DNA of 64,000 nt, taken from Escherichia phage Pollock. Numbering within the stretch: position 1 is the first letter of the stretch; the number at the start of each line of letters is the position of its first letter. This document shows, piece after piece, positions 1 to 64,000 of the stretch. A program made the position numbers and the translations under genes. Under the pieces are notes generated by a model. The model ran no database searches and was not told the origin of the DNA. It saw nothing but the letters and a program-made list of their open reading frames with translations. The stretch lies in the sequence record NC_027381.1. One strand, 5' to 3'.

Positions 1-60
1 AATGCACACAATCATTCTGTAAGCAAAGTACTCCCCCCCCCCCATACTTCACACATTGAT

Positions 61-85
61 GAGTCTTCGACTCTAGTGGAGCAAT
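61..85 (+). promoter_or_regulatory. Hairpin promoter-like motif copy 1 (candidate virion-RNAP early promoter)
   Basis: Inverted repeat gagtc-TTC-gactc (5-bp stem, 3-nt loop) followed by tagtggagcaat; same architecture recurs at 1501, 1551 and 3828; lies about 45 nt upstream of ORF 119..454. N4 vRNAP promoters are small DNA hairpins with 3-nt loops. Confidence 0.5.
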
Positions 86-118
86 GGTGCTCTACTTAAT
101 CATGATTAGGAGTATGTT

Positions 119-454
119 ATGAAACCTGTTAACTCTATCGGTATCTTTGGTGCTGTATCTTCCTCTACTGTATCTGCATTGAATGCAATTGAACGTGGTG
201 CAGTAGCTGTAGCTAATACTGCTAACATGGCAGTAGCTCTTACTGAATGGGGTAATGAGGAGATTGAGAACCTTCGTCATCATCGTGCTATGAAGCGTGA
301 AGTAGAAGGTGAAATCTTCCGAACCAAGTATGTAATGGAAGCAGCTAAAGAAGTAGCTGAAGTACATGCAGAAGCCAATAAAGCTATGGAGAGTGCATCT
401 CCCGAAGTTAAAGCAGTATTTGATGCATTAGTAGCTAAGCATCTCAACAAGTAA
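119..454 (+). CDS. Early hypothetical protein, Ala-rich, 111 aa
   Basis: ORF directly downstream of hairpin motif copy 1; followed by hairpin plus T-run terminator at 463..487; no recognisable domain. Confidence 0.5.
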   Translation: MKPVNSIGIFGAVSSSTVSALNAIERGAVAVANTANMAVALTEWGNEEIENLRHHRAMKREVEGEIFRTKYVMEAAKEVAEVHAEANKAMESASPEVKAVFDALVAKHLNK

Positions 455-462
455 TTACTAAG

Positions 463-487
463 CCTACTCTTCGGAGTAGGTTTAAAA
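463..487 (+). terminator. Rho-independent terminator
   Basis: cctactc-ttcg-gagtagg stem-loop followed by TTT, immediately after the stop of ORF 119..454. Confidence 0.6.
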
Positions 488-696
488 ATTCTAATTCACA
501 CATTACACATCAGATAGATAGTATGTACATAAACACATGTGTATCCATACATATCGCTATAACGCTCTAGGAAGCTCTACAATGAGATTAAGGGTAGAGG
601 TAATAGGGTAACTCATGTTGATTTAATTCAATTGATTCTAGCTATGCTAGAAGACTTATACATTACTTACTTCTTAAGCTTCTCACTTCGTGAGTA

Positions 697-1035
697 ATGG
701 GTAGAAGTAAAAGGAGTATTTCAATGGCTATCATCAAATCAATCATAGGTTCTAATACAGAACCAGAAACACTTGTAGTAAACAAATACAAAGAGCCATA
801 CGATGTATACATCGGTAGAGGTTCAATATGGGGGAATCCCTTTACAATTCAAGAATATGGTAGAGGCAGATGTATAGCCATGTATGAGCAATACATACGT
901 CAAAGACTACATCAAGAACCAGACCTATACCTTCAATTACTTGAGCTTAAAGGTAAGCGATTAGGATGCTTCTGCAAACCTAAAGCATGTCATGGAGACA
1001 TACTTATTAAGCTTATCCAAGAGTACTCAAACTAA
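697..1035 (+). CDS. DUF4326-like protein
   Basis: Motifs YDVYIGRGSIWGNPF and C-terminal GCFCKPKACHGD resemble the DUF4326 family signature. Confidence 0.5.
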   Translation: MGRSKRSISMAIIKSIIGSNTEPETLVVNKYKEPYDVYIGRGSIWGNPFTIQEYGRGRCIAMYEQYIRQRLHQEPDLYLQLLELKGKRLGCFCKPKACHGDILIKLIQEYSN

Positions 1036-1500
1036 TATCCTAATTTTCCTTATTTTCAATAAATATACTATAGAACACCTAAAGACTATCTAGATATTTA
1101 AAAGGGTTATTTATGGTTACTCAAATCACAGTAGCTGAATGCGTTCGATTGGAATGGGAAAGTCATTATTACTTACCATTTATTGAACGTTACAAACTAA
1201 TCTCATTAATCAAAAGAATACTGGAGAACTAAATGGAATGGTGGAAAGCAGAACTAATCCAGTCAGTAATTGGAGCAATTATTGGTTTAGTTGTTGTCTA
1301 TGCAATGGTTAAGTTTGGAGGAGATGAAGATGCGTAAATCATTAATCATGGGTACTAAAGCTGATGTTATTAAGATGAAAGCTAAACGTCAGATGTATAA
1401 AACAGTGACTTTTGCAGAACGTTATAGTACATCTGAACCAGTGAATCGTATTGTTACTTTCAATCATCCAATCCTTAAAACTATGTAACCCTTTTCATCA

Positions 1501-1525
1501 CCGTCTTCGACGGTGGTGGAGTAAT
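1501..1525 (+). promoter_or_regulatory. Hairpin promoter-like motif copy 2
   Basis: ccgtc-TTC-gacgg followed by tggtggagtaat. Confidence 0.5.
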
Positions 1526-1550
1526 CCTCAAGATTCTCCTTCGTTTGTAA

Positions 1551-1577
1551 GAGCGACTTCGTCGCTGGTGGAATAAT
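1551..1577 (+). promoter_or_regulatory. Hairpin promoter-like motif copy 3
   Basis: agcgac-TTC-gtcgct followed by ggtggaataat; about 40 nt upstream of ORF 1607..2020. Confidence 0.5.
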
Positions 1578-1606
1578 CCAATTAATTAACTATCGAGGTA
1601 TATATC

Positions 1607-2020
1607 ATGGCTATTCTGAATGGAAATAACGCTTCTTCTATCATCGGTGCTGCTCTGAATGGTAAAGCTACAAACAATACTCAACGTCCTCAAGCTGAAA
1701 TCTTTCTGAATGTAGGTATTACTGTTCAGTTACCTAACGAAGAAGGAGAAATGGTTGATACTTTCCTGTCTCTGCCATTTGGTTTACCACTGGATACTAT
1801 GAATGAATTAGTAATTCGCGGTAGTAACGCTCAATGGAATGGGCAAGCTGCTGCTCGTAATGAGTTACTGAAGGCTTTGATGAAAATGGGTGAATCTCTG
1901 GAAGCTGGTAGTGGTACAGAGTTACCTAAACTTCAGGTTCAATTATATCGTCGTAAAGCACAGGAAGAACATATTGCAAGCAACAATGCAATGTCTCAAA
2001 TCCTTGCTGCATTAAGCTAA
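1607..2020 (+). CDS. Early hypothetical protein, 137 aa
   Basis: ORF downstream of tandem hairpin motifs; codon choice (CTG, CGT, GGT) differs from neighbouring AT-rich ORFs, suggesting high expression; terminator follows. Confidence 0.5.
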   Translation: MAILNGNNASSIIGAALNGKATNNTQRPQAEIFLNVGITVQLPNEEGEMVDTFLSLPFGLPLDTMNELVIRGSNAQWNGQAAARNELLKALMKMGESLEAGSGTELPKLQVQLYRRKAQEEHIASNNAMSQILAALS

Positions 2021-2028
2021 TACTAATC

Positions 2029-2053
2029 GGGGAGCCTTCGGGTTCCCCTTTTA
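2029..2053 (+). terminator. Rho-independent terminator
   Basis: ggggagcc-ttcg-ggttcccc stem-loop followed by TTTT. Confidence 0.7.
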
Positions 2054-2055
2054 AA

Positions 2056-2250
2056 TTGGAGGTAGGTATGAAGATATTAGCAGTGTTTCTATTGTTCTTA
2101 TTACTGCTTAGTAATGTATTACTGGAAGTACTTGATAAGGATACAGTGCAATATCAACAACAAATGGAATGCATTAAGAAGAAAATATCTCATGGCATTC
2201 CACGTAGTTCAATCCAGTTAACAGACAGTTCTTGTAAGGTGATTAAATGA
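2056..2250 (+). CDS. Small membrane or secreted protein, 64 aa
   Basis: N-terminal hydrophobic stretch ILAVFLLFLLLLSNVLL. Confidence 0.35.
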   Translation: MEVGMKILAVFLLFLLLLSNVLLEVLDKDTVQYQQQMECIKKKISHGIPRSSIQLTDSSCKVIK

Positions 2251-2426
2251 GTATCTTTATTGTAGTTTTATTTTTCTTTCTTCTTCTCCCTTCTTTTAGA
2301 AGATTAGTATTTAAAGCACTTCGTGCTCTTCTCAGAGTATTTGGATTTGTTTTATTTATTCCAGTAATTATATGTACTGTTATTTATGCATCAATAAAAG
2401 AAGCAAATCATAAAAGAAGATATTAA
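2247..2426 (+). CDS. Small hydrophobic protein, 59 aa (hand-called, below ORF-track cutoff)
   Basis: ATG overlapping the upstream stop (ATGA); product largely hydrophobic (IFIVVLFFFLLLP, FGFVLFIPVIICTVIY). Confidence 0.3.
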   Translation: MSIFIVVLFFFLLLPSFRRLVFKALRALLRVFGFVLFIPVIICTVIYASIKEANHKRRY

Positions 2427-2476
2427 ATAACAGCTCCCAATTAAGGGAGCTTATTAAACTATTAAAGAGATAGTCG

Positions 2477-2722
2477 ATGAATAAAGAATTAATATTTATT
2501 CTTAGTTGCATACGTGAATCAATGTGTGATTACACAGAAGATGAATATGAAAATGATACATCTCAATATACGAAAACAGATGACTTATGTCTTGAAGTAA
2601 TGCTCCATAAATGTTCTTCCTTTCCTAAAGAAGAAAAAAATTGTAATGCTTGCCTATTAACTTATAAAAATAATATTGGGTATTCATCTCAAATAACAAT
2701 AGTTATTCAAAAATTAATCTAA
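2477..2722 (+). CDS. Small Cys-rich protein, paralog family member (MNKELIxIL N-terminus)
   Basis: N-terminus MNKELIFILSCI shared with ORFs at 3044, 3214, 3387, 3599, 4381, 5732 and 5923; several Cys in C-x(n)-C ... C-x2-C spacing. Confidence 0.45.
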   Translation: MNKELIFILSCIRESMCDYTEDEYENDTSQYTKTDDLCLEVMLHKCSSFPKEEKNCNACLLTYKNNIGYSSQITIVIQKLI

Positions 2723-2795
2723 AGATTATCAATATTGGTAGTCCAATATTAATGTCTCTTTAGATAGTTACTCGTTAATCCAAAAGGATATCAAT

Positions 2796-3035
2796 ATGTC
2801 AAAGAAACCTAAATCACTTAAACTGCAAGAAGTTAAATTAGGAGATGTTCCTGATTATTTAGTTACTTATAGTCGTGTAGACCGTATCTGGGGAGTACAT
2901 ATTAATGGTACTTCTGTATATATTCTTAAACGATTAGTAGGTAAAAAGTACATGTATTATGTAGGTAGTCGTTATTTTAAGACACTACGTAATGCAATAT
3001 TTAGTGTTGTATTAGGAAATTCACTTCCTTTCTAG
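2796..3035 (+). CDS. Hypothetical protein, 79 aa
   Basis: ORF with AAGGA upstream; no recognisable domain. Confidence 0.35.
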   Translation: MSKKPKSLKLQEVKLGDVPDYLVTYSRVDRIWGVHINGTSVYILKRLVGKKYMYYVGSRYFKTLRNAIFSVVLGNSLPF

Positions 3036-3043
3036 GAGAAGTA

Positions 3044-3217
3044 TTGAACCAAGAATTAATACTTATTCTCTCATCTATAAGTAAATCAAAACTTTGGTGT
3101 AATTGTTATCCTATAGCATGTACTGGAGTACATTGTTTTCATTGCGTTTTGTATGAGGATATCCAACCTAGTATGTATATTGCTAAAATTTTAAAAATAG
3201 GTGAGAGAATACTATGA
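3044..3217 (+). CDS. Small Cys-rich protein, paralog family member (TTG start, hand-called)
   Basis: Translation LNQELILILSSISKSKLWCNCYPIACTGVHCFHCVLYED; AGGAG about 7 nt upstream of the TTG; stop overlaps the next paralog start. Confidence 0.4.
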   Translation: MNQELILILSSISKSKLWCNCYPIACTGVHCFHCVLYEDIQPSMYIAKILKIGERIL

Positions 3218-3390
3218 ATAAAGAATTGATAGCTATTCTTAATTATATAGAATCATGTCCAAATTTGTGTATTCACCTAACTCCACATATTGCTTGTAAT
3301 AATATTTCATGTACTTGTTGTCCTATGTTTAGAGTAATTAGAAGAACTTACTTTAAAGACATAGCAAAAGTAGTAGAAAGAATAGTATGA
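3214..3390 (+). CDS. Small Cys-rich protein, paralog family member (hand-called, 58 aa)
   Basis: Translation MNKELIAILNYIESCPNLCIHLTPHIACNNISCTCCPMF...; ATGA overlaps with both neighbours. Confidence 0.45.
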   Translation: MNKELIAILNYIESCPNLCIHLTPHIACNNISCTCCPMFRVIRRTYFKDIAKVVERIV

Positions 3391-3602
3391 ATCAGGAATT
3401 AATACTTATTCTTAAATCTCTGTGTAATATAGAAGATTACTCAATAAGAGGAATTCTATGTACAGTCATAATAGCAAAACCAAATGAAATAGGATGTGAA
3501 CACATATCATGTAGTAATTGTTATTTTGTTAGAACAGGGCCTGTAAAACACGAATATAAATTAAAAATTAGAGAAACAATTGAGAACTTTAAAACAATAT
3601 GA
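3387..3602 (+). CDS. Small Cys-rich protein, paralog family member
   Basis: MNQELILILKSL N-terminus; CEHISCSNCYF Cys cluster; 4-nt overlap with the next paralog. Confidence 0.5.
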   Translation: MNQELILILKSLCNIEDYSIRGILCTVIIAKPNEIGCEHISCSNCYFVRTGPVKHEYKLKIRETIENFKTI

Positions 3603-3805
3603 ATAAGGAATTATTATTAATAATTCAATCACTAGTTAATTTAATTTATCTTTATCATAAGAATATGCTTTGTAAAGAAATAAGAGGAAAAGCTCCGAAA
3701 TTACACTGTATCGGTGTAGAGTGCGCTAATTGCTATTATTCTTTGTCTTCTCCTGTAGAAAAAAGATATGGCTTAAAGATAGAAACCACCATTAAACAAT
3801 TCTAA
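3599..3805 (+). CDS. Small Cys-rich protein, paralog family member
   Basis: MNKELLLIIQSL N-terminus; CIGVECANCYY Cys cluster. Confidence 0.5.
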   Translation: MNKELLLIIQSLVNLIYLYHKNMLCKEIRGKAPKLHCIGVECANCYYSLSSPVEKRYGLKIETTIKQF

Positions 3806-3827
3806 TTCTCTTTGTCGCTTCGCTCCT

Positions 3828-3852
3828 CTGCCTTCGGCAGTTCTGGGGTAAT
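3828..3852 (+). promoter_or_regulatory. Hairpin promoter-like motif copy 4
   Basis: ctgcc-TTC-ggcag followed by ttctggggtaat; about 30 nt upstream of macro-domain ORF 3870. Confidence 0.45.
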
Positions 3853-3869
3853 TTCATTTAGAGGTACTT

Positions 3870-4373
3870 ATGTTAGAAGCTCGCGGTAATATGCTTGAGA
3901 TGGATTGTGATGCTCTATGCATTACTACTAATGGATTTGTTAAAAGCAATGGTGCATCAGTTATGGGTGCAGGTATTGCTAAACAAGTTCGAATAGCTAT
4001 TCCGGGAATTGATAAGATTTTAGGACAGAAAATTGCTCGTGAAGGCAATAACGTTCATCCAATCATTAACCATAATAATATCTGGATAGTATCCTTTCCT
4101 GTTAAACCAATAACTGAAATCAGTAATGGGAGTAACTTCGTAAAACATAAATATTTCCCTGAAGGGACAACAGTTCCGGGATGGGCATGTAAAGCGAATA
4201 TCAACTTGATAGTACGTTCCTGTCATCAGTTAGTAAAACTAGCTAATCAGTATGGTTGGCAGAAAGTATTACTACCTAGACCGGGATGTGGTGCTGGAGA
4301 ACTTAACTGGAATTATGTGAAAAAGGTTATCGAACCTTTATTAGATGACAGATTTATTGTCTGTACTTATTAA
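3870..4373 (+). CDS. Macro-domain-like protein (putative ADP-ribose binding or hydrolysing)
   Basis: N-terminal DALCITTNGFVKSNGASVMGAGIAKQ resembles the macro-domain DA-x-V-N-A-A-N ... G-G-G-V motif region; C-terminal LLPRPGCGAGEL resembles the second glycine-rich loop. Confidence 0.5.
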   Translation: MLEARGNMLEMDCDALCITTNGFVKSNGASVMGAGIAKQVRIAIPGIDKILGQKIAREGNNVHPIINHNNIWIVSFPVKPITEISNGSNFVKHKYFPEGTTVPGWACKANINLIVRSCHQLVKLANQYGWQKVLLPRPGCGAGELNWNYVKKVIEPLLDDRFIVCTY

Positions 4374-4380
4374 AATATTT

Positions 4381-4587
4381 ATGAAAGATGAATTAATCAT
4401 CATTTTAAATGAAATATGGTCATTACCAGAATACCAAAATATACGTGGTCCTAAGGAAGAATTATGTAGAAGAATAACATGTACCGGAGTTCACTGTACA
4501 AATTGTCCTCTTGGTTATTTCTTAAAAGACGAAGATTACGTCTCTCAAATCCATAAAATATTGGAAGTCATTAATCATGAAATATGA
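4381..4587 (+). CDS. Small Cys-rich protein, paralog family member
   Basis: MKDELIIILNEI N-terminus; CTGVHCTNCPLGYF Cys cluster (same CTGVHC as ORF 3044). ORF track begins at 4345; ATG 4381 after the macro-domain stop is the likelier start. Confidence 0.5.
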   Translation: MKDELIIILNEIWSLPEYQNIRGPKEELCRRITCTGVHCTNCPLGYFLKDEDYVSQIHKILEVINHEI

Positions 4588-5500
4588 AACTCAACTCCTG
4601 ATTGAATCTATGTTCAACCGTCATCAAGAACGTGAACTCATTAGAAATGAATTAAGAAGTTCACCTGAAATTATGGAGTTAGTTAATGCTGCTGTTAGTA
4701 AAGCATTGGAATGGGTTAAAGGAGATTACTTTGAAAGTAAGAATAAACGTTTAGCTTTATTAGATACCAATATTTTAGAAGATTTTTATATTGATGTTGC
4801 TGGTTCATTGGCTCAGTTTGGTAAAGCTAAGTATACCCAAGTAGTAGGTATGGTGTCTGGGATGATAACTACTATGTCTCAGAAAGAGGCTATACGTACT
4901 GCTGGCGAGTTAATTTCATTAGCAGCTATGGTAGACCTAGTTGATGTGATTCCTGCGTCTATGAGCATTACAGGCTCTATGGAATTGGTTTCTCGTATTC
5001 AACTTGAACCAAAAACATTAGAACTGATTGACCAGTATCAGTATCTTCCTCCAATGATTGTTCCACCTGAACCAGTTAAATCAAATACTGGTAGTGGATA
5101 CCTGTCTATTAAATGGGATTCGTTAATTCTTAAAAAGAATCATCATGAACATGATATCTGTTTAGATAATATCAATAGATTCAATTCTGTAGCATTTTGT
5201 CTGAATGAACGAGTTATCCGTAATATTCGAGATAATCGTAAACATCTGGATAGTGCTAAAGCAGATGAGACTGCTGATGAGTTTAAAGCACGAGTAGAGT
5301 CATTCCTAAAAATGGAAAAAGAATCTATGAAAGTATTTGCAATGCTCATCAATGAAGGAAATAGATTTTATCTAACTCATAAATATGACAAACGAGGACG
5401 TACTTACTGTCAAGGTTACCATGTCTCCTACCAAGGTAATACGTATCGTAAAGCTATTCTTGAATTAGCTGATAAAGAAATAGTACCTATTGAGGAATAA
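4577..5500 (+). CDS. Phage RNA polymerase II subunit 1 (N-terminal portion of a T7-like RNAP; N4 RNAP II small-subunit analog)
   Basis: C-terminal DKRGRTYCQGYHVSYQGNTYRKAILELADKE aligns with T7 RNAP DWRGRVYAVSMFNPQGNDMTKGLLTLAKGK; upstream of the catalytic subunit ORF as in N4-like phages. Confidence 0.7.
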   Translation: MKYETQLLIESMFNRHQERELIRNELRSSPEIMELVNAAVSKALEWVKGDYFESKNKRLALLDTNILEDFYIDVAGSLAQFGKAKYTQVVGMVSGMITTMSQKEAIRTAGELISLAAMVDLVDVIPASMSITGSMELVSRIQLEPKTLELIDQYQYLPPMIVPPEPVKSNTGSGYLSIKWDSLILKKNHHEHDICLDNINRFNSVAFCLNERVIRNIRDNRKHLDSAKADETADEFKARVESFLKMEKESMKVFAMLINEGNRFYLTHKYDKRGRTYCQGYHVSYQGNTYRKAILELADKEIVPIEE

Positions 5501-5502
5501 TT

Positions 5503-5739
5503 ATGGCTGAATTATCTAAACCAGAACAACTCATTAAGATTACGTTATTACTCCGTAATATTCCAAATGAGTTAGATACGCATTTTTGTAGTACTCATCC
5601 TGCATGTGAAAAATTATGTGGACCTAAACATGATAAAAGTAAATGTGCTTTATTTACATGCTCTGAAGAAGAGATTAAGAAAACTATCTTTGGATTAGAT
5701 GCAGCAGGGAGAATGTTAGGAATTATCCCTGATGAATAA
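5503..5739 (+). CDS. Small Cys-rich protein, 78 aa (divergent)
   Basis: Multiple Cys (CSTHPAC, CGPKHDKSKC, FTC); lies between the two RNAP subunit genes. Confidence 0.4.
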   Translation: MAELSKPEQLIKITLLLRNIPNELDTHFCSTHPACEKLCGPKHDKSKCALFTCSEEEIKKTIFGLDAAGRMLGIIPDE

Positions 5740-5926
5740 AGAATTAGTTTTAATCCTTAAAGAAATAAAAAGAGTATCTGAAACTTCTAAACATGGATGT
5801 ACTGGTAGTAAATTTAAAGAATTATTTCGTTGTTTAAATGTATCTTGTGGAGTATGTATATTAAATAATATACAAAATCCAAAAAAGTATAATTATCAAA
5901 TATTCTCTATTCCAATAAATCTATGA
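5732..5926 (+). CDS. Small Cys-rich protein, paralog family member
   Basis: MNKELVLILKEI N-terminus; CLNVSCGVC cluster. Confidence 0.5.
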   Translation: MNKELVLILKEIKRVSETSKHGCTGSKFKELFRCLNVSCGVCILNNIQNPKKYNYQIFSIPINL

Positions 5927-6135
5927 ATAAACAATTTATTCTTATATTGGATTCAATTAGGGATTGGGCAAAATCAGAATTTTCTTGTAAGGGTGGACTG
6001 TTAACTATACGCGATACATATATAAATGAACATTTATGTGGGTATTTATGTACCTCATGCCCTATTGTTCAAGTAAGAAGTAAACAACTTTATCCCGACC
6101 AAATCATTCAAACTTCCTCTCAACTAATTAAGTGA
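5923..6135 (+). CDS. Small Cys-rich protein, paralog family member
   Basis: MNKQFILILDSI N-terminus; CGYLCTSCP cluster; 4-nt overlap with the RNAP catalytic subunit start. Confidence 0.5.
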   Translation: MNKQFILILDSIRDWAKSEFSCKGGLLTIRDTYINEHLCGYLCTSCPIVQVRSKQLYPDQIIQTSSQLIK

Positions 6136-7370
6136 GACTCAATATGCAACAGTTTACAGCTTTCCAATATATCAAATTAGATATTGCTAACTCTTTTGGT
6201 TTAGATAAAGAACTGTTTGATGACCGTATCAAATGGTTTGAAGAAAACAAAAATAATTTAGCTAATTTGGTAAATGATGCAGATGAACCTGCTCAATTCT
6301 ACGCAGGTATGTTGGCATACCAAGATGTACTGGAAGGTAAACCAATTGGTTATTTAGTAGGTATGGATGCTACTGCATCTGGATTGCAGTGTATGGCTGC
6401 ATTAACTGGCTGTAAGACTACCGCTGAAACAGTAAATCTTATTGACCCTAATTGTCGTAAAGATGCTTATACCGATGGCTATAAAGTCATGGGAGAACTA
6501 CTTAATGGCAAGATTGATAAGATTGACCGTAAGGATTTGAAGGGAGCTATTATGACTCACTTCTATGGTTCTCAAGCAAATCCTAGAAGTGTATTTGGTG
6601 AAAATACTATAGAACTACAAAAGTTCTATGAAACTGTTCAAACCATTGCTCCCGGTGCAAATATGCTACGAGATGATTTAATCAATCTCTGGCAACCAAA
6701 AGCACTTCAACATTTATGGGAATTACCAGATGGCTTTACTGCTGTCGTTAAAGTAATGACCATGAAAGAAGAAAGCTTTGAAGTAAATGAATTAAATAGT
6801 TCCTTTACTCATCGTTATTGGGTTAATGAGGGTCAGGATTTTGGTTTATCACTTGCTGCTAATGTTGTTCACTCTGTAGATGGGATGGTAGTACGTGAGA
6901 TGAATCGTCGTGCTAACTACGATGAAACCAAAATACAGCGTGTATATGAGCTTCTGACTGGTTCAAACAATACAGGTATTGTGGACTATACAGTAGATGA
7001 TAAACAGCTTAAGAGAGCTATTGAGCTTGCTGAAAGACATCGTTTTGTTTCTACTGTGATGATTGAGTTCATTAACCATGAGAATGTACATATGATTCCT
7101 TTATGGATTAAGAACCAACTCATCGAAATTATTGAGAAGATGTTGGCTCATAAACCATATGCATTAATTGCAATTCATGATTGCTTTAAATGCCATCCTC
7201 TGTATATGAATAACGTGCGTCAGAACTACATTGATATCTTTGCTCAGATTGCAGATAGCACAATGCTTCAAGCAATTGCATCTCAAATCTCTGGTAAACG
7301 TATTCCAGTAACTAAACTGTCTAATGACCTTTCAACATACATTCGTAAATCCAACTACATGCTTAGTTAA
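6132..7370 (+). CDS. Phage RNA polymerase II catalytic subunit (T7-like single-subunit RNAP palm and fingers)
   Basis: Motif A-like GMDATASGLQC (T7 DGSCSGIQH), motif B-like RKDLKGAIMTHFYGS (T7 KRSVMTLAYGS), NVVHSVDGMVVRE (T7 NFVHSQDGSHLRK), motif C-like IAIHDCF (T7 LIHDSF). Confidence 0.85.
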   Translation: MRLNMQQFTAFQYIKLDIANSFGLDKELFDDRIKWFEENKNNLANLVNDADEPAQFYAGMLAYQDVLEGKPIGYLVGMDATASGLQCMAALTGCKTTAETVNLIDPNCRKDAYTDGYKVMGELLNGKIDKIDRKDLKGAIMTHFYGSQANPRSVFGENTIELQKFYETVQTIAPGANMLRDDLINLWQPKALQHLWELPDGFTAVVKVMTMKEESFEVNELNSSFTHRYWVNEGQDFGLSLAANVVHSVDGMVVREMNRRANYDETKIQRVYELLTGSNNTGIVDYTVDDKQLKRAIELAERHRFVSTVMIEFINHENVHMIPLWIKNQLIEIIEKMLAHKPYALIAIHDCFKCHPLYMNNVRQNYIDIFAQIADSTMLQAIASQISGKRIPVTKLSNDLSTYIRKSNYMLS

Positions 7371-7379
7371 GGAACTTCT

Positions 7380-7760
7380 ATGTCCATTTTCACTAATGTA
7401 ACTATTACCATTGACCCATTAGGTCATTACGTATCTATACCTCGTGACCGTATCCGTGATTCTTTAGGATACATTCCTCAAATTGTGGAACGTGGAGTAC
7501 GTCAAGCCAAAGATGAAAAAGATGCTGGTTTCTGGATTTGGACAATTTATCAGTATGGTAATCCTCTAAATCCACCTGAAACCAAATTGAAATTTAAAGA
7601 TGGTATTCTGACCTATCCAAAAGAAGAACCAAAATATCCAATAGCTGTTTATCACCTTAATAATGTTGCCGGATTAGATATCCGGTTTTGGCAATATGAA
7701 CATGCTATGACTGTATATACAGTTAATGGTAAAGCAATTTTATTCGGGAGAATGGATTAA
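7380..7760 (+). CDS. Hypothetical protein, 126 aa
   Basis: ORF only; no recognisable motif. Confidence 0.45.
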   Translation: MSIFTNVTITIDPLGHYVSIPRDRIRDSLGYIPQIVERGVRQAKDEKDAGFWIWTIYQYGNPLNPPETKLKFKDGILTYPKEEPKYPIAVYHLNNVAGLDIRFWQYEHAMTVYTVNGKAILFGRMD

Positions 7761-8101
7761 TGATTAAAGTAGGTAATATGGTCAGAATGGTCTTTACTAA
7801 AGACCCAGAACAACATACATCCAATGTAATAATCAAAGGGTTATACATGGATAAAGCATGGGTAATGTATGAACAGTCAGGTAAAGATGAAATTATTGAT
7901 TTAGCTGACGTAAGCTTTGGCAACCCTATTCCAGAAGAACCTGCAAATCATTCTTTTGTAGCCAGAGACTATAGTGGTAATTGGCTATATTGGGACCATA
8001 AAAAAGGTTACTGGTATGAATGCAATGACCCAACACAACACGAAGAACAAGAAGTCTCTTTACCGATTAATCAAAGCAAGCCAACTCAACCCATTTACTA
8101 A
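7760..8101 (+). CDS. Hypothetical protein, 113 aa
   Basis: ORF with ATGA overlap to the upstream gene. Confidence 0.45.
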   Translation: MIKVGNMVRMVFTKDPEQHTSNVIIKGLYMDKAWVMYEQSGKDEIIDLADVSFGNPIPEEPANHSFVARDYSGNWLYWDHKKGYWYECNDPTQHEEQEVSLPINQSKPTQPIY

Positions 8102-8224
8102 AATCTGGTTAAATGGGCGTCATTATGACGTCCATAATGTCTTTGATAAAGGGGAATATATTCAAGCTTACTTATGGACAGGCTGGGTATATTCCCCCTG
8201 CTTATTTAATAAAGAGGATTATAT

Positions 8225-8476
8225 ATGGCATTTAGTAAATTATGGAAAGCTATCCTAGTATTCACTTTTTTGTTAATTGGTAGTGCTTATAGTAAGGAAC
8301 ACACATTAAATCCTATATCTGAAGAAATGGATGTTCAAAGAATCCATGATGATGAAGCAGGCGTTACTTGCTGGATTTTATATGTTCCTAATACATCTAG
8401 ATATCAAATGCCTGACCATTACAGTATGAGTTGTTTACCTAATACTGTAATCAAACCAGAAGCAATTAAAAAATAA
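8225..8476 (+). CDS. Small secreted protein, 83 aa
   Basis: N-terminal signal-peptide-like stretch AILVFTFLLIGSAYS. Confidence 0.4.
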   Translation: MAFSKLWKAILVFTFLLIGSAYSKEHTLNPISEEMDVQRIHDDEAGVTCWILYVPNTSRYQMPDHYSMSCLPNTVIKPEAIKK

Positions 8477-8502
8477 ATAATTAAAACTTATAACTTCATA
8501 CT

Positions 8503-8532
8503 AAGCCTCCTTTTATGGAGGCTTTTAGTTTT
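8503..8532 (+). terminator. Rho-independent terminator
   Basis: aagcctcc-ttttat-ggaggctt stem-loop followed by a T-rich run. Confidence 0.65.
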
Positions 8533-8579
8533 ATACAAATGCTTCTTATACAGGAGCATCTTTATAAAACTATGTAGGA

Positions 8580-9035
8580 TTGGATATGAAAGTTAAACTG
8601 AAAGTACTTCCATTTAATAACACCAATATGAGCTTACCTAAACCAGCAACAGATGGTTCTGCTGGTATTGATTTACGAGCCAATACAGTTATGCCATTCG
8701 AACTTAAACCGGGAGAAACTACTCTGGTAAATACTGGTTTAGCTATCCATCTGGATGATGTTCACTATGCAGGTATGATTTTACCTCGTTCTGGGTTAGG
8801 GCATAAACATGGTATTGTGCTTGGAAATCTTACAGGTCTCATTGATAGTGATTATCAAGGGGAACTGATGGTAAGCCTCTGGAATCGCTCTACAAAGCCT
8901 TTTACTATTAATCCAGGTGACCGTATTGCTCAGTTAGTTATTGTGCCTGTAATGCAGCCTGAATTTGTTATAGTAGACTCTTTTGAAGCTACTGAAAGAG
9001 GCGAAGGTGGTTTCAACTCTACTGGAGTTAAGTGA
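8580..9035 (+). CDS. dut: dUTP pyrophosphatase (dUTPase)
   Basis: Conserved trimeric dUTPase motifs: [33 protein letters not shown], and C-terminal glycine-rich motif. Confidence 0.85.
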
Positions 9036-9208
9036 TGACTGAACCAATGAGTAAGTTTGAGCTAGAAAGACATATCCATAATCTTAAGGAATATGATTCC
9101 AAGATTGCTGGTCATGAATCTGAAGTAGTTCGTCTACAAGAAGAACGTCGAGAGTACATTAATCGACACAATCTTAACAAGATTGCAGAGAAGGTATTTC
9201 CTGCTTAA
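9035..9208 (+). CDS. Small hypothetical protein, 57 aa (hand-called)
   Basis: ATG overlapping the dUTPase stop; charged helical sequence. Confidence 0.3.
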   Translation: MTEPMSKFELERHIHNLKEYDSKIAGHESEVVRLQEERREYINRHNLNKIAEKVFPA

Positions 9209-9234
9209 GCGCCTACGGCGCTCTCTTTGGTTAT
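9209..9234 (+). promoter_or_regulatory. Second-class hairpin motif (TAC loop plus TCTCTTTGG)
   Basis: gcgcc-TAC-ggcgc followed by tctctttggttat; similar elements at 10011 and 18161; function unknown. Confidence 0.3.
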
Positions 9235-9263
9235 AGCTACCTTCGGGTAGCTTTTTATTTTTT
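9235..9263 (+). terminator. Rho-independent terminator
   Basis: agctacc-ttcg-ggtagct stem-loop followed by TTTTTATTTTTT. Confidence 0.75.
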
Positions 9264-9582
9264 GGGGAAAATGATGGCTAAAGAACCAATCTCCAAACTA
9301 TGTATTCCTATTGGAGATAAATATGAAATTACCTCTAATGGGTATTCATATGTATTAGTTGAGAAAAGAACTGTTCAATCAGGAGTTAAAGCTGGGACTA
9401 CTGCTTCCAGTAATGTTGGTTATTTTCAGACTTTAGGTTCTCTTGCTAAACAGTTAATTAATAAAGAAGTATGTGAAACTAACATTACTTCTTTACAACA
9501 ATTAAATGAGCGTATCGAAGAACTAGGTATTGGTATAGCTCAGTTACTTGAACAACTTGTTAAACAAAATGAAGGTAAATGA
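9262..9582 (+). CDS. Hypothetical protein (likely true start ATG at 9271)
   Basis: ORF after a terminator; C-terminal coiled-coil-like sequence. Confidence 0.4.
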   Translation: MGKMMAKEPISKLCIPIGDKYEITSNGYSYVLVEKRTVQSGVKAGTTASSNVGYFQTLGSLAKQLINKEVCETNITSLQQLNERIEELGIGIAQLLEQLVKQNEGK

Positions 9583-10006
9583 AATGGCACTAACCAATGA
9601 ACAAAAGCAAGCACTTGAAATTGTAGCTGACTTGATTAAACAACAAGAGAATCCTCTAGTTGTTTCGGCTGGATTGGCTTTGCTGTTTAAATTGGAAATT
9701 TCCAATATGTCTCCTCGTGAAGTATTGGAACAGATTGGTAAAGAACTTAAAGCTGAACATGACCATGATTCAGGATGTACTTGTCTTGAACGTCATCATT
9801 TCTTATTGAACGTTCTGAACAATCTGGAAAAACAGAAGTTCAATGATGAAGTTACTTATAAATTGTTGAGTACTGCTGAAGATGCTTGGGACACGTTTGA
9901 AGAACGTTATGAACGTATTCCTACTGTTACCTATACACCTTCGCAATTCACCATTCAAACTGGTGTACCGGGTATTTATTTTATTCACCCTGCTGTACAG
10001 AAGTAA
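9548..10006 (+). CDS. Hypothetical protein, about 140 to 152 aa
   Basis: ORF; the start may be the downstream in-frame Met (MALTNEQ). Confidence 0.45.
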   Translation: MNNLLNKMKVNEMALTNEQKQALEIVADLIKQQENPLVVSAGLALLFKLEISNMSPREVLEQIGKELKAEHDHDSGCTCLERHHFLLNVLNNLEKQKFNDEVTYKLLSTAEDAWDTFEERYERIPTVTYTPSQFTIQTGVPGIYFIHPAVQK

Positions 10007-10010
10007 TTCT

Positions 10011-10030
10011 CGCACTTCGTGCGTCTCTTA
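10011..10030 (+). promoter_or_regulatory. Second-class hairpin motif (TTC loop plus TCTCTT)
   Basis: cgcac-TTC-gtgcg followed by tctcttagg, then a terminator-like hairpin. Confidence 0.3.
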
Positions 10031-10053
10031 GGAGTCATTTTGGCTCCTTTTTA
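10031..10053 (+). terminator. Rho-independent terminator
   Basis: ggagtca-ttt-tggctcc stem-loop followed by TTTTT. Confidence 0.6.
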
Positions 10054-10078
10054 TTAACATCTGAAAGAGGAATTTATT

Positions 10079-10528
10079 ATGGGTTTATTTGGTTTTGGTA
10101 AGAAAAAAGTTAGTCAGAAAGTAGAACAAATGCGAGCTACCGCTGGAAAGATGGAAAATAAAGATATCGTTGAAGCAGGTATCGCTGTAATGGTTGGTGT
10201 AGCATTTGCAGATAAATCTTGCTCTGATGAAGAAATTGAAATTCTGGAAAATATCATTGAATCTGATGACACCTTTGCAGAATGGCGTTCTGAAACTCAG
10301 GCAATGACTAATAAATGGATAAGCAAATTCCAGAAATTCCATCGTGGTGCAATGATGGATTTGGAAAAAGAATTTAACGACCTGAAAGGAGACCCTGCTG
10401 GTCAGAAACGTGCTTTGCTGTGTGGTATTGCCGTAGCAGAAGATGATGAAGGCATGGGTGCAGAAGAAAAAGCTTTTCTTGAAAAAGTTGCAGGTTGGGC
10501 AGGCATCCGTTTGGATACTTTACTGTAA
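10079..10528 (+). CDS. TerB-like protein (tellurite-resistance TerB domain)
   Basis: Two-repeat architecture comparable to TerB: AGIAVMVGVAFADKSCSDEEIEILENII and ALLCGIAVAEDDEGMGAEEKAFLEKVA, length about 150 aa. Confidence 0.55.
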   Translation: MGLFGFGKKKVSQKVEQMRATAGKMENKDIVEAGIAVMVGVAFADKSCSDEEIEILENIIESDDTFAEWRSETQAMTNKWISKFQKFHRGAMMDLEKEFNDLKGDPAGQKRALLCGIAVAEDDEGMGAEEKAFLEKVAGWAGIRLDTLL

Positions 10529-10690
10529 ATGGCACTGAAATTACGAGGAATAATAGTAGCCGTATTATTGTTCCTTGTAGTTGCTATCGACTTCACTAGT
10601 AAGGTGATGTCGATACTAGCAGACGGTGTATTAGTTGCTGCTGTAATAGCAATAATGTGGCCTGTATTTAAAAGGACTAACAATGAGTAA
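10529..10690 (+). CDS. Small membrane protein, 53 aa (hand-called)
   Basis: Start overlaps the TerB-like stop; hydrophobic IIVAVLLFLVVAI and VLVAAVIAIMW segments. Confidence 0.3.
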   Translation: MALKLRGIIVAVLLFLVVAIDFTSKVMSILADGVLVAAVIAIMWPVFKRTNNE

Positions 10691-11015
10691 ACCAAAAATT
10701 GAAATTGAAAAGATTGATGCTTTACGTAATGCATTTAATGCAATGTACGTATCTCATCAAGAAATATCTGTAGGTGATATTGTTATTCTACACCCTTCAG
10801 TTCCGGGAATTTTTAAAGTTCCTACTGAAGAACGTCCGGGTATCGTTACTAAATTTCTACCAAAACCAATGTATGCGTATGAAATGGCTGACGATACACG
10901 TCCAAGCCATCCTTCTTCAGCAATACAATATGATTGTGTAATCAATATCATTAATGACGATGGTGAAATTGTTCCATTCTTAATGGATTCTCGTCGCCTC
11001 CTTAAAGTTAATTAA
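10683..11015 (+). CDS. Hypothetical protein, 110 aa
   Basis: ORF; terminator follows at 11021..11050. Confidence 0.45.
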   Translation: MSKPKIEIEKIDALRNAFNAMYVSHQEISVGDIVILHPSVPGIFKVPTEERPGIVTKFLPKPMYAYEMADDTRPSHPSSAIQYDCVINIINDDGEIVPFLMDSRRLLKVN

Positions 11016-11020
11016 TCTAT

Positions 11021-11050
11021 AAGCCTACTTAGTAGTAGGCTTTCATTTTT
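11021..11050 (+). terminator. Rho-independent terminator
   Basis: aagcctact-tagt-agtaggctt stem-loop followed by a T-rich run. Confidence 0.7.
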
Positions 11051-11069
11051 CATCTGTAAAGGTAATCCT

Positions 11070-11153
11070 ATGCGTCCTACAGCTATTAAAAAAGCTATTG
11101 AAAGAGCTTTTGCAGCAGGACTTGTTCCTTTTATTAAAGGTAGTCCGGGTATT
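11070..11153 (+). CDS. MoxR-like AAA+ ATPase, exon 1 (N4 gp24-like)
   Basis: Encodes MRPTAIKKAIERAFAAGLVPFIKGSPGI, ending in the first half of a Walker A motif (GSPGI) right before an in-frame TGA. Confidence 0.65.
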
Positions 11154-11543
11154 TGATTTTACAAGATACCCTAAGCAGTGATGCTTAGTAAAAAATCCCT
11201 TGAATTGCTGGAAACCCTTAAAGCTGAATTAACTACTGCGAGTTGAAAAACAAAGCCAATGTTTAAAAATAATTCAGATATGTAGGCAATCAGCAGCCAA
11301 GCTCCTAAGGTTTAGGATATTAAGCTATGGAGAAGGTTCAACGACTAGGCGTAAGCCGTACACTCAAGTGAGTGGAAGTGGGGGACTCTTTACAAACTTA
11401 CCACCATGGAATACCTTTTGTATTTGCAAAGAAAGGTCTATGTCGTAAATGTAGTAAAGATGAAGATATAGTCTCGTCTTATGTGAAAGCATAAGCTGTT
11501 TAATAAACAGAGGGTAGCTTAACGAACTACCCTGAAGATTACG
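11154..11543 (+). ncRNA. Group I intron, ORF-less (intron 1 of the MoxR-like ATPase gene)
   Basis: Contains td-type core elements: P-like AATTGCTGGAAA, Q-like AATCAGCAGCC, R-like GTTCAACGACTAG, S-like AAGATATAGTCT; 5-prime exon ends in U and intron ends in G; splicing restores Walker A GSPGIGKS. Confidence 0.7.
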
Positions 11544-11786
11544 GGTAAATCTGCAATTATTCGTCAAATTGCAAAAGAAGCTAAATTATTGGTTATTGAC
11601 CTTCGTTTAGGTCAATGTGACCCAACTGATTTATTGGGATTTCCAAATATTGAGAATGGACGGTCTGTATATCATCCACCAAAAGATATTCCAATTATTG
11701 GGGATGAAATTCCTAAAGGATATAACGGTTGGCTGTTATTCCTTGATGAAATGAATACAGCACCTAAAGCTGTTCAGGCTGCTGCT
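11544..11786 (+). CDS. MoxR-like AAA+ ATPase, exon 2
   Basis: Encodes GKSAIIRQIAKEAKLLVIDLRL...GWLLFLDEMNTAPKAVQAAA: Walker A completion plus Walker B LLFLDEMN, matching MoxR LLADEINRAPPKTQSALLE. Confidence 0.7.
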
Positions 11787-12630
11787 TAAATTAATAGGCA
11801 TTTATGGGGGAAACCTCATATCTAAAGCTACTTAAAACGGGGAACTCTTAGTAGTGTATATACACTAAAGACAATCCGTTGCTAAATAGGAATTAAGATG
11901 CAAGAAGTTTGGAAAGCTATTCCCGGATATGAGAAAGAATATGAAATTTCTACTCATGGACGGATTAAGAGTTTAGATAGAGTCGTTCCTTGTAAACATG
12001 GCACTCGCCTTGTTAAAGGAAAATTATTAAAAACCTATATTAATCGAAAAGGGTATTTAATTGTTACTTTATCTAAAGAAAATAAACTGAAAACATATAC
12101 CGTACATCAGTTAGTTGCTCTTACATTTATTCCAAATTTCATTAAAGGCACAGAAATTAATCATAAAGACGGTAATAAATCCAATCCAGTATTAGATAAT
12201 TTAGAAATTAGCAACCCTAGCCATAACCAGTTACATGCTATAGCTACAGGTCTTAAAGCAAAGGTTGGTAAGAGTAAATACCACAATGTAACTTACATTA
12301 AAAACCCACGGGCTAAGAAAAAGTGGGCTGCAAGTATAAGTTATAATGGGGAAAAATCTTTTGGATGGAAAACATTTATGACAGAAGAAGAAGCTGCAAG
12401 ATATGTAGATAAACTTCTTGATGAAATAGGTGATACTTCCCGTTTAAGAAATTTCTAATTAATTCCTTAAATGCCCAACGACTAGTCGAAAGACGTAGGC
12501 TCAAGTGAGTCGAAAAAGTAGCTCCCCAAACAAGTAAAGTTGTGGGGATTGATATAGTCTGCTCTATATAGAAATATATAGCTGGATTAATTATCCGGGT
12601 AATGATTAACGACCATTACTGAACATAAGG
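11787..12630 (+). mobile_element. Group I intron carrying an HNH homing endonuclease (intron 2 of the MoxR-like ATPase gene)
   Basis: R-like CAACGACTAG and S-like GATATAGTCT elements downstream of the HNH ORF; exon ends in U, intron ends in G; splicing yields AVQAAAYKLLDRMVGQT, matching MoxR QSALLEAMQERQVTIGGQT. Confidence 0.7.
11898..12458 (+). CDS. Intron-encoded HNH homing endonuclease
   Basis: N-terminal WKAIPGYEKEYEISTHGRIKS (NUMOD4-like), HNH core HQLVALTF...NHKDGNKSNPVLDNLE...HNQLH, C-terminal AP2-like WAASISYNGEKSFGWKTFMTEEEAARYVD. Confidence 0.8.
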   Translation: MQEVWKAIPGYEKEYEISTHGRIKSLDRVVPCKHGTRLVKGKLLKTYINRKGYLIVTLSKENKLKTYTVHQLVALTFIPNFIKGTEINHKDGNKSNPVLDNLEISNPSHNQLHAIATGLKAKVGKSKYHNVTYIKNPRAKKKWAASISYNGEKSFGWKTFMTEEEAARYVDKLLDEIGDTSRLRNF

Positions 12631-13320
12631 TATAAACTGTTGGACCGTATGGTAGGACAAACCAAATTACATCCTAGTGTTTATATTGCTGCTGCTGGTA
12701 ACAAAGATACAGATGGAGCAATTACTACTACTATGAGTAGTGCAACTCTATCTCGTATTGTTAGTATGGAACTAGAAGTTAACTTTAATGATTGGGCTGT
12801 ATGGGCATTAGCCAATAACATTGACCATCGCATCATGGGATATCTTCAGTTCAAACCAGAAGCATTCCATAAATTTGACCCTAAAAATCTTAAAGAACCT
12901 TTTCCATGCCCACGTACATGGGAGTTCATTAACCGTGCTATTAATGGATTAGATGTATCTTTAAATTCTGATTTGGGTTTATTGTCTGGAATTATTGGTA
13001 ATGGCACTGCTCGTGAATTTATTGAGTATTGTGCTATCTATGGTGAGATTGCTTCCTTTGAAGAAATTATGTCTAATCCAGAAAGCATTGTCATCAAAGA
13101 CAGACCAGACATTAAGTATGCATATGCTGGTTTTGTAGCTTCTCGCATTACCCCTGAAAATGCATCTCAATTAATGAAATTCATTAATCGACTGCCCGTT
13201 GAATTTCAGATTGTAACTTTGAGTAATGCTTTTAAAGCTAAACCTCTCATTTCTCAAGTTCCAGAAATAATGGAATGGATTACTCGTTATGCCAACGAGT
13301 CAGGTGAAGGGATGCTCTAA
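12631..13320 (+). CDS. MoxR-like AAA+ ATPase, exon 3
   Basis: Encodes YKLLDRMVGQTKLHPSVYIAAAGNKDTDGA..., the sensor and C-terminal region of an AAA_5/MoxR ATPase; an in-frame stop lies a few codons upstream of 12631. Confidence 0.7.
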   Translation, partial: YKLLDRMVGQTKLHPSVYIAAAGNKDTDGAITTTMSSATLSRIVSMELEVNFNDWAVWALANNIDHRIMGYLQFKPEAFHKFDPKNLKEPFPCPRTWEFINRAINGLDVSLNSDLGLLSGIIGNGTAREFIEYCAIYGEIASFEEIMSNPESIVIKDRPDIKYAYAGFVASRITPENASQLMKFINRLPVEFQIVTLSNAFKAKPLISQVPEIMEWITRYANESGEGML

Positions 13321-14434
13321 TAAGGAGTTTCCTATGGATAAGAATAAAGCACTGGATTTAGCCAAAGTAGATTTATTTGCCCGTAAACAAAATACTTTTA
13401 TTTGTTCCATCTTTTGCTCACTTCAGCTTAAGTGGGACGATACCATCCCTACAGCTTGTACTGATGGTTTGAGTATCTTGATAAATCCAGATTATTTTAT
13501 GGATTTACCACGTCCAATGCGAGTGACACTTCTTGCTCATGAGACGTGGCATGTTGCTTTAAAACATGTCTTAAGGGTTACGGGAAGAAATCCAAAATTA
13601 TGGAATTATGCTTGTGATTATTACATCAATAATATGCTTGATGATGCTAAGTATGTTATTGGTACTGGTTGGCTATTAGACCATCAGTATGATGGCATGA
13701 GTGCTCCAGAAATCTATAACAAGCTACAAAAATCCAGTAAAAACCTGCCTCAAAATTTATTAGGTATGGATATTAAACCCTGTCCTTCTTCATCAGAAGA
13801 AGCTATTGAATCACAAATTGATTCTATGCTTATTCGTGGCTCTATTGCTGCAAAGCAAGGAGGACAAGCTGGAAGTATCCCCGGAGATATCCAAGCATAT
13901 ATTGATGAGCTTCTGAATCCTAAATTACCTTGGAACGATATTCTCAGAAATTTTATTAATGAGATGACTCGTAATGACTACACTTGGGCTAAACCTAATA
14001 AACGGTATTTGCCTGATATTTATTTACCTTCTCTAAATTCTGAAGGTCTAGAACATATCATTTTTTATACTGATATTTCTGGTTCAGTATCTGATACACA
14101 ATTTGGTGTGTATATCAGTGAAATTCATGCAATTAAAACAACATTGAATCCAAAACGAATTACAGTATGTACGTTCGATACAAAGATTCATGAAGTGTAT
14201 GAATTAGAAGAAGGAGATGATATTAGTAAGTGTACGTTTACAGGTAGAGGAGGTACATCTCTTACTTGTGTGTATGAACATGCTAAGAAAGAGAAACCAG
14301 AACTCATCGTAATATTTTCTGATTTGGATTGTGCTCCAATGAAGGAACAACCTACACCTAATGTCATTTGGGTATGTTTGGACAATCCAACAAAAACAGT
14401 TGATTTTGGTCAACTGATTCATGTGAAAAGTTAA
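13289..14434 (+). CDS. VWA-domain protein with HExxH motif (MoxR partner; N4 gp25-like)
   Basis: HExxH-like LLAHETWHVALKH in the N-terminal half; MIDAS-like FYTDISGSVSD in the C-terminal half; sits directly downstream of the MoxR-like ATPase. Confidence 0.65.
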   Translation: MPTSQVKGCSNKEFPMDKNKALDLAKVDLFARKQNTFICSIFCSLQLKWDDTIPTACTDGLSILINPDYFMDLPRPMRVTLLAHETWHVALKHVLRVTGRNPKLWNYACDYYINNMLDDAKYVIGTGWLLDHQYDGMSAPEIYNKLQKSSKNLPQNLLGMDIKPCPSSSEEAIESQIDSMLIRGSIAAKQGGQAGSIPGDIQAYIDELLNPKLPWNDILRNFINEMTRNDYTWAKPNKRYLPDIYLPSLNSEGLEHIIFYTDISGSVSDTQFGVYISEIHAIKTTLNPKRITVCTFDTKIHEVYELEEGDDISKCTFTGRGGTSLTCVYEHAKKEKPELIVIFSDLDCAPMKEQPTPNVIWVCLDNPTKTVDFGQLIHVKS

Positions 14435-14477
14435 TCTGCATGAGTAGGTAAATTTTAATTTACCTTTCAGATGTTTT

Positions 14478-14506
14478 TGCCCTCTTTGTGAGGGCATCTT
14501 TTTTTG
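14478..14506 (+). terminator. Rho-independent terminator
   Basis: tgccctc-tttgtg-agggca stem-loop followed by TCTTTTTTT. Confidence 0.75.
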
Positions 14507-14516
14507 GAGTTGTCTC

Positions 14517-14921
14517 ATGTTTAATATTCATAAAGCTGTACGTGATGCAGCTAATTCTATGTACCCAAAGAAAATTAAAATGGAAGTACCAAGTAATCTT
14601 CCTTTATCTAATAACCGTTGTCATTACAACGCTGTACAAGCAGTTAAAAATAATTTAGCTGCTGGAATATTAGAAGTAGTTATTATTTATAAAAATGACT
14701 GTACAGTTCATTATGTAAATGTATTACCTAATGGTACTTGTGTAGATTTCACATTAGGAGTCATGTGTATAAATGATGATTATCGTTTTATACGTCATGT
14801 TTCTCCTAATGAATATGACACCATTAATAAAACTTTAAAAAATGCTAAGGATAAGTTATATGCTTCAACCCCTTGGTACATACAGAAATTAATAAAACTT
14901 TCTGGTAAAGATTGGTGTTAA
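14517..14921 (+). CDS. Hypothetical protein, 134 aa
   Basis: ORF; Cys-containing; no recognisable family. Confidence 0.45.
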   Translation: MFNIHKAVRDAANSMYPKKIKMEVPSNLPLSNNRCHYNAVQAVKNNLAAGILEVVIIYKNDCTVHYVNVLPNGTCVDFTLGVMCINDDYRFIRHVSPNEYDTINKTLKNAKDKLYASTPWYIQKLIKLSGKDWC

Positions 14922-15736
14922 TAATGAAAGAACAAGAACAACTTAGAAAAGATATTTCTCGTATCTTTTCAATCTTTAAAGCCAGTGAATGTAAATTACG
15001 TCCTCATTTCATTCTTACTGGAGAAAGTGGTACTGGAAAAACTTTCTTAATTAAGTCTTTAACTGAACAGCATAAAATGGATTATATTGAAATTAATGCT
15101 GCTCAGCTAACTAAAGAAGGTTTATCGGGAAATAGCTTAAGTAAGGCACTTGCTCCTTTACGCCAAGCTAATGGTAATCCTGTCATCTGTTTTGTAGATG
15201 AATTCGATAAATTATTTATCGCAGGGAATAACAATAGTGAATTAGCTCATGAATCTACCAATGGAGTTCAAAACGAATTCCTTAAGATTCTTGAATCTGA
15301 ATGTACTTCTGTATTTGGTGATTATGGTAAATATGTAGATGTTCCTGTAAATAATGTTCTATTTGTATTTGCAGGAGCATTCAATGGTGAACCAAATATC
15401 ACTTTAGATAAGCTACGTACTTTTGGTGTTAAAACTGAATTTTTAGGTCGTGTGGGTTTAGTTTATAACACTGTCAAAATTAGCTTAGAAAGTCTTATTC
15501 AAGTCTTAAAAGATTCAGACACTCTCACTATGTATCTGGATTTATTTCCAGAAGTTAAACGAGAGAAAGCCATCAAAGATATCTCAGCATTTATCAAAGA
15601 TAATTATGAGATGAATACTTTGGGTATTCGTATGGTTAATACGTTAATTACTCAATATTTCATTCAAGATGGAAAACTCACCCGAGATGAAGTTAAAACC
15701 AGTACTTTCCAAAATAAACTTAAATTTGGTGAGTAG
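14912..15736 (+). CDS. AAA+ ATPase, ClpX/HslU-like nucleotide-binding domain
   Basis: Walker A GESGTGKT; TKEGLSGNSL resembles ClpX TEAGYVGEDV; Walker B ICFVDEFDK resembles ClpX IDEIDK. Confidence 0.55.
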   Translation: MVLIMKEQEQLRKDISRIFSIFKASECKLRPHFILTGESGTGKTFLIKSLTEQHKMDYIEINAAQLTKEGLSGNSLSKALAPLRQANGNPVICFVDEFDKLFIAGNNNSELAHESTNGVQNEFLKILESECTSVFGDYGKYVDVPVNNVLFVFAGAFNGEPNITLDKLRTFGVKTEFLGRVGLVYNTVKISLESLIQVLKDSDTLTMYLDLFPEVKREKAIKDISAFIKDNYEMNTLGIRMVNTLITQYFIQDGKLTRDEVKTSTFQNKLKFGE

Positions 15737-15871
15737 TACGTCTAAATCTCCTATTGCATGGGATATCTTTCGTATCCCTTCAAAACATGTATGTCGAACC
15801 AAGAAACGCACTGTAGCCACTATTGCTCGTAATAAGGGTTATCGTGTGATTCCTGTGTTCGGAAGAAGTTA

Positions 15872-15888
15872 AAGCCCCTTCGGGGCTT
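15872..15888 (+). terminator. Hairpin, possible terminator or RNA processing site
   Basis: aagcccc-ttcg-gggctt perfect stem-loop but no clear T-run. Confidence 0.35.
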
Positions 15889-15966
15889 GCCTCGGAAAGA
15901 AAGAGGAATTAATCCTCTTCAAATTAAACTCTATTTTTAATCCCAATCTGAAAAGGTAAATGAAAA

Positions 15967-17409
15967 ATGGCTAAGACTCTTGAAAATGAAGAAAAGAAAG
16001 TTCACGTTGCTGACGTTGTTAAACACGGTGAGAAACTGATTCTCCCTGAAAACATGTCTATGTCTGATGCAATTGATTTGCTGAAGCGTCGTCAGAAGTA
16101 CGAAGAAGAAGAAGTAATTGTTCGTCGTACTTATAACGTATTCCCATGGGATGGTGCTCATGCACTGATGCTGGCTCTGACTGAACGTTATGGTTGGGCT
16201 GCTGCTGAAGCAACTCCGGGATTCTTTGGTTCTAACCCTCCGCAAATGCTGGATGTTCAGGTTGGTTATGGTCAAACCAAGAAAGTACCTTGGGGTCGTT
16301 TCTCTTTGCCTCAAGTAGATGGATTTGTTCAGTGCTCTGCACAGAAGAAAGATGGTCGTATTAGCTTTGAACTAGTTGGTAAAGTTCTGCGTAAAGACGA
16401 AAAGACCATCGAACTGCTATTTGATACTGTAGAAAAAACTCTGCGTACTAATTCCATTTATATGGGTCAGGCTATCAAAATTCGTTTCCGTGATAACGAT
16501 GGTGAACTGTTGGAAATGCCTGAACCAGAATTTATGGATTTACGTGGTATCAGCCGTAATTCTCTGGTTTATTCTGATGATGTTCAAAATCTGATTGAAA
16601 CTAATCTGTTTACTCCGATTGAGCGTGTAGCAGATTGCATCATCAATGAAATTCCAGTTAAACGTGGTGTACTGCTTGGTGGACCATATGGTACTGGTAA
16701 AACTATGGCTGCAACTGTTGCTGCTTCTCTGGCTACCAGCGTTGGTGTTACTTACGTATATGTACCTCGTTGTGATGAACTGTCTGATGCAATTCAGTTT
16801 GCTAAGCAGTATAGCGATAAAGCGTGTGTAATCTTCTGCGAAGATATTGACCGTGCTGTATCTGGTGAACGTAGTGTTAAGATGGATGACATCCTGAATA
16901 TTCTGGATGGTATTGATACTAAAACGTCTCGCATCATCACTGTTCTGACTACTAACCATCTGGAAAATATTAACCCAGCAATGCTGCGTCCGGGTCGTCT
17001 GGATGCAATCATTGATGTTACTCCGCCAGATGCTAAAGCAGTTGAAAAACTGGTACGTCTGTATGGTCGTGATACCATTGCTGCTGATGCAGACCTGACT
17101 CTGGTTGGTGAAGCTCTGGCAGGTACTATCCCTGCGGTAATTGCAGAAGTTGTTAAACGTGCTAAGTTGCACCAACTTCAGTATCAAGAGCCGGGTACTA
17201 TGATTAAAGAAATCAGTGGTCAAGCTCTGCTGGATTCTGCTCTGACTATTCAAGCACAGCGTAAGCTGCTGGAAGAACAGTCTAAACCAAAAGTTAAAGA
17301 ACCTACCTTTAACGAAACTATTGCTTCTGCCGTTGCTCCTGCAATTGAAGCTGCGGTAAGCAAAGTTACTAATCAGGTATCTGAACTGCACGAGCGCATC
17401 TGCGACTGA
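15967..17409 (+). CDS. AAA-family ATPase, 480 aa, codon usage suggests high expression
   Basis: Walker A GGPYGTGKT; Walker B VIFCEDIDR; second region of homology NPAMLRPGRLD typical of classic AAA proteins; strong preference for CTG, CGT and GGT codons unlike most neighbours. Confidence 0.65.
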   Translation: MAKTLENEEKKVHVADVVKHGEKLILPENMSMSDAIDLLKRRQKYEEEEVIVRRTYNVFPWDGAHALMLALTERYGWAAAEATPGFFGSNPPQMLDVQVGYGQTKKVPWGRFSLPQVDGFVQCSAQKKDGRISFELVGKVLRKDEKTIELLFDTVEKTLRTNSIYMGQAIKIRFRDNDGELLEMPEPEFMDLRGISRNSLVYSDDVQNLIETNLFTPIERVADCIINEIPVKRGVLLGGPYGTGKTMAATVAASLATSVGVTYVYVPRCDELSDAIQFAKQYSDKACVIFCEDIDRAVSGERSVKMDDILNILDGIDTKTSRIITVLTTNHLENINPAMLRPGRLDAIIDVTPPDAKAVEKLVRLYGRDTIAADADLTLVGEALAGTIPAVIAEVVKRAKLHQLQYQEPGTMIKEISGQALLDSALTIQAQRKLLEEQSKPKVKEPTFNETIASAVAPAIEAAVSKVTNQVSELHERICD

Positions 17410-17435
17410 ATCATATTCGTTAAGTGATTCTCTAA

Positions 17436-17460
17436 TAGCCCTTCAATGAGGGGCTATTTT
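17436..17460 (+). terminator. Rho-independent terminator
   Basis: tagccc-ttcaatga-ggggcta stem-loop followed by TTTT. Confidence 0.6.
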
Positions 17461-17479
17461 AGTTATCACTGGAGGAATC

Positions 17480-18160
17480 ATGAAAAATCTTTATCAGAAG
17501 ATTAATGGAAGCCAGTACAACCGAATCTTCGTTGTGGGAGATTTACATGGTTGTTTCGATGCTCTTCAAAAAGAAATGTGGGCTGTTCAATTTAATACTG
17601 AAACAGACCTTATTATATCTGTAGGTGATTTAATTGACCGTGGTACTCAAAACGTAGAGTGTTTACGTCTATTAAAAGAACCTTGGTTTAAAGCTGTTTT
17701 AGGTAATCATGAAGTAATGGCATTGAATGCCTTATCTTCTGAACTTGACAGTGAAGAATCCAACTTAGCCTATTATAACTGGTTTAGTAATGGGGGTAGT
17801 TGGATTATGGATATTACGGAAGAACAGAAACCAGAAGTATTAGAGTTATTTGGTCTGGTAGCTGAATTACCGGGAATCATCGAAATCTCTGTAGATGATA
17901 AAACTATTGTTGTTTGTCATGCAGACTACCCTTCAAATCAGTATGAATTCAATAAACCTATTGATGAAAATACCCTTATTTGGGGAAGAGGACGTATTGT
18001 TCTAAACCAAAATAAAAAAGGTACTGTTATTGAAGGTGCTGATGAATTCTATTTTGGACATACCCCAGTTAAAGAACCTACTAAATTCTATAATCAAAAC
18101 TATATTGATACAGGAGCAGTATTTCCTGTTGGTCAATTAAGTATGATTCAAATCAAATAA
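17480..18160 (+). CDS. Ser/Thr protein phosphatase (calcineurin-like metallophosphoesterase)
   Basis: Motifs GDLHG, GDLIDRG, GNHE and a later histidine motif, as in lambda-type phosphatases. Confidence 0.8.
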   Translation: MKNLYQKINGSQYNRIFVVGDLHGCFDALQKEMWAVQFNTETDLIISVGDLIDRGTQNVECLRLLKEPWFKAVLGNHEVMALNALSSELDSEESNLAYYNWFSNGGSWIMDITEEQKPEVLELFGLVAELPGIIEISVDDKTIVVCHADYPSNQYEFNKPIDENTLIWGRGRIVLNQNKKGTVIEGADEFYFGHTPVKEPTKFYNQNYIDTGAVFPVGQLSMIQIK

Positions 18161-18187
18161 CTGCCTACGGCAGTTTCTTTGGTTAAT
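18161..18187 (+). promoter_or_regulatory. Second-class hairpin motif (TAC loop plus TTTCTTTGG)
   Basis: ctgcc-TAC-ggcag followed by tttctttggttaat, upstream of ORF 18203. Confidence 0.3.
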
Positions 18188-18202
18188 TTCACATCTGTAT
18201 AG

Positions 18203-18517
18203 GTGCTCAATATGAATATTCAAAAATTTGGGGAGATTACATTTATTGGTAAATCTAATTTACCTGCAATGACTAACTTTGTTTTTGAAGTAGAAAACAA
18301 AGCAGAATCTGAAATGATTGAAAATCATCAAGTTAAAACATTGCTTATGTTAACTGCTGTACGAAATCATTTCGATAGTGTAATCAGTATGGTTCAAAAC
18401 AAGCTTGATAAAGCTTCTATAAGTGATTTTGAGGACTTTTCTGTACCAGTAGGTAAAAGTGATAAGTCTCCTAAAGAAATCGTATTAGAGAGCCTCTCAC
18501 GAATTATGAATAAGTAG
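18203..18517 (+). CDS. Hypothetical protein, 104 aa
   Basis: ORF only. Confidence 0.4.
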   Translation: MLNMNIQKFGEITFIGKSNLPAMTNFVFEVENKAESEMIENHQVKTLLMLTAVRNHFDSVISMVQNKLDKASISDFEDFSVPVGKSDKSPKEIVLESLSRIMNK

Positions 18518-18545
18518 TATTGAGCCTCTATAGTTAAGGGGGTTT

Positions 18546-18809
18546 ATGTCAGATTCTTCAAACAATACATATCGTGGAAACATGATGTGTATTAAGTTTT
18601 CCTATGACTTTAAGATAATCCTCCCTATTGAAGATGGTAAAGCCTTACTAGAATTATTGAGTAAAGCTGAACTCTTCAAAGAAGAGTATCAAAAAGAACC
18701 TCATATTGAACCAATGGATAAAGACATTGATATTAGGTTCTTAGCAAGAACTACATATGAACGTCTTAAACTTAACTTTTTAAGGTCTGATAATAATGAG
18801 CCTGACTAG
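18546..18809 (+). CDS. Hypothetical protein, 87 aa
   Basis: ORF only. Confidence 0.4.
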   Translation: MSDSSNNTYRGNMMCIKFSYDFKIILPIEDGKALLELLSKAELFKEEYQKEPHIEPMDKDIDIRFLARTTYERLKLNFLRSDNNEPD

Positions 18810-20040
18810 TTGCCAAGAGCAAGCAGCTAAACAGTTCTTATCGTTTCTTTGTACTTCAGAGAAACATATGGTTATTTCAGGTCCTCCCGGAGTAGGCAAA
18901 ACATTCATGCTTAATCACATGATTGAGATGTTGCCTAGTAGCAGGCGTATTACAACTATTATGGGAGCAGAACCTCTTCATAATATTGCTATAACAGCTA
19001 CTACTAATAAAGCTGCTGAAGTACTTCAGGAAAGATTCCCTGATAGACAAGTAACAACAATTCATTCAAAGCTAGGGCTTACAGTAAGAGATGATTACCG
19101 TACAGGTAAAACATTTACTGATAAGAGTAAAGGCTTTACACCTCTATCCGACACTCTCGTCTTAATGGACGAATCTTCAATGGCGGATACTCAATTACTG
19201 AAATTGATTGATGAAGGTACTTCTAAAAACTGTAAGATAGTTTTTATTGGAGACCATTGTCAGTTAGCTCCAGTGTCAGAAACAATGAGTCCAGTCTTCA
19301 ACTCGGGCTACATTACTTCATATCTAAATACCCAAATGCGTACTAGTAATAGTCCTGCATTAACTTTGCTGAATGAACAATTGCGTCAAACAGTAGAAAC
19401 GGGTGTCTTCAGACCAATTACTCCTGTTCCCGGTACTATCGAATTCGTTGATGACGATACGATGAGACAATTGATGAATGCTAATTTCATCTCACAGGAA
19501 ACTCCCGGTCACAAAATCCTTGCATACACAAACAATGGGGTTCAAGAATACAACACGTATATTCGAACCAAAAAGAATCTACCTCCGACATTAATAGTTG
19601 GTGATACTGTTGTATCAAACAATAGTATTGAGACTGCTGGTTCTCGAACAATTATTGAAAAAGCATACAATGTATATCATGTATCTGAAATCCAATATGA
19701 TGATGTAATTCCTTATTACTTAGTTGATATTGGAGTTGGTGGTTTAGTAAAACAACCAGTTAACTTTTCACAGCTACAAACTCATATCAGAGAAGAAGCC
19801 AGTGAAAAGAATTGGGTAGAGTATTTCCGTTTAAAGAATGAATTTGCTGACCTACGGTTTGCATATGCATCAACGGTTCATAAATCTCAAGGTTCAACCT
19901 TTGATACTGTATATATAGATTTAACTGATTTATGTATCTGTAAAGACATGAATCAATTAGCCCGTATGCTTTATGTAGCTGTAAGTCGTGCTACTACTCG
20001 TGTTGTGTTCTATGGTAATCCTCCTCATTTTATGAGGTGA
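18796..20040 (+). CDS. SF1 DNA helicase (Dda/RecD-like)
   Basis: Walker A GPPGVGKT, Walker B LVLMDESSM, C-terminal ASTVHKSQGSTFDTVYID and YVAVSRATTRV motifs typical of Dda/RecD-type helicases. Confidence 0.8.
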   Translation: MSLTSCQEQAAKQFLSFLCTSEKHMVISGPPGVGKTFMLNHMIEMLPSSRRITTIMGAEPLHNIAITATTNKAAEVLQERFPDRQVTTIHSKLGLTVRDDYRTGKTFTDKSKGFTPLSDTLVLMDESSMADTQLLKLIDEGTSKNCKIVFIGDHCQLAPVSETMSPVFNSGYITSYLNTQMRTSNSPALTLLNEQLRQTVETGVFRPITPVPGTIEFVDDDTMRQLMNANFISQETPGHKILAYTNNGVQEYNTYIRTKKNLPPTLIVGDTVVSNNSIETAGSRTIIEKAYNVYHVSEIQYDDVIPYYLVDIGVGGLVKQPVNFSQLQTHIREEASEKNWVEYFRLKNEFADLRFAYASTVHKSQGSTFDTVYIDLTDLCICKDMNQLARMLYVAVSRATTRVVFYGNPPHFMR

Positions 20041-20516
20041 TTATGTCTTCATATACAGAACCAACAAAATTACAGAAAGAGATTCTTATAGATTGGTTAT
20101 TAAACTCAATTACAGATAGTTTCTGTACTTTTGTTTATAACAGGGAAAAACAACTCTGTATTGATAATGATGCTCCTAATGGATTTATGTTTAATAACAT
20201 GGTCTTTAGGGAATCATCTAATATGGTTTTTTACTGTAAACCAGAATTAGTTGAAACAGCTAAAGAAGTGTGGAAACTCAAACAAAAAGTTAAAAGAGAT
20301 TGGTTATATCTCGAAAACTATTTTAGAAAAGTTTTTGCACGAATAACTCACTACGGTCAGTTGTATTGTTATGTTCCTTCATTCATGCATAAAAACTTAG
20401 ATAAAGTATTCTCTACTACTGTTTTAGGGGAGAAGACTATTATCGAAGGATTAATGCCTGATGAATCTATGCATAAGTTAATCTCTTTCTATGTAATGAC
20501 ACGATTGGTTATTTAA
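20037..20516 (+). CDS. Hypothetical protein, 159 aa
   Basis: ORF with start overlapping the helicase stop. Confidence 0.45.
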   Translation: MIMSSYTEPTKLQKEILIDWLLNSITDSFCTFVYNREKQLCIDNDAPNGFMFNNMVFRESSNMVFYCKPELVETAKEVWKLKQKVKRDWLYLENYFRKVFARITHYGQLYCYVPSFMHKNLDKVFSTTVLGEKTIIEGLMPDESMHKLISFYVMTRLVI

Positions 20517-20761
20517 TGGATATCGCATTTGTAGTTTCCAAATTGATTGTTACAGAGTACACGTTGCTTAGACAATGGTGGCCTGAACAATTACGTCAAT
20601 CCAGATATGTAGATAATGGAATGACTAGAACTTACTTCTTAGATACACATCCATCCCCTGAACTTCAAGAACTCATAGAAGAGTTACATAAGTTTGGGAG
20701 AGAGTATCGACTTATAGATTTAAGAGGAGTGGAAATAGATAATGCGTCATATAATCTTTGA
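20516..20761 (+). CDS. Hypothetical protein, 81 aa
   Basis: ORF only. Confidence 0.4.
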   Translation: MDIAFVVSKLIVTEYTLLRQWWPEQLRQSRYVDNGMTRTYFLDTHPSPELQELIEELHKFGREYRLIDLRGVEIDNASYNL

Positions 20762-22688
20762 ACAAAATCAAAGATATCCAATCGCCATTCTTATTAAACC
20801 TCAACAACTAAAGAAGAAAGAGATATTAGAAGCTTATATCAATCCTACTGGAATCAAGCCAAATCAATTTATTGCATTTGACCTTGAGTACAATGGGAAA
20901 AAAGCTCCTGTATCTATGCAGAAAGACTATCTTAAAGTCTTACTACCAGAGCTTTGTAATTTAAGAACAGAATATATTCTGTGCTGTGATAGTGCATATT
21001 TCAAAACCTTAACCAAGCAATCTAAAGCAGAACCTCATTGTGGTTATGTATTGCCTTGTGTCATTCCTGGTTTTGAACATCTAAATATTATTTTCTGTCC
21101 TAATTATGCTCAGATTTTCTATGACCCTTCTGTACAGGATAAAGTTAATCTGGCTCTCAAAGTTCTAGTAGATAAGGTAAATGGTCAATACCAAGAGATT
21201 GGTAAGAACATTATCCATACTGCTTACTATCCTTCTACAGTTGAAGAAATTGAAGCTTGGCTTGAATCTCTACATCAATATCCAATTCTAGCTTCAGATA
21301 TAGAGGCATTTAGTCTTAAATTCTATAAAGCAGGTGTAGGTACTATTGGATTTGCATGGGACCAACACAATGGAGGAGCATTCGCTGTTGATTATACGAA
21401 TGAACCAGACAAGGCTGAAAGAATTAGGCAGGCTCTTAAGAAGTTTTTTGAAACTTATGAAGGCAAACTGATTTGGCATAACTCAAGTTATGACTTAACA
21501 GTGCTTATTTACCAGCTTTGGATGAATGGTTTAGTAGACCAAAAAGGATTGCTTAAGGGTTTGCACATCATGTGTCGTAATTTTCACGATACTAAGATTG
21601 TGACATATCTGGCTACAAACTCTTGTGCAGGTAATGAGTTAGGGCTAAAAGCTCAAGCTCATGAATTTGCAGGAAACTATGCACAAGAAGATATTGATGA
21701 TATTACTAAAATCCCATTACCAGACCTTCTGGAGTACAACTTAATTGACTGTCTAAGTACTTGGTATGTTGCAGACAAACATGCAGATACTATGGTATTG
21801 GATGAACAATGGGAAATTTATAATACTCTGATGTTACCTTCGCTGAAGAATATTATTCAGATGCAATTAACTGGTATGCCTATTGATATGGCAGAGGTTA
21901 AGAAGGTTAAAGCAGAAATGATTAAAGAGCGAGATGGTTATCTTAGAGCCATCAAGTCATTTGCAGTAGTAGATTTGTTAGTTAACAACCTACGTAAACA
22001 ACATGTTGCTACTAGAAATGCTACGCTCAAAACCAAGCAAATTACAATGTCTGATGAGGAGACATTAGCAATAGAGTTTAATCCAAACTCTAACCCTCAA
22101 ATGCAGGAACTTTTGTATGAAATTATGGGATTACCTGTAATTGATTTAACTGATTCTAAGCAGCCTGCTACTGGTGCAGATACTCTAGAAAAGTTAATTC
22201 ATCATACAGATGATGATAGACAGAAAAAGATTCTTGAATGCCTTATTAAATATTCTAAGGTAGAAAAAATTCTTTCTGCATTTATACCTGCATTCGAAGA
22301 AGCACCTTTAGCTGAAGATGGTACTCATTATTTATTCGGAAGCTATAACTTAGGTGGTACTGTATCTGGTCGTTTGAGTTCATCAAAACCAAACATGCAA
22401 CAAATTCCTTCCTCTAAGAGTCCTTACGCCAAACCTATAAAACGATGTTTTAAAGCTGGTAAAGGTTGGCTTCTTATTGGATTAGATTTTGCATCTCTTG
22501 AAGACCGTATTTCTGCTCTAACAACCAAAGACCCTAATAAATTGAAAGTGTATATGGGGGTGAATGTTTATACGGTTACTATAGAGGGGGTTGACCATCA
22601 TATTCGAGATGACGATACAATCATTTATGATGGTAAAACTTACACTGGTGAAGAGTTCTATGATGCTTTTACCTGTGGCCTTCTATGA
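20742..22688 (+). CDS. Family A DNA polymerase, N-terminal segment (3-prime to 5-prime exonuclease domain through polymerase motif A)
   Basis: Pol I-type motifs SGRLSSSKPNMQQIP and motif A LDFASLEDR; the ORF then runs about 45 codons further to a stop; motifs B and C lie in a different frame downstream of an HNH ORF. Confidence 0.8.
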   Translation: MRHIIFEQNQRYPIAILIKPQQLKKKEILEAYINPTGIKPNQFIAFDLEYNGKKAPVSMQKDYLKVLLPELCNLRTEYILCCDSAYFKTLTKQSKAEPHCGYVLPCVIPGFEHLNIIFCPNYAQIFYDPSVQDKVNLALKVLVDKVNGQYQEIGKNIIHTAYYPSTVEEIEAWLESLHQYPILASDIEAFSLKFYKAGVGTIGFAWDQHNGGAFAVDYTNEPDKAERIRQALKKFFETYEGKLIWHNSSYDLTVLIYQLWMNGLVDQKGLLKGLHIMCRNFHDTKIVTYLATNSCAGNELGLKAQAHEFAGNYAQEDIDDITKIPLPDLLEYNLIDCLSTWYVADKHADTMVLDEQWEIYNTLMLPSLKNIIQMQLTGMPIDMAEVKKVKAEMIKERDGYLRAIKSFAVVDLLVNNLRKQHVATRNATLKTKQITMSDEETLAIEFNPNSNPQMQELLYEIMGLPVIDLTDSKQPATGADTLEKLIHHTDDDRQKKILECLIKYSKVEKILSAFIPAFEEAPLAEDGTHYLFGSYNLGGTVSGRLSSSKPNMQQIPSSKSPYAKPIKRCFKAGKGWLLIGLDFASLEDRISALTTKDPNKLKVYMGVNVYTVTIEGVDHHIRDDDTIIYDGKTYTGEEFYDAFTCGLL

Positions 22689-23205
22689 ACAACGGTATAA
22701 GATTTTTGATGAAGGTTTCATCTTAAATCTTGCAAACAATCAACTCCTAAAACCAATTCTCAATTCTAATGGATACCTTAAAGTTGGATTAGCTAATGGT
22801 GATGGTACTCATCATCAAGAGCTACTTCATATTCTGGTAGCTAAACACTTCATTCTAAATCCTTATGGCTACAAACAGGTAAACCATAAAGATGGTAATA
22901 AACTGCATTGCCATAAGGACAATCTGGAATTGTGTTCTGCTACTCAGAACGTCAAACATGCATTTAAAACAGGACTACGCCCCGGTTATATGTCTGCTGA
23001 TGATAAAGAGAAATATCTCTTTGAGGTACTAGCAGGCAAGCAAGTTAAGGACATTGCTTTTGAAATAGGCAGACGTCCTGAAACTCTGCACAAGATGCTT
23101 AGAATCACTGCTGACCGACTTGGTATCCGAAATGAATGGGACGATGTTATGAGGAGAAATAGAAAAGATGTTGCTTTACGACAGCTTGCCAAAATCAACT
23201 CATGA
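22591..23205 (+). CDS. HNH homing endonuclease inserted in the DNA polymerase gene (true start probably downstream of 22591)
   Basis: HNH_3-type core NGYLKVGLANGDGTHHQELLHILVAKHF...VNHKDGNKLHCHKDNLE...NVKH; paralogous to the intron-encoded HNH at 11898. Confidence 0.7.
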   Translation: MTIIFEMTIQSFMMVKLTLVKSSMMLLPVAFYEQRYKIFDEGFILNLANNQLLKPILNSNGYLKVGLANGDGTHHQELLHILVAKHFILNPYGYKQVNHKDGNKLHCHKDNLELCSATQNVKHAFKTGLRPGYMSADDKEKYLFEVLAGKQVKDIAFEIGRRPETLHKMLRITADRLGIRNEWDDVMRRNRKDVALRQLAKINS

Positions 23206-24028
23206 CTTCACTGGCAAGAAAATTGACAACGTAGTCAAGGCTGGTAATTCGTCAGGGTATGATGGTCATAGTTTGAGGGCATTTGCTTACTTTGGCGACC
23301 AGATGCCTGATATTGTAGATACTGTGGAAAGTATCAATAGTATTCAGGAATTATATAAGGACTTTAGACAAGACTCTAAAGCTCCTACTTTTGCATTAAC
23401 TTATCAAGGTACTTATCACACATTAATGGCTAACTGTGGTTTCCCAGAGGATAAAGCCAAAATGGTTGAGAAGAGGTATCACGAACTCTACTTCGTATCT
23501 GACCAATGGGTAAACGCTAAATTAACTCAAGCCAGTAAAGATGGATATATCACTGCTGCATTTGGATTAAGAATCCGTACTCCATTACTTAAAAATGTTG
23601 TCTGGGGAATTAAACAAACTCCTTATGAAGCTAAAGCTGAAGGCAGAACTGCTGGAAATGCTTTAGGTCAATCATGGTGTTTATTAAATAACAGGGCAGC
23701 AAATGAATTTATGGAACGAGTATGGAATTCTCCATACGCATATGTAATTAAACCATGTGCTCAAATCCATGATGCTCAATATTATCTGGTTCCAGATAAC
23801 ATCGACATTGTTCATTGGGTTAATGAAAATTTAGTCGAATGTATTGAGTGGCAAAACCATCCTGATATTTATCACGATAAAGTGAAATTAGGAGGGGAAT
23901 TAAGCGTCTTTTATCCATCATGGGCTAATGATATTTCATTGAAAAATGGAGCCTCTAAAGAGGAAATCTTAAGCACATGTGAAATTGGATTAGATAAGTA
24001 TCTTTACCCGGAGAAATATAAAAAATGA
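23168..24028 (+). CDS. Family A DNA polymerase, C-terminal segment (motifs B and C)
   Basis: DGHSLRAFAYFG (Pol I DIHRATAAEVFG), motif B RQDSKAPTFALTYQG (Pol I RRSAKAINFGLIYG), motif C CAQIHDAQ (Pol I VHDE); GAGGAG lies about 10 nt upstream of ATG 23168. Confidence 0.8.
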   Translation: MLLYDSLPKSTHDFTGKKIDNVVKAGNSSGYDGHSLRAFAYFGDQMPDIVDTVESINSIQELYKDFRQDSKAPTFALTYQGTYHTLMANCGFPEDKAKMVEKRYHELYFVSDQWVNAKLTQASKDGYITAAFGLRIRTPLLKNVVWGIKQTPYEAKAEGRTAGNALGQSWCLLNNRAANEFMERVWNSPYAYVIKPCAQIHDAQYYLVPDNIDIVHWVNENLVECIEWQNHPDIYHDKVKLGGELSVFYPSWANDISLKNGASKEEILSTCEIGLDKYLYPEKYKK

Positions 24029-24402
24029 ATATCTTACAGTCACCTATTGATAATGCTCCTGCAATTTTACAGGAAGCAAGTCGTTGTATTGCTGCCAGAG
24101 CACATGAACGAGATAAAGAATCTGAACGTTCAATGTCTCGTTGTGTAGCGGCTTTTAATGCCATGTATGATTTAAATTTAACAGAAGAACAAGGTTGGAT
24201 GTTCATGGTTTTTTTGAAAGCTGCTAGAGCATCAGGAGGTGCATTTAAACTTGATGATTATGTTGATGGTTCTGCTTACTTTGCATTAGCTGGTGAAGCT
24301 GCTATCCCACATCCTCAAATGAAATTATCTCTATCTACCTCAGAATTAGTTAAAAAACATATGGAACATTTTGGTATTCCAGCAAGTAAGGAACAAATTT
24401 AA
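24025..24402 (+). CDS. Hypothetical protein, 125 aa
   Basis: ORF only. Confidence 0.45.
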   Translation: MNILQSPIDNAPAILQEASRCIAARAHERDKESERSMSRCVAAFNAMYDLNLTEEQGWMFMVFLKAARASGGAFKLDDYVDGSAYFALAGEAAIPHPQMKLSLSTSELVKKHMEHFGIPASKEQI

Positions 24403-25034
24403 TGCAAGTTAAATTAATTACTGTAACTCCTGATGCAGAAAAAATCATTGGTTATATTGCTCGTGTATCCAATCCAGATAACCAAGATAATCCATCTGTA
24501 GCTGGTTTACTTCGTTACTGTATTAAACATGCTCATTGGAGTGTGTTTGAACAAGCAGACATGACTCTTGAGATTGAAACTACTCGTGCTATTTCTGCAC
24601 AAATTATTCGTCATCGTAGTTTTACTTTCCAAGAATTTAGTCAGCGATATGCAGAAGTTAAACAAATTCCTGCTGTTTTTGATTTACGTTCTCAGGATGA
24701 AAAGAATCGTCAAAATTCTATCGACAATATTCCTGCCGATTTAAAAGCTGACCTTCAAACCAAGATTCAAACTCACATTGTAGAAACTCAACGTTTGTAT
24801 GAAGAGTTATTGGCTCAAGGTGTAGCTAAAGAATGTGCTCGTATGATTCTGCCAATGTGTACTCCAACTAAGATTTACATGAAAGGTAATATTCGTAGCT
24901 GGATTACATATATTCAATTACGTAGTGCAAATGGTACTCAGAAAGAACATATGGAAATTGCTTTAGCTGCTAAAGAAATTTTCAAAACACAATTCCCAAT
25001 TATCTCTGAAGCCCTAGGATGGGATAAGGATTAA
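24402..25034 (+). CDS. thyX: Flavin-dependent thymidylate synthase ThyX
   Basis: ThyX signature RHR-x7-S motif (IRHRSFTFQEFSQRY); length about 210 aa. Confidence 0.85.
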   Translation: MQVKLITVTPDAEKIIGYIARVSNPDNQDNPSVAGLLRYCIKHAHWSVFEQADMTLEIETTRAISAQIIRHRSFTFQEFSQRYAEVKQIPAVFDLRSQDEKNRQNSIDNIPADLKADLQTKIQTHIVETQRLYEELLAQGVAKECARMILPMCTPTKIYMKGNIRSWITYIQLRSANGTQKEHMEIALAAKEIFKTQFPIISEALGWDKD

Positions 25035-25037
25035 TTT

Positions 25038-25670
25038 ATGTCTGTACGCTTAACTAATGCTGCTCGTGATGAAATTATAAAAGCTGCCCTAGATAAATCT
25101 GGTTTTCCTGAACGTCTCAAAGAAGCCCGAGATGAAGTAGAAAAAGTTAAAATGGAATGTCTGATTGCATCTTTTGGTGGGTTAAAAGCATATCGTCGTA
25201 TTTGCGATAAATTTAAAACTATTGAAGATAAAATTGATGCTCTCTCTAAAGAAGGAATCTTAGTTAAATCTTCTCGTGATTACAGTACTTGGAATGCAGA
25301 TAAAATGAATTTGGGGGGTATGAATGTGTACTATCCAAATCATTCTGCATTAAGTGGTGAGTTTGAAGATTTGATGATAATCCATTTAAGTAATGGAGTA
25401 AAACCAACTTTACCTGCTGATAATTCTTTGGTTCAAAAATTTCTTGATGCAGAAGCAAAAGTAAAAGAACTGGATTCTAGTATTAAAACTATTAGAGAAA
25501 ACGTAAGAGCAGTAGTTTATTCAGTAACTACTGTTAAACGTTTAATTGAAGTATGGCCTGAATCTGCGGAATTAATCCCAAAGGAAGTTGAAGTAGTCCG
25601 TGCAGGACTACCAGCAATTAATTTCGAAAGTCTTAATGCTGCTATCGGTATTCCCTCTAAAAAGGCTTAA
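25038..25670 (+). CDS. Hypothetical protein, 210 aa
   Basis: ORF only. Confidence 0.45.
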   Translation: MSVRLTNAARDEIIKAALDKSGFPERLKEARDEVEKVKMECLIASFGGLKAYRRICDKFKTIEDKIDALSKEGILVKSSRDYSTWNADKMNLGGMNVYYPNHSALSGEFEDLMIIHLSNGVKPTLPADNSLVQKFLDAEAKVKELDSSIKTIRENVRAVVYSVTTVKRLIEVWPESAELIPKEVEVVRAGLPAINFESLNAAIGIPSKKA

Positions 25671-25672
25671 TC

Positions 25673-26659
25673 ATGAAGTTAACCAATAACACTAACATCG
25701 CATTGTCGATGGCAGTATGGTTAGCTCAAGATGATTATGACTATATTGAAAAACCTAACTACATCTCTGCTACCAGTCTATTAAAGAGTGTTCGACAGTT
25801 AGTTCTAATGAAACGTCTTACAAGCGTTTCTAACGCATCAACTGATGTAGCTGACCGAATCTCTAATCGTATGGGTTCTGCCTTTCATGATGCGATTGAA
25901 AGAGCGTGGAAGGGTAATTATCAACAGTCTCTTAATGCTCTTGGTTATCCAAAAAGGGTTATTGAATCAATTCGTATTAACCCAACTCCTGAAGAGTTAA
26001 ATGAAGATGTAATTCCTATTTGGTTAGAACAGCGGGTTGAAAAGGAATTCAAAGGATGGATTATCGGAGGAAAGTTCGACATGGTTATGGAATATCGCTT
26101 AAGAGATGTTAAGTCTACTAGCGTATTCACATACATGAACAAATCCAATGATGAAAAATTCCGTATACAAGGAAGTATTTATCGTTGGCTCAATCCAGAA
26201 AAAATCAAACATGATTACATGTACATAGATTATCTCTTTACTGATTGGTCAGCTAATCAAGCCAAAAGTAATAAGGATTACCCACAGCAGAAGATTTTAG
26301 AATACCCCTTACAGTTGAAATCAGTACATGAAACGGAGCAGTATATTGCCTCCAAACTTGCTGCTTTGGAGAAGTATAAAGACTCTCCTGAACCAGAGTT
26401 ACCTGAATGTACAGAAGAAGAGTTATGGCGTGCTAAACCAGTTTATAAGTACTACAAAAATCCTAATTCAACGGGACGTAGTACAAAGAACTTTGACAAC
26501 CTGCACGATGCCAATTTGAGATTAGCTCAGGATGGTGGAGTAGGAATTGTTGTTACAGTTCCGGGTGAAGTTAAAGCTTGTAAACACTGTCCTGTCTATT
26601 CTCTTTGTACACAAAAAGATAGGTATCTGGCATCAGGAGAACTTGTCATTTCAGATTGA
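25673..26659 (+). CDS. Putative PD-(D/E)XK-type nuclease with C-terminal Cys cluster
   Basis: D...E-x-K-like segment GGKFDMVMEYRLRDVKS; C-terminal CKHCPVYSLC plus upstream PECTEEE Cys; placement in the replication module. Family assignment uncertain. Confidence 0.35.
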   Translation: MKLTNNTNIALSMAVWLAQDDYDYIEKPNYISATSLLKSVRQLVLMKRLTSVSNASTDVADRISNRMGSAFHDAIERAWKGNYQQSLNALGYPKRVIESIRINPTPEELNEDVIPIWLEQRVEKEFKGWIIGGKFDMVMEYRLRDVKSTSVFTYMNKSNDEKFRIQGSIYRWLNPEKIKHDYMYIDYLFTDWSANQAKSNKDYPQQKILEYPLQLKSVHETEQYIASKLAALEKYKDSPEPELPECTEEELWRAKPVYKYYKNPNSTGRSTKNFDNLHDANLRLAQDGGVGIVVTVPGEVKACKHCPVYSLCTQKDRYLASGELVISD

Positions 26660-28830
26660 GGAATCCAATGTTTGACCTATCATCAGCCACATACCATCCA
26701 ATCTCAGAAGAGATTGTAGATGTGCTATGTAAAAAAACCCTTAATAGTAATCGCTTGTTCTTTAGAGTTCAGGTTAGTTACTTTCTGGCTAAGATGGCAT
26801 CCAGTATGCGTTGTACTCTGGATACATTAGACAGAGGAAAGATTCCTGTTAATGTTTATGCCCTTAACTTAGCTCCATCAGGTTCAGGTAAAGGGCATTC
26901 CACTAATATCATTGAAGGTCAGTTCCTGAATCAATTTAAGGGTACTTTCCTTCAGGATACATTTCCATATATAGCTAAACAGAATCTTATAGATGTAGCT
27001 GCTAAAAGAGCAGGTAAAAATGGTACAGACCCAGCAGATGAACTTGTTAAGGTAGAAAAGGAATTTGCTAGTACGGGTGCTTTAGCATTTTCGTTTGATA
27101 GTGGTACTGTTCCTGCCCTTAAACAATTACGTCATAAGTTACTTTTAGCAGGAATTGGTGCTGCATCTTTTGAATGTGATGAGTTAGGTAAAAACTTAAT
27201 TGCAAACATGGATTTGTTAACAGCTTTTTTAGAGTTGTATGACCAAGGACTTATCAAACAAAAGTTAACCAAAAATACAGCAGACTCTCAACGAATGGAG
27301 GAATTAGAGGGGAAAACCCCAACTAATATGCTTCTGTTTGGTACTCCAAATAGTTTGCTGAATGGTGGTAAAGAAGAAGATGAATTCTATGCATTGTTAA
27401 TAGCAGGCTATGCAAGACGTTGTTTATTTGGATATTCTCGTAAAGAGGATTTTCAAAAAGACATGTCTCCTGAAGAAGTCTTCGATATGCTTACCGATTC
27501 TACGTCTAATGCTACTGTAGCTAGACTATCTCAGCATTTTGGTATGTTGGCTGATGTAGCCAAATATAACCAACATATAGCAGTTAACAGAGATGTAAGT
27601 ATTAAACTTATTGCTTATAAACTTCACTGCGAACAAATAGCTGATAAGCTTCCTGACCATGAAGAAATTCGTAAAGCTGAATTACGACACCGTTATTTCA
27701 AAGCATTGAAGTTAGCAGGCGTATATGCATTTGTAGATGAAACTCCAGAAGTAACTGAAACTCAATTACTATCTGCAATTAAATTAGTTGAAGAGTCTGG
27801 TGAAGCTTTTAATAAAATTCTCAGTCGTGAGAAGAATTATGTGAAGCTTGCTAATTATATTGCAGAAATAGGAAAAGAAGTTACTCATGTAGATTTGGTA
27901 GAAGACTTACCATTCTATAAAGGGAGTAATGCACAGAAGCAAGAGCTTATGAATTTGGCTATTGCTTATGGGTATAAGCATCACATTATTATTAAGAAAA
28001 CATATATTGATGGTATTGAGTTCTTTAAAGGTGAAGCTCTTAAACCAACTGACCTCAATAAACTTATTGTTTCTTATAGTAATCATATAGCCTATAACTA
28101 TCTCTCAGAGACGATATCCTTTAGTAACCTAGAATCCTTATGCAAGATGGAAGACATGCATTGGATTAATCATGCATTGGTTAAAGGTGCTAGTGGGGAT
28201 GGTCACAGAGAAGGTGGAAATATCATTCCTGGTTTTAATGTTATCGTCATTGATGTTGATGGAGGAACATCTCTGGATGAAGTTAGAGTATTGATGAAAG
28301 ACTATACGTATATCATCCATACTACTAAACGGCATCAAACAGAAGGATATGGCGATAGATTCAGATTAATTATACCTATCAACTATCATCTAAAATTAGA
28401 TGAGAATGAATTCAAAGAATTTATGTCAAATATCTTTGAATGGCTTCCATTTAAAGTAGATGAACAGACTAGTCAACGTGCTCGTAAATGGGCAACACAT
28501 CCGGGTATTTCATTTTCTAATGAAGGTGAAATCTTAGATGCTTTAGCTTTCATTCCAAAAACCAGTAAGAATGATGAGCTAAAGAAAACTATGGTTGATT
28601 TAGGTAATCTGGATAATCTTGAACGTTGGTTTGCTCAACGTATGGGCAACGGAAACCGAAACAATCAACTGCTAAAATTTGCTATGATGCTTGCAGATAC
28701 TGGTATGAATTATCAAGATATTCTGCATAAGGTAATTGATTTCAATTCTAAATTGAGTAATAGCCTTCCAGAGATTGAAATCCATAACACTATCATGCGT
28801 AGCGTCAGCAAAAAGTTATCAGAAAAATAA
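26656..28830 (+). CDS. Replication protein with primase-polymerase (AEP)-like C-terminal domain
   Basis: C-terminal NVIVIDVDGG ... YIIHTTKRH ... motifs resemble AEP primase-polymerase motifs I and II; 724 aa; in the replication module. Confidence 0.45.
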   Translation: MRNPMFDLSSATYHPISEEIVDVLCKKTLNSNRLFFRVQVSYFLAKMASSMRCTLDTLDRGKIPVNVYALNLAPSGSGKGHSTNIIEGQFLNQFKGTFLQDTFPYIAKQNLIDVAAKRAGKNGTDPADELVKVEKEFASTGALAFSFDSGTVPALKQLRHKLLLAGIGAASFECDELGKNLIANMDLLTAFLELYDQGLIKQKLTKNTADSQRMEELEGKTPTNMLLFGTPNSLLNGGKEEDEFYALLIAGYARRCLFGYSRKEDFQKDMSPEEVFDMLTDSTSNATVARLSQHFGMLADVAKYNQHIAVNRDVSIKLIAYKLHCEQIADKLPDHEEIRKAELRHRYFKALKLAGVYAFVDETPEVTETQLLSAIKLVEESGEAFNKILSREKNYVKLANYIAEIGKEVTHVDLVEDLPFYKGSNAQKQELMNLAIAYGYKHHIIIKKTYIDGIEFFKGEALKPTDLNKLIVSYSNHIAYNYLSETISFSNLESLCKMEDMHWINHALVKGASGDGHREGGNIIPGFNVIVIDVDGGTSLDEVRVLMKDYTYIIHTTKRHQTEGYGDRFRLIIPINYHLKLDENEFKEFMSNIFEWLPFKVDEQTSQRARKWATHPGISFSNEGEILDALAFIPKTSKNDELKKTMVDLGNLDNLERWFAQRMGNGNRNNQLLKFAMMLADTGMNYQDILHKVIDFNSKLSNSLPEIEIHNTIMRSVSKKLSEK

Positions 28831-28855
28831 CCCCTTAATTGGGGTTTTCTTATTT
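28829..28855 (+). terminator. Rho-independent terminator
   Basis: aacccc-ttaatt-ggggtt stem-loop followed by a T-rich run. Confidence 0.7.
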
Positions 28856-28869
28856 AAGCAGGAGATACA

Positions 28870-29598
28870 ATGTCAGAACCAATTAAAGATTTGGTATTGA
28901 TTGCAGGTGCATCCTCTTCAGGTAAATCATCTTCATTGATGAATTTGCCAGACCATCCGGGAGTGATGTATTTAAACTGTGAATCAGGTAAACGTCTGCC
29001 ATTTCCAAACAAGTTTGATAAATATGTAATCACTGACCCACTTCAAGTATACGAAGCATTTGATGCTGCTGAACAGATGCCTCATATTCATACCATTGTT
29101 GTAGATTCACTTACATTCTTGATGGATATGTTTGAATCTCTTTATGTAGTTGGTTCTACCAATACCATGAAGGGATGGGCAGATTATAACCAATATTTTA
29201 AAAACTTGATGCAGGATAAAGTAGCTAAGTCTACTAAACGTGTAATTTTCACTGCTCATACTCTATCTCAATTAAATGAGAATGAGATGATTATTGAAAC
29301 TAAAATTCCGATTAAAGGTGCTTTAAAGAACCAAGGAATTGAAGCGTATTTTACCTGCATTGTTTATGCCAAGAAGATGCAGCTTAAGCATCTGAAACCA
29401 TATGAAAATGACTTATTAGTCATTACTCCTGAAGAGGAAATTCTTGGCTATAAGCATGTATTTCAAACATGTATCACTAAAGATACTGTGCATGAACGTA
29501 TTCGTTCTCCACGCTTTATGTGGAAGATGAATGAAAGTTTCATTGATAATGATGTAACTAAAGTATTGGACCGTATTAAAGAATTCTACGAAGAGTAA
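28870..29598 (+). CDS. RecA-fold P-loop NTPase (AAA_24/Sak4-like)
   Basis: Walker A AGASSSGKSS near the N-terminus, Walker B-like IVVDSLTFLMD; about 240 aa as typical for phage Sak4-type ATPases. Confidence 0.5.
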   Translation: MSEPIKDLVLIAGASSSGKSSSLMNLPDHPGVMYLNCESGKRLPFPNKFDKYVITDPLQVYEAFDAAEQMPHIHTIVVDSLTFLMDMFESLYVVGSTNTMKGWADYNQYFKNLMQDKVAKSTKRVIFTAHTLSQLNENEMIIETKIPIKGALKNQGIEAYFTCIVYAKKMQLKHLKPYENDLLVITPEEEILGYKHVFQTCITKDTVHERIRSPRFMWKMNESFIDNDVTKVLDRIKEFYEE

Positions 29599-29607
29599 GG
29601 AATAAAT

Positions 29608-30348
29608 ATGTCTCTGTTAAAAAATCTGGAAACTAAAGCTGGTGTTGAAGGTGAAAAGGATACCCTAGGTGGAGGTGGTGTACTTGACTCTGGTCTGTAT
29701 GACCTGATTGTAAAAGTAGCTTATATCTCTGCTTCTAGTGGTGGTGCTTTAGCTCTAAATACTATCTTTGATTATGATGGTAAAGAAGTACGTCAGCAGT
29801 TCTGGATGACTTCTGGCAATGATAAAGGCAATAAGAACACCTATATCGGTAAAGATAATAAAGAACATTATCTACCGGGTTTCTTAGCTGCTAATAGTTT
29901 GGCTCTTTTGACTGTTGGTAAAGAAATTAGCCAACTGGAATTGGAAGAGAAAACTATCAAGCTGTATGACTATGAGGCTAAAGCTGAAGTACCTACTAAG
30001 GTACAGGTATTTGTTGAATTAACTGGTCAAAAAATTACTGCTGGTATTCAGAAACAGACCGTTGATAAGAACATTGATTCTGGTCAGGTTGACGGTAATG
30101 GTAGAAAAATTTATGTAGCATCTGGTGAAACTCGTGATATTAACGAAGTAGTTAAATTCTTCCGTCACGATGATGGTTTGACTGTACCTGAAATTGAAGC
30201 TGGTAAAACTGAGGCTCAATTTAAAAATGATTGGGATGCTAAATTTACTGGTAAAACCATCAATAAAGCTAAAGGCTCTAAGGATGGTGTAACAGCAGGT
30301 GCTCCATCAGCAACAGCAAAACCAACTAAATCCCTATTTGCTAAATAA
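29608..30348 (+). CDS. Putative single-stranded DNA-binding protein (by position; N4 SSB analog)
   Basis: Gly/Lys-rich 246-aa protein between replication genes and the vRNAP gene; ends in tail KPTKSLFAK shared with ORF 31002; strong terminator follows. No direct OB-fold motif recognised. Confidence 0.4.
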   Translation: MSLLKNLETKAGVEGEKDTLGGGGVLDSGLYDLIVKVAYISASSGGALALNTIFDYDGKEVRQQFWMTSGNDKGNKNTYIGKDNKEHYLPGFLAANSLALLTVGKEISQLELEEKTIKLYDYEAKAEVPTKVQVFVELTGQKITAGIQKQTVDKNIDSGQVDGNGRKIYVASGETRDINEVVKFFRHDDGLTVPEIEAGKTEAQFKNDWDAKFTGKTINKAKGSKDGVTAGAPSATAKPTKSLFAK

Positions 30349-30352
30349 AAAA

Positions 30353-30377
30353 GAAGCCCTCTACGGAGGGCTTTTTA
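30353..30377 (+). terminator. Rho-independent terminator
   Basis: aagccctc-tac-ggagggctt stem-loop followed by TTTT. Confidence 0.75.
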
Positions 30378-30389
30378 ATAGGTATTTTT

Positions 30390-30623
30390 ATGACAATCAA
30401 AGTAAGAATGTTCCAAAATGTCTCTGGTACAGCTTATCAGAAAGTGTCATATAAAATCATTCAAGGGATTATAGAAAATCCTAATGATAAAGAAATTGAT
30501 GTTCTTCTTACTGGTTGGGAACATGCTAGTTCTAAATCAGTAATGAGAACTAAAATTTTACAACAACTAGAGTGGTTTAAGTCTCAAGGGTACACTGTCA
30601 TTTTTAATAATGAGAGACTTTAA
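30390..30623 (+). CDS. Hypothetical protein, 77 aa
   Basis: ORF only. Confidence 0.4.
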   Translation: MTIKVRMFQNVSGTAYQKVSYKIIQGIIENPNDKEIDVLLTGWEHASSKSVMRTKILQQLEWFKSQGYTVIFNNERL

Positions 30624-30625
30624 TC

Positions 30626-31009
30626 ATGTATAAACTTATTGCCCCTCTTCGAGTACACAAATCTAAAAATAAGTTATTTAGTCTCAATTTGAATGCATAC
30701 AGGAATGAGAATAGATTTGCTTTGGACAATGCCAAAGTTAATTTTAAAAAGGTTATGGAAGAACAAATTAGTGAGTTACCTGAGTTCACTAAAGTTCATA
30801 TTACATATGTCTTTTATCCTGGAACCAAACATTTAAGTGATATTGGTAATGCGTGCTCGATAGTTGATAAGTTTTTTGCAGATGCTTTAGTTGAACTAGG
30901 GAAACTCCCAGATGACAATTATCTTTATATTCCTGAATTGGTTTTTCGGTTTGGGGCTGTAGACCAAAAAAATCCACGAGTAGAAATCTTTATTAAGGAA
31001 ATTGAATAA
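30626..31009 (+). CDS. RusA-like Holliday junction resolvase
   Basis: SDIGNACSIVDKFFADALVELGKLPDDNYL aligns with the RusA catalytic region [25 protein letters not shown]; about 125 aa. Confidence 0.6.
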   Translation: MYKLIAPLRVHKSKNKLFSLNLNAYRNENRFALDNAKVNFKKVMEEQISELPEFTKVHITYVFYPGTKHLSDIGNACSIVDKFFADALVELGKLPDDNYLYIPELVFRFGAVDQKNPRVEIFIKEIE

Positions 31010-31433
31010 TATGCAAATTACTCTGAACCAAGATGAAATTCTTGAAGCTCTGAAGAACTATGCTTTCTCTGTTATCAACGTAGCTCCGGGTAATGATATT
31101 ACTATCGACCTGAAAGCTGGTCGTGGTGAGAACGGATATTCTGCTACTTTAGAAATTACTCCTCAACGTAAAGAAGTAAAAACTTCCAACGTACATACAG
31201 GTTCTACTGAAAATACTGTAGGACTTCGTACAGAAGTTGTAGAACGTACTGTTGAATCTGATAAAAGAGTTATGCATGAAGTAACTCCAGAACTTCCAGT
31301 AGAAGGAGTAGACATTATAGATACTGAAGCTAAAGACCCTGCTGCAGACATGACTGAAGAAGAAGTTGATGCAGAAGTAGATGCATTTATGGCTACCCAG
31401 AATCCAACTAAATCACTCTTCGCTCGTAATTAA
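31002..31433 (+). CDS. Acidic hypothetical protein with SSB-like C-terminal tail
   Basis: Asp/Glu-rich; C-terminus NPTKSLFARN nearly identical to the C-terminus of ORF 29608. Confidence 0.45.
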   Translation: MNNMQITLNQDEILEALKNYAFSVINVAPGNDITIDLKAGRGENGYSATLEITPQRKEVKTSNVHTGSTENTVGLRTEVVERTVESDKRVMHEVTPELPVEGVDIIDTEAKDPAADMTEEEVDAEVDAFMATQNPTKSLFARN

Positions 31434-31446
31434 TTAAGGAGCTAAA

Positions 31447-31596
31447 ATGAAAGCACTTAAAGCTGCTTTCATTACTGCTCTCATAGTAGGGGTCTTTTTT
31501 ACATGGCCCCTAGTATTAACAGTAGCTGTGATAGCAGGATTATTTTGGTTTATCTATATGGCTCTGATTCAAACAGAAGAGGAAGAAGATAATTGA
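31447..31596 (+). CDS. Small membrane protein, 49 aa (hand-called)
   Basis: Hydrophobic ALIVGVFFTWPLVLTVAVIAGLFWFIYMAL followed by an acidic tail. Confidence 0.3.
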   Translation: MKALKAAFITALIVGVFFTWPLVLTVAVIAGLFWFIYMALIQTEEEEDN

Positions 31597-31823
31597 TTGT
31601 TTGGATTGTAATTGGATTAATTGTAGTCATTTGTCGTCTATCAATTTTTAGACAAAATGACCCAAAAGTAAAGAAAACTATGAGGAATGTTAAAATAGCC
31701 TTTGAAGATGAAAGACTTTATTGGGCTATCATTACTCCTTCTTTAATATTTTGGAGCATTATACTAGCTATATTTTGGCCTGTTGTAGTGTATACAAGAT
31801 TTTTCTACAAACAGAAAAAATAA
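31593..31823 (+). CDS. Small membrane protein, 76 aa
   Basis: Two hydrophobic segments (IVWIVIGLIVVI and IITPSLIFWSIILAIFWPVVV). Confidence 0.35.
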   Translation: MIVWIVIGLIVVICRLSIFRQNDPKVKKTMRNVKIAFEDERLYWAIITPSLIFWSIILAIFWPVVVYTRFFYKQKK

Positions 31824-31828
31824 ATAAT

Positions 31829-31855
31829 AAGCCTCTTCCATGAGGCTTTTTCTTT
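31829..31855. terminator. Bidirectional terminator between convergent transcription units
   Basis: aagcctc-ttccatg-aggctt stem-loop flanked by an A-run upstream and a T-run downstream; sits between the plus-strand block and the minus-strand vRNAP gene. Confidence 0.7.
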
Positions 31856-34800
31856 TAGTACAGACTTACTAAAGGATGGATAGTAAATCCATTTAGTGCT
31901 GTACCCATTCCAACGTTATAACTTAAGCTACCTGTTGCTAAGTTTGCTTCCATGATATTAGGTAATCCAGATTCAGCAGTATTACCAAACATAAGGAATA
32001 ATGCTCTTAATGGGTTTTCCCTAATCGTTCTTAAGATAATTTTCTGAATACGAATCTTATAGTTTAAGAACCATGTTAAACCAATAGCATCCAAATAGAA
32101 TCTGGTGCGACTAGGTAATATGTCATAGTTCACAAACTCATCCATTACTCTATTCAATGCACTATCTTTATCCATTGGATTACGAGAACGAGTAGTTAAA
32201 TGCTTATATAGAGAGTATTTAGCAACGAAGTCACCATACTGAATTGAACGATTCAATAAGAAGTACACATTACTATCTCTAGATAAAGTGATTTCTTTAG
32301 CAACACGTTTAACACTATCTGGAATACCAGAAGTGTACTCATCCATTTTAGTAAGTAGTTTATCCTTCAAAGAGTAATCATCCTGCTGACCTAAATCTTC
32401 TGCGATAGTTGGTAACAAACCAGCTTTAATTAAATCAGCTACTGGGTTACGAGCTTGAGAATCTTTAAGTTCAGATATTTTTCTCTGATACTCTTCAGCC
32501 ATTCTTGGATTATGGTTTACAGCCAGATAATGAGAATACTCGTTAATTAATTTCTCATTTCTTCTGTACTCCTCAGCAGCCAGTACAGCAGTAGACATAT
32601 CTTTAGCCATAGTAATTGGGCTAATACCTACCGTAGCCAAATGTACCATGTTAGATAAGATATTCCCTGCGGATACAACTACTGAACGAACTACAATCCA
32701 GTCCTTCATTTCCTTCACAAATTCCATCAAACCACGTTCACCAAGTCTTAGATAGCGTGCAGCATTCTTACCTAAGAATGTTTCTGCAATGTTTACAAAT
32801 GCTTTCTGAAACTCTTTAGAGAAATTGGTTTGACCAGTCCATAGATTCAGTACAGAAGGTTCACGATAACCAAATGCATTATTCAGTAAATCCTTACGTA
32901 CTTTAATTTTCCCATTAGGCCAAATACGTTTGGCTGCTTCTTTCATCTCAATAGGCATCAGTTCATAGATTTCTTTTAACTGATGGTCTGTAGAGTTTTC
33001 ATCTATAGTGATGTATTGATATGCTTTTCCTTCTCTAGCATCCTTCTTATAGATTTCACCAAGTCTTTCTAAAAGCATCTCATTGTATTTGGCAGCCTGA
33101 ATCTCTTCAGCAATACGACCTTCCCAAGCAGCTAATACTTTAGTGAAGTCATTATCTACATTTAATTGAGCTTCTCTATTAGCTCTTGGCATTTGGTACG
33201 AGTATCCCATTATTGAACCAGCGCGGTTTAAAACAGGCTGCATCTGTCCATCATAGTTCTGAGGCATTGGTTTAGAAGCATCAAATAAATCATTGATAGC
33301 AGCTTGTTTATTAGCTGATACCTTGTTCTTTTCTGATGTCTTCCATGCACCCGGGGTCATAGAACCATTAACACTTCTGCCTGTAATTGGGTTTACTCCA
33401 CCTACGGTGCTTTGCAGGGTACTCATTACACCAGCAATCCAACGAGGTTCACCACCATTGTTAGAATGGTAGTAGTACATTGGAGTTTTATCTGTATCTG
33501 CTGGGTCACGTTTAACTTGAGCACCTCTGGTATAGCCTCTACGAGATAAGCTTGGTTCATCCTTAATGGATGCAATAATTACTTTTTTGTTTGGGTCAGT
33601 GATAGTAGGAGTAAATCCTTTAACTGCTGCCAAAGAATAGTTATTACCAGATTTAGCTAACTCAGCGCCTTTAAGGCTTTCATAGTATTTGAGAGTAAAA
33701 GTCATACCATTATTATCTGGTTCACCTTTAGTCATCTCTCTACTGATTACATTACTTACTGTTTCTTTATCTGCTTGAGATAATTCAGTAAGAGCACTCA
33801 ATGAAGCCAAGGTATCAATTAACTGAGTAGCTATTTCAACAGCATCATTTGATGGTCTTTCTCTACCAGTACCAATCAAACGTGCAATAGCAGCAGCATT
33901 TGATAATTGGTATGCCAGTGGAGATACTCCATGCACCATCTGTTTAGCTAAACCATGAGCAGATTTAATATAGAATGCAGAGTTTTGAGCACCTGCTTTT
34001 TGTAACTGAGATTCTATTAAATCTATCTCTTTAGCTAACTCATTTGGATTAGTTAATAATTCATTTAAACGAACCAAGTCATACCCATTAGCAAACAGGT
34101 ATGCCATATCTGTATTGGCAACTACTCTCTGAATAGCCTCTTTCTCATTTTGGTTTAAAGAAACAAACGTTTTTTCAATCATACCCGGAACCATCTCACG
34201 AATAATCTGACGTGCTCTATCAGCAGCCATATTTTTCTGAGTTAATAAGGTATGAATACTACTGTTGGTTTCATTAGAACCAATAAATTCATTAATGAGT
34301 TCAGCGATAGTACCTAGTTTTCCATCCTGATGAATGGTCATATAAATGTGAGTTATAGCCTCACGTACATCATGAGCATCTTGTTCATTAAATACTGCTG
34401 CTCCAACAGTAATACCAAATGCTACAGACTTAGGTACTTTCTTCTCTACTTTGCTTAACTGCTTACGAATAGAGTTACCAAAAGCTCTCAACCTATCTTG
34501 AGTAGCTTCAGTGATTTCTTCTGTACCTCTACCAATTCTGGTAAAGAGATTATCTCTTGCCTGACTATCTACATGACTAATGTTCTTAGCCAGTTTAGAT
34601 AAACGAGAAGCAATATTTGTATCTCTTAAAGATTTAGTAGCTAAGCCAGATAACCAAGTAAGAATCATATTAGTTAAATCACCAATACGTTCTCTAAGAG
34701 ATGTAGCCTGATTCTGTCTGGTACGTTTAACACTAATTTGAGACAGCTTATTTCTTAATTGTTCATTGGTTTCAGCCAATGCAATAAAGTTAGCAAGTCT

Positions 34801-37800
34801 GTTAGTACGACCAGTAGCATCAGTAGTAATAGCTGTATTGCCAAATACTGCATCATATCTTTGTTTAGCTAATGCCATTTCATTAGCAGAACGATTGTTA
34901 GGGTCAGTTAAGAAATCTTCTACTTTTAAGTTTTCTCTGGCTTGCGAGTACAAACTACGTGCAACCAGAACACTTGGAGAAAAGTTCTCTAACCCATATT
35001 TCATAGATACTTGCAGCATCTTGAATACAAATGCTTCTTTCTCACTCATGTTAAAACCATGAGCAATTAATGCATTTGGTGAGTCATCAATTTCTGGGTC
35101 AATGCTATCTACCAAAAGTTTATCTTGGTAATGCTCTAAACCAGATATTTGCTGACCAGTATTTTTAATTACTTTAATGATATTGGATTGTAAGTAATCC
35201 AGAGTATCTGTTAGATGATTTACATGTTCCTGAGATGCTTTACCTGCATCCAATTTATTAAATAATGTTTCTGCATCTAATCTATTAATGTTGTTAGCAT
35301 TTTGCTGAGCATAGCTTGTTGTATCTCTGGATTTAACAGGATTGGTAGCATCAGCCAAAGCAACGGTATGGCCTAACAAACGAGTCCAGTAAGAAGTAAT
35401 GTCTGGATTAGAGCCAATAGCAAACAGACGTTTAATAGATTCAGCTAATTGCTTAAGTACCTTTGTTACAGTTCCTGTAATAGTTTTTTTAGTCATTGCA
35501 TCAATCATCCTTGGGTTAACAAGACCCCATGCAATGAATTCAGCAGTAGCCTGAGCCATATCACCAGAAGCAATATGATTATTAATCAAGTCTACAACAC
35601 TATCTGTTTCAGGATTCGTACTAGAATACTCATTAACAAATTTAGTCATGAGTGCTTCTATTGAAGCAATCTCTACTTTTTGAGCAGGAGTTAATGCTTC
35701 TGGATTACTGTAATAATTGTGAACAGCATTAGCAGTAGCAGCATGAATTAACTCATGCATTACAGTCTCAATAGACTGAGAACCAATATAGATATTCTGT
35801 CCCTGTGTAAGCCCTAAGAATGAGTTATTAAACTCAACCTTAGTATCAGGTGTCATTTCCTGTTGAACGGCTGAGAGAGCTTCTGGAGAGCCTACATACA
35901 CATTAATATCTTCAGGAATAGAGTTAGCAATCTTATCTAATACGAAGCTAGTAATTCTATTTTGACGAGAAGGTAAAGATTTAGCTGCTTCTTTAATAGC
36001 AGCAATCACATCACCTTTAGACAGTACTTTAATTCCATCATGTCCTGATACATTTCTTCCATTTTTAGCCAATGCTTCAATCATTTGACGAGTAGGAGGA
36101 ATAGTTACTCTACCTTTAGGGAGAGATACTGATTCCATAGTAGGAAGTTCTGTATTAGCAATTAACTGTTCTAAAGGAGTTCTGGTATCAATTGCTTCTT
36201 TATCAGTCTGCTTACCATTCTGAACATTGAATGGAATATTAGCCCCGGTCATTTGGTTAATAGAAGTAACTGCTTCTCCTCCTAATAAACCTTGTTTAAT
36301 AGCAGTTTGAGTAGCAGCTTCTTTTTTAAGAAGTGTAGTAAATGCTTCTAACACTTCTGGGCTAGTAGGTGAATTGGTTTCATCTGCTCCAATCATTTCC
36401 ATAATTCCACGGAAAGATTGTTCCAAACGTGTATCTGCATCTGGACCTAATTCTTCAGTTAGATTTACTCCTTCCATCGCTTGCTCAAAACGATTAGTAA
36501 AATCTTGAAGTAAATCAAATTCATTCCAACTTTGCAGAACACCTTGGTTAATAGCTTGAGAACCAGTATCTAAATGAGCTACAGCATTAATATAACCATC
36601 AAATACGTTAAGGGCATTGTTAGGGTTAATATCACGAGCAATAGCCTGCATAGCTGCTTCTACAGATTGAACCAATAAAGGCATTACACGAGTACCTGGT
36701 TCAGTATAAGTAGGAGTATCTACACCAAAAGTAGCACGACGCATTTTACCATCCAGATTTCTACGTCCTCTGGATTCCATACGATAAATATCAAATGTGA
36801 CTCTACCTTCTTCACTCAGAAGAATACCTTCATTTAATTTAGCTGCATCAGTATTACCAGCAGTAAACCAAGAGTTAAAGATAGGCATCTGAGTAATCAG
36901 TTCTCTCTTAATCTCGTTATATTGCTGCTGAGAAAGAGATTCATACTTAGATAATTTACCTGCTTCTCTAAGTTCTTTTTCTTTAGCTTCTACTACTTTA
37001 TTCCAACGAGACATGAATACTTCATGCATTACAGCAGCAGCATAAACCATCATCTTGCCGCGATTGATTACAGTACCAAATTCATTAGCAATTGATTCAT
37101 TTACTGCTGCACCAATACCAATTTTGATGTTTTGGGTAATTGCTTCAATCTGCTCGCTAGTAAACTCAAATTTAGTTACATCTTTTCCTAAATTGATAGG
37201 AGCACCAATTTTTACCCAAGAACCATTACGAAATACTTGAGCAGTAGTTAATTCATTAGTTGTATTGGTCAAATCATTAATATGAGCAATTGCAGCATCT
37301 CTATCTTCCTGATTAGTAGCTGAATCTACTGCTCTTAATGCTTCTGTGATTGCTTCGTAATAACCATTAGCAATACCCATAGCAATCTTTCTATTGATTG
37401 CATTAGCACCACCAGAATAAACAGTAACTGTTACTGGATTTTTAAGTAATCCTCGACCTATTTGGATTGGATGTTCTACATCCTCTCCTTCAACAATATT
37501 TACATCACCAATTAGTTTTGATGCAGCAAGAGTTACCCTTACCTGATTTTTCAAGCGTTCAATATCTCTCATCTCTTTTTGTTGGAATTGTCGAGATTTA
37601 TTTTTAAGGGCAGCTAACCTGTTAGGGATATTACTGTAAGCATCCATCATGTTGTTGATGTATTGCTGTGAGCCAGCAGCAGCAGTTTTATACAGGTCTA
37701 AGAATCCCGGTTCTTCAGCAGCATCATTGTATAGACGGTCTGATTGCCCATAGAACAAACCACCTTTCTCTAACTTATTCAGTAAATCTTGGTTCACGTC

Positions 37801-40800
37801 TTTTAAACCAAGCTGAACAATAGAGTTAAATGGTCCATTAGTTACACCATCAAGCTCCAGCATCACATGAGTCTGGAATGAGGATTTACCTTGTTCTACT
37901 GCTAATTCATATTGAGCTTGTGCATATAAAGCATGGAGTGTTTTAGTTTTCTCCTTACCTGCTTTTACAGCTTCTAAAAGAACCTCTGCATCAGCATCAC
38001 TAATTGAATCTTGGTTTTCAGCAGCTTTTAGAATATTGATAGCATCTCTAAATAAACCAGTACTGATAGCTTTATTTAGCTTATCTCTGGCAGTCTCAGA
38101 AGAGAGTTTATCAACAGCAATATCCAATCCTTGAGCAATAGCATAATCAAGAAATGCACCATGTTGAGGATTGTTGAGTTCAATAGTAGAAGGTTCAACA
38201 GTAATTAATTCACGATGTAATTTAGCTGACTGAGGGTTTAAATCCCCTGAGTTAAGCATCATACGGAAGTTACTAATTACGTTATATGCAAAATAAATAG
38301 GTGTATTAGCCAGAGGTAATCCAGCTTCTGACATACGAGTTAAACCGTTAATCAGAGTATTAATATCTCTTTCAATAGTACGGTTAGAACCTTGAATGGA
38401 TTTCAGATGAGCACCATTAGCATTCTCTTCTGATTGAATGCCTAACATTCTACCAATCCATTCTGTACCTAATTTATCCAGCATAAGGTCATGAAGACCC
38501 ATGTTGATATAATGAGGTTGTTTACTGGCTTTGTTACGTGCAGCAAGCATCTTTTCAGGAATATCCTGACCACCACCATTTTTAACTTTAGTGCTCTGAC
38601 CTTTTGGTGGAGTACCAAAGTATGCTCCTGCTTTTTCTCTCTGAGGATTAGTTAATTGACCTAAGAGGTCATTGGAATCCTTCATTAAGTCTACTAAACG
38701 TTTAGCAGCTTCAGATTCTTCATTCATACGAATGAATATACGAGAGTTTTTAATGTTGGATTCATTTACTTTAGTAGAACCAACAGCAGCTAATTCACTG
38801 TTTTTAACAACAGATTCTTGAACCAGATTAGCATTAATCATTACGTTCAATACTTCAGTTGCTAGTGCTTTAGATACAGCATCACGAACAGAGATAGGAG
38901 TATTAGGGTCAGCATTAATACCTAAGATTCCAAAAATCTCTCTGCTTAAATAATCAATAACATTTTGCCGGTCTGTACCTACATTACGTAATAAATCTGT
39001 TTGCTCTACAGTAGGTTTAGTTTTGTTATCTAAACCAAGAATATCCATTACTGTACGGTCATCATTGAATGTAGTTTCAACTGCATTACGTACAAACCAC
39101 TGCATCATACCAGCAGTCATTGCTTCAATTACTGGCTGAGGTAAGAAGTAAACATTTTCACCATTGATATTTCTTACTTCACTAAAATATTCGACAGGGT
39201 ATGTTTCCCAGAAGATACGTTGACCTTCAGGAGTTAATTTACCCCAAGATTGAATTAACGATTGTTCAATAGCAGGGACTAAACCAGCAAATTGACGTAG
39301 TACTTTTACTTCTTTCTCTGTTACTTGTTCTGGTTTAATAAATCCTTTAAACAGATTTTGAATCTGAGTAATAGGATTAGAACCATTGGTAAAAATGTTA
39401 TTAAGTCTTCCAGAGAAATTAGAAGTTCTCAGGAATGCAGAACGTTTACCTGTAGGTTTAAACCATTTTTTAACTTGGTTAGTAGCCTGATAGTTCTTAT
39501 CTGCTTCTGAAGTAGATTTAGCATCAGAACGTACAGTTTCTGATTGCAGACTACTCAGAATATCGAAATTAACACCTTTATCTAAACCAAGTTCTAATTG
39601 AGACTCATCCATTAAATCAGTCTCAACTTCAGTTGGTTTTTCCTGAATCTGAATTTCAGATTCAACTACATCTGGTTTCTCAAATAGTTCTCCTTGAACT
39701 GGAGTACTAGTAGGAGCTTCTGTAACAGCTTCTGGCTGTGTTTCTACAGTCTCAGAAGGTGTTTGTACCTGTTCTTCAGAAACCTGTGCAGAAGCCTCTA
39801 TAGGAGCTTCTGATTCTTGAGTTGAGACTAATTCCTCTGTAGCAACTGGAGCAGATTGTGCTGGCACAGATACAGGTTTACCATCTACTAATTGACTAGT
39901 AATGGTATGTGCTTGACGAACAGCATTAGCATCATTACGAATTTCTTTGATTAATCCTTTAGAACGTACCGGATGATACGTCATAGGATTTCCATCTAAA
40001 GATAAATATGGTTGTCCTGTAGTTGGATTAATTACTTCTACAGGTTGATTACCAGTAAAGTTTTGAGCAGCCTGTTCAAATGCATTAGCTTTAGTTTCCA
40101 TGTGCTCTGCAAAACGGTTTAAATGGTCTAATAAACCTTGAGCACGAGCAGTATCCCCTAAAGATAATGCACGGAAGATACCTTGCTGATACTGTTGAAT
40201 ACCAATAAATCCATCAGAACCTTTACGTACATCTTCTCCTACTTGGCTCATTGCTTTACCAGTAGCAGAGATAATTTTTAATTTATCTACATCCTGCTGG
40301 TTCAAACCAATGGTTTCTGCTGAATTAACTAAACGGTCAGCAACTTCTGGAGTAATAGAAGATGCATCTAAATTCATTTGAGCCAGAACAGATTTAATGT
40401 TCTTTTGTACTTCAGGAGATTTATAAGTTTCTGGAGTAATTTCAGAAGGTAAAGACTCCATAATCTTATTCATTTCTTCTGGAGTCAGTCTGAAGCTTTC
40501 AGCAGTAGTTTTAACTGCTTGTACATCAGGATGGTTCAGCACAGCATTGATATTATCAATAGCTGTTTGATACTGAGCTTTCTCTTCTTCTGGTGCAACT
40601 TCCATCTGTGCTTGAATTTGAGGTAAAGCTTCCTCATAAGCAGAGATAACATTATTACCTACAACAGCTAAATCTCTACGAGAAGCTTCATCCAAATTAC
40701 GTTCTTTAATTGCACGGGAAATTCTCAAAATAGAATCTGGAGAACTAATTTCCTCTTCAGGAATAGCTTTAAATACTTCTTTAGCAGCAGGTTCAGTAAC

Positions 40801-42468
40801 AGCATCAACAGCTTTAACTACAGTTGGTTCTGCTACTGCTTCAGCATCTGTTTGTTGTACTGTTTGTTTAACTGATTCATTAGCAGCAGATACAGTATTC
40901 CTAAAAGATTGTGCTCTGGATTCTGCTTTACGGGCTTCTCTTGCTTCAAATGCTTCACGACCTTGTTGAGCACCTTCTTGAATTGCTCTAGGTGTTTCAC
41001 TGATAGCCGAGCCAAAAGCACCCATACCCGCACCAGCAATAGCAGACTCAACAGCGTTTGAACCAATGTCTTCAGCAAGGGACTGAGATTCATCAGCAGA
41101 AGTCCGTATGCCGAGGTTAGAAGCAAATTGACCAGTAATCCCTTGGGAGGTTTCTTCAATAGTTTCTTTGAAAGCATTGTTAAGAACTCGTGAGGAAGCA
41201 CTAAAGAATCCCGTACCTTCAAGTAAGGAAGGAGTGAATATACGAGATTCAAATGGAGCAGCAACCTTACCAGTCAGAGCACCAAGAGTACCTGCTACCA
41301 AAGCAGTGACATTACCTGTTTGAGTACGTACTTGTCTTCTGGCTTGCTCTGGAGACATACCATCAGCAATTAAATCACGATACATAGGTGATTTTTCTGC
41401 TAATTGCTTATCAGTCATTCCATCAATCTGGTCTAATGTTTGTTGGGCATTAGAACCTGCTTCTTGGAAACCTACATAACCAACCAATGCTCTTTCAGCA
41501 GCATCCTGAAGACGTTTTCTACCATACTGAGTTGAAGCTAGCTTGGTAGCAAAATCTGCACCATATTCTTCAGCTAATTGTTTAAATGCTCCACGAGAAG
41601 CAATCTTACCTACTAAACCACCAGTTAATATATCTGGAGCAGATTCAGCAATAAGTGTAGTTAATGCTCCCGGAGCACCACCATATTGTTCAGCAGTATT
41701 AACAAACTGACGTAATTGTTCTTTAGCCCCTGCAACTAAAGGATTATCACCTTTAGCTATATCAGCAGCTTCACGAGCTTCAGCACCTTGTTTAAATCTC
41801 TCTTTTTCTGCTTCAATTACAGATTGTTCATATTGAACACGCGGAGAATATTGAGAACGTTGTTCTTCAACATACTGTTTTAATGGTACATCAATACCCA
41901 CTTGTTCTAATAAAGTAGGTTGTCCTAATTGTTCTTCTTGACCAGTAACATTAGCAATTAAATCTTGAGTATTTTGTAATGCTAAGTTACCCAAACCAGT
42001 AACAAATCTAGCTGTATTACCTGCCCATATCTGTGCAGCATTACCTACATCAGATAATTCTATAGGAGCATTTTCAAATATATCTGTATTGGCTTGAGCA
42101 ATATTTAAAGACAGTTTGTCTCTAGCTGCCTGAGGACCATATTTCTGCTGTAATGCAGATAAAGGCATATCTCTTAAATCAGCCAAATATTGCTCAGAAG
42201 GATTAGTTTGAGTAGCAGTAGTAGTAGTTCTTTGTCCAGATAGCATCTGATTCATCTGTTCTCTTGTATATTTAGGACCAGATTCTGCTAACTGGATTGC
42301 TTGCTGTGCTCTTTGATACTGTGGAGAACCTACAGCAAAGTCTATTTCTACCCCGGGTACTGGAGTACCTAACTCTAATTTCTTCTGTTGAGTAGCTATA
42401 TTTAATTGTTGTGTTTTTTGTAAGGCAGCATTAGCTAATTCTTGCTGTTTCTCAAATCCGGTGGCCAT
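31855..42468 (-). CDS. Virion-encapsidated RNA polymerase (vRNAP; N4 gp50-like), 3537 aa
   Basis: Single 10.6-kb ORF; a protein of about 3500 aa adjacent to the virion-protein block is the hallmark of N4-like podophages; synteny with the downstream late genes matches N4. Confidence 0.85.
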   Translation of the reverse strand: MATGFEKQQELANAALQKTQQLNIATQQKKLELGTPVPGVEIDFAVGSPQYQRAQQAIQLAESGPKYTREQMNQMLSGQRTTTTATQTNPSEQYLADLRDMPLSALQQKYGPQAARDKLSLNIAQANTDIFENAPIELSDVGNAAQIWAGNTARFVTGLGNLALQNTQDLIANVTGQEEQLGQPTLLEQVGIDVPLKQYVEEQRSQYSPRVQYEQSVIEAEKERFKQGAEAREAADIAKGDNPLVAGAKEQLRQFVNTAEQYGGAPGALTTLIAESAPDILTGGLVGKIASRGAFKQLAEEYGADFATKLASTQYGRKRLQDAAERALVGYVGFQEAGSNAQQTLDQIDGMTDKQLAEKSPMYRDLIADGMSPEQARRQVRTQTGNVTALVAGTLGALTGKVAAPFESRIFTPSLLEGTGFFSASSRVLNNAFKETIEETSQGITGQFASNLGIRTSADESQSLAEDIGSNAVESAIAGAGMGAFGSAISETPRAIQEGAQQGREAFEAREARKAESRAQSFRNTVSAANESVKQTVQQTDAEAVAEPTVVKAVDAVTEPAAKEVFKAIPEEEISSPDSILRISRAIKERNLDEASRRDLAVVGNNVISAYEEALPQIQAQMEVAPEEEKAQYQTAIDNINAVLNHPDVQAVKTTAESFRLTPEEMNKIMESLPSEITPETYKSPEVQKNIKSVLAQMNLDASSITPEVADRLVNSAETIGLNQQDVDKLKIISATGKAMSQVGEDVRKGSDGFIGIQQYQQGIFRALSLGDTARAQGLLDHLNRFAEHMETKANAFEQAAQNFTGNQPVEVINPTTGQPYLSLDGNPMTYHPVRSKGLIKEIRNDANAVRQAHTITSQLVDGKPVSVPAQSAPVATEELVSTQESEAPIEASAQVSEEQVQTPSETVETQPEAVTEAPTSTPVQGELFEKPDVVESEIQIQEKPTEVETDLMDESQLELGLDKGVNFDILSSLQSETVRSDAKSTSEADKNYQATNQVKKWFKPTGKRSAFLRTSNFSGRLNNIFTNGSNPITQIQNLFKGFIKPEQVTEKEVKVLRQFAGLVPAIEQSLIQSWGKLTPEGQRIFWETYPVEYFSEVRNINGENVYFLPQPVIEAMTAGMMQWFVRNAVETTFNDDRTVMDILGLDNKTKPTVEQTDLLRNVGTDRQNVIDYLSREIFGILGINADPNTPISVRDAVSKALATEVLNVMINANLVQESVVKNSELAAVGSTKVNESNIKNSRIFIRMNEESEAAKRLVDLMKDSNDLLGQLTNPQREKAGAYFGTPPKGQSTKVKNGGGQDIPEKMLAARNKASKQPHYINMGLHDLMLDKLGTEWIGRMLGIQSEENANGAHLKSIQGSNRTIERDINTLINGLTRMSEAGLPLANTPIYFAYNVISNFRMMLNSGDLNPQSAKLHRELITVEPSTIELNNPQHGAFLDYAIAQGLDIAVDKLSSETARDKLNKAISTGLFRDAINILKAAENQDSISDADAEVLLEAVKAGKEKTKTLHALYAQAQYELAVEQGKSSFQTHVMLELDGVTNGPFNSIVQLGLKDVNQDLLNKLEKGGLFYGQSDRLYNDAAEEPGFLDLYKTAAAGSQQYINNMMDAYSNIPNRLAALKNKSRQFQQKEMRDIERLKNQVRVTLAASKLIGDVNIVEGEDVEHPIQIGRGLLKNPVTVTVYSGGANAINRKIAMGIANGYYEAITEALRAVDSATNQEDRDAAIAHINDLTNTTNELTTAQVFRNGSWVKIGAPINLGKDVTKFEFTSEQIEAITQNIKIGIGAAVNESIANEFGTVINRGKMMVYAAAVMHEVFMSRWNKVVEAKEKELREAGKLSKYESLSQQQYNEIKRELITQMPIFNSWFTAGNTDAAKLNEGILLSEEGRVTFDIYRMESRGRRNLDGKMRRATFGVDTPTYTEPGTRVMPLLVQSVEAAMQAIARDINPNNALNVFDGYINAVAHLDTGSQAINQGVLQSWNEFDLLQDFTNRFEQAMEGVNLTEELGPDADTRLEQSFRGIMEMIGADETNSPTSPEVLEAFTTLLKKEAATQTAIKQGLLGGEAVTSINQMTGANIPFNVQNGKQTDKEAIDTRTPLEQLIANTELPTMESVSLPKGRVTIPPTRQMIEALAKNGRNVSGHDGIKVLSKGDVIAAIKEAAKSLPSRQNRITSFVLDKIANSIPEDINVYVGSPEALSAVQQEMTPDTKVEFNNSFLGLTQGQNIYIGSQSIETVMHELIHAATANAVHNYYSNPEALTPAQKVEIASIEALMTKFVNEYSSTNPETDSVVDLINNHIASGDMAQATAEFIAWGLVNPRMIDAMTKKTITGTVTKVLKQLAESIKRLFAIGSNPDITSYWTRLLGHTVALADATNPVKSRDTTSYAQQNANNINRLDAETLFNKLDAGKASQEHVNHLTDTLDYLQSNIIKVIKNTGQQISGLEHYQDKLLVDSIDPEIDDSPNALIAHGFNMSEKEAFVFKMLQVSMKYGLENFSPSVLVARSLYSQARENLKVEDFLTDPNNRSANEMALAKQRYDAVFGNTAITTDATGRTNRLANFIALAETNEQLRNKLSQISVKRTRQNQATSLRERIGDLTNMILTWLSGLATKSLRDTNIASRLSKLAKNISHVDSQARDNLFTRIGRGTEEITEATQDRLRAFGNSIRKQLSKVEKKVPKSVAFGITVGAAVFNEQDAHDVREAITHIYMTIHQDGKLGTIAELINEFIGSNETNSSIHTLLTQKNMAADRARQIIREMVPGMIEKTFVSLNQNEKEAIQRVVANTDMAYLFANGYDLVRLNELLTNPNELAKEIDLIESQLQKAGAQNSAFYIKSAHGLAKQMVHGVSPLAYQLSNAAAIARLIGTGRERPSNDAVEIATQLIDTLASLSALTELSQADKETVSNVISREMTKGEPDNNGMTFTLKYYESLKGAELAKSGNNYSLAAVKGFTPTITDPNKKVIIASIKDEPSLSRRGYTRGAQVKRDPADTDKTPMYYYHSNNGGEPRWIAGVMSTLQSTVGGVNPITGRSVNGSMTPGAWKTSEKNKVSANKQAAINDLFDASKPMPQNYDGQMQPVLNRAGSIMGYSYQMPRANREAQLNVDNDFTKVLAAWEGRIAEEIQAAKYNEMLLERLGEIYKKDAREGKAYQYITIDENSTDHQLKEIYELMPIEMKEAAKRIWPNGKIKVRKDLLNNAFGYREPSVLNLWTGQTNFSKEFQKAFVNIAETFLGKNAARYLRLGERGLMEFVKEMKDWIVVRSVVVSAGNILSNMVHLATVGISPITMAKDMSTAVLAAEEYRRNEKLINEYSHYLAVNHNPRMAEEYQRKISELKDSQARNPVADLIKAGLLPTIAEDLGQQDDYSLKDKLLTKMDEYTSGIPDSVKRVAKEITLSRDSNVYFLLNRSIQYGDFVAKYSLYKHLTTRSRNPMDKDSALNRVMDEFVNYDILPSRTRFYLDAIGLTWFLNYKIRIQKIILRTIRENPLRALFLMFGNTAESGLPNIMEANLATGSLSYNVGMGTALNGFTIHPLVSLY

Positions 42469-42513
42469 TTGAAATCCTCTAAAGGAATGTAACTGGATAG
42501 GAGTGTACTAAAA

Positions 42514-42537
42514 GAAATCCCTCACTAGGAGGGATTT
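42514..42537 (-). terminator. Hairpin between virion gene and vRNAP gene (possible terminator or attenuator)
   Basis: aaatccctc-n5-gagggattt inverted repeat with a T-rich run on the minus strand. Confidence 0.4.
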
Positions 42538-42542
42538 TGTCA

Positions 42543-43958
42543 TTATCTCGTAGATTTATTCACTTTTGGATTACCTAATGTATCCTCAAGGAACTTTCTT
42601 AACTGTTGTCGTTGTCCACTGTAATCAGGAACAACTGGTTGGAATGATTCCACAGGAGTACCAGAAATATTAGCTCTAGGTAGTTTTCTCTGAAACTCAA
42701 TTAAAGGAGCATTTGCTTCTTTAAGAAGTGATTCTTGAGATTTATCTACCAGTCTTAATGCATCAGTTAAAGCTTGTTTAGCAGCAGCATTACTTGCTGT
42801 TTTCTTAGCTTGTTCTGCATTTCTTTCTACAGTACCAAATGAAATAGATACCCCATCTGTAAACCAATTAGGAGATAACGATTGTTCCATGATATACCCA
42901 ACAGTGGCTGGCGTAGCATTGGGGTATTTTTTCTTAATACGAGTATATGCTTCTGTAGCTTCATCTGGGTCTGATAATCTAGACTGAAAGCTTTTGATAA
43001 CATCATCTGCTTTAGTCTTCTTATCATCCTGTAGATTGAATACAGTAGGGTCAATACCAGAACTAAGAAATGCAGCATTAACTTCCTGTATTGCATCCTG
43101 CTTGTATTGGTCTGCTGCTTCTTTATTAAGAACACTTTGGTTCTGAATAATAGTTGCTTGTTCAGGAGTAGGAGCACCTAATGTACTAATGTTCTGGGAT
43201 ACAGCAGTAGCAACCTGATTACCAGTAACAGGGTTAACATTAAATTTCTTCTGCAATTCAGCAGCTTTAGCCCCAATAGGTTTATCTGGATTATCCAATA
43301 CCCATTGGTTTAATTCCTGAGCATAATTTCTTAAACCAATACGTTCTTCAGCAGCAAGCTTTCTTTCTGCATTTGCAGATGCTCTGGTAGCACGAGATTC
43401 AGCTAGTTGTGCCTGTCTTAAACCAAGCTCTGCTAATTGCTGTCTACGATTAGTTAAATCACCATATAGTTGACGAGCATTAGCAAAATTAGCTTCATTT
43501 TGTCTAAGGAATGCTTCTGCCTGATTAGGATTACTAGCCAATAAAGAATAGAACTGGTTCTCATATGGTTGAGATGCCTGTTCTTTCTGTAGATTCTCTA
43601 ATTGAATCTGACCAGAAATATCTTGTCTTAACTGCCCCGGTCTTGTAGCTAAAATTTGGTTAATAGCTGATTGGTCTACAGCAGCACCAAATCTACTTCT
43701 TAAATTATCAGCAGCAAACTGTTGTCTGGCTGCTTCTAATGAAGCAGGGTCAGTAAAACCAAGTAATTCATTTTGTAATGCAGCAGTGTTTTGAGTACGT
43801 GCAGTATTAAAATTGATATTACTTAGTTCTTGCTGTCGTTGGACAGGAGCCAATAAACCAGAAAGAGCATCTCTGATGCTTTGAGCACCTACTTGTTGGA
43901 GTCTTGCTATTCCTGTTAAATCAGGAGCATCAATATTTCTCCATGTTATCTGAGCCAT
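42543..43958 (-). CDS. Virion structural protein (N4 gp51 position)
   Basis: Gln/Ala-rich 471-aa ORF in the late block upstream of the vRNAP gene. Confidence 0.45.
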   Translation of the reverse strand: MAQITWRNIDAPDLTGIARLQQVGAQSIRDALSGLLAPVQRQQELSNINFNTARTQNTAALQNELLGFTDPASLEAARQQFAADNLRSRFGAAVDQSAINQILATRPGQLRQDISGQIQLENLQKEQASQPYENQFYSLLASNPNQAEAFLRQNEANFANARQLYGDLTNRRQQLAELGLRQAQLAESRATRASANAERKLAAEERIGLRNYAQELNQWVLDNPDKPIGAKAAELQKKFNVNPVTGNQVATAVSQNISTLGAPTPEQATIIQNQSVLNKEAADQYKQDAIQEVNAAFLSSGIDPTVFNLQDDKKTKADDVIKSFQSRLSDPDEATEAYTRIKKKYPNATPATVGYIMEQSLSPNWFTDGVSISFGTVERNAEQAKKTASNAAAKQALTDALRLVDKSQESLLKEANAPLIEFQRKLPRANISGTPVESFQPVVPDYSGQRQQLRKFLEDTLGNPKVNKSTR

Positions 43959-43967
43959 GATTACTCC

Positions 43968-44432
43968 TTAGAGACGATTTTTATTTAAGTAGGCTTGAAC
44001 GTCTTCTTCTTTACCAGCGTAATCAGAAGTACGTCCTCTGATTCTGTCTTCAAGGGCTGTGTTATATGCTTGTCTTTGGTTTGCTAGATTAGTGTTATAT
44101 GCGTTTCTTTGGAAATTTAACTGGTCTTTAGCTAAACCAAGATTCTGCATACCTGACCATGCTTGGAATATAGAACCTAATCCTTGTAAGGTAGGGGAGA
44201 TGATTCCTTGACTCTGAAATCCAGTTGACGGGTCAGTACCACCAAATAAAGTGCGTGCAGTATCCCCATTCAACCAATCAGAGAATGCAGAAAACATTCC
44301 TGAATTACCTAATGCAGAAGTATCTACAGTAGATAAAGGTGTGTTTAATATACTACTTTGTGTTGGATTATAGTTTTGGTAAACCAAAGGTAATTGCTGT
44401 TGGTTCATACCAAAGTTTAAATCAAAAGCCAT
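43968..44432 (-). CDS. Virion structural protein (N4 gp52 position)
   Basis: Late-block ORF; position only. Confidence 0.45.
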   Translation of the reverse strand: MAFDLNFGMNQQQLPLVYQNYNPTQSSILNTPLSTVDTSALGNSGMFSAFSDWLNGDTARTLFGGTDPSTGFQSQGIISPTLQGLGSIFQAWSGMQNLGLAKDQLNFQRNAYNTNLANQRQAYNTALEDRIRGRTSDYAGKEEDVQAYLNKNRL

Positions 44433-44434
44433 AG

Positions 44435-46810
44435 TTAACTCCTCATAGAATTTAAGTCAGTAGGTAATGTTAAAGCATAATCAACATAATTCTCTATACT
44501 TTCTAAGGTAACAACACCTGGATTTGTACTTAAAGTTCTAGTAAAGAATTCATCTGGCTGTTCAAATAAATTAAAGAATGCAGAGTTAATTAATGCATCT
44601 ATATCAATATTAGGATTTATAGTTCCTAAAGCATCCATAGCATCTTCAATCTCTTCCATCTGCTTCTTATAGTTTTCAGCATTCTTCTGCATCTCTTTAA
44701 CGATATTTTGTAAATCTTGCTGTAGACGCATTTGAGCACCCTTAGCAACTGAAGGTACTAAATTCATTACTTCAGTAGCATAAGGGAGTCCTTTGTTACC
44801 TGTAGTACCATACGATTGATATGCAGATACTGCTCCATAGGTAAGCATTGCAATAGTAGCAATGAACATAATATTTGGACTAACAAACTTAGCTAAAATA
44901 GAAACACCAAAACTAATAGCTAAACCAATAGCTACTTGAGTAGTGATGTATACAGCTACAGCAGCAGCAACAGAAGTACCAGCAGCAGTAGCAGCACTTG
45001 CAGCAGCAGTAATACCAGCAGATAAAGTACCCAATGAATACACAGCAATTACTACAGCAATAGCTATAGTAACTACTTTAAATATTCCAGATTGATACCA
45101 CTTAGCTTTAGTAACTTGATATGAGTTAACTACAATATGTAAGCAGTCATATGTCATCTGAGTACGATGAACAATTTGTTGTGCATCTACAATATTTGCA
45201 CATAAGGGAATAAGAAATCCTTCATTATCTGGGTCAGATAAACTAGCTTCTCCAGTAATATTTACTGAATGCCCTTTGTATATATAGTTGATATGTTCTA
45301 ATCCACATATCTCTACTTCTTCATATTGAGTTTCAGATATCTGTTTTCTGAACAAGATAGTAGAAACATCAGCAGTCATTTCTACTGATGCATTAAGTAT
45401 GTTTACTACATTGATTGTAGCCTTATTACCTACGCTTCTAGTTACAGTACCAATACTGCCAATGCTTCCATTTTTTACAGTAAGGTCTGAATATTGATAT
45501 GCAATGGTAATATCATAAGGGTCTTGTCTTAGGCTTAATCTGTTAACAGGAGGTTTGCTATCAGTGTTAGAAATAGTACCTTCTTCATTAACATTCTCTG
45601 TATACCATTTAATATAATTTTCTTTATCGTTAGGAGATACCTGAGCCAGATATTTAAAGAACTCATGTAAGTAATCTATGGAAGATTCATACTTTGAATT
45701 TAAAGAAATACCCATTACAAAGAATGCATGGTCTATATCTTTAATATCTGGATTCTCATTTAAGGTATCCCCTAAATCTGTAAATCTGAGATTCAATTTA
45801 TTAAGTAGAGTTTTACTGGTTTTGAATTGTTCTGCACTGACATTATTTGGGTCAGTTAAATCTGTATTATTTACTCTTAAAGGTACAACAGGATAATAGG
45901 CAGAATCCCTAACTACATCAGTTAAGATTTTATCCAGTATAGGATAAGTTCCTGAACCAGCTTCATAAATAAAATATTTTTTACGAGATAGAGTACTTAC
46001 AACAACTGTAGTTGTAATAGTGGTTTCAGTCTTATCTTCATTAATAGTTGCCTGTACTGTAGTAACAGTTGAAGTTATTAAACCAAAATTATTATTAATG
46101 GTTTCATCAGTAGTAGTACCTTCTTCATCTCCTTCTTCATATGCTCTGGTTTCTGTAGTTACTTCAGGAGTACCCGGAGTACGTACACGATAAATTACCT
46201 GATAGTATTCAGAACCATAGTTAATATCTGAGAAGGAAACTTGTTCTGTAAAATCAATTTCAGAACCAGTACCCATTGTAATGGTGACTACACCATTATT
46301 ATCAATAGACCAGTCAATGGTAGCTGTAGAAGCTACTCCTGCTGGTGGATTACCCATACCACCATAGTCTGCATCCCAATCATATGTATTAGTCAGATAC
46401 CGTTCTATCCAATAAGATAGGTCAGCTACGTTATAATCTGACATTACAATAGATACTTCTTTTCCTTCATTTAATGAAGAAAGTACAGTCATCAAATCAT
46501 CGTAGTTAGGTACAACATAAAAAATAGAACCATCTGGTAATCCTAATGAATAATAATCTCTACCATATCTATATGCTTGTCTAATCTGAGTACCCATACC
46601 ATTCAAGTATGCTTGGTTTAAAGTACTTCCAATACCACTACCATTCATAACAGCAGTGGTAATAGTTTTCTGTAAAAAGTTTTCAGCATCATCTCCAGCT
46701 AAATTAACTGTAACTGAAGATACTGAAATAATTTTCTTTCTACTAAATAATCCCATATACATTAAAGGGGGCTTTCGCCCCCTCTCCTTAATATGTAACA
46801 CTAACTCCAT
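44435..46810 (-). CDS. Large virion protein with long hydrophobic segment (N4 gp53 position)
   Basis: 791 aa; contains an extended Ala/Val/Ile-rich hydrophobic stretch (VVTIAIAVVIAVYSLG...VAIGLAISFGVSILAKF). Confidence 0.45.
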   Translation of the reverse strand: MELVLHIKERGRKPPLMYMGLFSRKKIISVSSVTVNLAGDDAENFLQKTITTAVMNGSGIGSTLNQAYLNGMGTQIRQAYRYGRDYYSLGLPDGSIFYVVPNYDDLMTVLSSLNEGKEVSIVMSDYNVADLSYWIERYLTNTYDWDADYGGMGNPPAGVASTATIDWSIDNNGVVTITMGTGSEIDFTEQVSFSDINYGSEYYQVIYRVRTPGTPEVTTETRAYEEGDEEGTTTDETINNNFGLITSTVTTVQATINEDKTETTITTTVVVSTLSRKKYFIYEAGSGTYPILDKILTDVVRDSAYYPVVPLRVNNTDLTDPNNVSAEQFKTSKTLLNKLNLRFTDLGDTLNENPDIKDIDHAFFVMGISLNSKYESSIDYLHEFFKYLAQVSPNDKENYIKWYTENVNEEGTISNTDSKPPVNRLSLRQDPYDITIAYQYSDLTVKNGSIGSIGTVTRSVGNKATINVVNILNASVEMTADVSTILFRKQISETQYEEVEICGLEHINYIYKGHSVNITGEASLSDPDNEGFLIPLCANIVDAQQIVHRTQMTYDCLHIVVNSYQVTKAKWYQSGIFKVVTIAIAVVIAVYSLGTLSAGITAAASAATAAGTSVAAAVAVYITTQVAIGLAISFGVSILAKFVSPNIMFIATIAMLTYGAVSAYQSYGTTGNKGLPYATEVMNLVPSVAKGAQMRLQQDLQNIVKEMQKNAENYKKQMEEIEDAMDALGTINPNIDIDALINSAFFNLFEQPDEFFTRTLSTNPGVVTLESIENYVDYALTLPTDLNSMRS

Positions 46811-47432
46811 CCGCTACCTTTTTGGTAAATGCATCAACTGCACTTGTATCAAATCCTGTAGGTAGAGGAGTGCCATCATCAACCGTCTTACGAGTAATCC
46901 AAGTATCAGCAATTATCTTCAGAGCTTTCTGTTCAGCATCTCGTAAGAAACCTTCTTTCTGCTGTTTATATAAAGCTACCTGAGCACCAATAATTCCTGT
47001 TACTGAAGTACCATCAACTGTATCAGATATTTGAGCTATCTCAGTTTTAACCTTTTGAGCAATAAGGTCAGCATTAAGCTGTTGAAGTTCAATTTGTTTA
47101 TCTAACAATTGAAGTTCTTTATCTGCTTTCTCAAGTTCTTTATCTGCTAATTCAATTTGTTTATTAGCCAGATTAATTTGAGATTCAACTAAAAGGTTAT
47201 TGAGATAGGTCTTATCCTTTTCAATAAGAAAAGTGACAGCTTGAGCTAGTACTGCTGTTAACTGGCCTAAATATACTTCTGCATATTGAGTACCAGTAAT
47301 TCTGTCTTTATCCCACTGGTTATCTAGATGAGCATTGGCTGCTGACATCAACTCATCAAAGATACCAGAACCACCAACTACCTTAGTAGTTAGGTCTTCA
47401 TTTGTAATTGGATTGATAACAACAGCCATCAT
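46788..47432 (-). CDS. Virion structural protein with coiled-coil region (N4 gp54 position)
   Basis: Heptad-like repeat region LANKQIELADKELEKADKELQLLDKQIELQQ. Confidence 0.45.
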   Translation of the reverse strand: MMAVVINPITNEDLTTKVVGGSGIFDELMSAANAHLDNQWDKDRITGTQYAEVYLGQLTAVLAQAVTFLIEKDKTYLNNLLVESQINLANKQIELADKELEKADKELQLLDKQIELQQLNADLIAQKVKTEIAQISDTVDGTSVTGIIGAQVALYKQQKEGFLRDAEQKALKIIADTWITRKTVDDGTPLPTGFDTSAVDAFTKKVADGVSVTY

Positions 47433-47439
47433 CTATTCC

Positions 47440-47991
47440 TTAGTCAATAGACTTAGCAGCAGCTTGTTTAGCTTTAAGGTCAGCAAGCTCTTGTGCAGTC
47501 AGTTGAGGGAGTACCTGAATGCTGTATGCATTGGCTTGGATGTTCTGTTGAGTATCACCTTTAGGACCTTTAATGGTTTTAATAGATGAATACTTACGGT
47601 CTCTCAGGAATTTATAAATGATGTTTGGTACATGGTAACCATCTTCATAGAACTCTTCACGATACGGTACAAAGACTTTAACGTTACCTACTACGTCATT
47701 ACCTACAGTAATGATTTCACCATGATAATCAGCTTTAGATGGGTCCATACAGGTAAGACGAATACGTACAAGCTTCATAGCTTCACTATAGGCTTCAGCA
47801 CGTAATTGAGAAGCAGTTTTAGCTTTAGTAATAAACTCAGAATTATCAGCTTCTTCTGTTACATTGGCTTGACCTGACAATTTAGCTTGTACTTTTTCAC
47901 GTAATTTATCTACACCAATATTTGGATGGTAAGAAATACCTAATTGGTCAGCACGTTGTTTCAGTAAATCAAGTTCATTTAATTCGGACAT
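47440..47991 (-). CDS. Virion structural protein (N4 gp55 position)
   Basis: Late-block ORF; position only. Confidence 0.45.
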   Translation of the reverse strand: MSELNELDLLKQRADQLGISYHPNIGVDKLREKVQAKLSGQANVTEEADNSEFITKAKTASQLRAEAYSEAMKLVRIRLTCMDPSKADYHGEIITVGNDVVGNVKVFVPYREEFYEDGYHVPNIIYKFLRDRKYSSIKTIKGPKGDTQQNIQANAYSIQVLPQLTAQELADLKAKQAAAKSID

Positions 47992-48064
47992 AAATATTTT
48001 CCTTTTAACTTTCTGGGTGGAACCAGTTTTATATGGTCTCGGTAAGTTTACCGTATTTTAAGGA

Positions 48065-48092
48065 TAAAAAAAGAGTGGGTTTCCCCACTCTC
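48065..48092 (-). terminator. Rho-independent terminator after the major capsid gene
   Basis: On the minus strand agagtggg-gaaa-cccactct stem-loop followed by TTTTTTT, immediately downstream of the capsid stop. Confidence 0.7.
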
Positions 48093-48107
48093 TTTGCACT
48101 TACTGCA

Positions 48108-49295
48108 TTACATCTGAGCTACAGTTTTGTACAAACCAATCCACTCAGGACGCAGAATCAGAGAACCGTAGTACCACTTGATAGAAGTGAAACCTAATTC
48201 ACCGAATGGGTCAGAGTAAGATGCAGTAGCTTCACCCGGTTTTTTAGTGTAGGTAACAAACTTAACAGTCTTACCATCAGTCTGGAAGCCAATAGTAGTA
48301 AAGGAACCAGAACCAACACACAGCATTGGGAATACGTCATACTTATCATCAGTAGCGTAGTAACCCGGATTGATAGTTACAGAATCACCTGCACCTGCCC
48401 ATTTCATCATCTTAGGTACAACGATGATACGGAAAGAAGCAATAGAACCAATCTCACCTTTTAACAGATTACCTGCATCTGCATAATGCTGTACTGGAAT
48501 GAATGCTGCATTACCAAATGGGTCTTGCATCTTACGTAACATCAGTTCCAGTTCAGAACCAATATACAGAGCACGAGCACCTGGGATAACACGAGTATCA
48601 GTCATTAGAGAACCTTTAATCATCTTCGTCTGAAGAGGACACAGGTTATCGTTTAAAGTGATACCTAACTTAACCAGACCATCATAGGTAACTACGTTAG
48701 GAGAATTACCTTCACCAGTCATTTCACTGTTTTCTGTAGCTGTACCCGGATAGCGGATAACACCAGCACCATTCAACAGGTCAATCTGTAACTGGTCTTC
48801 AGTGATTTCATTAGCACCTTTAACAGCTTCCTGAATCAAATGCATATCCAATTCTTCATCAGAATCGAAATCCATTGATTCTTGGGTCCATTCATAGAAG
48901 AAACCAAATTTCTTAATAGTGCCTTCTAATTGAATACGTGTAAAACCAACACGGTTAACACGACCACCATTCTCAGTCAGAGTTGGTAGTTTACCCGGAA
49001 TAGTACCAATGTCTTTACTAGAGCCGTACAGGTTACCTTTATTATCAGAGGTAGTACCATCAGCATTAATACCTTGGTCATTCATGTTACGGTCATCCAG
49101 TAACGGAACATAATGGTACATCTTAATTTTTTTACCCATATGCTTTGGCATAGCAGTGACATCAGCAAGCTGGCTGAAGTACATTTCTTTTGCTGCATCT
49201 ACCAAAGCCTTCTTATAGTAATAATCCAGACGAATCTGAGGACCAATGGTAGAAGCCTTTGGACTGGAATCAGCTCCGGGGGTATTGTACTGCAT
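48108..49295 (-). CDS. Major capsid protein (N4 gp56 position)
   Basis: 395-aa ORF with highly-expressed codon usage, followed by a strong terminator, preceded by an acidic scaffold-like gene and the portal gene. Confidence 0.6.
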   Translation of the reverse strand: MQYNTPGADSSPKASTIGPQIRLDYYYKKALVDAAKEMYFSQLADVTAMPKHMGKKIKMYHYVPLLDDRNMNDQGINADGTTSDNKGNLYGSSKDIGTIPGKLPTLTENGGRVNRVGFTRIQLEGTIKKFGFFYEWTQESMDFDSDEELDMHLIQEAVKGANEITEDQLQIDLLNGAGVIRYPGTATENSEMTGEGNSPNVVTYDGLVKLGITLNDNLCPLQTKMIKGSLMTDTRVIPGARALYIGSELELMLRKMQDPFGNAAFIPVQHYADAGNLLKGEIGSIASFRIIVVPKMMKWAGAGDSVTINPGYYATDDKYDVFPMLCVGSGSFTTIGFQTDGKTVKFVTYTKKPGEATASYSDPFGELGFTSIKWYYGSLILRPEWIGLYKTVAQM

Positions 49296-49311
49296 AGATT
49301 ATCATCCTATT

Positions 49312-50385
49312 TTAACGAAATTTTAATTTAAACGTTTTTTCAAACTCTTCATCATCCATAGCCAAAGGACTTACTTCTTGCTCTTTAGCTTTGTTTGAAG
49401 GTTTGGTTGGACTTGCAGCTTTACGCTTTGCAGCCCTCTCAGAGTCTTCTTGCGTTGGAATACGAGGTTTAACTTCTACAGGTTGTTTAGGAGTTGCTTT
49501 ATTAAAGGCTCCTTTAGCTGCTAGTTCTTTACCTACATATTCATACGCTTGTAAATCTGAAAGACCACTCAAATTACCCAATGCTCTTTGCTTCGTTATT
49601 TCCGTAGCGATTGTATCAAAGATTCCATTTGCTACATGCTCGTTAATAAGTGGAATAAGAGTTGGTTCATTTGCAAGTGCACGTTTACTATTATCATCCC
49701 ATTCGTCAAGAATGACGGTCATTGTCCGATTGTATGTTGGAGTATGTTCAATACTATCCAACACCATATCTAGATTAACCTGTGCATCTGGAACAGAATA
49801 ATCTCTAGGTGTGTACTTTGGTTCTTCCTGAGTATTTACATCTAGTGGGTCAATCCCACTTTCACGAATAAGTTTACTAATTGCTTCAGGATTCTTCTTA
49901 TCTAAATCTATTAAATAAGAAAGTTTCTGTTCATCTAATAAACCATTATTTTCAAGCATCTTAAGAACTTTCAAAGATGGTTTCAAGGCTTCCATCTTCT
50001 TATTATAGTTTGCTCCTTTTTGCATGAGCTTAATAGCGTCATCAACATTATCAATTTGAATGTCTCGACCATTAGCTTTAAAAGGAGAAAACAGTTTCTT
50101 AAGCTGTTCCTCTGCATTAGTAATTTTTACTTCTTCAGTCTGATTTTCTTCAGACTCTTCAGTAGATTCTGTTTCTTTATTTTCTTCTACTGATTCATCA
50201 GAAGTATTAATTTCTTCTTCAGAAGTATTTTCTTCAGTAGTTAATGCTTCTTCTTCAGTATCTTGTTCCTGAGTATTTTCCTGTTGCTCAAATGAAGATG
50301 CCGACTCGAAAGTCGGCATTGGAGCATTCAGGAAATCAGCATCAGACATACCAAGAATAGATTGTTCAACACTGTTTCCAGACAT
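49312..50385 (-). CDS. Scaffolding-like acidic protein
   Basis: Highly acidic Glu-rich N-terminal half (EEEALTTEENTSEEEINTSDESVEENKETESTEESEEN); directly upstream of the capsid gene. Confidence 0.45.
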   Translation of the reverse strand: MSGNSVEQSILGMSDADFLNAPMPTFESASSFEQQENTQEQDTEEEALTTEENTSEEEINTSDESVEENKETESTEESEENQTEEVKITNAEEQLKKLFSPFKANGRDIQIDNVDDAIKLMQKGANYNKKMEALKPSLKVLKMLENNGLLDEQKLSYLIDLDKKNPEAISKLIRESGIDPLDVNTQEEPKYTPRDYSVPDAQVNLDMVLDSIEHTPTYNRTMTVILDEWDDNSKRALANEPTLIPLINEHVANGIFDTIATEITKQRALGNLSGLSDLQAYEYVGKELAAKGAFNKATPKQPVEVKPRIPTQEDSERAAKRKAASPTKPSNKAKEQEVSPLAMDDEEFEKTFKLKFR

Positions 50386-50391
50386 AAGCTA

Positions 50392-50730
50392 TTACTCCTG
50401 TACTTCTTCTTCTAACAGTTCGACCTGAGTCTCTTCATCTGCTGGCAAGGAATTACGTGCCTGTTCAGCAAACATTTCAGTACGACCTAAGAAGTTACGG
50501 AAATATGCAATAGCTAACATCTGATTGCGAATTTCAGTCTGGGAAACTTCATCCTGCATATTTGGATGAGCCAACAGAGATACAAGACGCTTAGGTTCAT
50601 TCTCAAAGAACTCAGTATCAATTAGACGTTTCCAATCACGGTTCTTAGTGAGACGTGATACAGAATCACCTAAAGCAATCATCTCTTTTTTTTGTTCGAT
50701 AGTAATACGAATTTGTTCAATCTGACTCAT
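50392..50730 (-). CDS. Hypothetical virion-associated protein, 112 aa
   Basis: ORF between the portal and scaffold-like genes. Confidence 0.4.
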   Translation of the reverse strand: MSQIEQIRITIEQKKEMIALGDSVSRLTKNRDWKRLIDTEFFENEPKRLVSLLAHPNMQDEVSQTEIRNQMLAIAYFRNFLGRTEMFAEQARNSLPADEETQVELLEEEVQE

Positions 50731-50753
50731 ACGTGTGTCCTCATAATGAGATA

Positions 50754-52874
50754 TTAAATTTCACTTAATGGCTTACCAGATTTAAGAATGTAATCAACAA
50801 TCTTAGTTTGAGTTTGACTTTCAGCTTGTGCAGAAATCTTCTCAACATCTCTGGCTTGTTTAACCCCAGACTCTTGTTCAATATAATCCAAGTTTTTAAG
50901 GTCTGTATCACTTTGAACATTTTGAGCTTGGGTAGCTTTATACCCTGCATTAGCTCTGTTTTCAATTGCTTTAGATTGCTTCTCAGCGATTTCAGCTTCT
51001 AAAAGTGCAATTTCTAGTTCAGCTTTACGTTGTGCTAATGGGTCAGGTTGTGGCTGATAGGATTCAATTCTTTTAGCTAAGTCAGGCATATTTCTTAAAC
51101 GAGCAATATCACTTAATACCATTTGAGTCATTTCAAAAGGCATACTATTACCCATTGTTTGTAGCATAAATGCCAATTCTTGAGCTTTTTGGTTATCAGC
51201 TTCAGCAGTAGAGATACTTAGTTTAAGGTCAAAATCACCAGCTAATTCATCTCTTCGTACTCTAACAAATTCATCATTAGTAATACGTACTACTTCTTCC
51301 TCAGATAAGAACTCAGCATTCATAGAAACAAACTTACGTCCAATTTCTATAATACCTTGAGCCAATCTACGTAAAATTCCTAATTCACGTTTAGAAGCTG
51401 CATCTAATGCACCACGAATACCAGCAGCAACATCACCTAATGCTTGTGATGCAATACCTTGAGAGAAGGATTTAACACCTGTAAGAGATTCTGCTTCATT
51501 ATTCTGATACTGAATCATTACAGCAGCAGATTGAGGAATCTCAGGGGCTGTATGCATGTAGATACCTTGTCTTGGGTCTACGTTAGCATTGAACTCATAA
51601 TCCTCACCCTTATCAAACTTACGTCTGTTGGTAATATCCAGCATGTCTTTACGAATACCAGTTTGACCGTTAGCACTACGAGCCAAGATATCAATCATTG
51701 CTCTAGTAGTAGCTCCAATAATCTTCTGGTTATCTTCCAGTAATGCACCATCTGGTTCACCATATACAGAACGAGTAACAGGTAAATATGGAACCACAAT
51801 AAATGGAATTTGTTTATCTGGATAAGGATTCTCTTCAAGACGAATCATAGTATTACCTACAAAAGTAGCTACTATAGGTACAGTCTTACCATTACCTGAA
51901 ATATCCCACCAACCCCAATACTCATAAGCTACAAATTTCTTACGAGGTTCATCTTTAAAATTAAAACCAGATGAATCTTCAGTTTCATGGTCAGGGGTAT
52001 TTAAAGGGCTAGTTGAAGATACAGAAATCTTATCCAGATTCTTATATCTACCATCTTTCTCTAAATCGGATTTAGAAGTTTCAAAACTATAGATAACAAA
52101 CTGTGCCTGAGAAATATCACCATTACATGTTGGGTCAATTACTACGTTTTGAGGATTAACTACTTCAACAGTAGGATGGTTTTTAATAACTTTCTCATAC
52201 TCAATTTCTTCAGTACCAGTTTGTACTGCTACATATGCACCATTGTTCTCATATGAGTAATCTACTGAAGCAATAATATCATCAGGAAGATTATGATATT
52301 CATTTGGATTATTAACTTTAAGTTGTAGAGCTTCTTGAATAGCCTGTACTTGGTCTTCATTCTCAGCAGGATAATAAGCATATACAGGTACAGTTTCTTT
52401 AACTGTTTCTGTTTGACTTACCCAACCAACTCTAGCAATAACAGTCCCTTCATTAACAGCAGCACGTACATACTCATCAATGAAACGAACCTTATTTATC
52501 TTTATATTGAATTGGTAATTAAGAACTAACTGGTTTTGAATAGCAGCATCTCTGTCTTCCCATGTAGCAGGAGAAACAGTAAATAATTCATCAGTACTTA
52601 AGAAGGGTTCTGTAAGAGCAGAGTATCTCCACTCAGCTTGCTTACGAATAAGCATAGGTTGAACAGAAGAACGTCCCGGACTTTTCTTTGGTTTGGCTGA
52701 ACCTTCAATCTTTAGGTTATTAAGCCAAGTAGTGATTTGGGACATCTGAGCACTATGAGAGCTATATGCAGCATTATAGTCTGCCCTCAAATCTGAGACT
52801 GTAGGTTCATTTTTCCAGTCTGTTAGATTGCTGGTTTCTTCTGGGTTTACTATACGTAAATCGTCTTTAGACAT
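50754..52874 (-). CDS. Portal protein (N4 gp59 position)
   Basis: 706-aa ORF at the head of the capsid-assembly gene order portal, scaffold, capsid. Confidence 0.55.
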   Translation of the reverse strand: MSKDDLRIVNPEETSNLTDWKNEPTVSDLRADYNAAYSSHSAQMSQITTWLNNLKIEGSAKPKKSPGRSSVQPMLIRKQAEWRYSALTEPFLSTDELFTVSPATWEDRDAAIQNQLVLNYQFNIKINKVRFIDEYVRAAVNEGTVIARVGWVSQTETVKETVPVYAYYPAENEDQVQAIQEALQLKVNNPNEYHNLPDDIIASVDYSYENNGAYVAVQTGTEEIEYEKVIKNHPTVEVVNPQNVVIDPTCNGDISQAQFVIYSFETSKSDLEKDGRYKNLDKISVSSTSPLNTPDHETEDSSGFNFKDEPRKKFVAYEYWGWWDISGNGKTVPIVATFVGNTMIRLEENPYPDKQIPFIVVPYLPVTRSVYGEPDGALLEDNQKIIGATTRAMIDILARSANGQTGIRKDMLDITNRRKFDKGEDYEFNANVDPRQGIYMHTAPEIPQSAAVMIQYQNNEAESLTGVKSFSQGIASQALGDVAAGIRGALDAASKRELGILRRLAQGIIEIGRKFVSMNAEFLSEEEVVRITNDEFVRVRRDELAGDFDLKLSISTAEADNQKAQELAFMLQTMGNSMPFEMTQMVLSDIARLRNMPDLAKRIESYQPQPDPLAQRKAELEIALLEAEIAEKQSKAIENRANAGYKATQAQNVQSDTDLKNLDYIEQESGVKQARDVEKISAQAESQTQTKIVDYILKSGKPLSEI

Positions 52875-53035
52875 TTCAAATATCCTTTAGTTACTTTGCA
52901 AGCAGTATATATGTTTATCCTCTTTCTAAACATACTTTGTCTTCTTGCGTAAGAATTATCTAATATTTCTTTGGATTTCTATTGTATTCTTGACGAACTT
53001 CTAGAGAAGTATTTCTTATTTACTGGAGGATTCTT

Positions 53036-53410
53036 ATGCATGAACCAGTTTCTGGTACAGCTATTACATCAGGACTATGGGCTACTACTCTACTATCCTA
53101 TTGGGCTGGTATACCTTCTGGGGTAATCATTGGTTCTTTTGCAGGTGCAGTTGTCTATGTGTTAACTAACTCTGATGTTCCTATCTTTAAGAGATTAACT
53201 TTTTTCTTAATTTCTTTTCTTGTAGGGATAATAGGAGCAGGATATACAGCTAAAGTTATTGAGGGATTTACTCGTGTATGGACTCAATCAGATGTTCATG
53301 TAGACCACTCTATAGGGGCACTCATAGCAGCAGCACTAGCTATTAAAGTACTATTCAATTTAATAGCTAAAGCTAAGGTTCCCAATGTTTCAGCAGGGGG
53401 AAACCAGTAA
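53036..53410 (+). CDS. Holin-like membrane protein
   Basis: Multiple predicted transmembrane segments; first gene of the plus-strand cassette ending in endolysin and spanins. Confidence 0.45.
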   Translation: MHEPVSGTAITSGLWATTLLSYWAGIPSGVIIGSFAGAVVYVLTNSDVPIFKRLTFFLISFLVGIIGAGYTAKVIEGFTRVWTQSDVHVDHSIGALIAAALAIKVLFNLIAKAKVPNVSAGGNQ

Positions 53411-53700
53411 TGACAATCATAGAGTATTTTGCTTCTTTTTCTCCAATGGAGTTAGTCAATGCATTTGTCTGTATAAGCATTGCTCTAAGATTAATGGTAT
53501 TTAGACAAGGAAATGCCAAACATAAACTAAGTTATTCAATTTTTGCTTATGTTCTTACAGTATCATCTGTTGCAATTGCTATACGTATAATTATGAAGCA
53601 CTATACAAATATTGACCCTTGGGAAGTATTTCTCAACTCGTCAATTTTAATTGGTGTATTTTGTGCTAAAGGTAATGTAGCAAAGTTACTAAGGGTATAA
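53410..53700 (+). CDS. Small membrane protein (holin or antiholin candidate)
   Basis: Hydrophobic segments (FVCISIALRLMVF, LTVSSVAIAIRII, SILIGVFCA); ATGA-coupled between the holin-like gene and the endolysin. Confidence 0.4.
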   Translation: MTIIEYFASFSPMELVNAFVCISIALRLMVFRQGNAKHKLSYSIFAYVLTVSSVAIAIRIIMKHYTNIDPWEVFLNSSILIGVFCAKGNVAKLLRV

Positions 53701-53702
53701 GT

Positions 53703-54203
53703 ATGTCTCGTGATATTTCAAATAATGGATTGAAATTTACTGCTGCTTGGGAACAGTTAAGAACCAAAGCATATAGAGCTACACAAAATGAGAAGTACCT
53801 AACGATAGGGTATGGTCACTACGGTCCTGATGTTAAACCGGGTGACACTATCACTGCTGATGGTGCTTTAAATTTACTGTACAAGGATATGGCTAAAGCT
53901 GTTCGTAAAGCATCAGAATTAGTTCATCCATCTTTTAATCAAGCTCAATTCGATGCCATTGTAGACCTATGTTTTAACGTAGGTATTGGTGTTATCGAAA
54001 AAGATAATGTTCTTGGTGATTTCGATGATGCTGTTCGTTTAGGGGATATTCCCAAAGCCAGAGAAATCATGGGGCAATTTATCTATCAAAATAAAAAACC
54101 ATTATTAGGATTAAAAAGACGAGCAGTAGGACGTATTGCTCTGTTTGATGGTAAGTCTTGGTTAGAAGCAGAAGCTATCGGGAGAGGAGTTAAATCTCTA
54201 TGA
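53703..54203 (+). CDS. Endolysin, GH24 (T4-type lysozyme family)
   Basis: GLKFTAAWEQLRTKAYRATQNEKYLTIGYGH and QAQFDAIVDLCFNVG match lysozyme-family conserved regions (catalytic Glu region, TIGYGH, DALvs.aFN.G). Confidence 0.8.
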   Translation: MSRDISNNGLKFTAAWEQLRTKAYRATQNEKYLTIGYGHYGPDVKPGDTITADGALNLLYKDMAKAVRKASELVHPSFNQAQFDAIVDLCFNVGIGVIEKDNVLGDFDDAVRLGDIPKAREIMGQFIYQNKKPLLGLKRRAVGRIALFDGKSWLEAEAIGRGVKSL

Positions 54204-54748
54204 TAAATAAAACCAAGTTATTAATGCTTGGTTTGACTGCTATAGCTCTCACTTCGGTGGGAGCTTTTTTATCTTGGTATATAGCCAGTAATAAGTATGA
54301 ATATGAAATAGCTATATTAAAGTCAGATTACAGTCTGAAATTAAAAGCTATATCAGATGAAGCAGCATTCAAACTAGGTAATGAAATAGTACGTAATAAC
54401 CAACTACAACAAGAATTGAATGAATTAGATTCTAAATATTATAGAGATTTAGAGTATGAAAAAGAACGTAATAAACAACTTAGCATTGATGTTAGTAATG
54501 GTACTCGTAGGGTGCAATTCGCAGAAACAAGTCTTGCAACCTGTAAGCAATCCAGAAATACAGGAACAATCTCCCCCAGCATGGGTAATGGAACCACCAT
54601 CGAACTCTCTCCAATTGCTGGACAAAACATTCTCAATATCCGAGAAGGAATTATTGCAGACCAAATTAAATTGAGATATTTACAAGATTACATTCGTAAA
54701 GTAGAGGCATCCAGATATGGCAAAACTAACATCCAAACAAAGAAATAA
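54200..54748 (+). CDS. i-spanin (Rz-like)
   Basis: N-terminal transmembrane helix LLMLGLTAIALTSVGAFLSWYIA followed by a charged coiled-coil-like periplasmic domain; directly downstream of the endolysin. Confidence 0.6.
   Translation: MINKTKLLMLGLTAIALTSVGAFLSWYIASNKYEYEIAILKSDYSLKLKAISDEAAFKLGNEIVRNNQLQQELNELDSKYYRDLEYEKERNKQLSIDVSNGTRRVQFAETSLATCKQSRNTGTISPSMGNGTTIELSPIAGQNILNIREGIIADQIKLRYLQDYIRKVEASRYGKTNIQTKK
54456..54674 (+). CDS. o-spanin (Rz1-like lipoprotein) embedded in the Rz frame
   Basis: Fully nested in an alternate frame of the Rz-like gene; signal peptide with lipobox LVGC (MKKNVINNLALMLVMVLVGCNS); Pro-rich mature part. Confidence 0.6.
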   Translation: MKKNVINNLALMLVMVLVGCNSQKQVLQPVSNPEIQEQSPPAWVMEPPSNSLQLLDKTFSISEKELLQTKLN

Positions 54749-54917
54749 ACTTCCTGATTCAGCTTTTGCTGGTCCAGATAGGAGTTATCCGGTACATGAT
54801 AAAGCTCATGCAGCTAATGCTAAAGCTAGAGCAACACAGCAATATGAAGCAGGTAATCTCTCTAAGTCACAAAGAGATAAGATTCGAGCCAGAGCTAATA
54901 AAGTTTTATATGGTTAA
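54717..54917 (+). CDS. Small basic protein, 66 aa
   Basis: ORF followed by a strong bidirectional terminator. Confidence 0.35.
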   Translation: MAKLTSKQRNKLPDSAFAGPDRSYPVHDKAHAANAKARATQQYEAGNLSKSQRDKIRARANKVLYG

Positions 54918-54920
54918 AAT

Positions 54921-54946
54921 AAGCCCCCAAATAAGGGGGCTTTTTA
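54921..54946. terminator. Bidirectional terminator between the lysis cassette and tail fiber genes
   Basis: aagccccc-aaataa-gggggctt stem-loop with an A-run upstream and a T-run downstream. Confidence 0.7.
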
Positions 54947-54950
54947 TTAC

Positions 54951-57806
54951 TTACTTATTCTCAAGTGCATCTATTCTACTAACCAATACATTAACAGTTT
55001 CTGCTAATGAATCAATTTGATTAATAGTAGCTCTCAGACACCACCAAAGAAGTTCTTCTTTTCTAAAGCGATATCGAGTACCTGCTTCTAATGCAGGACG
55101 TACTAGAACTTTTTGAGATTCTCTTACAAGTACTAAGGTTGTACCACTTAATAGCTCTCCTTCATCAGAGTAGATAGCAGGTTGTACAGGTACTTCTTCA
55201 TACTCTGCTGGAATCTCTTCATATTCTGCTTCAACAGCATCCCAAGAATCTAAACAGAAAGCACTGTATTTTCTCCAATCCAGTCCATGTTTAGTCATGA
55301 TATCAATTGCTGCTTGCACAGTAGGACCAGAATGTAATCTGGCATCATCACCTTCTTCTTCAATTCGTTGTAACCATCTCCATACAGAAGGTAAACGAGC
55401 TATTTCTGCAAATGCAGCAATCTCTGATGAATTGATATCTCTTGGTTCATCTTTCAATGTTGCATCAGATACAACAGTCGGTGAATTATTAAAGTAAGCA
55501 TTACTGAATGCTTTACTAGAAGAACCAATATTATAGGTATTGTTAGTTGAAGGTAAGAAGTTACCTTTAATATCTGTATCCATCTGCATGAATGCAGTGC
55601 CGTTACTACGGGCTGCAATTACATAAGCGTCAGCAGAATCGTCATAAATACCCAGATTCCCGGATGTTGATACCTGGAAAGCTCCCGCCTTCAGCGTGGT
55701 ACTGATAGTCATGCGCTTCTGGGTTTTGTCATCCGATTTAATATTCACGCCCTGCAGGTATGCCACATTCCAGCGATTTGGCGATGACCCCAGATTCATT
55801 GCCTTGTCCTGGTCGGGATGAAATGACGGCGAGACCGGACTCAATAATACAGACCAGGTCTCGCTGCCATCGGTACAATAAAGCCTTGTGCGCCCCGCCG
55901 ACTGAGTATCGTTCATTGAGTAAAGGTTAATCCCGCCACCGCTCAACAAATTCACGTCAGCGCGTATTTCCAGACAATCGTGCACGGCGTTCAGGCGGTG
56001 TTTCCACTGAACGAAGCGGCCTGTGTATTCTCCGGTTCGGAACGCATCCCCGAACAAACGAAAAACAGCAGCAGAAGTGTCTGTATCCGGAGCCTCCTTT
56101 CTGACCTCAAATAACGGGCGATGCGAGCGCAGATTCTGCTCATAGGCTGCCACCTGGAAGTCTTCATTGGGTGACAGGGCAATATTTACAGCATTGGGAC
56201 ATAGAAAAAGACTGGCATGACTATCAGGATAAGCTACACCAAAAATTGAATACCCAGTACCATCATAAGGTTCTACAGAGACAATAGCTTTAGTACGCTT
56301 TGTTCTTGTACCACGAGTATAAGTCTTTGTTGAATCCCATTGACTTGCATTACTTGTTCCATAAGTAGTAGGTGTCCAATAAGTTGGGTTTACTGGAGAA
56401 TACCCGGAAAAATTAGCTGTTCTTGCAGCAAAGTATTTTCCTTCAAATAAAACAACATCTGCTGTGGCATACCAAAAATCCATATCAAGCAGATATAGTT
56501 TACCTTTATATAAAGCTAATCCTTCTGGTTCTTGTAAACATGGATAACCTAATTCTGCATTACCAAGCATTTTCTCACGTCCATACTTAGCACGCACACC
56601 ATCTACATTAAACCATCTAATAATCTCACCTGTGAATAAATTATAAATAACAATACGGTGGGTTAAGAAAACACCATTGTATCCATAATATACATATAGA
56701 TATTGGTCATCACTTGCCATCCCTTGGAAAGATTGAGCCACCATAGGGATATTATTTATATGAAATCTATATTTAAATGTTAAAGAAACACGGTCAAATA
56801 CATAAATTATACGGTGGTCATCTCTGTTATACTGTACGTGAACAGGCTCACCTATAGTTTCAATAACTAATGTTTTACCACTTTCAGATAATGCAAGTGT
56901 GATAATTTCATCGTTGTTATAGAAGTCTGATTTAAATACTTCTACTCTAGTAATATTTGATGTAGTAGTATCTCTTCCTTTCCAATTAATTATATTGATA
57001 CCTTTACTGTCTTCAGTAGGTAAATACAAAATTACACCACCATTCTCATATATAGCCCCGATACTCTGATGACCTATATCTTCAAATACTGGAGAGAAAG
57101 AAATAACAGTAGGGTTTTCATTGTCCCCTTCTGGATTAAATGTTGTTTCAACAATTCTAACTCCACCTGTTACTGGTTGATGGATAAACATACGTAAACC
57201 ATCTGGAGTTTCACAAATACAGAATCCCTGACTTAAATTTTCTGCACCTTCAAAAATTCCTGAATAATCAATATCATGTACAACTTTATGTTGTAGAGCT
57301 ATATTATCAACAATAGGGTTATGTGTTGCTAAAGTTCCTACAGGAACCCATGCACCAACATGAATACCTCCACTTTTTTCTGGAGTAGAATCTGGTTCAA
57401 CTACTTTAGGTAGTTCTCCATCCCATCTATATAAACCAGAAATACTTGTAAGTACTTCATTCTTAGTAGTTATAGTAGTTCCTGTAGTAAATGAACCAGG
57501 TACAGTTATAAACTCTTCTCGTTGTGCCCCTAATTCACCTAAATCTACAGAACCTTGTGAATGTACAAGTACAGCATCAGTACCAAGACTGATGGCAGTA
57601 GTACCAGAAGAAATGTCAGTAGGTAAGGAATAAGCTCTTTGTGTTGTCTTATCATAAATAACCTTATAACCACCTAAATCTACTCCTTCTGAGAAGTAGA
57701 CTACTTCACTCTGTTTAACACCAAACTTACGAGCAATAGCTTGTTTGTTGGTTAAGATTCCAGTTGAACCTCTACCACCTTGGCTGAACATTTCGTTCAT
57801 ATACAC
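54951..57806 (-). CDS. Tail fiber or tailspike with C-terminal intramolecular chaperone (peptidase S74-like) domain
   Basis: C-terminal region contains SDATLKDE (S-D-x-x-x-K cleavage-site motif) and DDARLHSGPTVQAAIDIM (S74-like core); contains a locally GC-rich internal segment. Confidence 0.6.
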   Translation of the reverse strand: MYMNEMFSQGGRGSTGILTNKQAIARKFGVKQSEVVYFSEGVDLGGYKVIYDKTTQRAYSLPTDISSGTTAISLGTDAVLVHSQGSVDLGELGAQREEFITVPGSFTTGTTITTKNEVLTSISGLYRWDGELPKVVEPDSTPEKSGGIHVGAWVPVGTLATHNPIVDNIALQHKVVHDIDYSGIFEGAENLSQGFCICETPDGLRMFIHQPVTGGVRIVETTFNPEGDNENPTVISFSPVFEDIGHQSIGAIYENGGVILYLPTEDSKGINIINWKGRDTTTSNITRVEVFKSDFYNNDEIITLALSESGKTLVIETIGEPVHVQYNRDDHRIIYVFDRVSLTFKYRFHINNIPMVAQSFQGMASDDQYLYVYYGYNGVFLTHRIVIYNLFTGEIIRWFNVDGVRAKYGREKMLGNAELGYPCLQEPEGLALYKGKLYLLDMDFWYATADVVLFEGKYFAARTANFSGYSPVNPTYWTPTTYGTSNASQWDSTKTYTRGTRTKRTKAIVSVEPYDGTGYSIFGVAYPDSHASLFLCPNAVNIALSPNEDFQVAAYEQNLRSHRPLFEVRKEAPDTDTSAAVFRLFGDAFRTGEYTGRFVQWKHRLNAVHDCLEIRADVNLLSGGGINLYSMNDTQSAGRTRLYCTDGSETWSVLLSPVSPSFHPDQDKAMNLGSSPNRWNVAYLQGVNIKSDDKTQKRMTISTTLKAGAFQVSTSGNLGIYDDSADAYVIAARSNGTAFMQMDTDIKGNFLPSTNNTYNIGSSSKAFSNAYFNNSPTVVSDATLKDEPRDINSSEIAAFAEIARLPSVWRWLQRIEEEGDDARLHSGPTVQAAIDIMTKHGLDWRKYSAFCLDSWDAVEAEYEEIPAEYEEVPVQPAIYSDEGELLSGTTLVLVRESQKVLVRPALEAGTRYRFRKEELLWWCLRATINQIDSLAETVNVLVSRIDALENK

Positions 57807-57852
57807 CTCTTTGTTTTTCTAAAAAAATCCCCTCCGAAGAGGGGAGTAAAGC

Positions 57853-60800
57853 TTAGTAAAATTTCTTTTCAGTAGAAGATTCTAAAACAGAAAGACGTTC
57901 TTCTATTCTTTCTAATCTTCTGCGTAGATAAGCAGCCTCAAGCCATAAGCATTGGTCTGCACGTATTCCCCAACGATTACCAGCCTCTCTTACGAGAACT
58001 TTTTCACCAGTATCATATTCTTCCTCTACTTCTGTTTCCACACCATCAATAATGGTAGATACTTTTCTAGTTGCTAATACTGGCTCATAAGAGTCTTCCC
58101 ATTCGTCATAACAAAGAAGACCAAATTTAGTTCCATCTAAACCATGAGCAAGGAAAGCATCTCTTACCTGTTGAGCTATTACACCAAAATGCCAACGAGC
58201 ATCATCATTTTTAAGTTTGATAGCAGAGAGCCAACGGAAAGCTATGATTCTTACATCTTCCCAAGCATCCAGAATTGCATCTCCATCATATTCTGAAGAC
58301 AGAGATGAGCTAAGTTCACTGGTAGTTACTGGCTCTGTTTTCTCTCTTTCATCAGATGTATTTATTGTTCCAGATACAGCATAAACCTGAGTAGGTCTAT
58401 TATCTGCAACACCAAGACTATAGGAGTTATCCAGATAAGGATGCCAATGACCATTTGGACTTACTTTCCATCTCCATGTGTCATTACTTCCCAAATGTAA
58501 ATCAGCTCCATTTGCAGCCATTAAAGCTACATTGGAAGTGCTCATGTACATCTGGAAATAACCAACGCCTTTTCTCTGCCATTCATAAAGCAAGCCTGTT
58601 TCCTGTTCGTTGTTGAACTTTAATGCTTTTATAGGTGAATTTTCTCCCCATGTTGTATCACCCGAATAAATTACATGAGGAACCACCTCAGGATTATCAG
58701 AGATACATATTTCTTTAGATGGTAGAGATAGCGTTCTTTTATCTCCTGCACCAAGCGCATAAATCAGAATGGTGCGTCTGGTTGCCCCCATAACATCAGA
58801 ATGCTCAGATACTATTGTTACCGATGGATATAGAACACCATCGTAATCAACAAAATGCATTCCTTCTGATTCACGGAATGTAGGAGTAGAACCAATGATT
58901 CTAGGTAAATCAGTATCACCTAAATCAGAGATAGCTTTCCGTACATCATTACCTAACAAGTCACAACTGGATAAGTACTGGGTTTGTCCAAATGTAATAT
59001 TCCCGCAATACATATACAGATGCGAGCCATCAGAACAAAATCCACTAAGTGATGTGGTTTCATCACCACCGACTTGTGAAAGTTGAAGAGTAAACTCATG
59101 AGTACACATAGATGAATAATCACCTTGTGTATCAAAAATATCTGTAGAGAAAATGCGGAATGTTTGATTGTTGTAGTCAGCATTATCAGTAAATCTAACA
59201 ATCAACCATTTACCATCAAGAGAAATAGTAGGTGTAGTTGAGCTACCTGCTGTACGAGTTTCTTCTACAACTCTAAACAATTCAGGCGCATCAATTTCAC
59301 CGTCTGTGTTACTTCTCCAAGAAAATCTAACAATCCCGTGAGAACCGCCTACAGAAAAATCAAAATCAGTATGGGTAGTAGAACCTGCTGGTGTATCTGG
59401 TGCTGTAGTCCATAACTTAATTGCATTATTTAAATTCTGTACTGCTATACCCTGATGACCCAATCTGTCTTCAGGTAACATAAAGTCAGTAGAACTATTA
59501 ATAATTCTTGAGTCAGCAGAATACTTATTCCAGATAGAAACAGTAGTGGCATTACCATCTATTTCTGTATTGTGGTTAGAGTAATAAGCCCTATCTACAG
59601 GGTCATATGTGAATGTCTGTAGTGTTCTTATTTGTCCACGACCCTGAGCAATAGGAATGAATCTTACTGCTGAATTAGATTCTCGACCTATAGTATAAAC
59701 ATCCCATGCTGGCTTCTTATTAGTAAGAAGCTCCCCATTCATAGGAATGGATTTTCCGTTTATAAGCCAAGTACCATTAATATAGATATTTTTAAAGAAG
59801 GTTTTAGTAGTGGCATATACTTTGCCATCCATATCTATAACCTTGGATGTAACATCTGATTCTAGTTGCTCAAATGCACTAGTATCATCAGTAACACCAT
59901 TACCTACTATTCCCCATGCACGAGGGTCATACTCATCTTTCCAACGAGCTATCTGTAAATCAGGATATAAAGTAGCACCATCAGGATTACTAATTTTATC
60001 CTGAAGGTCTAAACCAGTAATTACTTCATCTAAGATAACTACTACGTTACCGGGAGTATAAGTAAGTTTTCCATCTGCTACTGTAGAGATATAAACATTT
60101 CTTAAAGCAGTAGGTAACCTATAGATTTTCTGTTCATCTACAGAATAGATAATAGTTTTATTATCTAATGCCTGACTGGTATTAGTACTTAAAATTACTT
60201 CTGAATTTTTTACATTAGTGGCTCTTGCTACCTCTTGAATAGTACGGTCAGCAATCTCAATAACTTCTTGCTCACCTCCAATCTGAATAATCAAACGGTC
60301 ATTAGCAACCAATGGTTCAGTAAGAGTAATGGTTTGAGCATTAGCATCTACAAAGTAGGATTGAGTTTGTAATCCCTTATAGAATCTCAAACCATTCTTA
60401 AATACCGCAGGAATATCCTGAAAGGTATATGGAATATTGATAGTAGTTTCACCACCAACAGCAGCACCTTCATTGTATAACCAGTTAAAAATAGTCCAGT
60501 TATCAATATTTGGATTATCAGGTACAGCAGGAGTACCACTAAGAAGTAAAACTACTTCATCTCCTTCCTCTAAAGCTTGAGATAATGTAACCAAGTTATT
60601 GGAAATAGAGAATTGAAATCCATAACCAACAGATTGCATGTAGCCATTAACAATAATAAATGGAACACTTACAGTTCCATTGGGTACTGTAATAGTAGTT
60701 TCTCCACCTAAAGCAAAGCCACTCTTATAAACATAAGGAATGTAGGAACCACCACCATTTCCACCAGACGAGGATGTACCTACAACAATCCAACTACCTG

Positions 60801-61119
60801 TAGCTCCAGATTCATTAGGAATGATTCCAGAAGTATCGTTTTCTACATACAAATAATCTGTATAGATTATGTAACTAGAATCAAAAGTATTATAGATACG
60901 TGCATACTTGACAGATACAGGAAGTGCTTTTAATTCATCTTCTGAAGTAACACAAATAAGTACTCCATACTTATTTAGAAATTCATAGATAAAGTGAATT
61001 TCTCCTAAGCTATCATATACAGCTTTAACTACGTCATATGCTGTACCAATAAACTTTTCTACTAATGGAGCATTGTTACCACAACAAGTATTAGTAGTTC
61101 TGATTGACATTATACCCAT
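57853..61119 (-). CDS. Tail fiber or tailspike with C-terminal intramolecular chaperone (peptidase S74-like) domain
   Basis: C-terminal SDEREKTE motif and DDARWHFGVIAQQVRDAF (matches the G-x-IAQEV core of S74 chaperone domains); 1088 aa, Gly/Thr/Ser-rich. Confidence 0.65.
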   Translation of the reverse strand: MGIMSIRTTNTCCGNNAPLVEKFIGTAYDVVKAVYDSLGEIHFIYEFLNKYGVLICVTSEDELKALPVSVKYARIYNTFDSSYIIYTDYLYVENDTSGIIPNESGATGSWIVVGTSSSGGNGGGSYIPYVYKSGFALGGETTITVPNGTVSVPFIIVNGYMQSVGYGFQFSISNNLVTLSQALEEGDEVVLLLSGTPAVPDNPNIDNWTIFNWLYNEGAAVGGETTINIPYTFQDIPAVFKNGLRFYKGLQTQSYFVDANAQTITLTEPLVANDRLIIQIGGEQEVIEIADRTIQEVARATNVKNSEVILSTNTSQALDNKTIIYSVDEQKIYRLPTALRNVYISTVADGKLTYTPGNVVVILDEVITGLDLQDKISNPDGATLYPDLQIARWKDEYDPRAWGIVGNGVTDDTSAFEQLESDVTSKVIDMDGKVYATTKTFFKNIYINGTWLINGKSIPMNGELLTNKKPAWDVYTIGRESNSAVRFIPIAQGRGQIRTLQTFTYDPVDRAYYSNHNTEIDGNATTVSIWNKYSADSRIINSSTDFMLPEDRLGHQGIAVQNLNNAIKLWTTAPDTPAGSTTHTDFDFSVGGSHGIVRFSWRSNTDGEIDAPELFRVVEETRTAGSSTTPTISLDGKWLIVRFTDNADYNNQTFRIFSTDIFDTQGDYSSMCTHEFTLQLSQVGGDETTSLSGFCSDGSHLYMYCGNITFGQTQYLSSCDLLGNDVRKAISDLGDTDLPRIIGSTPTFRESEGMHFVDYDGVLYPSVTIVSEHSDVMGATRRTILIYALGAGDKRTLSLPSKEICISDNPEVVPHVIYSGDTTWGENSPIKALKFNNEQETGLLYEWQRKGVGYFQMYMSTSNVALMAANGADLHLGSNDTWRWKVSPNGHWHPYLDNSYSLGVADNRPTQVYAVSGTINTSDEREKTEPVTTSELSSSLSSEYDGDAILDAWEDVRIIAFRWLSAIKLKNDDARWHFGVIAQQVRDAFLAHGLDGTKFGLLCYDEWEDSYEPVLATRKVSTIIDGVETEVEEEYDTGEKVLVREAGNRWGIRADQCLWLEAAYLRRRLERIEERLSVLESSTEKKFY

Positions 61120-61814
61120 CCTCTCATTTCAGGCTTCATATTAGATTGACCAATGTAAGCATTGTTCAAATCCAAATCCTCTATTCTCTTACACTCTGCT
61201 TCATATCTTTGAGACCATTCAACACCTTTAGCAGCAGTCTCTTGATTTGGTGAGTTAGAGTACAGTTGAGATGCAATGTAATAAGTAAGAGCTTTTTCAT
61301 GACTAGCAGGAATACGAATATCAGTATTTAAATCTGTAGTATCCAAAGGAATCTTTGGATGATTGGCTCTATACGTAACAAACAATGCATTAGTTTCGAT
61401 AGGAGATACTATCTGAATACAATCAAATGATGGAGTCATGATTGAACCACATTGAGGTTCATCATTTAAATAGAGGCAACAACCTACTTCACTAAAAACA
61501 CTCTCTACTCTAATTACATCCTCAGAGAATCTGTCAAAAGGAGTATCTTTAATGTATTTATATGGTTCAGTAGATTCAGTATTCATTTCAGCATACTGAA
61601 CTCTTAGATAGTATTTACTAATGTGTTCATACTGCTGAATGATTACTTCCTTTTCTAGTAAAGGAAATCTTGTATGTAATGCAGTTAAGCCTGCATTAAG
61701 TTGAGCAATAATTTTAGGATAATCTTGTTCACGAATACCCTCTCCATTATTACCTACCCTAATCAGGCTTAACTCACCTACAGACAGCATCTGGAATAGT
61801 TCAGATAATTTCAT
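61110..61814 (-). CDS. Hypothetical virion or assembly protein, 234 aa
   Basis: ORF between the terminase and tail fiber genes; position only. Confidence 0.4.
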   Translation of the reverse strand: MKLSELFQMLSVGELSLIRVGNNGEGIREQDYPKIIAQLNAGLTALHTRFPLLEKEVIIQQYEHISKYYLRVQYAEMNTESTEPYKYIKDTPFDRFSEDVIRVESVFSEVGCCLYLNDEPQCGSIMTPSFDCIQIVSPIETNALFVTYRANHPKIPLDTTDLNTDIRIPASHEKALTYYIASQLYSNSPNQETAAKGVEWSQRYEAECKRIEDLDLNNAYIGQSNMKPEMRGWV

Positions 61815-61857
61815 AATGTAGTCCCATAAATTAATGTCGCTACATTATATGCTTAAC

Positions 61858-63480
61858 CTAAACCAGATAACTATCAATTCCATTGGTTTGATGAGGTGTA
61901 GACATATCCCATATACTATCTTCTTGTACGGCTCCTGAGATGCCCTGAGATGGTTTCCACACCTTCAAACAAGACAACATACTGATGGTATCAATGAAGT
62001 CATCATGCTTACTTTTAAAGCCTTCTACAGTAGCCATACGAAGTTCATCCATAGCTTCAAGCATGATTTTTTCTTCCTTCATTTCTTCAGGGAAGTAAAA
62101 CTTACCTGTTTTAAACCAAGGAAGTACTGTATTGAATCTCACCATCTTATTGGTATTAGGTCTAATACCCGGTCTATTGTTATTGCCTTCAGAAGCAAAG
62201 TTAAACCAGATATTACGTCTCATCATCTCATCCTGAAGTAGAGGGATGAATCCACCTTGTTGACCTGTAACTTCAATACCTACAGATTGAGGTTGGTATT
62301 CAACTACCAATCTAAATAAATCATCGAAGTTTTTATCCATAAGCTGACGTCTACAGATACCATCAACCCAGAACCAGTCACCATTACTATTGATAGCCCA
62401 TACAGATATTACAGAGAAGTCTGCTGATTGCTTATCAGAGGTAGCAAAGTCAGTAGTGATATAAAAATTAAAATGCCCTCTATTCAGTAGTAGAGATTTA
62501 CGTTTATACCACTGAATATCTGACTCAAGAATTAGTCGTTCTTCATCAGAAGTAATACGTAACATCAATTCTTGGTTAAATGCAGCTACCTGTCCTGTAG
62601 ATACAGCAAGGTCATACTGACCTTTAACAAAGTCATAAGAGAATCTGTCTTCCCATGCTCCTACAAATTCTTCTCTCGTACATGGGAATTTCTCACATAT
62701 TGGGAATACGTTGACGTACCAACCCCCAGACTCAACAGCTTCATAAAGAATATCGTTCTTGTTAAAGGGTGTGCCACTGAAAACAATTTTTCTACGAGTA
62801 GGGTCAAGAGCATAGTCTACTCCTTTATACACAGTATCTTTAATTGCCTGCATTGTGCTCTTAGATTTAGCATCATCATCACTAACCAAATCATCAAGCA
62901 CAGCTAAAACAGGACGTTTACCAAAGATTTTAGTACCACGTAAACCAGTTTTAGCACCAAACATACGAACACCTAACTTATGTCCATCAGCATTAGTAAA
63001 TTCTAAGTAGGCATCAGTGAATTTAGCTTCAGGAATGTACTTCTGAAGAAATTCAGAGTTGTTATAGCGATATTCGATGTTTTTTCTTAATGATTTAACC
63101 CCGTTTTCCATAGAATCCGAGATATAAATCATACCCTCGATTTCACCAAATCCATCAATTTCACCATAAAGTGCTATGTATAAAACTAGATACTCACCAA
63201 ATAGAGTAGTTTTAGCCATACCACGAGAACATAGATTAGCTAATCGAGTACGTTTACCTGCTAATTCATCTAACATCTTAAGATGAACTACAGGAGTTAG
63301 ATTTGACTCTCCTGCTTCACCATTAACTAACTTAATAAAGTTAACGTAATTAAGTGCGAATACAGAAGGAACATAATTTCCAGAGTTCAAGGAAGCATAA
63401 TCGACAGAATTAAGCCATTCCTCTACTGTCTTTTTAACCATTGGGTCTTCTTTAATCGACACGTTCTGATTCCCCATCAA
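61858..63480 (-). CDS. Terminase large subunit
   Basis: Walker A-like CSRGMAKTT, Walker B-like VLAVLDDL, C-terminal RNase H-like nuclease acidic residues (ITTDFATSD, KHDDFIDT). Confidence 0.75.
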   Translation of the reverse strand: MMGNQNVSIKEDPMVKKTVEEWLNSVDYASLNSGNYVPSVFALNYVNFIKLVNGEAGESNLTPVVHLKMLDELAGKRTRLANLCSRGMAKTTLFGEYLVLYIALYGEIDGFGEIEGMIYISDSMENGVKSLRKNIEYRYNNSEFLQKYIPEAKFTDAYLEFTNADGHKLGVRMFGAKTGLRGTKIFGKRPVLAVLDDLVSDDDAKSKSTMQAIKDTVYKGVDYALDPTRRKIVFSGTPFNKNDILYEAVESGGWYVNVFPICEKFPCTREEFVGAWEDRFSYDFVKGQYDLAVSTGQVAAFNQELMLRITSDEERLILESDIQWYKRKSLLLNRGHFNFYITTDFATSDKQSADFSVISVWAINSNGDWFWVDGICRRQLMDKNFDDLFRLVVEYQPQSVGIEVTGQQGGFIPLLQDEMMRRNIWFNFASEGNNNRPGIRPNTNKMVRFNTVLPWFKTGKFYFPEEMKEEKIMLEAMDELRMATVEGFKSKHDDFIDTISMLSCLKVWKPSQGISGAVQEDSIWDMSTPHQTNGIDSYLV

Positions 63481-63988
63481 TTATTAGTTTAGTATGAGCA
63501 ACTTCTTTAGCGGAATACAAACCACCTTCAATGAGTTGTTGCTGCTTCGCAGCTAATCTTGAAGTTATTTCTCTTAATTCATTAATAACTCCACCTTCCT
63601 GAATACCAACATTGAGTTCAATCTTACTGGCTTCAGGACGTTTAAGATGATTAAGCAATGAGTTGGCTGCATCACATCTAACTTTTTCACTTTTAGCTGT
63701 CAACATTAAATCAGCTTGTACATTAATAGCTTTCTGGAATATGTCAGCATTAAGTACATGAGTTGGAACCAAAGTTTGCTCATAAATTAAATTAACTAAT
63801 TTATTTTTATTATATGCAGATACATAACAATGAATGTCCTTAGTAGGAGTATTGTTATTTAAGAAGTTCTGATATCTATCAGGGAATGTTTTTATGTAAG
63901 CTTCAAAGTTAGTGTGTCCCATCAGTTTAAAACTTACGTACTTAACAGCAGAGATATAGTCTTCAATCTTAAACCTACCTTCTTTCAT
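63452..63988 (-). CDS. Hypothetical protein upstream of large terminase (possible small terminase; may extend beyond called start)
   Basis: ORF immediately upstream of and overlapping the terminase large subunit start; near the window edge. Confidence 0.35.
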   Translation of the reverse strand: MKEGRFKIEDYISAVKYVSFKLMGHTNFEAYIKTFPDRYQNFLNNNTPTKDIHCYVSAYNKNKLVNLIYEQTLVPTHVLNADIFQKAINVQADLMLTAKSEKVRCDAANSLLNHLKRPEASKIELNVGIQEGGVINELREITSRLAAKQQQLIEGGLYSAKEVAHTKLIIDGESERVD

Positions 63989-64000
63989 GACATGGGTATA

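Follow-up and report, generated by a model that had tools for sequence, protein, structure and literature searches.

Escherichia phage Pollock is an N4-like coliphage (Schitoviridae, Humphriesvirinae); why are several very small genes of its early region joined end to end by four-nucleotide stop-start overlaps? The stretch that we analyzed, referred to as the window herein, comprises 64,000 nt of sequence record NC_027381.1. Its gene order is syntenic with N4 (gp2-like, gp8-like, RNAP1, RNAP2), and arrays of small genes are placed around and between both RNAPII subunit genes (Table 1). A preliminary description had taken two chains of ATGA or similar overlaps, 3044/3214/3387/3599 and 5503/5732/5923/6132, to imply that Cys-rich paralogs are translationally coupled and stoichiometrically co-expressed, both among themselves and with the RNAP catalytic subunit. 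In the explanation that we find probable, the ATGA chains represent junctions within tandem phrog_16571 arrays, in which the genes behave as recombining cassettes whose translation is coupled by reinitiation.

Table 1. Features of the Pollock early region, in window coordinates.
Feature	Coordinates	Strand	Evidence
Solitary divergent paralog, Pollock gp9, 81 aa	2477..2722	+	Family HMM E=5e-21 (HMM built including gp9)
N4 gp8-like host DNA replication inhibitor, anchor, non-paralog	2796..3035	+	Pfam PF25713 N4_GP8 E=1.5e-25
Paralog 1, array 1 leader, gp11, 57 aa	3044..3217	+	phrog_16571 E=4.5e-7; GenBank-annotated
Junction-spanning direct repeat, copy 1	3193..3242	+	Repeat family D4
Paralog 2, gp12, 58 aa	3214..3390	+	phrog_16571 match; GenBank-annotated
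Junction-spanning direct repeat, copy 2	3366..3415	+	Repeat family D4
Paralog 3, 71 aa	3387..3602	+	phrog_16571 E=4e-11; SD weak, -1.3 kcal/mol
Paralog 4, gp13, 68 aa, array 1 end	3599..3805	+	phrog_16571 E=3e-26; SD -2.7 kcal/mol
Intergenic element with terminal hairpin, candidate vRNAP promoter	3813..3840	+	Conserved in relatives
Macro-domain (ADP-ribose binding) gene, conserved anchor	3870..4373	+	Annotated in Pylas/KpCHEMY26; 88% aa identity vs SP-058
Paralog 5, GenBank gp15, 68 aa from family-consensus start	4381..4587	+	phrog_16571 E=2.5e-30; 100% match CPT_Pollock15
RNAPII small subunit, N4 gp15-like, RNAP1	4577..5500	+	Relatives' RNA polymerase subunit annotation; 92% aa identity vs SP-058
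Cys/His-rich 78-aa protein gp17, non-paralog	5503..5739	+	phrog_22821 E=6e-54
Paralog 6, gp18, 64 aa	5732..5926	+	phrog_16571 E=2e-28; GenBank-annotated
Paralog 7, 70 aa	5923..6135	+	phrog_16571 E=8.5e-4; family HMM E=2e-25 (HMM built including it)
RNAPII catalytic subunit, N4 gp16-like, RNAP2, 408 aa	6144..7370	+	N-terminal alignment; GenBank 'RNA polymerase 2'

Reading the sequence directly, we found exact ATGA stop/start overlaps at 3214-3217, 3387-3390, 3599-3602 and 5923-5926, which join the gene at 3044 to that at 3214, 3214 to 3387, 3387 to 3599, and 5732 to 5923. This confirmed the first chain in full. In the second chain the ATGA at 5923 stood, while the 5503-5732 joint proved to be an 8-nt overlap, ATGAATAA, with its ATG at 5732 and its TAA at 5737-5739; the same 8-nt overlap occurs in relatives. 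The last link, to 6132, was wrong. A GTGA overlap arises there only when the first possible start codon, GTG 6132, is chosen for RNAP2, and ATG 6144 is favored: the product beginning there (MQQFTAF...) aligns with N4 gp16 (MQTFTAR...) and with SP-058, and its 408 residues are those of the RNA polymerase 2 annotated for Pollock. The TGA of paralog 7 (6133-6135) is followed by an 8-nt gap, and ATG 6144 is preceded by a Shine-Dalgarno (SD)-like AAGTGAGA of its own (-5.2 kcal/mol), which argues against the supposed coupling to the catalytic subunit. RNAP1 is separated from the gene at 5503 by 2 nt, with no overlap. That gene had been counted among the Cys-rich paralogs, but it belongs to a different PHROG (hhalign probability against the family, 0.15%), is 82-87% identical across all relatives and carries its own SD, GAGGA (-6.2 kcal/mol).

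Based on a crude gene model of the whole window, true ATGA occurs at 7 of 73 same-strand junctions, including all four paralog-to-paralog junctions versus 3 of the 69 others (at 2247, 24025 and 54200; Fisher p=3.2e-5). When the window and six related genomes were taken together, every one of 42 adjacent paralog joints overlapped, with zero gaps (-4 in 22 joints, -8 in nine, -11 in five, -16 in two and -20 in four). The ATGA overlaps chiefly flag the tandem copies of one small, fast-evolving four-cysteine gene family.

This family corresponds to the uncharacterised phrog_16571, whose proteins of ~60-80 aa share an N-terminal MNxELIxIL, four Cys spaced C-x(n)-C-x4-C-x2-C and a C-terminal Y-x3-I. 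Seven of the eight Pollock copies (3044, 3214, 3387, 3599, 4381, 5732 and 5923) match it over nearly the whole profile, with E values between 8.5e-4 and 2.5e-30. The eighth, at 2477 and named gp9 in GenBank, is without a phrog_16571 match and yielded only a weak one to phrog_32354 in the PHROG search; it matches the family HMM built here and is 41-44% identical to its As2/B2 counterpart. Relatives have 7-13 copies, and in every one of them arrays lie on either side of the two RNAPII genes as well as between them. The same overlapping chain is present on a metagenomic contig encoding an N4 gp2-family protein (PF26984). Most of the paralog copies carry a protein annotation, both in Pollock and in the related phages. 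Paralogs 3 and 7 appear to be unannotated in GenBank Pollock, since their exact sequences are absent from the protein collection and the accessions on either side (gp12 and gp13; gp18 and RNAP2) are consecutive. Paralog 3 has a near-identical metagenomic homologue, P0032, and paralog 7 is 44-47% identical to its positional orthologues. GenBank begins paralog 5 earlier, at ATG 4345; at the family-consensus start, the macro-gene stop lies 7 nt upstream and the SD is 0 kcal/mol. The gene ends in an ATGA (4584-4587) and overlaps RNAP1 by 11 nt.

Across 146 sequences M1, N2, L5, I8, the four Cys and the Tyr are conserved at a mean column identity of 17%, each Cys being invariant or at least 90% conserved, and the profile matches 158 clusters (50% identity). 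No curated Pfam zinc-finger family scored above threshold (zf-RING_6, 18.7 bits versus a cut-off of 35; zf-C3HC4, 14 versus 21), a PDB profile search returned only a B-box at E=0.58, and comparison with Pfam domains and structures gave no domain and no significant structural neighbor. Predictions give a mostly helical fold in which all paralogs share a conserved N-terminal helix. These features might suggest metal-binding, probably zinc-binding, early effectors that act on host or phage targets and have diversified in an arms race.

Analysis of the joints showed that the conserved ends of the family's genes themselves encode the overlap. The family start ATG-AAY gives TGA in the +1 frame, and ATGAATAA or ATGAATAG adds a +2-frame stop. 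Among 69 start regions, TGA is present at +1 in 55, a +2-frame stop follows within 8 nt in 38, and both are found in 31; codon 2 is AAT or AAC in 55 of 70 starts, the commonest start being ATGAATAA. A junction repeat of ~50 nt surrounds the overlap and takes in ~21 nt from the end of the upstream paralog, the ATGA, and ~29 nt from the beginning of the downstream copy, of which it covers the first ~10 codons. The two 50-nt copies of D4 are 80% identical at a spacing of 173 nt, and repeat families D1-D3 are the common 5' ends of four to six paralogs. Within the repeat, the last codons of the upstream copy often read ...GERIL and encode the SD-like GGTGAGAG. The gene ends could also be conserved because helices 1 and 3 of the protein scaffold are constrained, without selection acting on the joint itself.

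Coupling of translation requires an overlap or a very short gap (Huber et al. 2019, 2023: PMC6728339, PMC10666635). Four of five native ATGA pairs tested in E. coli are coupled by termination-reinitiation, while bioBF is uncoupled and another pair is only ~60% coupled (PMC6728339). In Pollock, stop and start overlap as ATGA at 3214, 3387, 3599 and 5923 and as ATGAATAA at 5732, but not at RNAP2. Other genes have a median SD of -5.6 kcal/mol, the paralogs one of -2.8 kcal/mol (p=0.03). Across relatives, where orthologous sites are non-independent, internal starts have a weaker SD than array leaders (-3.9 versus -6.05 kcal/mol, p=0.005), a difference that fits termination-reinitiation coupling. 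The leader at 3044 has a TTG start, where relatives use ATG, with AGGAG upstream (-7.3 kcal/mol). Starts 3599, 4381 and 5923 are essentially without SD (0 kcal/mol at 5923), and many internal starts keep SD-like GAGAG/GGTGA motifs; that of paralog 2, GGTGAGAG, lies within the C-terminal codons of the upstream gene (-4.9 kcal/mol). Local mRNA folding at paralog starts did not differ from that at other genes and so does not point to masking of the ribosome-binding site. Independent initiation is also possible on AT-rich, unstructured sequence ahead of a start.

A consensus scan for terminator-like sites in 3044-3805 and 4381-7370 found none, and sigma70-like sites in the arrays were fewer than in shuffles, in a scan that does not cover N4-type promoters. 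The conserved element that follows array 1 ends in a hairpin (3828-3840) with a 5-bp stem and a TTC loop. It is unique within the window and invariant in Ithaca- and Pylasvirus relatives save for a compensatory T:A<->A:T stem swap. Hairpins of the same type occur at 61-73 and 682-694, each with a G 11 nt past the loop center. Judged by N4 promoter rules (PMC4496689), the element is a candidate N4-type vRNAP early promoter with a predicted +1 at 3845.

Overlaps are kept in every adjacent paralog pair of the seven genomes despite extreme protein divergence. From this gene anatomy, translation of the overlapping paralogs is probably coupled. De novo initiation would take place at the strong SD of an array's first gene, and ribosomes that stop at the TGA or TAA within the next start region would reinitiate at the adjoining ATG. 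Reinitiation would let internal copies with a weak or absent SD be translated, and the paralogs of an array would thereby be co-expressed from one early transcript. We infer that the outcome is co-expression rather than fixed stoichiometry.

Comparison of close relatives located where the arrays change. Cassette cores are hypervariable, while joints and interleaved anchor genes are conserved: aa identity to SP-058 is 27-52% for paralogs versus 77-92% for anchors, with the gp8-like gene at 77%. Among four Ithacaviruses, a cassette either is nearly identical or has diverged deeply, with dS and dN both raised and omega mostly 0.2-0.7. Identity among relatives is mosaic, 94-99% segments alternating with 11-69% segments, and 9 of 14 boundaries of identity transition fall ≤45 nt from a paralog ATG versus 23% expected (p=0.001). 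Cassette indels are whole-unit and frame-preserving. Their breakpoints, like those of a chimeric gene in B2, map to the ATG or to the ~30 conserved nt at the 5' end, and those of the extra cassette in SP154/As2 lie within the conserved joint, a placement that indicates unequal crossing-over. No promoter-like or stem-loop motif was found at the joints in the consensus scan. Recombination occurs in the paralog joints, and cassettes can therefore be added, removed or swapped while the same overlapping joint is regenerated.

Could the overlaps instead be a by-product of genome compaction, inherited via duplication, with each gene initiated independently and no functional coupling? ATGA is the commonest prokaryotic overlap (PMC6728339, PMC10666635) and links the three non-paralog pairs elsewhere in the window, and bioBF is an ATGA pair without coupling (PMC6728339). 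However, compaction by itself sits poorly with 42 gapless joints that have come through extreme divergence and repeated cassette turnover, and with how often both alternative frames are closed by a stop within 8 nt of the start. Several internal starts do retain SD-like motifs, and the AT-rich start regions are no more structured than elsewhere, yet internal SDs are significantly weaker than those of leaders and three starts have essentially none. We consider this explanation unlikely, although it is the most serious of the alternatives.

More doubtful still is the idea that the overlaps enforce fixed stoichiometry among the Cys-rich proteins and between them and the RNAP catalytic subunit, for instance within one RNAPII complex. 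The conserved N-terminal helix is a possible common interface, and the arrays that surround the RNAPII genes in every relative are probably carried on one early transcript. Stoichiometric co-expression agrees poorly with the comparison of genomes: copy number ranges from 7 to 13 and cassettes are lost, inserted or replaced between near-identical phages, a pattern not easily squared with a complex that needs every member. Reinitiation efficiency also varies by pair, so overlap alone does not give 1:1 output, and an 8-nt gap and an SD-like motif precede RNAP2, while RNAP1 is followed by a 2-nt gap. Pollock has the N4-type RNAPII gene pair, syntenic with the RNA polymerase subunits of relatives (83-92% aa identity), with three small genes between the two. 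In N4, RNAPII is active as a gp15-gp16 heterodimer with the cofactors gp1 and gp2 (Lenneman & Rothman-Denes 2015, PMC4496689); we found the N4 gp15-gp16 interval to be empty of genes, and the paralog family was not detected in N4 (best match gp13, E=0.02, in a tiny search).

A view of the region as a non-coding repeat, with overlaps produced by ORF calling in AT-rich DNA, is very improbable: the small ORFs are very short, two appear to be missing from the GenBank annotation and they have neither a Pfam domain nor a structural match, but open frames of 57-81 codons are improbable by chance at 30% GC, and the conserved motif, Cys and Tyr positions, the breadth of matching clusters, omega <1 in most comparisons, the frame-preserving whole-cassette indels and the protein annotation of a majority of copies all speak for genes.

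Returning to the reading of the chains as joints of recombining, reinitiation-coupled cassettes, we offer a more tentative extension, in which the joint is a selected, frame-tolerant 'plug-and-play' linker between diversifying metal-binding effectors. Its parts would be the SD-like GAGAG in the last codons, ATGAAYAA with stops in both frames, and the ~30 nt of shared 5' sequence. Any cassette could then be gained, lost or exchanged between co-infecting Humphriesvirinae by homologous recombination and still be reinitiated, the near-invariant Asn2 would owe its retention to the overlapping stop and to initiation efficiency rather than to the protein, and the cassettes would form an effector repertoire against host factors or defence systems.

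The Pollock chains resemble the ATGA-coupled bacterial operons of Huber et al. (PMC6728339, PMC10666635) in their co-directional ATGA or 8-nt overlaps, apparently on one transcript, in the often weak SD of the downstream gene, and in the host, E. coli. Unlike those pairs, the Pollock genes are fast-evolving tandem paralogs of variable number and not subunits of a defined complex; their overlap is encoded by the family's conserved first codons (ATG-AAY-AA), and their coupling is deduced from gene anatomy. With small Cys4 zinc-binding domains of the B-box/RING type the proteins share four conserved Cys, a C-x2-C knuckle and a length of ~60 aa, but the similarity to RING/B-box is sub-threshold only, no curated threshold was reached, the predicted fold is mostly helical and metal binding is putative. 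The N4 early region has the same synteny and early location, and the Pollock hairpins have vRNAP promoter geometry; Pollock-type phages differ from N4 in the 3-4 small genes inserted between the RNAP genes, where N4 has none.

Modular early-gene shuffling is also known from the PeSL (promoter-early stem-loop) cassettes in the hyperplastic regions of T4-type phages (Arbiol et al. 2010, PMC2839356; Comeau et al. 2014, PMC4122927). There, as here, core genes border a hot spot in the early region where close relatives gain, lose and replace genes, and in Pollock-type phages the breakpoints coincide with short conserved sequences flanking the variable genes. In contrast to PeSL, the linker is coding (C-terminal codons, ATGA and N-terminal codons) and has no intergenic promoter/stem-loop motif, all shuffled genes belong to one family, and the linkage maintained would be translational, not transcriptional.

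Eight small ORFs of Escherichia phage Pollock form a tandem, hypervariable four-cysteine family whose conserved overlapping joints, the stop/start meetings of adjacent genes, keep its members linked through recombination. Pollock is an N4-like podophage (PMC4319500) placed in 'Pollockvirus' of the Schitoviridae, Humphriesvirinae (PMC7650795). In the phage collection, its closest annotated relatives are the Salmonella/Shigella Ithacaviruses FSL SP-058, SP154, As2, and B2 (∼84% nucleotide identity), followed by the Klebsiella Pylasviruses Pylas and KpCHEMY26 (∼77%). The eight ORFs, referred to as paralogs herein and named by start coordinate, are 2477, 3044, 3214, 3387, 3599, 4381, 5732, and 5923. 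Seven match phrog_16571 (function not assigned) with E values of 8.5e-4 to 2.5e-30, and 2477 is more divergent. Their common features are an N-terminal MNxELIxIL, four cysteines arranged as C-x(n)-C-x4-C-x2-C, and a C-terminal Y-x3-I; upon alignment of 146 sequences with a mean column identity of 17%, we found M1, N2, L5, I8, the four Cys, and the Tyr to be at least 90% conserved. A WhiB-like Fe-S identity, which four Cys in a small helical protein might suggest, was rejected, as neither profiles nor folds supported it and the cysteines are spaced differently. We found no published account of the four-cysteine family in the literature.

The GenBank record of Pollock seems to lack two of the paralogs, 3387-3602 and 5923-6135, as their exact sequences are missing from the protein collection and the accessions of the flanking genes are consecutive. 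ORF 4345-4587, which contains paralog 4381, is 100% identical to CPT_Pollock15, and seven other products of the window match Pollock proteins exactly. We suggest that the annotation be amended with these two genes, with the family-consensus start of gp15, and with the likely start of the DUF4326-like gene at 697-1035. The true start of the latter is probably ATG 724 (Shine-Dalgarno (SD) AAGGAG), as in the Shigella phage B2 annotation; the transcript start predicted at 699 falls within the upstream ATG 697.

The paralog HMM detected 12 copies in SP-058, 13 in SP154, 12 in As2, 10 in B2, 7 in Pylas, and 8 in KpCHEMY26, all of which map to the corresponding early region, and tblastn returned the family in 15 phage records only, every one from this clade. 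Judged by these searches, the family does not extend beyond the Pollock/Ithacavirus/Pylasvirus branch of the N4-like phages, where each genome has 7 to 13 copies. No convincing member was found in N4, where the best candidate was a marginal match to gp13 (E = 0.02). Searched with the profile, 1.84 billion cluster representatives yielded 158 clusters at 50% identity, nearly all of them stand-alone proteins of 55 to 90 aa, and one match that we examined sits in a same-type overlap chain on a contig with an N4 gp2-family protein (PF26984). A few distant relatives carry the Cys motif two to four times per polypeptide. Among them are the metagenomic proteins P0096, P0148, P0168, and P0171, which match the related phrog_14146 and repeat C..C-G-[VI]-x-C-x2-C-[IP]-L in one chain; the Cys module is therefore wider in phages, as a repeat domain. 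The long multi-stretch profile match P0038 was spurious, being an Ig/cadherin-repeat protein.

The arrays are situated in the left, early part of the genome, where gene order is syntenic with N4, and alternate with conserved anchor genes that include the N4 gp15- and gp16-like RNAPII small and catalytic subunits (RNAP1 and RNAP2). At the equivalent of Pollock 2056-2426, the Ithacaviruses carry three to four extra paralogs (cassettes A-C, each cassette being one paralog unit). This left array is missing in Pollock, which has there a gene with predicted hydrophobic segments (2247-2426) ATGA-linked to a conserved gene (2056-2250).

Anchor genes, the vRNAP gene, and hairpins proposed as early promoters
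Feature	Coordinates	Strand	Remarks
gp2-like	1607-2020		syntenic with N4
gp8-like	2796-3035		known host-takeover gene; PF25713
RNAP1	4577-5500		syntenic with N4
RNAP2	6144-7370		syntenic with N4
vRNAP gene	31855-42468	minus	3537 aa
Hairpin, 5-bp stem, TTC loop	61-73		predicted +1 at 78
Hairpin, 5-bp stem, TTC loop	682-694		predicted +1 at 699; identical in B2
Hairpin, 5-bp stem, TTC loop	3828-3840		within 3813-3840 element; predicted +1 at 3845

The preliminary description had proposed two chains of ATGA overlaps, the second of them leading into the RNAP catalytic subunit. Reading the sequence, we found exact stop/start overlaps at 3214, 3387, and 3599, so the first chain stands as described. 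The second (5503/5732/5923/6132) holds in part: the ATGA at 5923 is exact, the joint of 5503 with 5732 is an 8-nt overlap (ATGAATAA), and the link at 6132 is lost. GTG 6132 had been reported only as the first possible start codon in an ORF listing, and we dropped it as the RNAP2 start for ATG 6144. The 408-aa product from ATG 6144, MQQFTAFQYIKLDIANSFGLDKE, aligns from residue 1 with N4 gp16 (MQTFTAREYLKIDIANNYGLDKE) and SP-058 and is the GenBank 'RNA polymerase 2'. Because this start is supported by both homology and GenBank, RNAP2 begins 8 nt past the last paralog's stop codon, and its ATG is preceded by an SD-like AAGTGAGA (−5.2 kcal/mol predicted anti-SD pairing). With this gap and motif in place of an overlap, linkage of the paralogs to RNAP2 is unsupported. 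The fixed stoichiometry claimed for them is unsupported too.

Gene 5503, which lies 2 nt after RNAP1, had been counted among the Cys-rich paralogs. It belongs to another family, phrog_22821, and an hhalign probability of 0.15% against the paralogs ruled it out even as a divergent member. Its Cys/His-rich product (5503-5739, 78 aa) is 82-87% identical across all relatives, with H27, C29, H32, C35, C39, H43, and C48 invariant. The gene keeps a constant place between RNAP1 and RNAP2 in this clade and is missing there in N4, which has no gene between gp15 and gp16. We regard the product as a candidate RNAPII accessory factor unrelated to the paralog family.

The ATGA overlaps occur far beyond chance. 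A rough gene model made for the entire window has 73 same-strand junctions; of these, the longest-ORF rule placed 12 at −4, five of which were GTGA/TTGA artefacts with a better ATG downstream, leaving seven true ATGA. ATGA was present at 4/4 paralog-to-paralog junctions versus 3/69 elsewhere (Fisher p = 3.2e-5). In the seven genomes taken together, neighbouring paralogs meet at 42 junctions; every one is an overlap and none has a gap, with sizes of −4 (22 junctions), −8 (9), −11 (5), −16 (2), and −20 (4). Codon 2 is AAT or AAC in 55 of 70 copies, which creates ATGA, so that the family's own start encodes the overlap. The commonest first eight bases, ATGAATAA, bring a stop codon into both alternative frames; a +1-frame TGA is found at 55/69 starts, a +2-frame stop within 8 nt at 38/69, and both at 31/69. 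Consequently, an upstream gene in either non-identical frame terminates no more than 8 nt from the next ATG. A-rich second codons such as AAU/AAA promote initiation in E. coli, and the MNK start would fit this as well. Within the 3044/3214 subgroup, GGTGAGAGAATA... encodes the upstream C-terminus ...GERI(L/V/I) and is SD-like for the next gene. At the end of paralog 4381, an ATGA (4584-4587) opens a mere 5-codon ORF in Pollock. At the equivalent position in Klebsiella phage Pylas (L002 3978-4693), an HNH endonuclease gene is ATGA-joined to the orthologous paralog, and the joint therefore seems open to foreign genes too.

Translational coupling of the paralogs would be a reasonable interpretation of this geometry. 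Predicted anti-SD pairing at paralog starts in the window is weaker than at 44 other starts (median −2.8 vs −5.6 kcal/mol, p = 0.03): the first gene of its array, the leader 3044, has AGGAG (−7.3), the internal starts 3214, 3387, and 3599 score −4.9, −1.3, and −2.7, and an SD is absent at 4381 and 5923. With the seven genomes pooled, pairing is weaker at the 42 internal starts (median −3.9) than at the 28 leaders (−6.05; p = 0.005), the sites being non-independent. Coupling by unmasking of a structured ribosome-binding site was discarded, as neither MFE nor unpaired probability of the mRNA at paralog starts differed from other genes; any coupling would thus be by termination-reinitiation. The joints share their overlap geometry with E. 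coli ATGA termination-reinitiation pairs, of which three of five native examples are strictly coupled, one is ∼60% coupled, and one is uncoupled (PMC6728339). Coupling collapses at gaps of about 20 nt (PMC10666635). The Pollock leader starts with TTG (3044-3046), a single A->T change from the ATG of all Ithaca- and Pylasvirus relatives, with the strong AGGAG retained; this might reduce expression of the leader, together with that of any gene strictly coupled to it.

All relatives share the 28-nt intergenic element at 3813-3840, unchanged but for a compensatory T:A<->A:T swap in the 5-bp stem of its hairpin (CTGCC-TTC-GGCAG vs CAGCC-TTC-GGCTG). On the template strand, all three hairpins have C-GAA-G at the loop (−11A, −10G, −9C) and a C 11 nt downstream of the loop center. 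N4 vRNAP promoters follow the rules −11A/G, −10G, −8G, and +1C (PMC4496689); the Pollock hairpins are similar, departing at −8, and are likely candidates for N4-type vRNAP early promoters (P1-P3). A run of ∼12 C (32-43) near the left end lies directly 5′ of the first hairpin. If 3845 is a start, the macro gene, 4381, RNAP1, 5503, 5732/5923, and RNAP2 would share one early transcript, as we found no terminator-like site downstream of it before about 8113-8524. Such a transcript would speak for co-transcription of these paralogs with the RNAPII genes, but it would not tie the translation of RNAP2 to theirs.

Compared with SP-058, the anchors (gp2-like, gp8-like, macro, RNAP1, 5503, and RNAP2) are 77-92% identical in amino acids, and the paralogs are 27-52% identical to their best counterparts. 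For the four close Ithacaviruses, dS of the anchors is 0.02-0.3 and their omega is mostly 0.0-0.3. The paralog cassettes fall into two classes, one near-identical and the other of 41-76% identity, and the diverged ones have dS of 0.35-1.3, dN of 0.17-0.6, and omega mostly of 0.2-0.7 (∼1 for one cassette). That dS and dN are both raised points to replacement by old alleles, beyond fast point mutation alone, and an omega below 1 speaks for genuine protein-coding genes. In the DNA, the joints take the form of direct repeats: the 5′ ends of four to six paralogs form repeat families D1-D3, and the two copies of a 50-nt repeat that runs across the stop/start overlap (3193-3242 and 3366-3415) share 80% identity. 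A multiple DNA alignment revealed changes of whole cassettes: B2 is short of one cassette, and the gene left there is a chimera whose junction falls within the conserved 5′ ∼30 nt; in SP154 and As2, an additional cassette has been inserted precisely at the ATG that follows ...GGTGAGAGAATATT. Pairwise profiles alternate between segments of 94-99% and 11-69% identity, and for SP-058 versus SP154, 9 of 14 transitions fall within 45 nt of a paralog ATG (23% expected, p = 0.001), with the others mostly at the 3′ end of an array's last cassette. These patterns are most simply explained by unequal and homologous recombination within the conserved joints, a process that would necessarily rebuild the same overlapping junction, so that the ATGA chain would persist. 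Inside RNAP2, a ∼160-nt segment (L001 6880-7045) is ∼60% identical between SP-058 and SP154/As2 with flanks at 97%, indicating mosaic exchange in the polymerase gene as well.

The paralogs are early and beside the gp8-like gene, have four invariant cysteines and a variable core on a conserved scaffold, and turn over in copy number; from these features we infer that they are most likely early effectors, small and metal-binding, that diversify in an arms race. By themselves, ATGA overlaps and coupled translation are ordinary and already known. What is new is a previously undescribed hypervariable family interleaved with the RNAPII genes and gp8. Such families are prime candidates for host-takeover or anti-defence effectors, and the conserved overlapping joints offer a concrete, testable route by which a repertoire could grow and be shuffled without loss of expression. 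The cassette turnover resembles PeSL shuffling in T4-type hyperplastic regions (PMC2839356, PMC4122927). However, the Pollock arrays are not members of the PeSL class, as their linker is a coding overlap, whereas the PeSL linker is an intergenic promoter/stem-loop.

What the first reader, a model, noticed from the sequence alone, without database searches (positions are those of the whole stretch)
3870..4373. Macro-domain-like early protein directly downstream of a hairpin promoter
The product carries macro-domain-like glycine-rich motifs (DALCITTNGFVKSNGASVMGAGIAKQ and LLPRPGCGAGEL). Macro domains bind or hydrolyse ADP-ribose derivatives; an early phage-encoded one could reverse host ADP-ribosylation or degrade ADP-ribose-derived defence signals. 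It sits in the middle of the Cys-rich paralog array.
Basis: partly seen in the sequence, partly recalled or inferred. Interest (0 to 1): 0.55.

Follow-up and report, generated by a model that had tools for sequence, protein, structure and literature searches.

The report
DarG-like macrodomain in N4-like phage
An early gene of an N4-like coliphage encodes a small ADP-ribose-removing enzyme that most resembles the antidote half of the bacterial DarT-DarG toxin system. It probably strips a defensive ADP-ribose mark off the phage's DNA. Related phage genes were shown to do this in 2025-26, so this is an untested new member of a known kind.

Summary
The ORF at 3870..4373 (+), 167 aa, is real. It is 100% identical to gp14 of Escherichia phage Pollock (N4-like, Schitoviridae) and is under strong purifying selection (dN/dS about 0.08).

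- **Profiles:** PADLOC and NCBIfam each return only DarG (about 1e-11).
- **Catalytic residues:** the DarG pair is present (N21, K79) and kept in 147 and 148 of 150 family representatives.
- **PHROG family:** the protein falls in PHROG 335 with T4 Tk.4 and PhiKZ gp104, the two phage macrodomains ("AdfM") shown to defeat DarTG2.
- **Expression:** the gene lies 25 nt downstream of a predicted early promoter. This is a conserved hairpin that fits most N4 virion-RNA-polymerase rules.

Most likely it is an early orphan "antitoxin" that removes DarT2-made ADP-ribose from thymidines of phage DNA (confidence about 0.5).

The main rival is action on soluble ADP-ribose derivatives. Seventeen of 22 multidomain relatives are fused to SLOG domains (two of them also to DUF4326). 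The subfamily also has a 25-residue insertion right after the catalytic lysine.

Verdict: a new, untested member of a known kind, of moderate-to-low interest.

The parts
3813..3828 (+). Conserved block TGTCGCTTCGCTCCTC immediately upstream of the hairpin
   Evidence: Invariant in Pollock, Pylas and FSL SP-058, while the flanking sequence diverges.
3828..3840 (+). Hairpin CTGCC-TTC-GGCAG (5-bp stem, 3-nt loop); predicted virion-RNA-polymerase early promoter, read on the template (-) strand as loop 5'-GAA-3'
   Evidence: Found. A compensatory T:A to A:T stem change occurs in Pylas and SP058. Template positions -13..-9 are 3'-GAAGC-5', matching the N4 rules (-12A, -11 purine, -10G, -9C, C:G closing pair; PMC4496689). 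Position -8 is C, not G. The window holds 11 TTC-loop hairpins against 2.0 +/- 1.2 in shuffles.
3845..3845 (+). Predicted transcription start (+1 G, template C), 11 nt from the loop centre
   Evidence: The same T(-1)G(+1)G(+2) spacing occurs at the hairpins at 61, 682, 1499 and 1552. Inferred; not mapped experimentally.
3860..3864 (+). Ribosome-binding site AGAGG, 5 nt before the ATG
   Evidence: Sequence. Invariant in Pylas and SP058. Pylas annotates an RBS at the same place.
3870..4373 (+). CDS, 167 aa: standalone DarG/TARG1-clade macrodomain (Pollock gp14)
   Evidence: 100% identical to CPT_Pollock14; pLDDT 94.8; DarG top structural hits; DarG profiles; PHROG 335; dN/dS 0.08.
3930..3932 (+). 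Codon of N21 (TTNG motif), equivalent of DarG N22 and PhiKZ AdfM N23
   Evidence: Aligned. N in 147 of 150 family representatives. An N23A mutation lowers AdfM activity (PMC13309987).
4104..4106 (+). Codon of K79 (FPVK motif), equivalent of the catalytic DarG K80, AdfM K78 and TARG1 K84
   Evidence: FPVK aligns with FPTK. K in 148 of 150 representatives.
4107..4181 (+). Subfamily-specific insertion (residues 80-104; conserved V91, H93, G99, G104) between the catalytic Lys and the conserved Trp
   Evidence: Absent from PhiKZ AdfM and from the plasmid-borne relatives, and aligned to a gap against DarG. Present in 149 of 150 closest representatives. Modelled as two extra short strands.
4284..4304 (+). 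Second glycine-rich loop GCGAGEL (residues 139-145); DarG and AdfM have G-x-G/A-N-G-G-L here
   Evidence: GCGAGEL in 77 of the 151 aligned sequences (150 representatives plus the query), with intermediates down to GCGNGGL.

Best explanation
The gene encodes a standalone, catalytically competent macrodomain of the lysine-type DarG/TARG1 clade.

It is probably the first gene of an early transcription unit. That unit is read by the injected virion RNA polymerase from the hairpin promoter at 3828-3840, with a predicted start at 3845. The enzyme would therefore be present within minutes of infection.

The most likely job is that of an orphan antitoxin of the AdfM type. When a host DarTG2 system is triggered, the DarT2 toxin puts ADP-ribose on thymidines of single-stranded phage DNA, blocking replication and transcription. 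This enzyme would bind the ADP-ribose in its glycine-rich cleft (VMGAGIA, GCGAGEL). It would then cleave the ribose-thymine bond using K79, with N21 as the second active-site residue (role inferred from DarG/AdfM), restoring intact DNA.

Shown here: the fold, the clade, conservation of the catalytic residues, the early position, the promoter-like element, and co-membership of PHROG 335 with two proven anti-DarTG2 factors.

Inferred: the enzymatic activity, the thymidine-DNA substrate, and the defence system countered.
For: - **Profiles:** the family profile against PDB sequences gives Mtb DarG 1.5e-7, Taq DarG 5.5e-7, DarTG fusion 1.4e-6 and TARG1 1.6e-5. The only PADLOC hit is DarG at 1.5e-11. 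The only NCBIfam hit is antitoxin_DarG at 8.7e-11.
- **Catalytic residues:** N21 and K79 align with DarG N22/K80 and AdfM N23/K78. They are kept in 147 and 148 of 150 representatives.
- **Proven relatives:** PHROG 335 contains this protein (1.1e-27), T4 Tk.4 (1.3e-65) and PhiKZ gp104 (8.2e-43). PhiKZ gp104 removes DarT2-made ADP-ribose from DNA and rescues DarT2 toxicity (PMC13309987). A T4 tk.4 knockout becomes sensitive to DarTG2 in E. coli (bioRxiv 10.1101/2025.11.20.689424). hhalign against PhiKZ gp104 gives probability 96%, E 4e-9.
- **Early region:** N4 gp2-like, N4 gp8-family and both RNAPII subunit genes flank it. A homologue sits in the same place in a metagenomic N4-like phage.
- **No phage partner:** no phage ADP-ribosyltransferase, Tpt1 or RNA ligase is annotated in the close relative Pylas, so the target is probably host-made.
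- **Biological fit:** N4 transcription depends on single-stranded DNA structures (PMC4496689), and single-stranded DNA is the form DarT attacks (PMC11825919).
Against: - No experiment exists on this protein or subfamily.
- Identity to proven AdfM proteins is only 23-24%. hhalign against T4 Tk.4 gives only 44% probability.
- The score against the full DarG model is far below its cut-off (41.7 against 250 bits), because the DarT-binding domain is absent.
- A 25-residue insertion sits directly after the catalytic lysine, and the second loop is changed from GNGG to GAGE. Either could alter substrate choice.
- Of 22 multidomain relatives among the 150 closest representatives, 17 are fused to SLOG domains and 2 of those also to DUF4326. 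Iyer et al. link both domains to soluble ADP-ribose derivatives (PMC9503650).
- TARG1-type enzymes are known, from general knowledge, to accept several substrates.
- I did not establish that Pollock's natural hosts carry DarTG2.
Confidence: 0.5

Rival explanations
1. The enzyme acts on soluble ADP-ribose derivatives rather than on DNA. [quoted passage not shown] It might work together with the DUF4326 protein encoded in the same early region.
For: - Among the 150 closest cluster representatives, 22 are multidomain. Nine carry a DprA-like SLOG domain (two of these also DUF4326) and eight carry a YAcAr SLOG domain, PF10686.
- An archaeal plasmid relative sits next to a SLOG gene.
- Pollock encodes a DUF4326 protein at 697..1035 behind the same type of hairpin.
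- Iyer et al. 2022 argue that phage Macro, SLOG and DUF4326 domains mainly process low-molecular-weight ADP-ribose derivatives (PMC9503650).
- N4-like phages are rich in anti-signalling genes (bioRxiv 10.64898/2026.06.04.730250).
- The insertion next to the active site could reshape substrate choice.
Against: - Both experimentally tested members of PHROG 335 act against DarT2.
- DUF4326 occurs in 2217 phage records, including T4 and macro-less N4-like phages, so its presence here is not specific.
- No SLOG homologue is detectable in the window.
- The SLOG superfamily also includes the ssDNA-binding DprA, so the fusions are compatible with a DNA substrate (general knowledge).
- No macrodomain that hydrolyses Thoeris signals turned up in the literature searches.
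Confidence: 0.25
2. The enzyme is a broad TARG1-like eraser. It would reverse ADP-ribosylation of proteins or RNA made by other host ADP-ribosyltransferase defences or toxins, for example the mRNA-modifying CmdTAC.
For: - TARG1 is the next-best structural and sequence match after DarG, and the catalytic lysine is shared.
- An invariant E144 lies one residue from the position of TARG1 D125.
- ADP-ribosyltransferase-based defences other than DarTG exist (bioRxiv 10.1101/2024.02.24.581662).
Against: - DarG models and structures consistently outrank TARG1.
- The residue aligned with TARG1 D125 is G143, not an acid.
- No phage macrodomain with this role turned up in the literature searched.
Confidence: 0.15
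3. The protein is a non-catalytic ADP-ribose binder or sponge, as the 'ADP ribose binding protein' annotation in Pylas and KpCHEMY26 implies.
For: Database annotation only. Some macrodomains are readers (PMC9503650).
Against: The catalytic Asn and Lys are nearly invariant across 150 diverged representatives. That is not expected for a mere binder.
Confidence: 0.04
4. The protein is an ADP-ribose-1''-phosphate phosphatase (Poa1p-like) working in tRNA or RNA repair, as the RefSeq/PHROG label 'phosphatase' implies.
Against: - Poa1p ranks below DarG and TARG1.
- No Tpt1/KptA, 2H or RNA ligase gene is annotated in the close relative Pylas.
- T4 Tk.4 carries the same 'phosphatase' label, yet a knockout sensitises T4 to DarTG2.
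Confidence: 0.04

Closest known systems
AdfM of chimalliviruses (PhiKZ gp104; Morgan et al., Cell Rep 2026, PMC13309987)
   Same: - Both are standalone phage macrodomains of about 160 aa in PHROG 335.
- Both have the DarG-like Asn and Lys (N23/K78 against N21/K79).
- hhalign probability is 96%, E 4e-9.
   Different: - Identity is only 24%.
- Pollock gp14 has a 25-residue insertion after the lysine, and GAGE instead of ANGG in loop 2.
- There is no phage nucleus, so no import is involved.
- The gene is early, behind a vRNAP hairpin promoter.
- Activity is untested.
AdfM of T4 (Tk.4; HIDEN-SEQ preprint, bioRxiv 10.1101/2025.11.20.689424)
   Same: - Both are coliphage macrodomains in PHROG 335.
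- Both carry the legacy label 'phosphatase'.
- The T4 protein protects against an E. coli-expressed DarTG2.
   Different: - Similarity is very weak: 23% identity, hhalign probability 44%.
- In the alignments Tk.4 shows no lysine at the FPVK position, whereas Pollock gp14 keeps the DarG lysine.
DarG2 antitoxin macrodomain (T. aquaticus, M. tuberculosis; PDB 5m31, 5m3e, 5m3i; DarTG fusion 7omu)
   Same: - Best structural and profile match.
- Same catalytic Asn and Lys, and the same VMGxGIA loop.
   Different: - No C-terminal DarT-binding domain and no adjacent darT.
- Phage-borne.
- Carries the insertion and the altered loop 2.
- Plasmid-borne relatives without the insertion, with GCGNGxL, bridge the two.
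Human TARG1/OARD1 (C6orf130)
   Same: Same lysine-type macrodomain clade; second-best match.
   Different: TARG1's catalytic D125 aligns with G143. An invariant E144 is one position away, and its role is unknown.
AdfN (phage NADAR orphan antitoxins against DarTG1; PMC11825919)
   Same: Same strategy: the phage carries an orphan copy of the antitoxin's eraser enzyme.
   Different: Unrelated fold (NADAR). It is specific for guanine-linked ADP-ribose and is inactive against DarTG2.
Macro-SLOG and Macro-DUF4326 fusion proteins of DNA viruses (Iyer et al. 2022, PMC9503650)
   Same: The macro parts of these fusions are among the closest relatives of gp14 (up to 246 bits).
   Different: gp14 is standalone. 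Pollock has a separate DUF4326 gene and no detectable SLOG.

Membership tests
Macro domain superfamily | Three-layer alpha/beta/alpha fold with a central mixed sheet | tested here: met
Macro domain superfamily | Pfam PF01661 gathering score | tested here: not met
   15.5 bits against a cut-off of 22, covering only the C-terminal third. The subfamily is too divergent for the Pfam model; the fold test decides.
Macro domain superfamily | Glycine-rich ADP-ribose (diphosphate) binding loops | tested here: met
   VMGAGIA (31-37) and GCGAGEL (139-145). G33, G35, G139 and G143 are kept in 148-149 of 150 representatives.
DarG (DarTG2 antitoxin) | Catalytic lysine after the FPTK strand, and active-site Asn (Taq N22/K80) | tested here: met
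   FPVK(79) aligns with FPTK, and TTN(21) with TVN. Both are nearly invariant.
DarG (DarTG2 antitoxin) | C-terminal DarT-binding domain; full-length model score | tested here: not met
   The protein ends with the macrodomain (167 aa). NCBIfam NF048014 scores 41.7 bits against a cut-off of 250, matching model positions 80-137 only.
DarG (DarTG2 antitoxin) | Encoded next to a darT toxin gene | tested here: not met
   The neighbours are small Cys-rich paralogs and RNAPII subunits. No ADP-ribosyltransferase is annotated in the parts of the relative Pylas that I read (record 926-58,000).
DarG (DarTG2 antitoxin) | Hydrolysis of thymidine-linked ADP-ribose on ssDNA | not testable with these tools
   Needs a biochemical assay.
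AdfM (phage anti-DarT2 macrodomain) | Standalone phage-encoded DarG-like macrodomain, homologous to PhiKZ gp104 and T4 Tk.4 | tested here: met
   Same PHROG 335. hhalign against gp104 gives 96%, E 4e-9. The link to Tk.4 is weak.
AdfM (phage anti-DarT2 macrodomain) | Protects the phage from DarTG2 and neutralises DarT2 | not testable with these tools
   Requires plaque and toxicity assays.
TARG1/OARD1 | Catalytic Lys84 plus Asp125 dyad | tested here: inconclusive
   The lysine is present. The residue aligned with D125 is G143, with an invariant E144 adjacent. I could not inspect the model's geometry.
Thoeris ThsA-type macrodomain (His-ADPR sensor) | Close structural similarity to the ThsA macro, fused to an effector or TM domain | tested here: not met
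N4 virion-RNA-polymerase early promoter | Hairpin with a 5-7 bp stem and a 3-nt loop; template loop 5'-G-purine-A-3'; C:G closing pair; -10G; +1C eleven nt from the loop centre | tested here: met
   against the rules in PMC4496689. Conserved with a compensatory change. Five such sites occur in the left 4 kb.
N4 virion-RNA-polymerase early promoter | -8G contact | tested here: not met
   The template -8 base is C here, and T or A at the sister hairpins. Pollock's polymerase may differ from N4's in this contact.
N4 virion-RNA-polymerase early promoter | Transcription initiates there in vivo | not testable with these tools
   Needs 5'-end mapping.

The most novel reading that the evidence does not exclude
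The insertion-bearing subfamility is not an anti-DarT2 DNA eraser. This subfamily has about 25 extra residues right after the catalytic lysine and a GAGE loop, and its relatives are often fused to SLOG and DUF4326 domains. On this reading it would be a hydrolase for a soluble ADP-ribose-derived immune signal or toxin, such as gcADPR, His-ADPR or ADPr-1''P. It would possibly be the first step of a Macro/SLOG/DUF4326 degradation pathway, that is, an enzymatic macrodomain counter to TIR/Thoeris-type signalling.
Probability: 0.2. Interest if true: 0.65.

Novelty: new member of a known kind. Interest (0 to 1): 0.3.

Why it matters
If the prediction holds, N4-like phages (Schitoviridae) join T-even phages and nucleus-forming jumbo phages in carrying an orphan DarG-like eraser. 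Three unrelated phage lineages would then have captured the antidote of DarTG2. Phage macrodomains could be read as markers of resistance to DNA ADP-ribosylation, which is useful when choosing therapeutic phages such as this ETEC phage.

The subfamily is large: 612 clusters at E <= 1e-30. Its insertion beside the active site and its recurrent SLOG and DUF4326 fusions make it a good test case for whether phage macrodomains erase DNA marks, destroy soluble immune signals, or both.

The public labels 'phosphatase' and 'ADP ribose binding protein' on relatives, and 'hypothetical protein' on gp14 itself, are probably misleading or uninformative.

Tried and rejected
- **Single-sequence searches were weak.** Pfam Macro was below threshold. 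PDB phmmer gave a best E of 0.027. A 42-sequence profile was needed.
- **DUF4326 co-occurrence.** I tested whether DUF4326 tracks the macro gene. It is in 2217 phage records, including T4 nrdA.1 and macro-less N4-like phages, so its presence is not informative.
- **Longer homologues from the first search.** P0012, P0092 and others showed no extra Pfam domain and probably have mis-called starts.
- **SLOG-type partner in the window.** HMMs built from the fusion partners found none.
- **Phage ADP-ribosyltransferase, Tpt1 or RNA ligase.** I looked for these to explain a self-regulation or RNA-repair role. None is annotated in Pylas. I did not scan every Pollock ORF.
- **Iyer et al.'s 'N4-like ART' family.** The paper gives no link to phage N4, and from memory the name refers to NEURL4-like ARTs, so I did not use it.
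- **T4 Tk.4 as a close homologue.** Rejected: similarity is only 23% identity and 44% hhalign probability. The link is through PHROG 335.
- **The hairpin as an intrinsic terminator.** One scan lists 3832-3848 as terminator-like, but the T-run is poor. The N4 promoter rules fit better.
- **Literature gaps.** The ICP1 AdfB paper turned out to describe a 77-aa DarT binder, not a macrodomain. The LeRoux 2022 DarTG paper is not in the library.
- **Technical limits.** I could not obtain model coordinates, so the K79-E144 geometry and the position of the insertion relative to the cleft are unexamined.

Full report
**What is there.** The window is the left part of an N4-like podophage genome.
- The ORF at 3870..4373 (+) encodes 167 aa, with an AGAGG ribosome-binding site 5 nt upstream.
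- The product is 100% identical to CPT_Pollock14 of Escherichia phage Pollock. GenBank calls it hypothetical; UniRef calls it 'Macro domain-containing protein'.
- Pollock is an ETEC phage of 67.8 kb, syntenic with N4. Its genome announcement does not mention this gene (PMC4319500).
- The nearest records in the phage collection are Salmonella FSL SP-058 and SP-076, Shigella B2 and Klebsiella Pylas, at 76-83% nucleotide identity.
- Their orthologues are 78-90% identical in protein. They are labelled 'hypothetical', 'phosphatase' or 'ADP ribose binding protein; Poa1p like macro superfamily'.
- dN/dS is 0.079 against SP058 and 0.088 against Pylas, so this is a real gene under strong constraint.

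**Fold and clade.** Single-sequence searches are weak: Pfam Macro scores 15.5 bits, below its cut-off of 22, and the best PDB phmmer E-value is 0.027. A 42-sequence alignment (A1) settles the matter.
- The AlphaFold2 model has mean pLDDT 94.8 and pTM 0.90.
- The Thoeris ThsA macrodomain scores only 8.4.
- Foldseek agrees: T. aquaticus DarG comes first, with TARG1 and Mtb DarG next.
- The family profile finds Mtb DarG (1.5e-7), Taq DarG (5.5e-7), the DarTG fusion (1.4e-6) and TARG1 (1.6e-5) among PDB sequences.
- PADLOC returns only DarG (1.5e-11). NCBIfam returns only antitoxin_DarG (8.7e-11).
- The NCBIfam score is far below that model's full-length cut-off, because the DarT-binding half is absent.

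**Active site.**
- DarG's active-site residues are N22 and K80 in T. aquaticus. PhiKZ AdfM has N23 and K78, and an N23A mutation lowers its activity (PMC13309987).
- In HMMER and hhalign alignments, TTN21G pairs with TVN, and FPVK79 pairs with FPTK.
- Across the 150 closest 50%-identity cluster representatives, N21 is kept in 147 and K79 in 148. The loop glycines are kept in 148-149.
- This degree of conservation points to an enzyme rather than a passive binder.

**What is different.**
- Between K79 and the conserved W105 the subfamily carries about 25 extra residues (80-104; conserved V91, H93, G99, G104). The model builds them as two short extra strands.
- The insertion is present in 149 of the 150 representatives. 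It is absent from PhiKZ AdfM and from plasmid-borne relatives in Rubrobacter, Methanomethylovorans and Chondrocystis. It aligns to a gap against DarG.
- Those plasmid relatives are nevertheless 38-47% identical to gp14.
- The second glycine loop is GCGAGEL, against DarG's G-x-G-N-G-G-L, and intermediates exist.
- The insertion sits directly after the catalytic lysine. By inference, it lies where the group attached to ADP-ribose must sit. It could add a DNA-binding surface or change specificity.

**Expression context.**
- Upstream genes include a homologue of N4 gp2 (1607..2020) and a member of the N4 gp8 replication-inhibitor family (2796..3035; PF25713).
- Downstream are the two RNAPII subunits (4577..5500 and 6132..7370).
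- In N4 these are early genes, read by the injected virion polymerase from hairpin promoters (PMC4496689).
- The hairpin CTGCC-TTC-GGCAG lies at 3828-3840. An invariant 16-nt block precedes it. Pylas and SP058 show a compensatory T:A to A:T change in its stem.
- Read on the template strand, the loop is 5'-GAA-3' with a C:G closing pair, and -12A, -11A, -10G, -9C. The base 11 nt from the loop centre is template C (+1 at 3845).
- These match the published N4 rules, except that -8 is C rather than G.
- Four sister hairpins (61, 682, 1499, 1552) share the same geometry and the T-G-G start context.
- TTC-loop hairpins are five-fold enriched in the window: 11 against 2.0 +/- 1.2 in shuffles.
- The gene is therefore probably the first cistron of an early transcript. 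This is inferred, not measured.
- A homologue in a metagenomic N4-like phage also lies in a rightward gene block just upstream of the RNA-polymerase gene.

**Comparison with known systems.**
- DarTG systems defend bacteria by ADP-ribosylating single-stranded phage DNA. DarT1 modifies guanine and is reversed by a NADAR antitoxin. DarT2 modifies thymine and is reversed by a macrodomain antitoxin (PMC11825919).
- Phage counter-measures include AdfA, AdfB (a small DarT binder) and AdfN (an orphan NADAR).
- Most recently came AdfM, an orphan macrodomain, reported in two systems.
- PhiKZ gp104 removes DarT2 marks from DNA and rescues DarT2 toxicity (PMC13309987).
- T4 Tk.4 loss sensitises T4 to DarTG2 in E. 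coli (bioRxiv 10.1101/2025.11.20.689424).
- Pollock gp14, Tk.4 and gp104 all fall in PHROG 335, at 1.1e-27, 1.3e-65 and 8.2e-43.
- Direct similarity is remote: 24% identity to gp104 (hhalign 96%, E 4e-9) and 23% to Tk.4 (hhalign 44%).
- gp14 is therefore a divergent relative of AdfM, not an orthologue.

**The rival.**
- The exhaustive profile search found 6160 clusters at E <= 1e-3 and 612 at E <= 1e-30.
- Among the best 150, 22 are multidomain.
  - Nine carry a DprA-like SLOG domain, and two of these also carry DUF4326.
  - Eight carry a YAcAr SLOG domain.
  - These domains sit at either end of the protein.
- An archaeal plasmid relative sits next to a SLOG gene.
- Pollock itself has a DUF4326 gene at 697..1035 behind a sister hairpin.
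- Iyer et al. proposed that phage Macro, SLOG, NADAR and DUF4326 proteins mainly process soluble ADP-ribose derivatives (PMC9503650).
- Several points weigh against this reading for gp14:
  - DUF4326 is in 2217 phage records and is not specific to macro-bearing phages.
  - No SLOG is detectable in the window.
  - The ThsA-type macrodomain is a poor match.
  - The NADAR and Macro members tested since 2022 turned out to erase DNA marks.
  - The SLOG superfamily includes the ssDNA-binding DprA (general knowledge), so the fusions do not exclude a DNA substrate.

**Verdict.**
- The macro fold and lysine-type ADP-ribosyl hydrolase chemistry: about 0.9.
- An early anti-DarT2 eraser: about 0.5.
- Soluble ADP-ribose derivatives: about 0.25.
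- Protein or RNA de-ADP-ribosylation: about 0.15.
- A binder only, or an Appr-1''-p phosphatase: about 0.04 each.

The finding is correct and well read by the first stage. It is a new, untested member of a kind described in 2025-26, and it is already annotated as a macrodomain in public databases. What remains interesting is the subfamily's insertion beside the active site and its SLOG and DUF4326 fusions.

Noticed in passing
window 61-73, 682-694, 1499-1515, 1552-1566, 3828-3840 (also 2315-2327, 10011-10023): A family of C-TTC-G hairpins. Five have template 3'-GAAGC-5' at -13..-9 and a T-G-G start context exactly 11 nt from the loop centre, so they are probably the phage's virion-RNA-polymerase early promoters. 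Two more share the hairpin but have T at the predicted +1. The window holds 11 TTC-loop hairpins against 2.0 +/- 1.2 in shuffles.
   Followed up: partly
window 697-1035 (probable true start 724): A DUF4326 protein (Pfam 1.4e-25). The predicted +1 of the hairpin at 682-694 falls at 699, inside the ATG at 697. The gene therefore more likely starts at ATG 724, which has an AAGGAG ribosome-binding site. Iyer et al. 2022 link DUF4326 to ADP-ribose processing, and some relatives of the macro gene are fused to it.
   Followed up: partly
window 2477-2722, 3044-3217, 3214-3390, 3387-3602, 3599-3805, 4381-4587, 5732-5926, 5923-6135: Eight small paralogs (57-81 aa) share the N-terminus MNKELILIL and a C-x2-C motif with a further upstream Cys. 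Two match PHROG 16571 (function unknown). The macro gene and the first RNAPII subunit interrupt the array. They may be zinc-binding early proteins.
   Followed up: partly
window 2796-3035: A member of the N4 gp8 family (PF25713, 'Bacteriophage N4 DNA replication inhibitor', 1.5e-25), which supports the early-region assignment.
   Followed up: no
proteins P0241-P0390: Of the 150 closest cluster representatives, 22 are multidomain. Nine carry a DprA-like SLOG domain (two of them also DUF4326) and eight carry a YAcAr SLOG domain. Two share an unknown domain and three have unique extensions.
   Followed up: partly
L010 (Rubrobacter plasmid), L011 (Chondrocystis plasmid), L012 (Methanomethylovorans plasmid): Plasmid-borne relatives (38-47% identity) lack the insertion and have the DarG-like GCGNGxL loop. 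They sit among arrays of small hypothetical genes. One is about 1.2 kb upstream of a relaxase gene and one is next to a SLOG gene. The Chondrocystis copy appears truncated.
   Followed up: partly
L013:4923-5390 (T4 tk.4): T4 Tk.4 is the reported anti-DarTG2 AdfM of T4, yet in the alignments it shows no lysine at the position of DarG K80. It may use a different catalytic arrangement from DarG, PhiKZ AdfM and Pollock gp14.
   Followed up: no
window 2029-2048 and 463-480: Strong terminator-like hairpins with TTCG loops followed by T-runs: GGGGAGCC-TTCG-GGTTCCCC-TTTT just after the gp2-like gene, and CCTACTC-TTCG-GAGTAGG-TTT. They probably bound early transcription units.
   Followed up: no
BFVD hits C8ZKB8 (Pseudomonas phage LUZ7) and A0A2S1PG17 (phage 98PfluR60PP): Other N4-like phages carry macrodomain proteins of a different subfamily (16-17% identity). 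Macrodomains therefore seem to have been acquired more than once in Schitoviridae.
   Followed up: no

Follow-up and report, generated by a model that had tools for sequence, protein, structure and literature searches.

N4-like podophages and their relatives carry different sets of genes for deoxyribonucleotide metabolism. The dCTP deaminase of phage N4 itself (Enquatrovirus, Enquatrovirinae) is gp26, and the 32 kb viewed of N4 has no annotated dUTPase (Dut) or flavin-dependent thymidylate synthase (ThyX). Acinetobacter phage XC38 has ThyX together with a class Ia ribonucleotide reductase (RNR), whose NrdA and NrdB adjoin ThyX, and Erwinia phage S6 has both Dut and ThyX. The nearest annotated genomes in our collection to the one described here are those of Salmonella phages FSL SP-076 and SP-058 and Shigella phage B2 (Ithacavirus), although their nucleotide identity to it is only ~83% over ~70% of the region.

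Related enzymes have been described in other settings. The Dut of Escherichia coli is a homotrimer (PDB 1DUD and 1DUP), and ThyX of the chlorovirus PBCV-1, A674R, is represented by PDB 2CFA, which we take to be the apo structure, and by the near-identical 4FZB. Thymidylate synthase activity is established for the protein in 4FZB, which substitutes for thyA in E. coli strain FE010 (PMC3498832). T4-like cyanophages also carry td/thyX genes. A different context is found in phages M6 and SN1, where an Nmad5-domain gene belongs to a thymidine hypermodification cassette and lies near a pyrimidine C5-modifying enzyme; these cassettes add a pyrimidine hydroxymethylase, aGPT-Pplases, a nucleotide kinase, and radical-SAM and PLP enzymes (PMC9476957).

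Here, we examine the dut and thyX genes in 64,000 nucleotides of Escherichia phage Pollock (NC_027381.1; the window, all but ~4 kb of the phage genome). The genome is that of an N4-like podophage of the Schitoviridae, subfamily Humphriesvirinae, and belongs to Pollock or an almost identical isolate. The two genes are genuine, intact and ordinary, and are already annotated in public databases: their products exactly match the deposited Pollock "dUTPase" (YP_009152124.1) and "thymidylate synthase" (YP_009152149.1). A preliminary description had placed both on the plus strand, which is correct, and its coordinates for thyX (24402..25034) stand, but its start for dut at 8580 does not, and is replaced by one 6 nt downstream. 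The features at and around dut are:

8503..8524, plus strand, terminator-like hairpin AAGCCTCC-TTTTAT-GGAGGCTT followed by a T-run, upstream of dut (predicted terminator)
8576..8579, plus strand, AGGA Shine-Dalgarno sequence of dut, read from the sequence, 6 nt 5′ of the ATG at 8586
8586..9035, plus strand, dut, trimeric dUTPase of 149 aa (Pfam, NCBIfam and five motifs)
9032..9208, plus strand, 58-aa open reading frame overlapping the dut stop codon, with no family match (in B2, a homologous small coding sequence, gp86, follows dut)
9208..9252, plus strand, two terminator-like hairpins (9208-9222 and 9235-9252) that end the short dut unit

The start of dut is most likely the ATG at 8586 rather than the TTG at 8580, because the Shine-Dalgarno sequence directly abuts the TTG and stands 6 nt from the ATG, and because the dUTPase has 149 aa both in all relatives and in the deposited Pollock form. 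The product matches Pfam PF00692 over profile positions 2-129 of 129 (E=3.1e-40, 137.4 bits, cut-off 22) and exceeds the cut-offs of the NCBIfam equivalog NF001862 (191.9 bits, cut-off 103) and of TIGR00576 (157.8 bits, cut-off 102.55). All five dUTPase motifs are present (AGIDL26, PRSG67, GLIDSDYQG84, RIAQ113, and motif 5 at 138), and alignment to E. coli Dut shows that the catalytic aspartate of motif 3 and the glycine-rich C-terminal motif 5 are both kept. Motif 5 reads GFNSTG where GFGS(T/S)G is the commoner form, but this position tolerates variation, since E. coli itself has GFGHSG. The phage enzyme is 62% identical to E. coli Dut (E=5e-55) and collinear with it, an identity from which dUTP-specific hydrolysis to dUMP and pyrophosphate and a trimeric assembly are predicted. 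Identity to the chromosomal Salmonella Dut is about the same (~63%), which suggests capture of dut from a gammaproteobacterial host.

The profile matches of ThyX, like those of the dUTPase, go well past anything expected by chance. The 210-aa product matches Pfam Thy1 PF02511 over profile positions 1-190 of 191 (E=9.5e-48, 162.9 bits, cut-off 24.8) and scores 170.8 bits against the NCBIfam equivalog TIGR02170 (cut-off 87.9). The RHRX7S signature of the family is present as RHRSFTFQEFS at residues 70-80, and a HMMER alignment to 1KQ4 places R70, R72, S80 and R82 on Arg78, Arg80, Ser88 and Arg90 of Thermotoga maritima ThyX, all of which hydrogen-bond dUMP (PMC3498832). Pollock ThyX is 60-68% identical to cyanomyovirus ThyX, and 56% identical to PBCV-1 ThyX over 199 residues (E ~1e-72), with which it has in common the signature RHRSFxFQEFSQRY and a compact length of ~210-217 aa. 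The 56% identity supports, for the Pollock protein, a putative FAD-bound homotetramer that would turn dUMP into dTMP with NADPH and CH2H4folate. With curated equivalog cut-offs passed and catalytic motifs intact, neither enzyme fails to align with its family, and the assignments of the preliminary description are thereby upheld.

A secondary likeness of the dUTPase to the dCTP deaminase-like family DCD (Pfam 5.9e-11, TIGR02274 1.3e-10), together with the dCTP deaminase of N4, could be taken to mean that this reading frame is misassigned, or more generally that one or both frames are decaying remnants. The product of 8586..9035 scores only 41.3 bits against TIGR02274, however, below the cut-off of 92.8, and both frames are full length, with 85-92% amino acid identity in relatives whose nucleotide identity is only ~83% (85-90% for Dut; 92% for ThyX of SP-076). 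Both genes are under strong purifying selection, with dN/dS of 0.095-0.11 for dut and 0.068 for thyX, and thus no higher than 0.11 for either. The equivalog scores and dN/dS already effectively refute decay or misassignment, the probability of which is negligible.

Phage dUTPases with second, regulatory functions exist, and dut might be kept mainly for such a role, for example as a signalling protein or derepressor like the staphylococcal phage Duts. Staphylococcal phage DUTPases are among the PDB matches, though much weaker (E ~1e-14 to 1e-17), and dut, unlike the E. coli gene, is set off from the replication genes in a short hairpin-flanked unit. The Pollock protein nevertheless follows the E. 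coli chain (152 residues) collinearly over residues 4-149 and lacks an insertion that could supply the extra motif of the staphylococcal signalling Duts, and the catalytic motifs are all intact, with dN/dS of 0.1 over the whole length. A mainly regulatory dUTPase is accordingly very improbable.

The two genes are ~15.4 kb apart, so that their dispersal, as first described, is real, and the arrangement is syntenic in SP-076 and B2. The features at and around thyX are:

23249..24025, plus strand, C-terminal part of polA, family A DNA polymerase (identified by tblastn with the SP-076 enzyme), upstream anchor of the thyX slot
24025..24402, plus strand, DUF6378 protein of 125 aa, upstream neighbour of thyX, its start overlapping the polA stop (ATGA)
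24402..25034, plus strand, thyX, flavin-dependent thymidylate synthase of 210 aa (Pfam, TIGR02170 and RHRX7S signature)
25038..25670, plus strand, Nmad5-domain protein of 210 aa, downstream neighbour of thyX after a 3-nt gap (PF18757, E=4e-69)
25673..26659, plus strand, PD-(D/E)XK exonuclease, N4 gp42 homologue (PHROG 2139, E=1.6e-145), conserved downstream anchor of the variable thyX slot

From polA through the exonuclease gene, stop and start codons overlap or are 2-3 nt apart, the thyX ATG overlapping the DUF6378 stop (TAATG), and no strong plus-strand terminator was found between ~18600 and 26800. The thyX gene is translationally coupled within the replication operon; expression of the genes in the middle class would be expected. 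The polA segment corresponds to aa 605-863 of the intact SP-076 polymerase; both the polymerase and the ATPase are uninterrupted in SP-076, unlike in Pollock, whose MoxR-like ATPase gene contains a group I intron. The ATPase and polymerase interruptions of Pollock fall at 11153/11544, 11786/12631 and 22553/23249.

SP-076, SP-058 and B2 have the same gene order as Pollock (dUTPase, then further along polA, DUF6378, ThyX, Nmad5, exonuclease and primase). N4 shares the synteny of polA and, beyond it, exonuclease (gp42), primase, Sak4-like protein, SSB and vRNAP, and the Pollock exonuclease is 45% identical to N4 gp42, 52% to its counterpart in S6, and 44% to that in XC38. Between polA and the exonuclease, N4 has gp40 and gp41, which are unrelated to DUF6378 and Nmad5. 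A derivation of the Pollock arrangement by insertion of thyX between N4 gp40 (as DUF6378) and gp41 (as Nmad5) was considered and rejected (BLASTP E 1.1 and 0.26, with no Pfam matches). In phage B2, thyX has been precisely replaced in situ: the same slot holds a non-orthologous ThyX of 254 aa, with 29.5% identity and KHK in place of RHR. Because this protein occupies exactly the same position, thyX alone is a poor phylogenetic marker. Even where one ThyX lineage has replaced another, the occupant of the slot always scores above the cut-off of the ThyX equivalog, which suggests selection for function.

Since Nmad5 is by name a "nucleotide modification associated" neighbour of thyX, we tested whether DUF6378, ThyX and Nmad5 form a three-gene module that feeds a modified pyrimidine or a hypermodification pathway of the M6/SN1 kind. 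The arrangement invites it: Nmad5 lies 3 nt downstream of thyX, DUF6378 overlaps the thyX start, N4 lacks the trio and has gp40 and gp41 in that slot, Nmad5 belongs to the thymidine hypermodification cassette in SN1 and M6 (PMC9476957), the source of one DUF6378 homologue names it 'Nucleotide modification associated domain 1', and DUF6378 has many invariant charged residues. The genes do not travel together elsewhere, however. In S6, ThyX immediately precedes the exonuclease, and neither Nmad5 nor DUF6378 occurs in 28 kb; XC38 carries ThyX-NrdA-NrdB and likewise neither of the two; and in PG11 a stretch of ~5 kb that lacks ThyX separates DUF6378 from Nmad5. Nmad5 occurs without ThyX in lambdoid and Vibrio phages: it is found in the lambdoid pL operon and with the early genes of Vibrio phage D456, and in ZRG1 it stands between the terminase and portal genes. 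In B2, thyX alone was exchanged and both flanks were retained. A Dhillonvirus remains viable after deletion of Nmad5 (PMC11846954).

The proteins and their companions argue the same way. The ThyX active site is fully canonical, and the enzyme shares 56% identity with a thymidylate synthase of proven activity. For Nmad5 and DUF6378, no enzyme-like fold was matched, and PDB sequence searches gave chance-level matches only. Pfam scans of ~78 window open reading frames of at least 40 aa, other than the vRNAP frame, found no aGPT-Pplase, 5-hmdU kinase, glycosyltransferase, radical-SAM protein, ThyA-type hydroxymethylase or other hypermodification enzyme, so that none of the additional M6/SN1 cassette enzymes was seen in the window scans, and PADLOC returned no matches for dut, thyX, DUF6378, Nmad5 or the exonuclease. 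The modification module is therefore rejected on comparative genomics, the absent companion enzymes and the lack of an enzyme fold for Nmad5, and we give it only a slight chance of being right. DUF6378 and Nmad5 are strongly conserved helical proteins, and it is similarly doubtful in the extreme that in the Humphriesvirinae the DUF6378-ThyX-Nmad5 unit, as a replacement of N4 gp40-gp41, uses them to couple dTMP to the replisome or to direct a thymidine-related modification. We find no evidence that the adjacency of thyX to DUF6378 and Nmad5 has functional meaning.

The same ~78-frame Pfam scans contained no RNR large or small subunit, dCMP or cytidine deaminase, or dNMP kinase; one scan covered the best 25 of 47 families, the remaining families all being weaker than E ~3e-5. 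The proposed profile searches thus confirmed both enzymes and found no further nucleotide-metabolism genes, and RNR and dCMP deaminase, unseen in the preliminary description, are likewise absent from profile scans of the window reading frames. Neither is annotated anywhere in the complete B2 genome, nor were they seen in SP-076 from 746 to 32429.

Directly observed are the families to which the two enzymes belong, their intact catalytic motifs, the purifying selection on both genes, synteny and gene order, and the translational coupling of thyX. We consider it very probable that an ordinary dUTPase and an ordinary ThyX form one linear pathway that raises dTTP supply for an AT-rich N4-like phage. 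The dUTPase would convert dUTP to dUMP and pyrophosphate, keeping uracil from phage DNA and supplying dUMP, which ThyX would convert to dTMP with methylene-tetrahydrofolate, FAD and NADPH. Because ThyX regenerates tetrahydrofolate, the step would need neither dihydrofolate reductase nor the unrelated host ThyA. In Gram-negative hosts most dUMP is made from dCTP by way of dUTP, through dCTP deaminase (Dcd; the route from Dcd to dUTP is described in PMC10733785) and then Dut; the phage pair would thus widen the two steps downstream of host Dcd, and a dCMP deaminase would not be needed since dUMP would come by this route. Deoxyribonucleotides would come from the host RNR, and host kinases would carry dTMP to dTTP.

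The pyrimidine pool would shift from dC towards dT, fitting a genome much more AT-rich than that of the host: A+T is 64% and G+C 36% in the window, and E. coli G+C is ~51%. ThyX enzymes are generally slow, and the quantitative contribution of the phage enzyme to dTTP is thus putative. The host already owns Dut and ThyA, and we infer the enzymatic activity of the pair and the benefit of a shifted pool. A parallel argument has been made for PBCV-1, which is AT-rich relative to its GC-rich host (PMC10142491) as Pollock is relative to E. coli. Pollock ThyX differs from that of PBCV-1 in working in an enterobacterial, ThyA-using host and in having DUF6378 and Nmad5 as its neighbours within an N4-like replication operon.

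Beyond annotation the significance of the pair is small, as it is ordinary and already known, and the 'Nmad5' label beside thyX should not be taken as evidence of DNA hypermodification. The slot between polymerase and exonuclease is a hot spot for insertion and exchange of nucleotide-metabolism cargo. The preliminary description judged the two genes individually unremarkable and useful for classification, and the different toolkits of N4, XC38 and S6 agree with this: dut with thyX in Pollock, dCTP deaminase in N4, and ThyX with RNR in XC38 serve as a modest marker when subfamilies of the Schitoviridae are compared. N4, S6 and XC38 likewise strengthen neighbouring steps on the line from dCTP to dTTP, and the gene pair shows how the N4-like branch of Pollock reinforces the route from dCTP through dUTP and dUMP to dTMP for an AT-rich genome.

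Escherichia phage Pollock encodes a trimeric dUTPase and a flavin-dependent thymidylate synthase (ThyX), and the pair is ordinary: both are orthodox enzymes already annotated in GenBank and RefSeq, in keeping with the preliminary description, which had called them unremarkable. The features concerned are as follows (CPT names from exact-sequence look-up).

8503-8524: terminator-like hairpin upstream of dut
8586-9035, + strand: dut, dUTPase
9208-9222 and 9235-9252: terminator-like hairpins downstream of dut
24025-24402, + strand: DUF6378 protein (CPT_Pollock47)
24402-25034, + strand: thyX
25038-25670, + strand: Nmad5 (CPT_Pollock49)
25673-26659, + strand: PD-(D/E)XK exonuclease, N4 gp42 homologue

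By megablast the window falls among the N4-like Schitoviridae, with Salmonella phages FSL SP-076 and SP-058 (Ithacavirus) as nearest relatives in the collection at only ~83% identity. The genome announcement describes an N4-like phage of 36% G+C whose polymerase is broken by an HNH gene and which encodes a GH24 endolysin and a homologue of TerB/TciA (PMC4319500); the window, at 36% G+C, agrees in base composition and in all three gene features.

ThyX (210 aa), its ORF standing at the coordinates first given, matches essentially the full Pfam Thy1/ThyX profile (PF02511, E=9.5e-48) and exceeds the NCBIfam equivalog cut-off of TIGR02170 (170.8 bits versus 87.9). Its RHRX7S signature reads RHRSFTFQEFS (residues 70-80), and in the HMMER alignment R70, R72, S80 and R82 share columns with Arg78, Arg80, Ser88 and Arg90 of Thermotoga maritima ThyX, which hydrogen-bond dUMP (PMC3498832). 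The best solved homologue is that of chlorovirus PBCV-1 (2CFA/4FZB; 56% identity, E ~1e-72), an active enzyme that substitutes for thyA in E. coli strain FE010 (PMC3498832), and T4-like cyanophages carry ThyX of the same compact lineage (60-68% identity). An exact-sequence look-up returns the deposited Pollock 'thymidylate synthase' YP_009152149.1.

The dUTPase matches PF00692 (E=3.1e-40), exceeds the NCBIfam equivalog cut-off of NF001862 (191.9 bits versus 103), contains all five dUTPase motifs, and aligns collinearly with E. coli Dut at 62% identity (1DUD, E=5e-55). The motifs of both proteins align with those of their families. A dCTP deaminase identity was rejected as below cut-off (41.3 bits versus 92.8). 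The + strand reading frame and family stand as first described, but its start at TTG 8580 does not: the AGGA Shine-Dalgarno sequence (8576-8579) abuts that codon directly and lies 6 nt upstream of ATG 8586, the protein is 149 aa in all relatives, and the identical deposited protein (YP_009152124.1) is the 149-aa form. The gene is therefore 8586..9035, starting 6 nt further 3′. Comparison with SP-076 and Shigella phage B2 gives dN/dS of 0.068 for thyX and 0.095-0.11 for dut, and thus strong purifying selection on both.

The search for further nucleotide-metabolism genes used 78 non-redundant ORFs of at least 40 aa, with Pfam on these (other than the 3537-aa vRNAP) and PHROGs and NCBIfam on selected ones; part of the Pfam scan rests on the best 25 of 47 families, the remainder all having E weaker than ~3e-5. 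These scans contained no ribonucleotide reductase, dCMP/cytidine deaminase, dNMP kinase, thioredoxin/glutaredoxin, aGPT-Pplase or ThyA-family protein, and further nucleotide-metabolism enzymes are likewise absent from the complete B2 annotation and from that of SP-076 746-32429, bearing out the reported lack of ribonucleotide reductase and dCMP deaminase. The sole borderline candidate is a NinI-like metallophosphatase (17480..18160). The window lacks some 4 kb of the phage genome, which in B2 corresponds to a region of tRNAs and small hypothetical genes. ARAGORN finds no tRNA gene in the window, yet four are announced for Pollock (PMC4319500) and B2 has nine between the terminase region and the early genes; the tRNA cluster therefore lies in those ~4 kb.

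The two genes are not clustered, as had been noted; ~15.4 kb separates them, an arrangement syntenic in SP-076 and B2. dut belongs to a short unit between terminator-like hairpins; thyX lies inside a replication operon (polA, DUF6378, thyX, Nmad5, PD-(D/E)XK exonuclease, primase) with stop and start codons overlapping or 2-3 nt apart, and no strong + strand terminator was found between ~18600 and 26800. Across 7300-26800 (+ strand) there are 28 terminator-like hairpins versus 9.4 +/- 3.3 in shuffled sequence (~3x enriched), several with 3-nt loops (e.g. 9208-9222 and 18159-18175), and sigma-70-like promoter matches are depleted (27 versus 75.5 +/- 8.6 expected). These predicted sites are consistent with N4-type transcription by phage RNA polymerases.

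Other genes of the window are interrupted. A MoxR-like ATPase gene (11070-13317, + strand) that is intact in SP-076 is here broken into three pieces.

11070-11153, + strand: piece 1, aa 1-28
11544-11786, + strand: piece 2, aa 29-109
12631-13317, + strand: piece 3, aa 110-338

In the first gap Rfam matches a group I intron over its full length, with no ORF inside it (RF00028, 11143-11495, 101.4 bits, E=4e-25). The second gap has a NUMOD4/HNH endonuclease ORF (11898..12458) with a sub-threshold group I match on either side (33.5 and 28.9 bits), a pattern suggestive of another intron, this one with an ORF. The polymerase is the only gene for which the announcement speaks of an intron, as an intron-encoded HNH endonuclease (PMC4319500). 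That gene is divided between aa 604 and 605 by an insertion of 695 nt (22554-23248, + strand) with an HNH ORF (22591..23205), in which Rfam gives no group I intron signal even at E<=1; B2 is annotated there with two separate polymerase CDSs and an HNH gene, and the polymerase may arise either by splicing or as two polypeptides. A 167-aa early protein (3870-4373, + strand; PHROG label 'phosphatase') matches locally, at residues ~103-160, the ADP-ribosyl glycohydrolase macrodomain of antitoxin DarG (NCBIfam NF048014, E=8.7e-11, well short of the cut-off; PADLOC DarG, E=1.5e-11), and might protect the phage from defence by DarT-type ADP-ribosylation of DNA.

Within the replication operon, B2 and Pollock share DUF6378 at 85%, Nmad5 at 65% and the exonuclease at 86% identity, but ThyX at only 29.5%. 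The B2 homologue (254 aa; 12369-13133 of L005) also lies between DUF6378 and Nmad5. DNA similarity ends at 24412, where the B2 and As2 megablast alignments on the window also end, and restarts at 25024, with both breaks within ~10 nt of the thyX start or stop; the swapped segment is therefore essentially the thyX ORF alone, gene for gene. The signature is KHK in B2 and RHP in Erwinia phage S6 (16595-17269 of L010) versus RHR in Pollock, and both proteins still exceed the TIGR02170 cut-off (115.7 and 110.1 bits versus 87.9). This argues that thyX is exchanged as a cassette in its own right, with selection for its function at this position. Such exchange also makes the sequence of thyX a weak guide to phylogeny; of the classification value earlier proposed for the pair, what holds is the presence or absence of the toolkit.

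The full-length 'nucleotide modification associated domain 5' (E=4e-69) encoded 3′ of thyX raises the alternative that ThyX belongs to a DNA modification module with Nmad5, which in the M6/SN1 phages lies within a thymidine hypermodification cassette (PMC9476957). However, none of the companion enzymes of hypermodification cassettes appears among the scanned ORFs, and the two genes occur apart: in S6 the exonuclease immediately follows ThyX, and 28 kb of that genome give no match to Nmad5 or DUF6378; Acinetobacter phage XC38 has the order ThyX-NrdA-NrdB-exonuclease, without Nmad5. Conversely, Nmad5 occurs without ThyX in mEp235 (lambdoid pL operon, beside N, kil and erf), in ZRG1 (between terminase and portal), in Vibrio phage D456 (among the early genes) and in N4-like Vibrio phage PG11 (after SSB, with DUF6378 in a separate place beside the exonuclease); Dhillonvirus can do without it (PMC11846954). 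DUF6378 has no link to MazG or Nmad1 in Pfam, and its predicted model (pLDDT 79.3) gives no specific match. Nothing found here supports the modification role implied by the Nmad5 name; we regard membership of ThyX in such a module as very improbable, and DUF6378-ThyX-Nmad5 is most unlikely to be a functional unit. Between polymerase and exonuclease there is simply a slot of variable content.

An alignment of 27 diverse DUF6378 homologues, some fused to HTH domains, keeps 25 columns invariant; charged invariants include R25, R29, R35-S36, E54, K65, R68, D77-D78, D81 and E91. Its widely propagated 'phosphofructokinase' label (PHROG and RefSeq) is unsupported. Nmad5 is a helical protein of ~210 aa whose C-terminal part conserves the motif SVxTxKRLxEVWPExxELIP...LN..IG.P; no enzyme fold was detected in it, and its contexts vary among a lambdoid pL operon, a terminase-portal interval and N4-like replication modules. 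Comparison rejected N4 gp40 and gp41 as DUF6378 and Nmad5.

We infer enzymatic activity, expression timing and an effect on pools for Dut and ThyX, which would form a linear pathway from dUTP to dUMP (Dut) and from dUMP to dTMP (ThyX). In Gram-negative bacteria dUMP arises mainly via dCTP deaminase and dUTPase (PMC10733785). With this host route from dCTP through dUTP to dUMP, the phage pair would widen the two steps after host Dcd, and a dCMP deaminase would be unnecessary. A pool-shift argument has been made, with metabolomic support, for PBCV-1 (PMC10142491). N4 reinforces a neighbouring pathway step with a dCTP deaminase (gp26), as does XC38 by adding a class Ia ribonucleotide reductase. 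In Pollock, the same shift of the pool from dC to dT would favour a genome of 64% A+T in a host of ~51% G+C.
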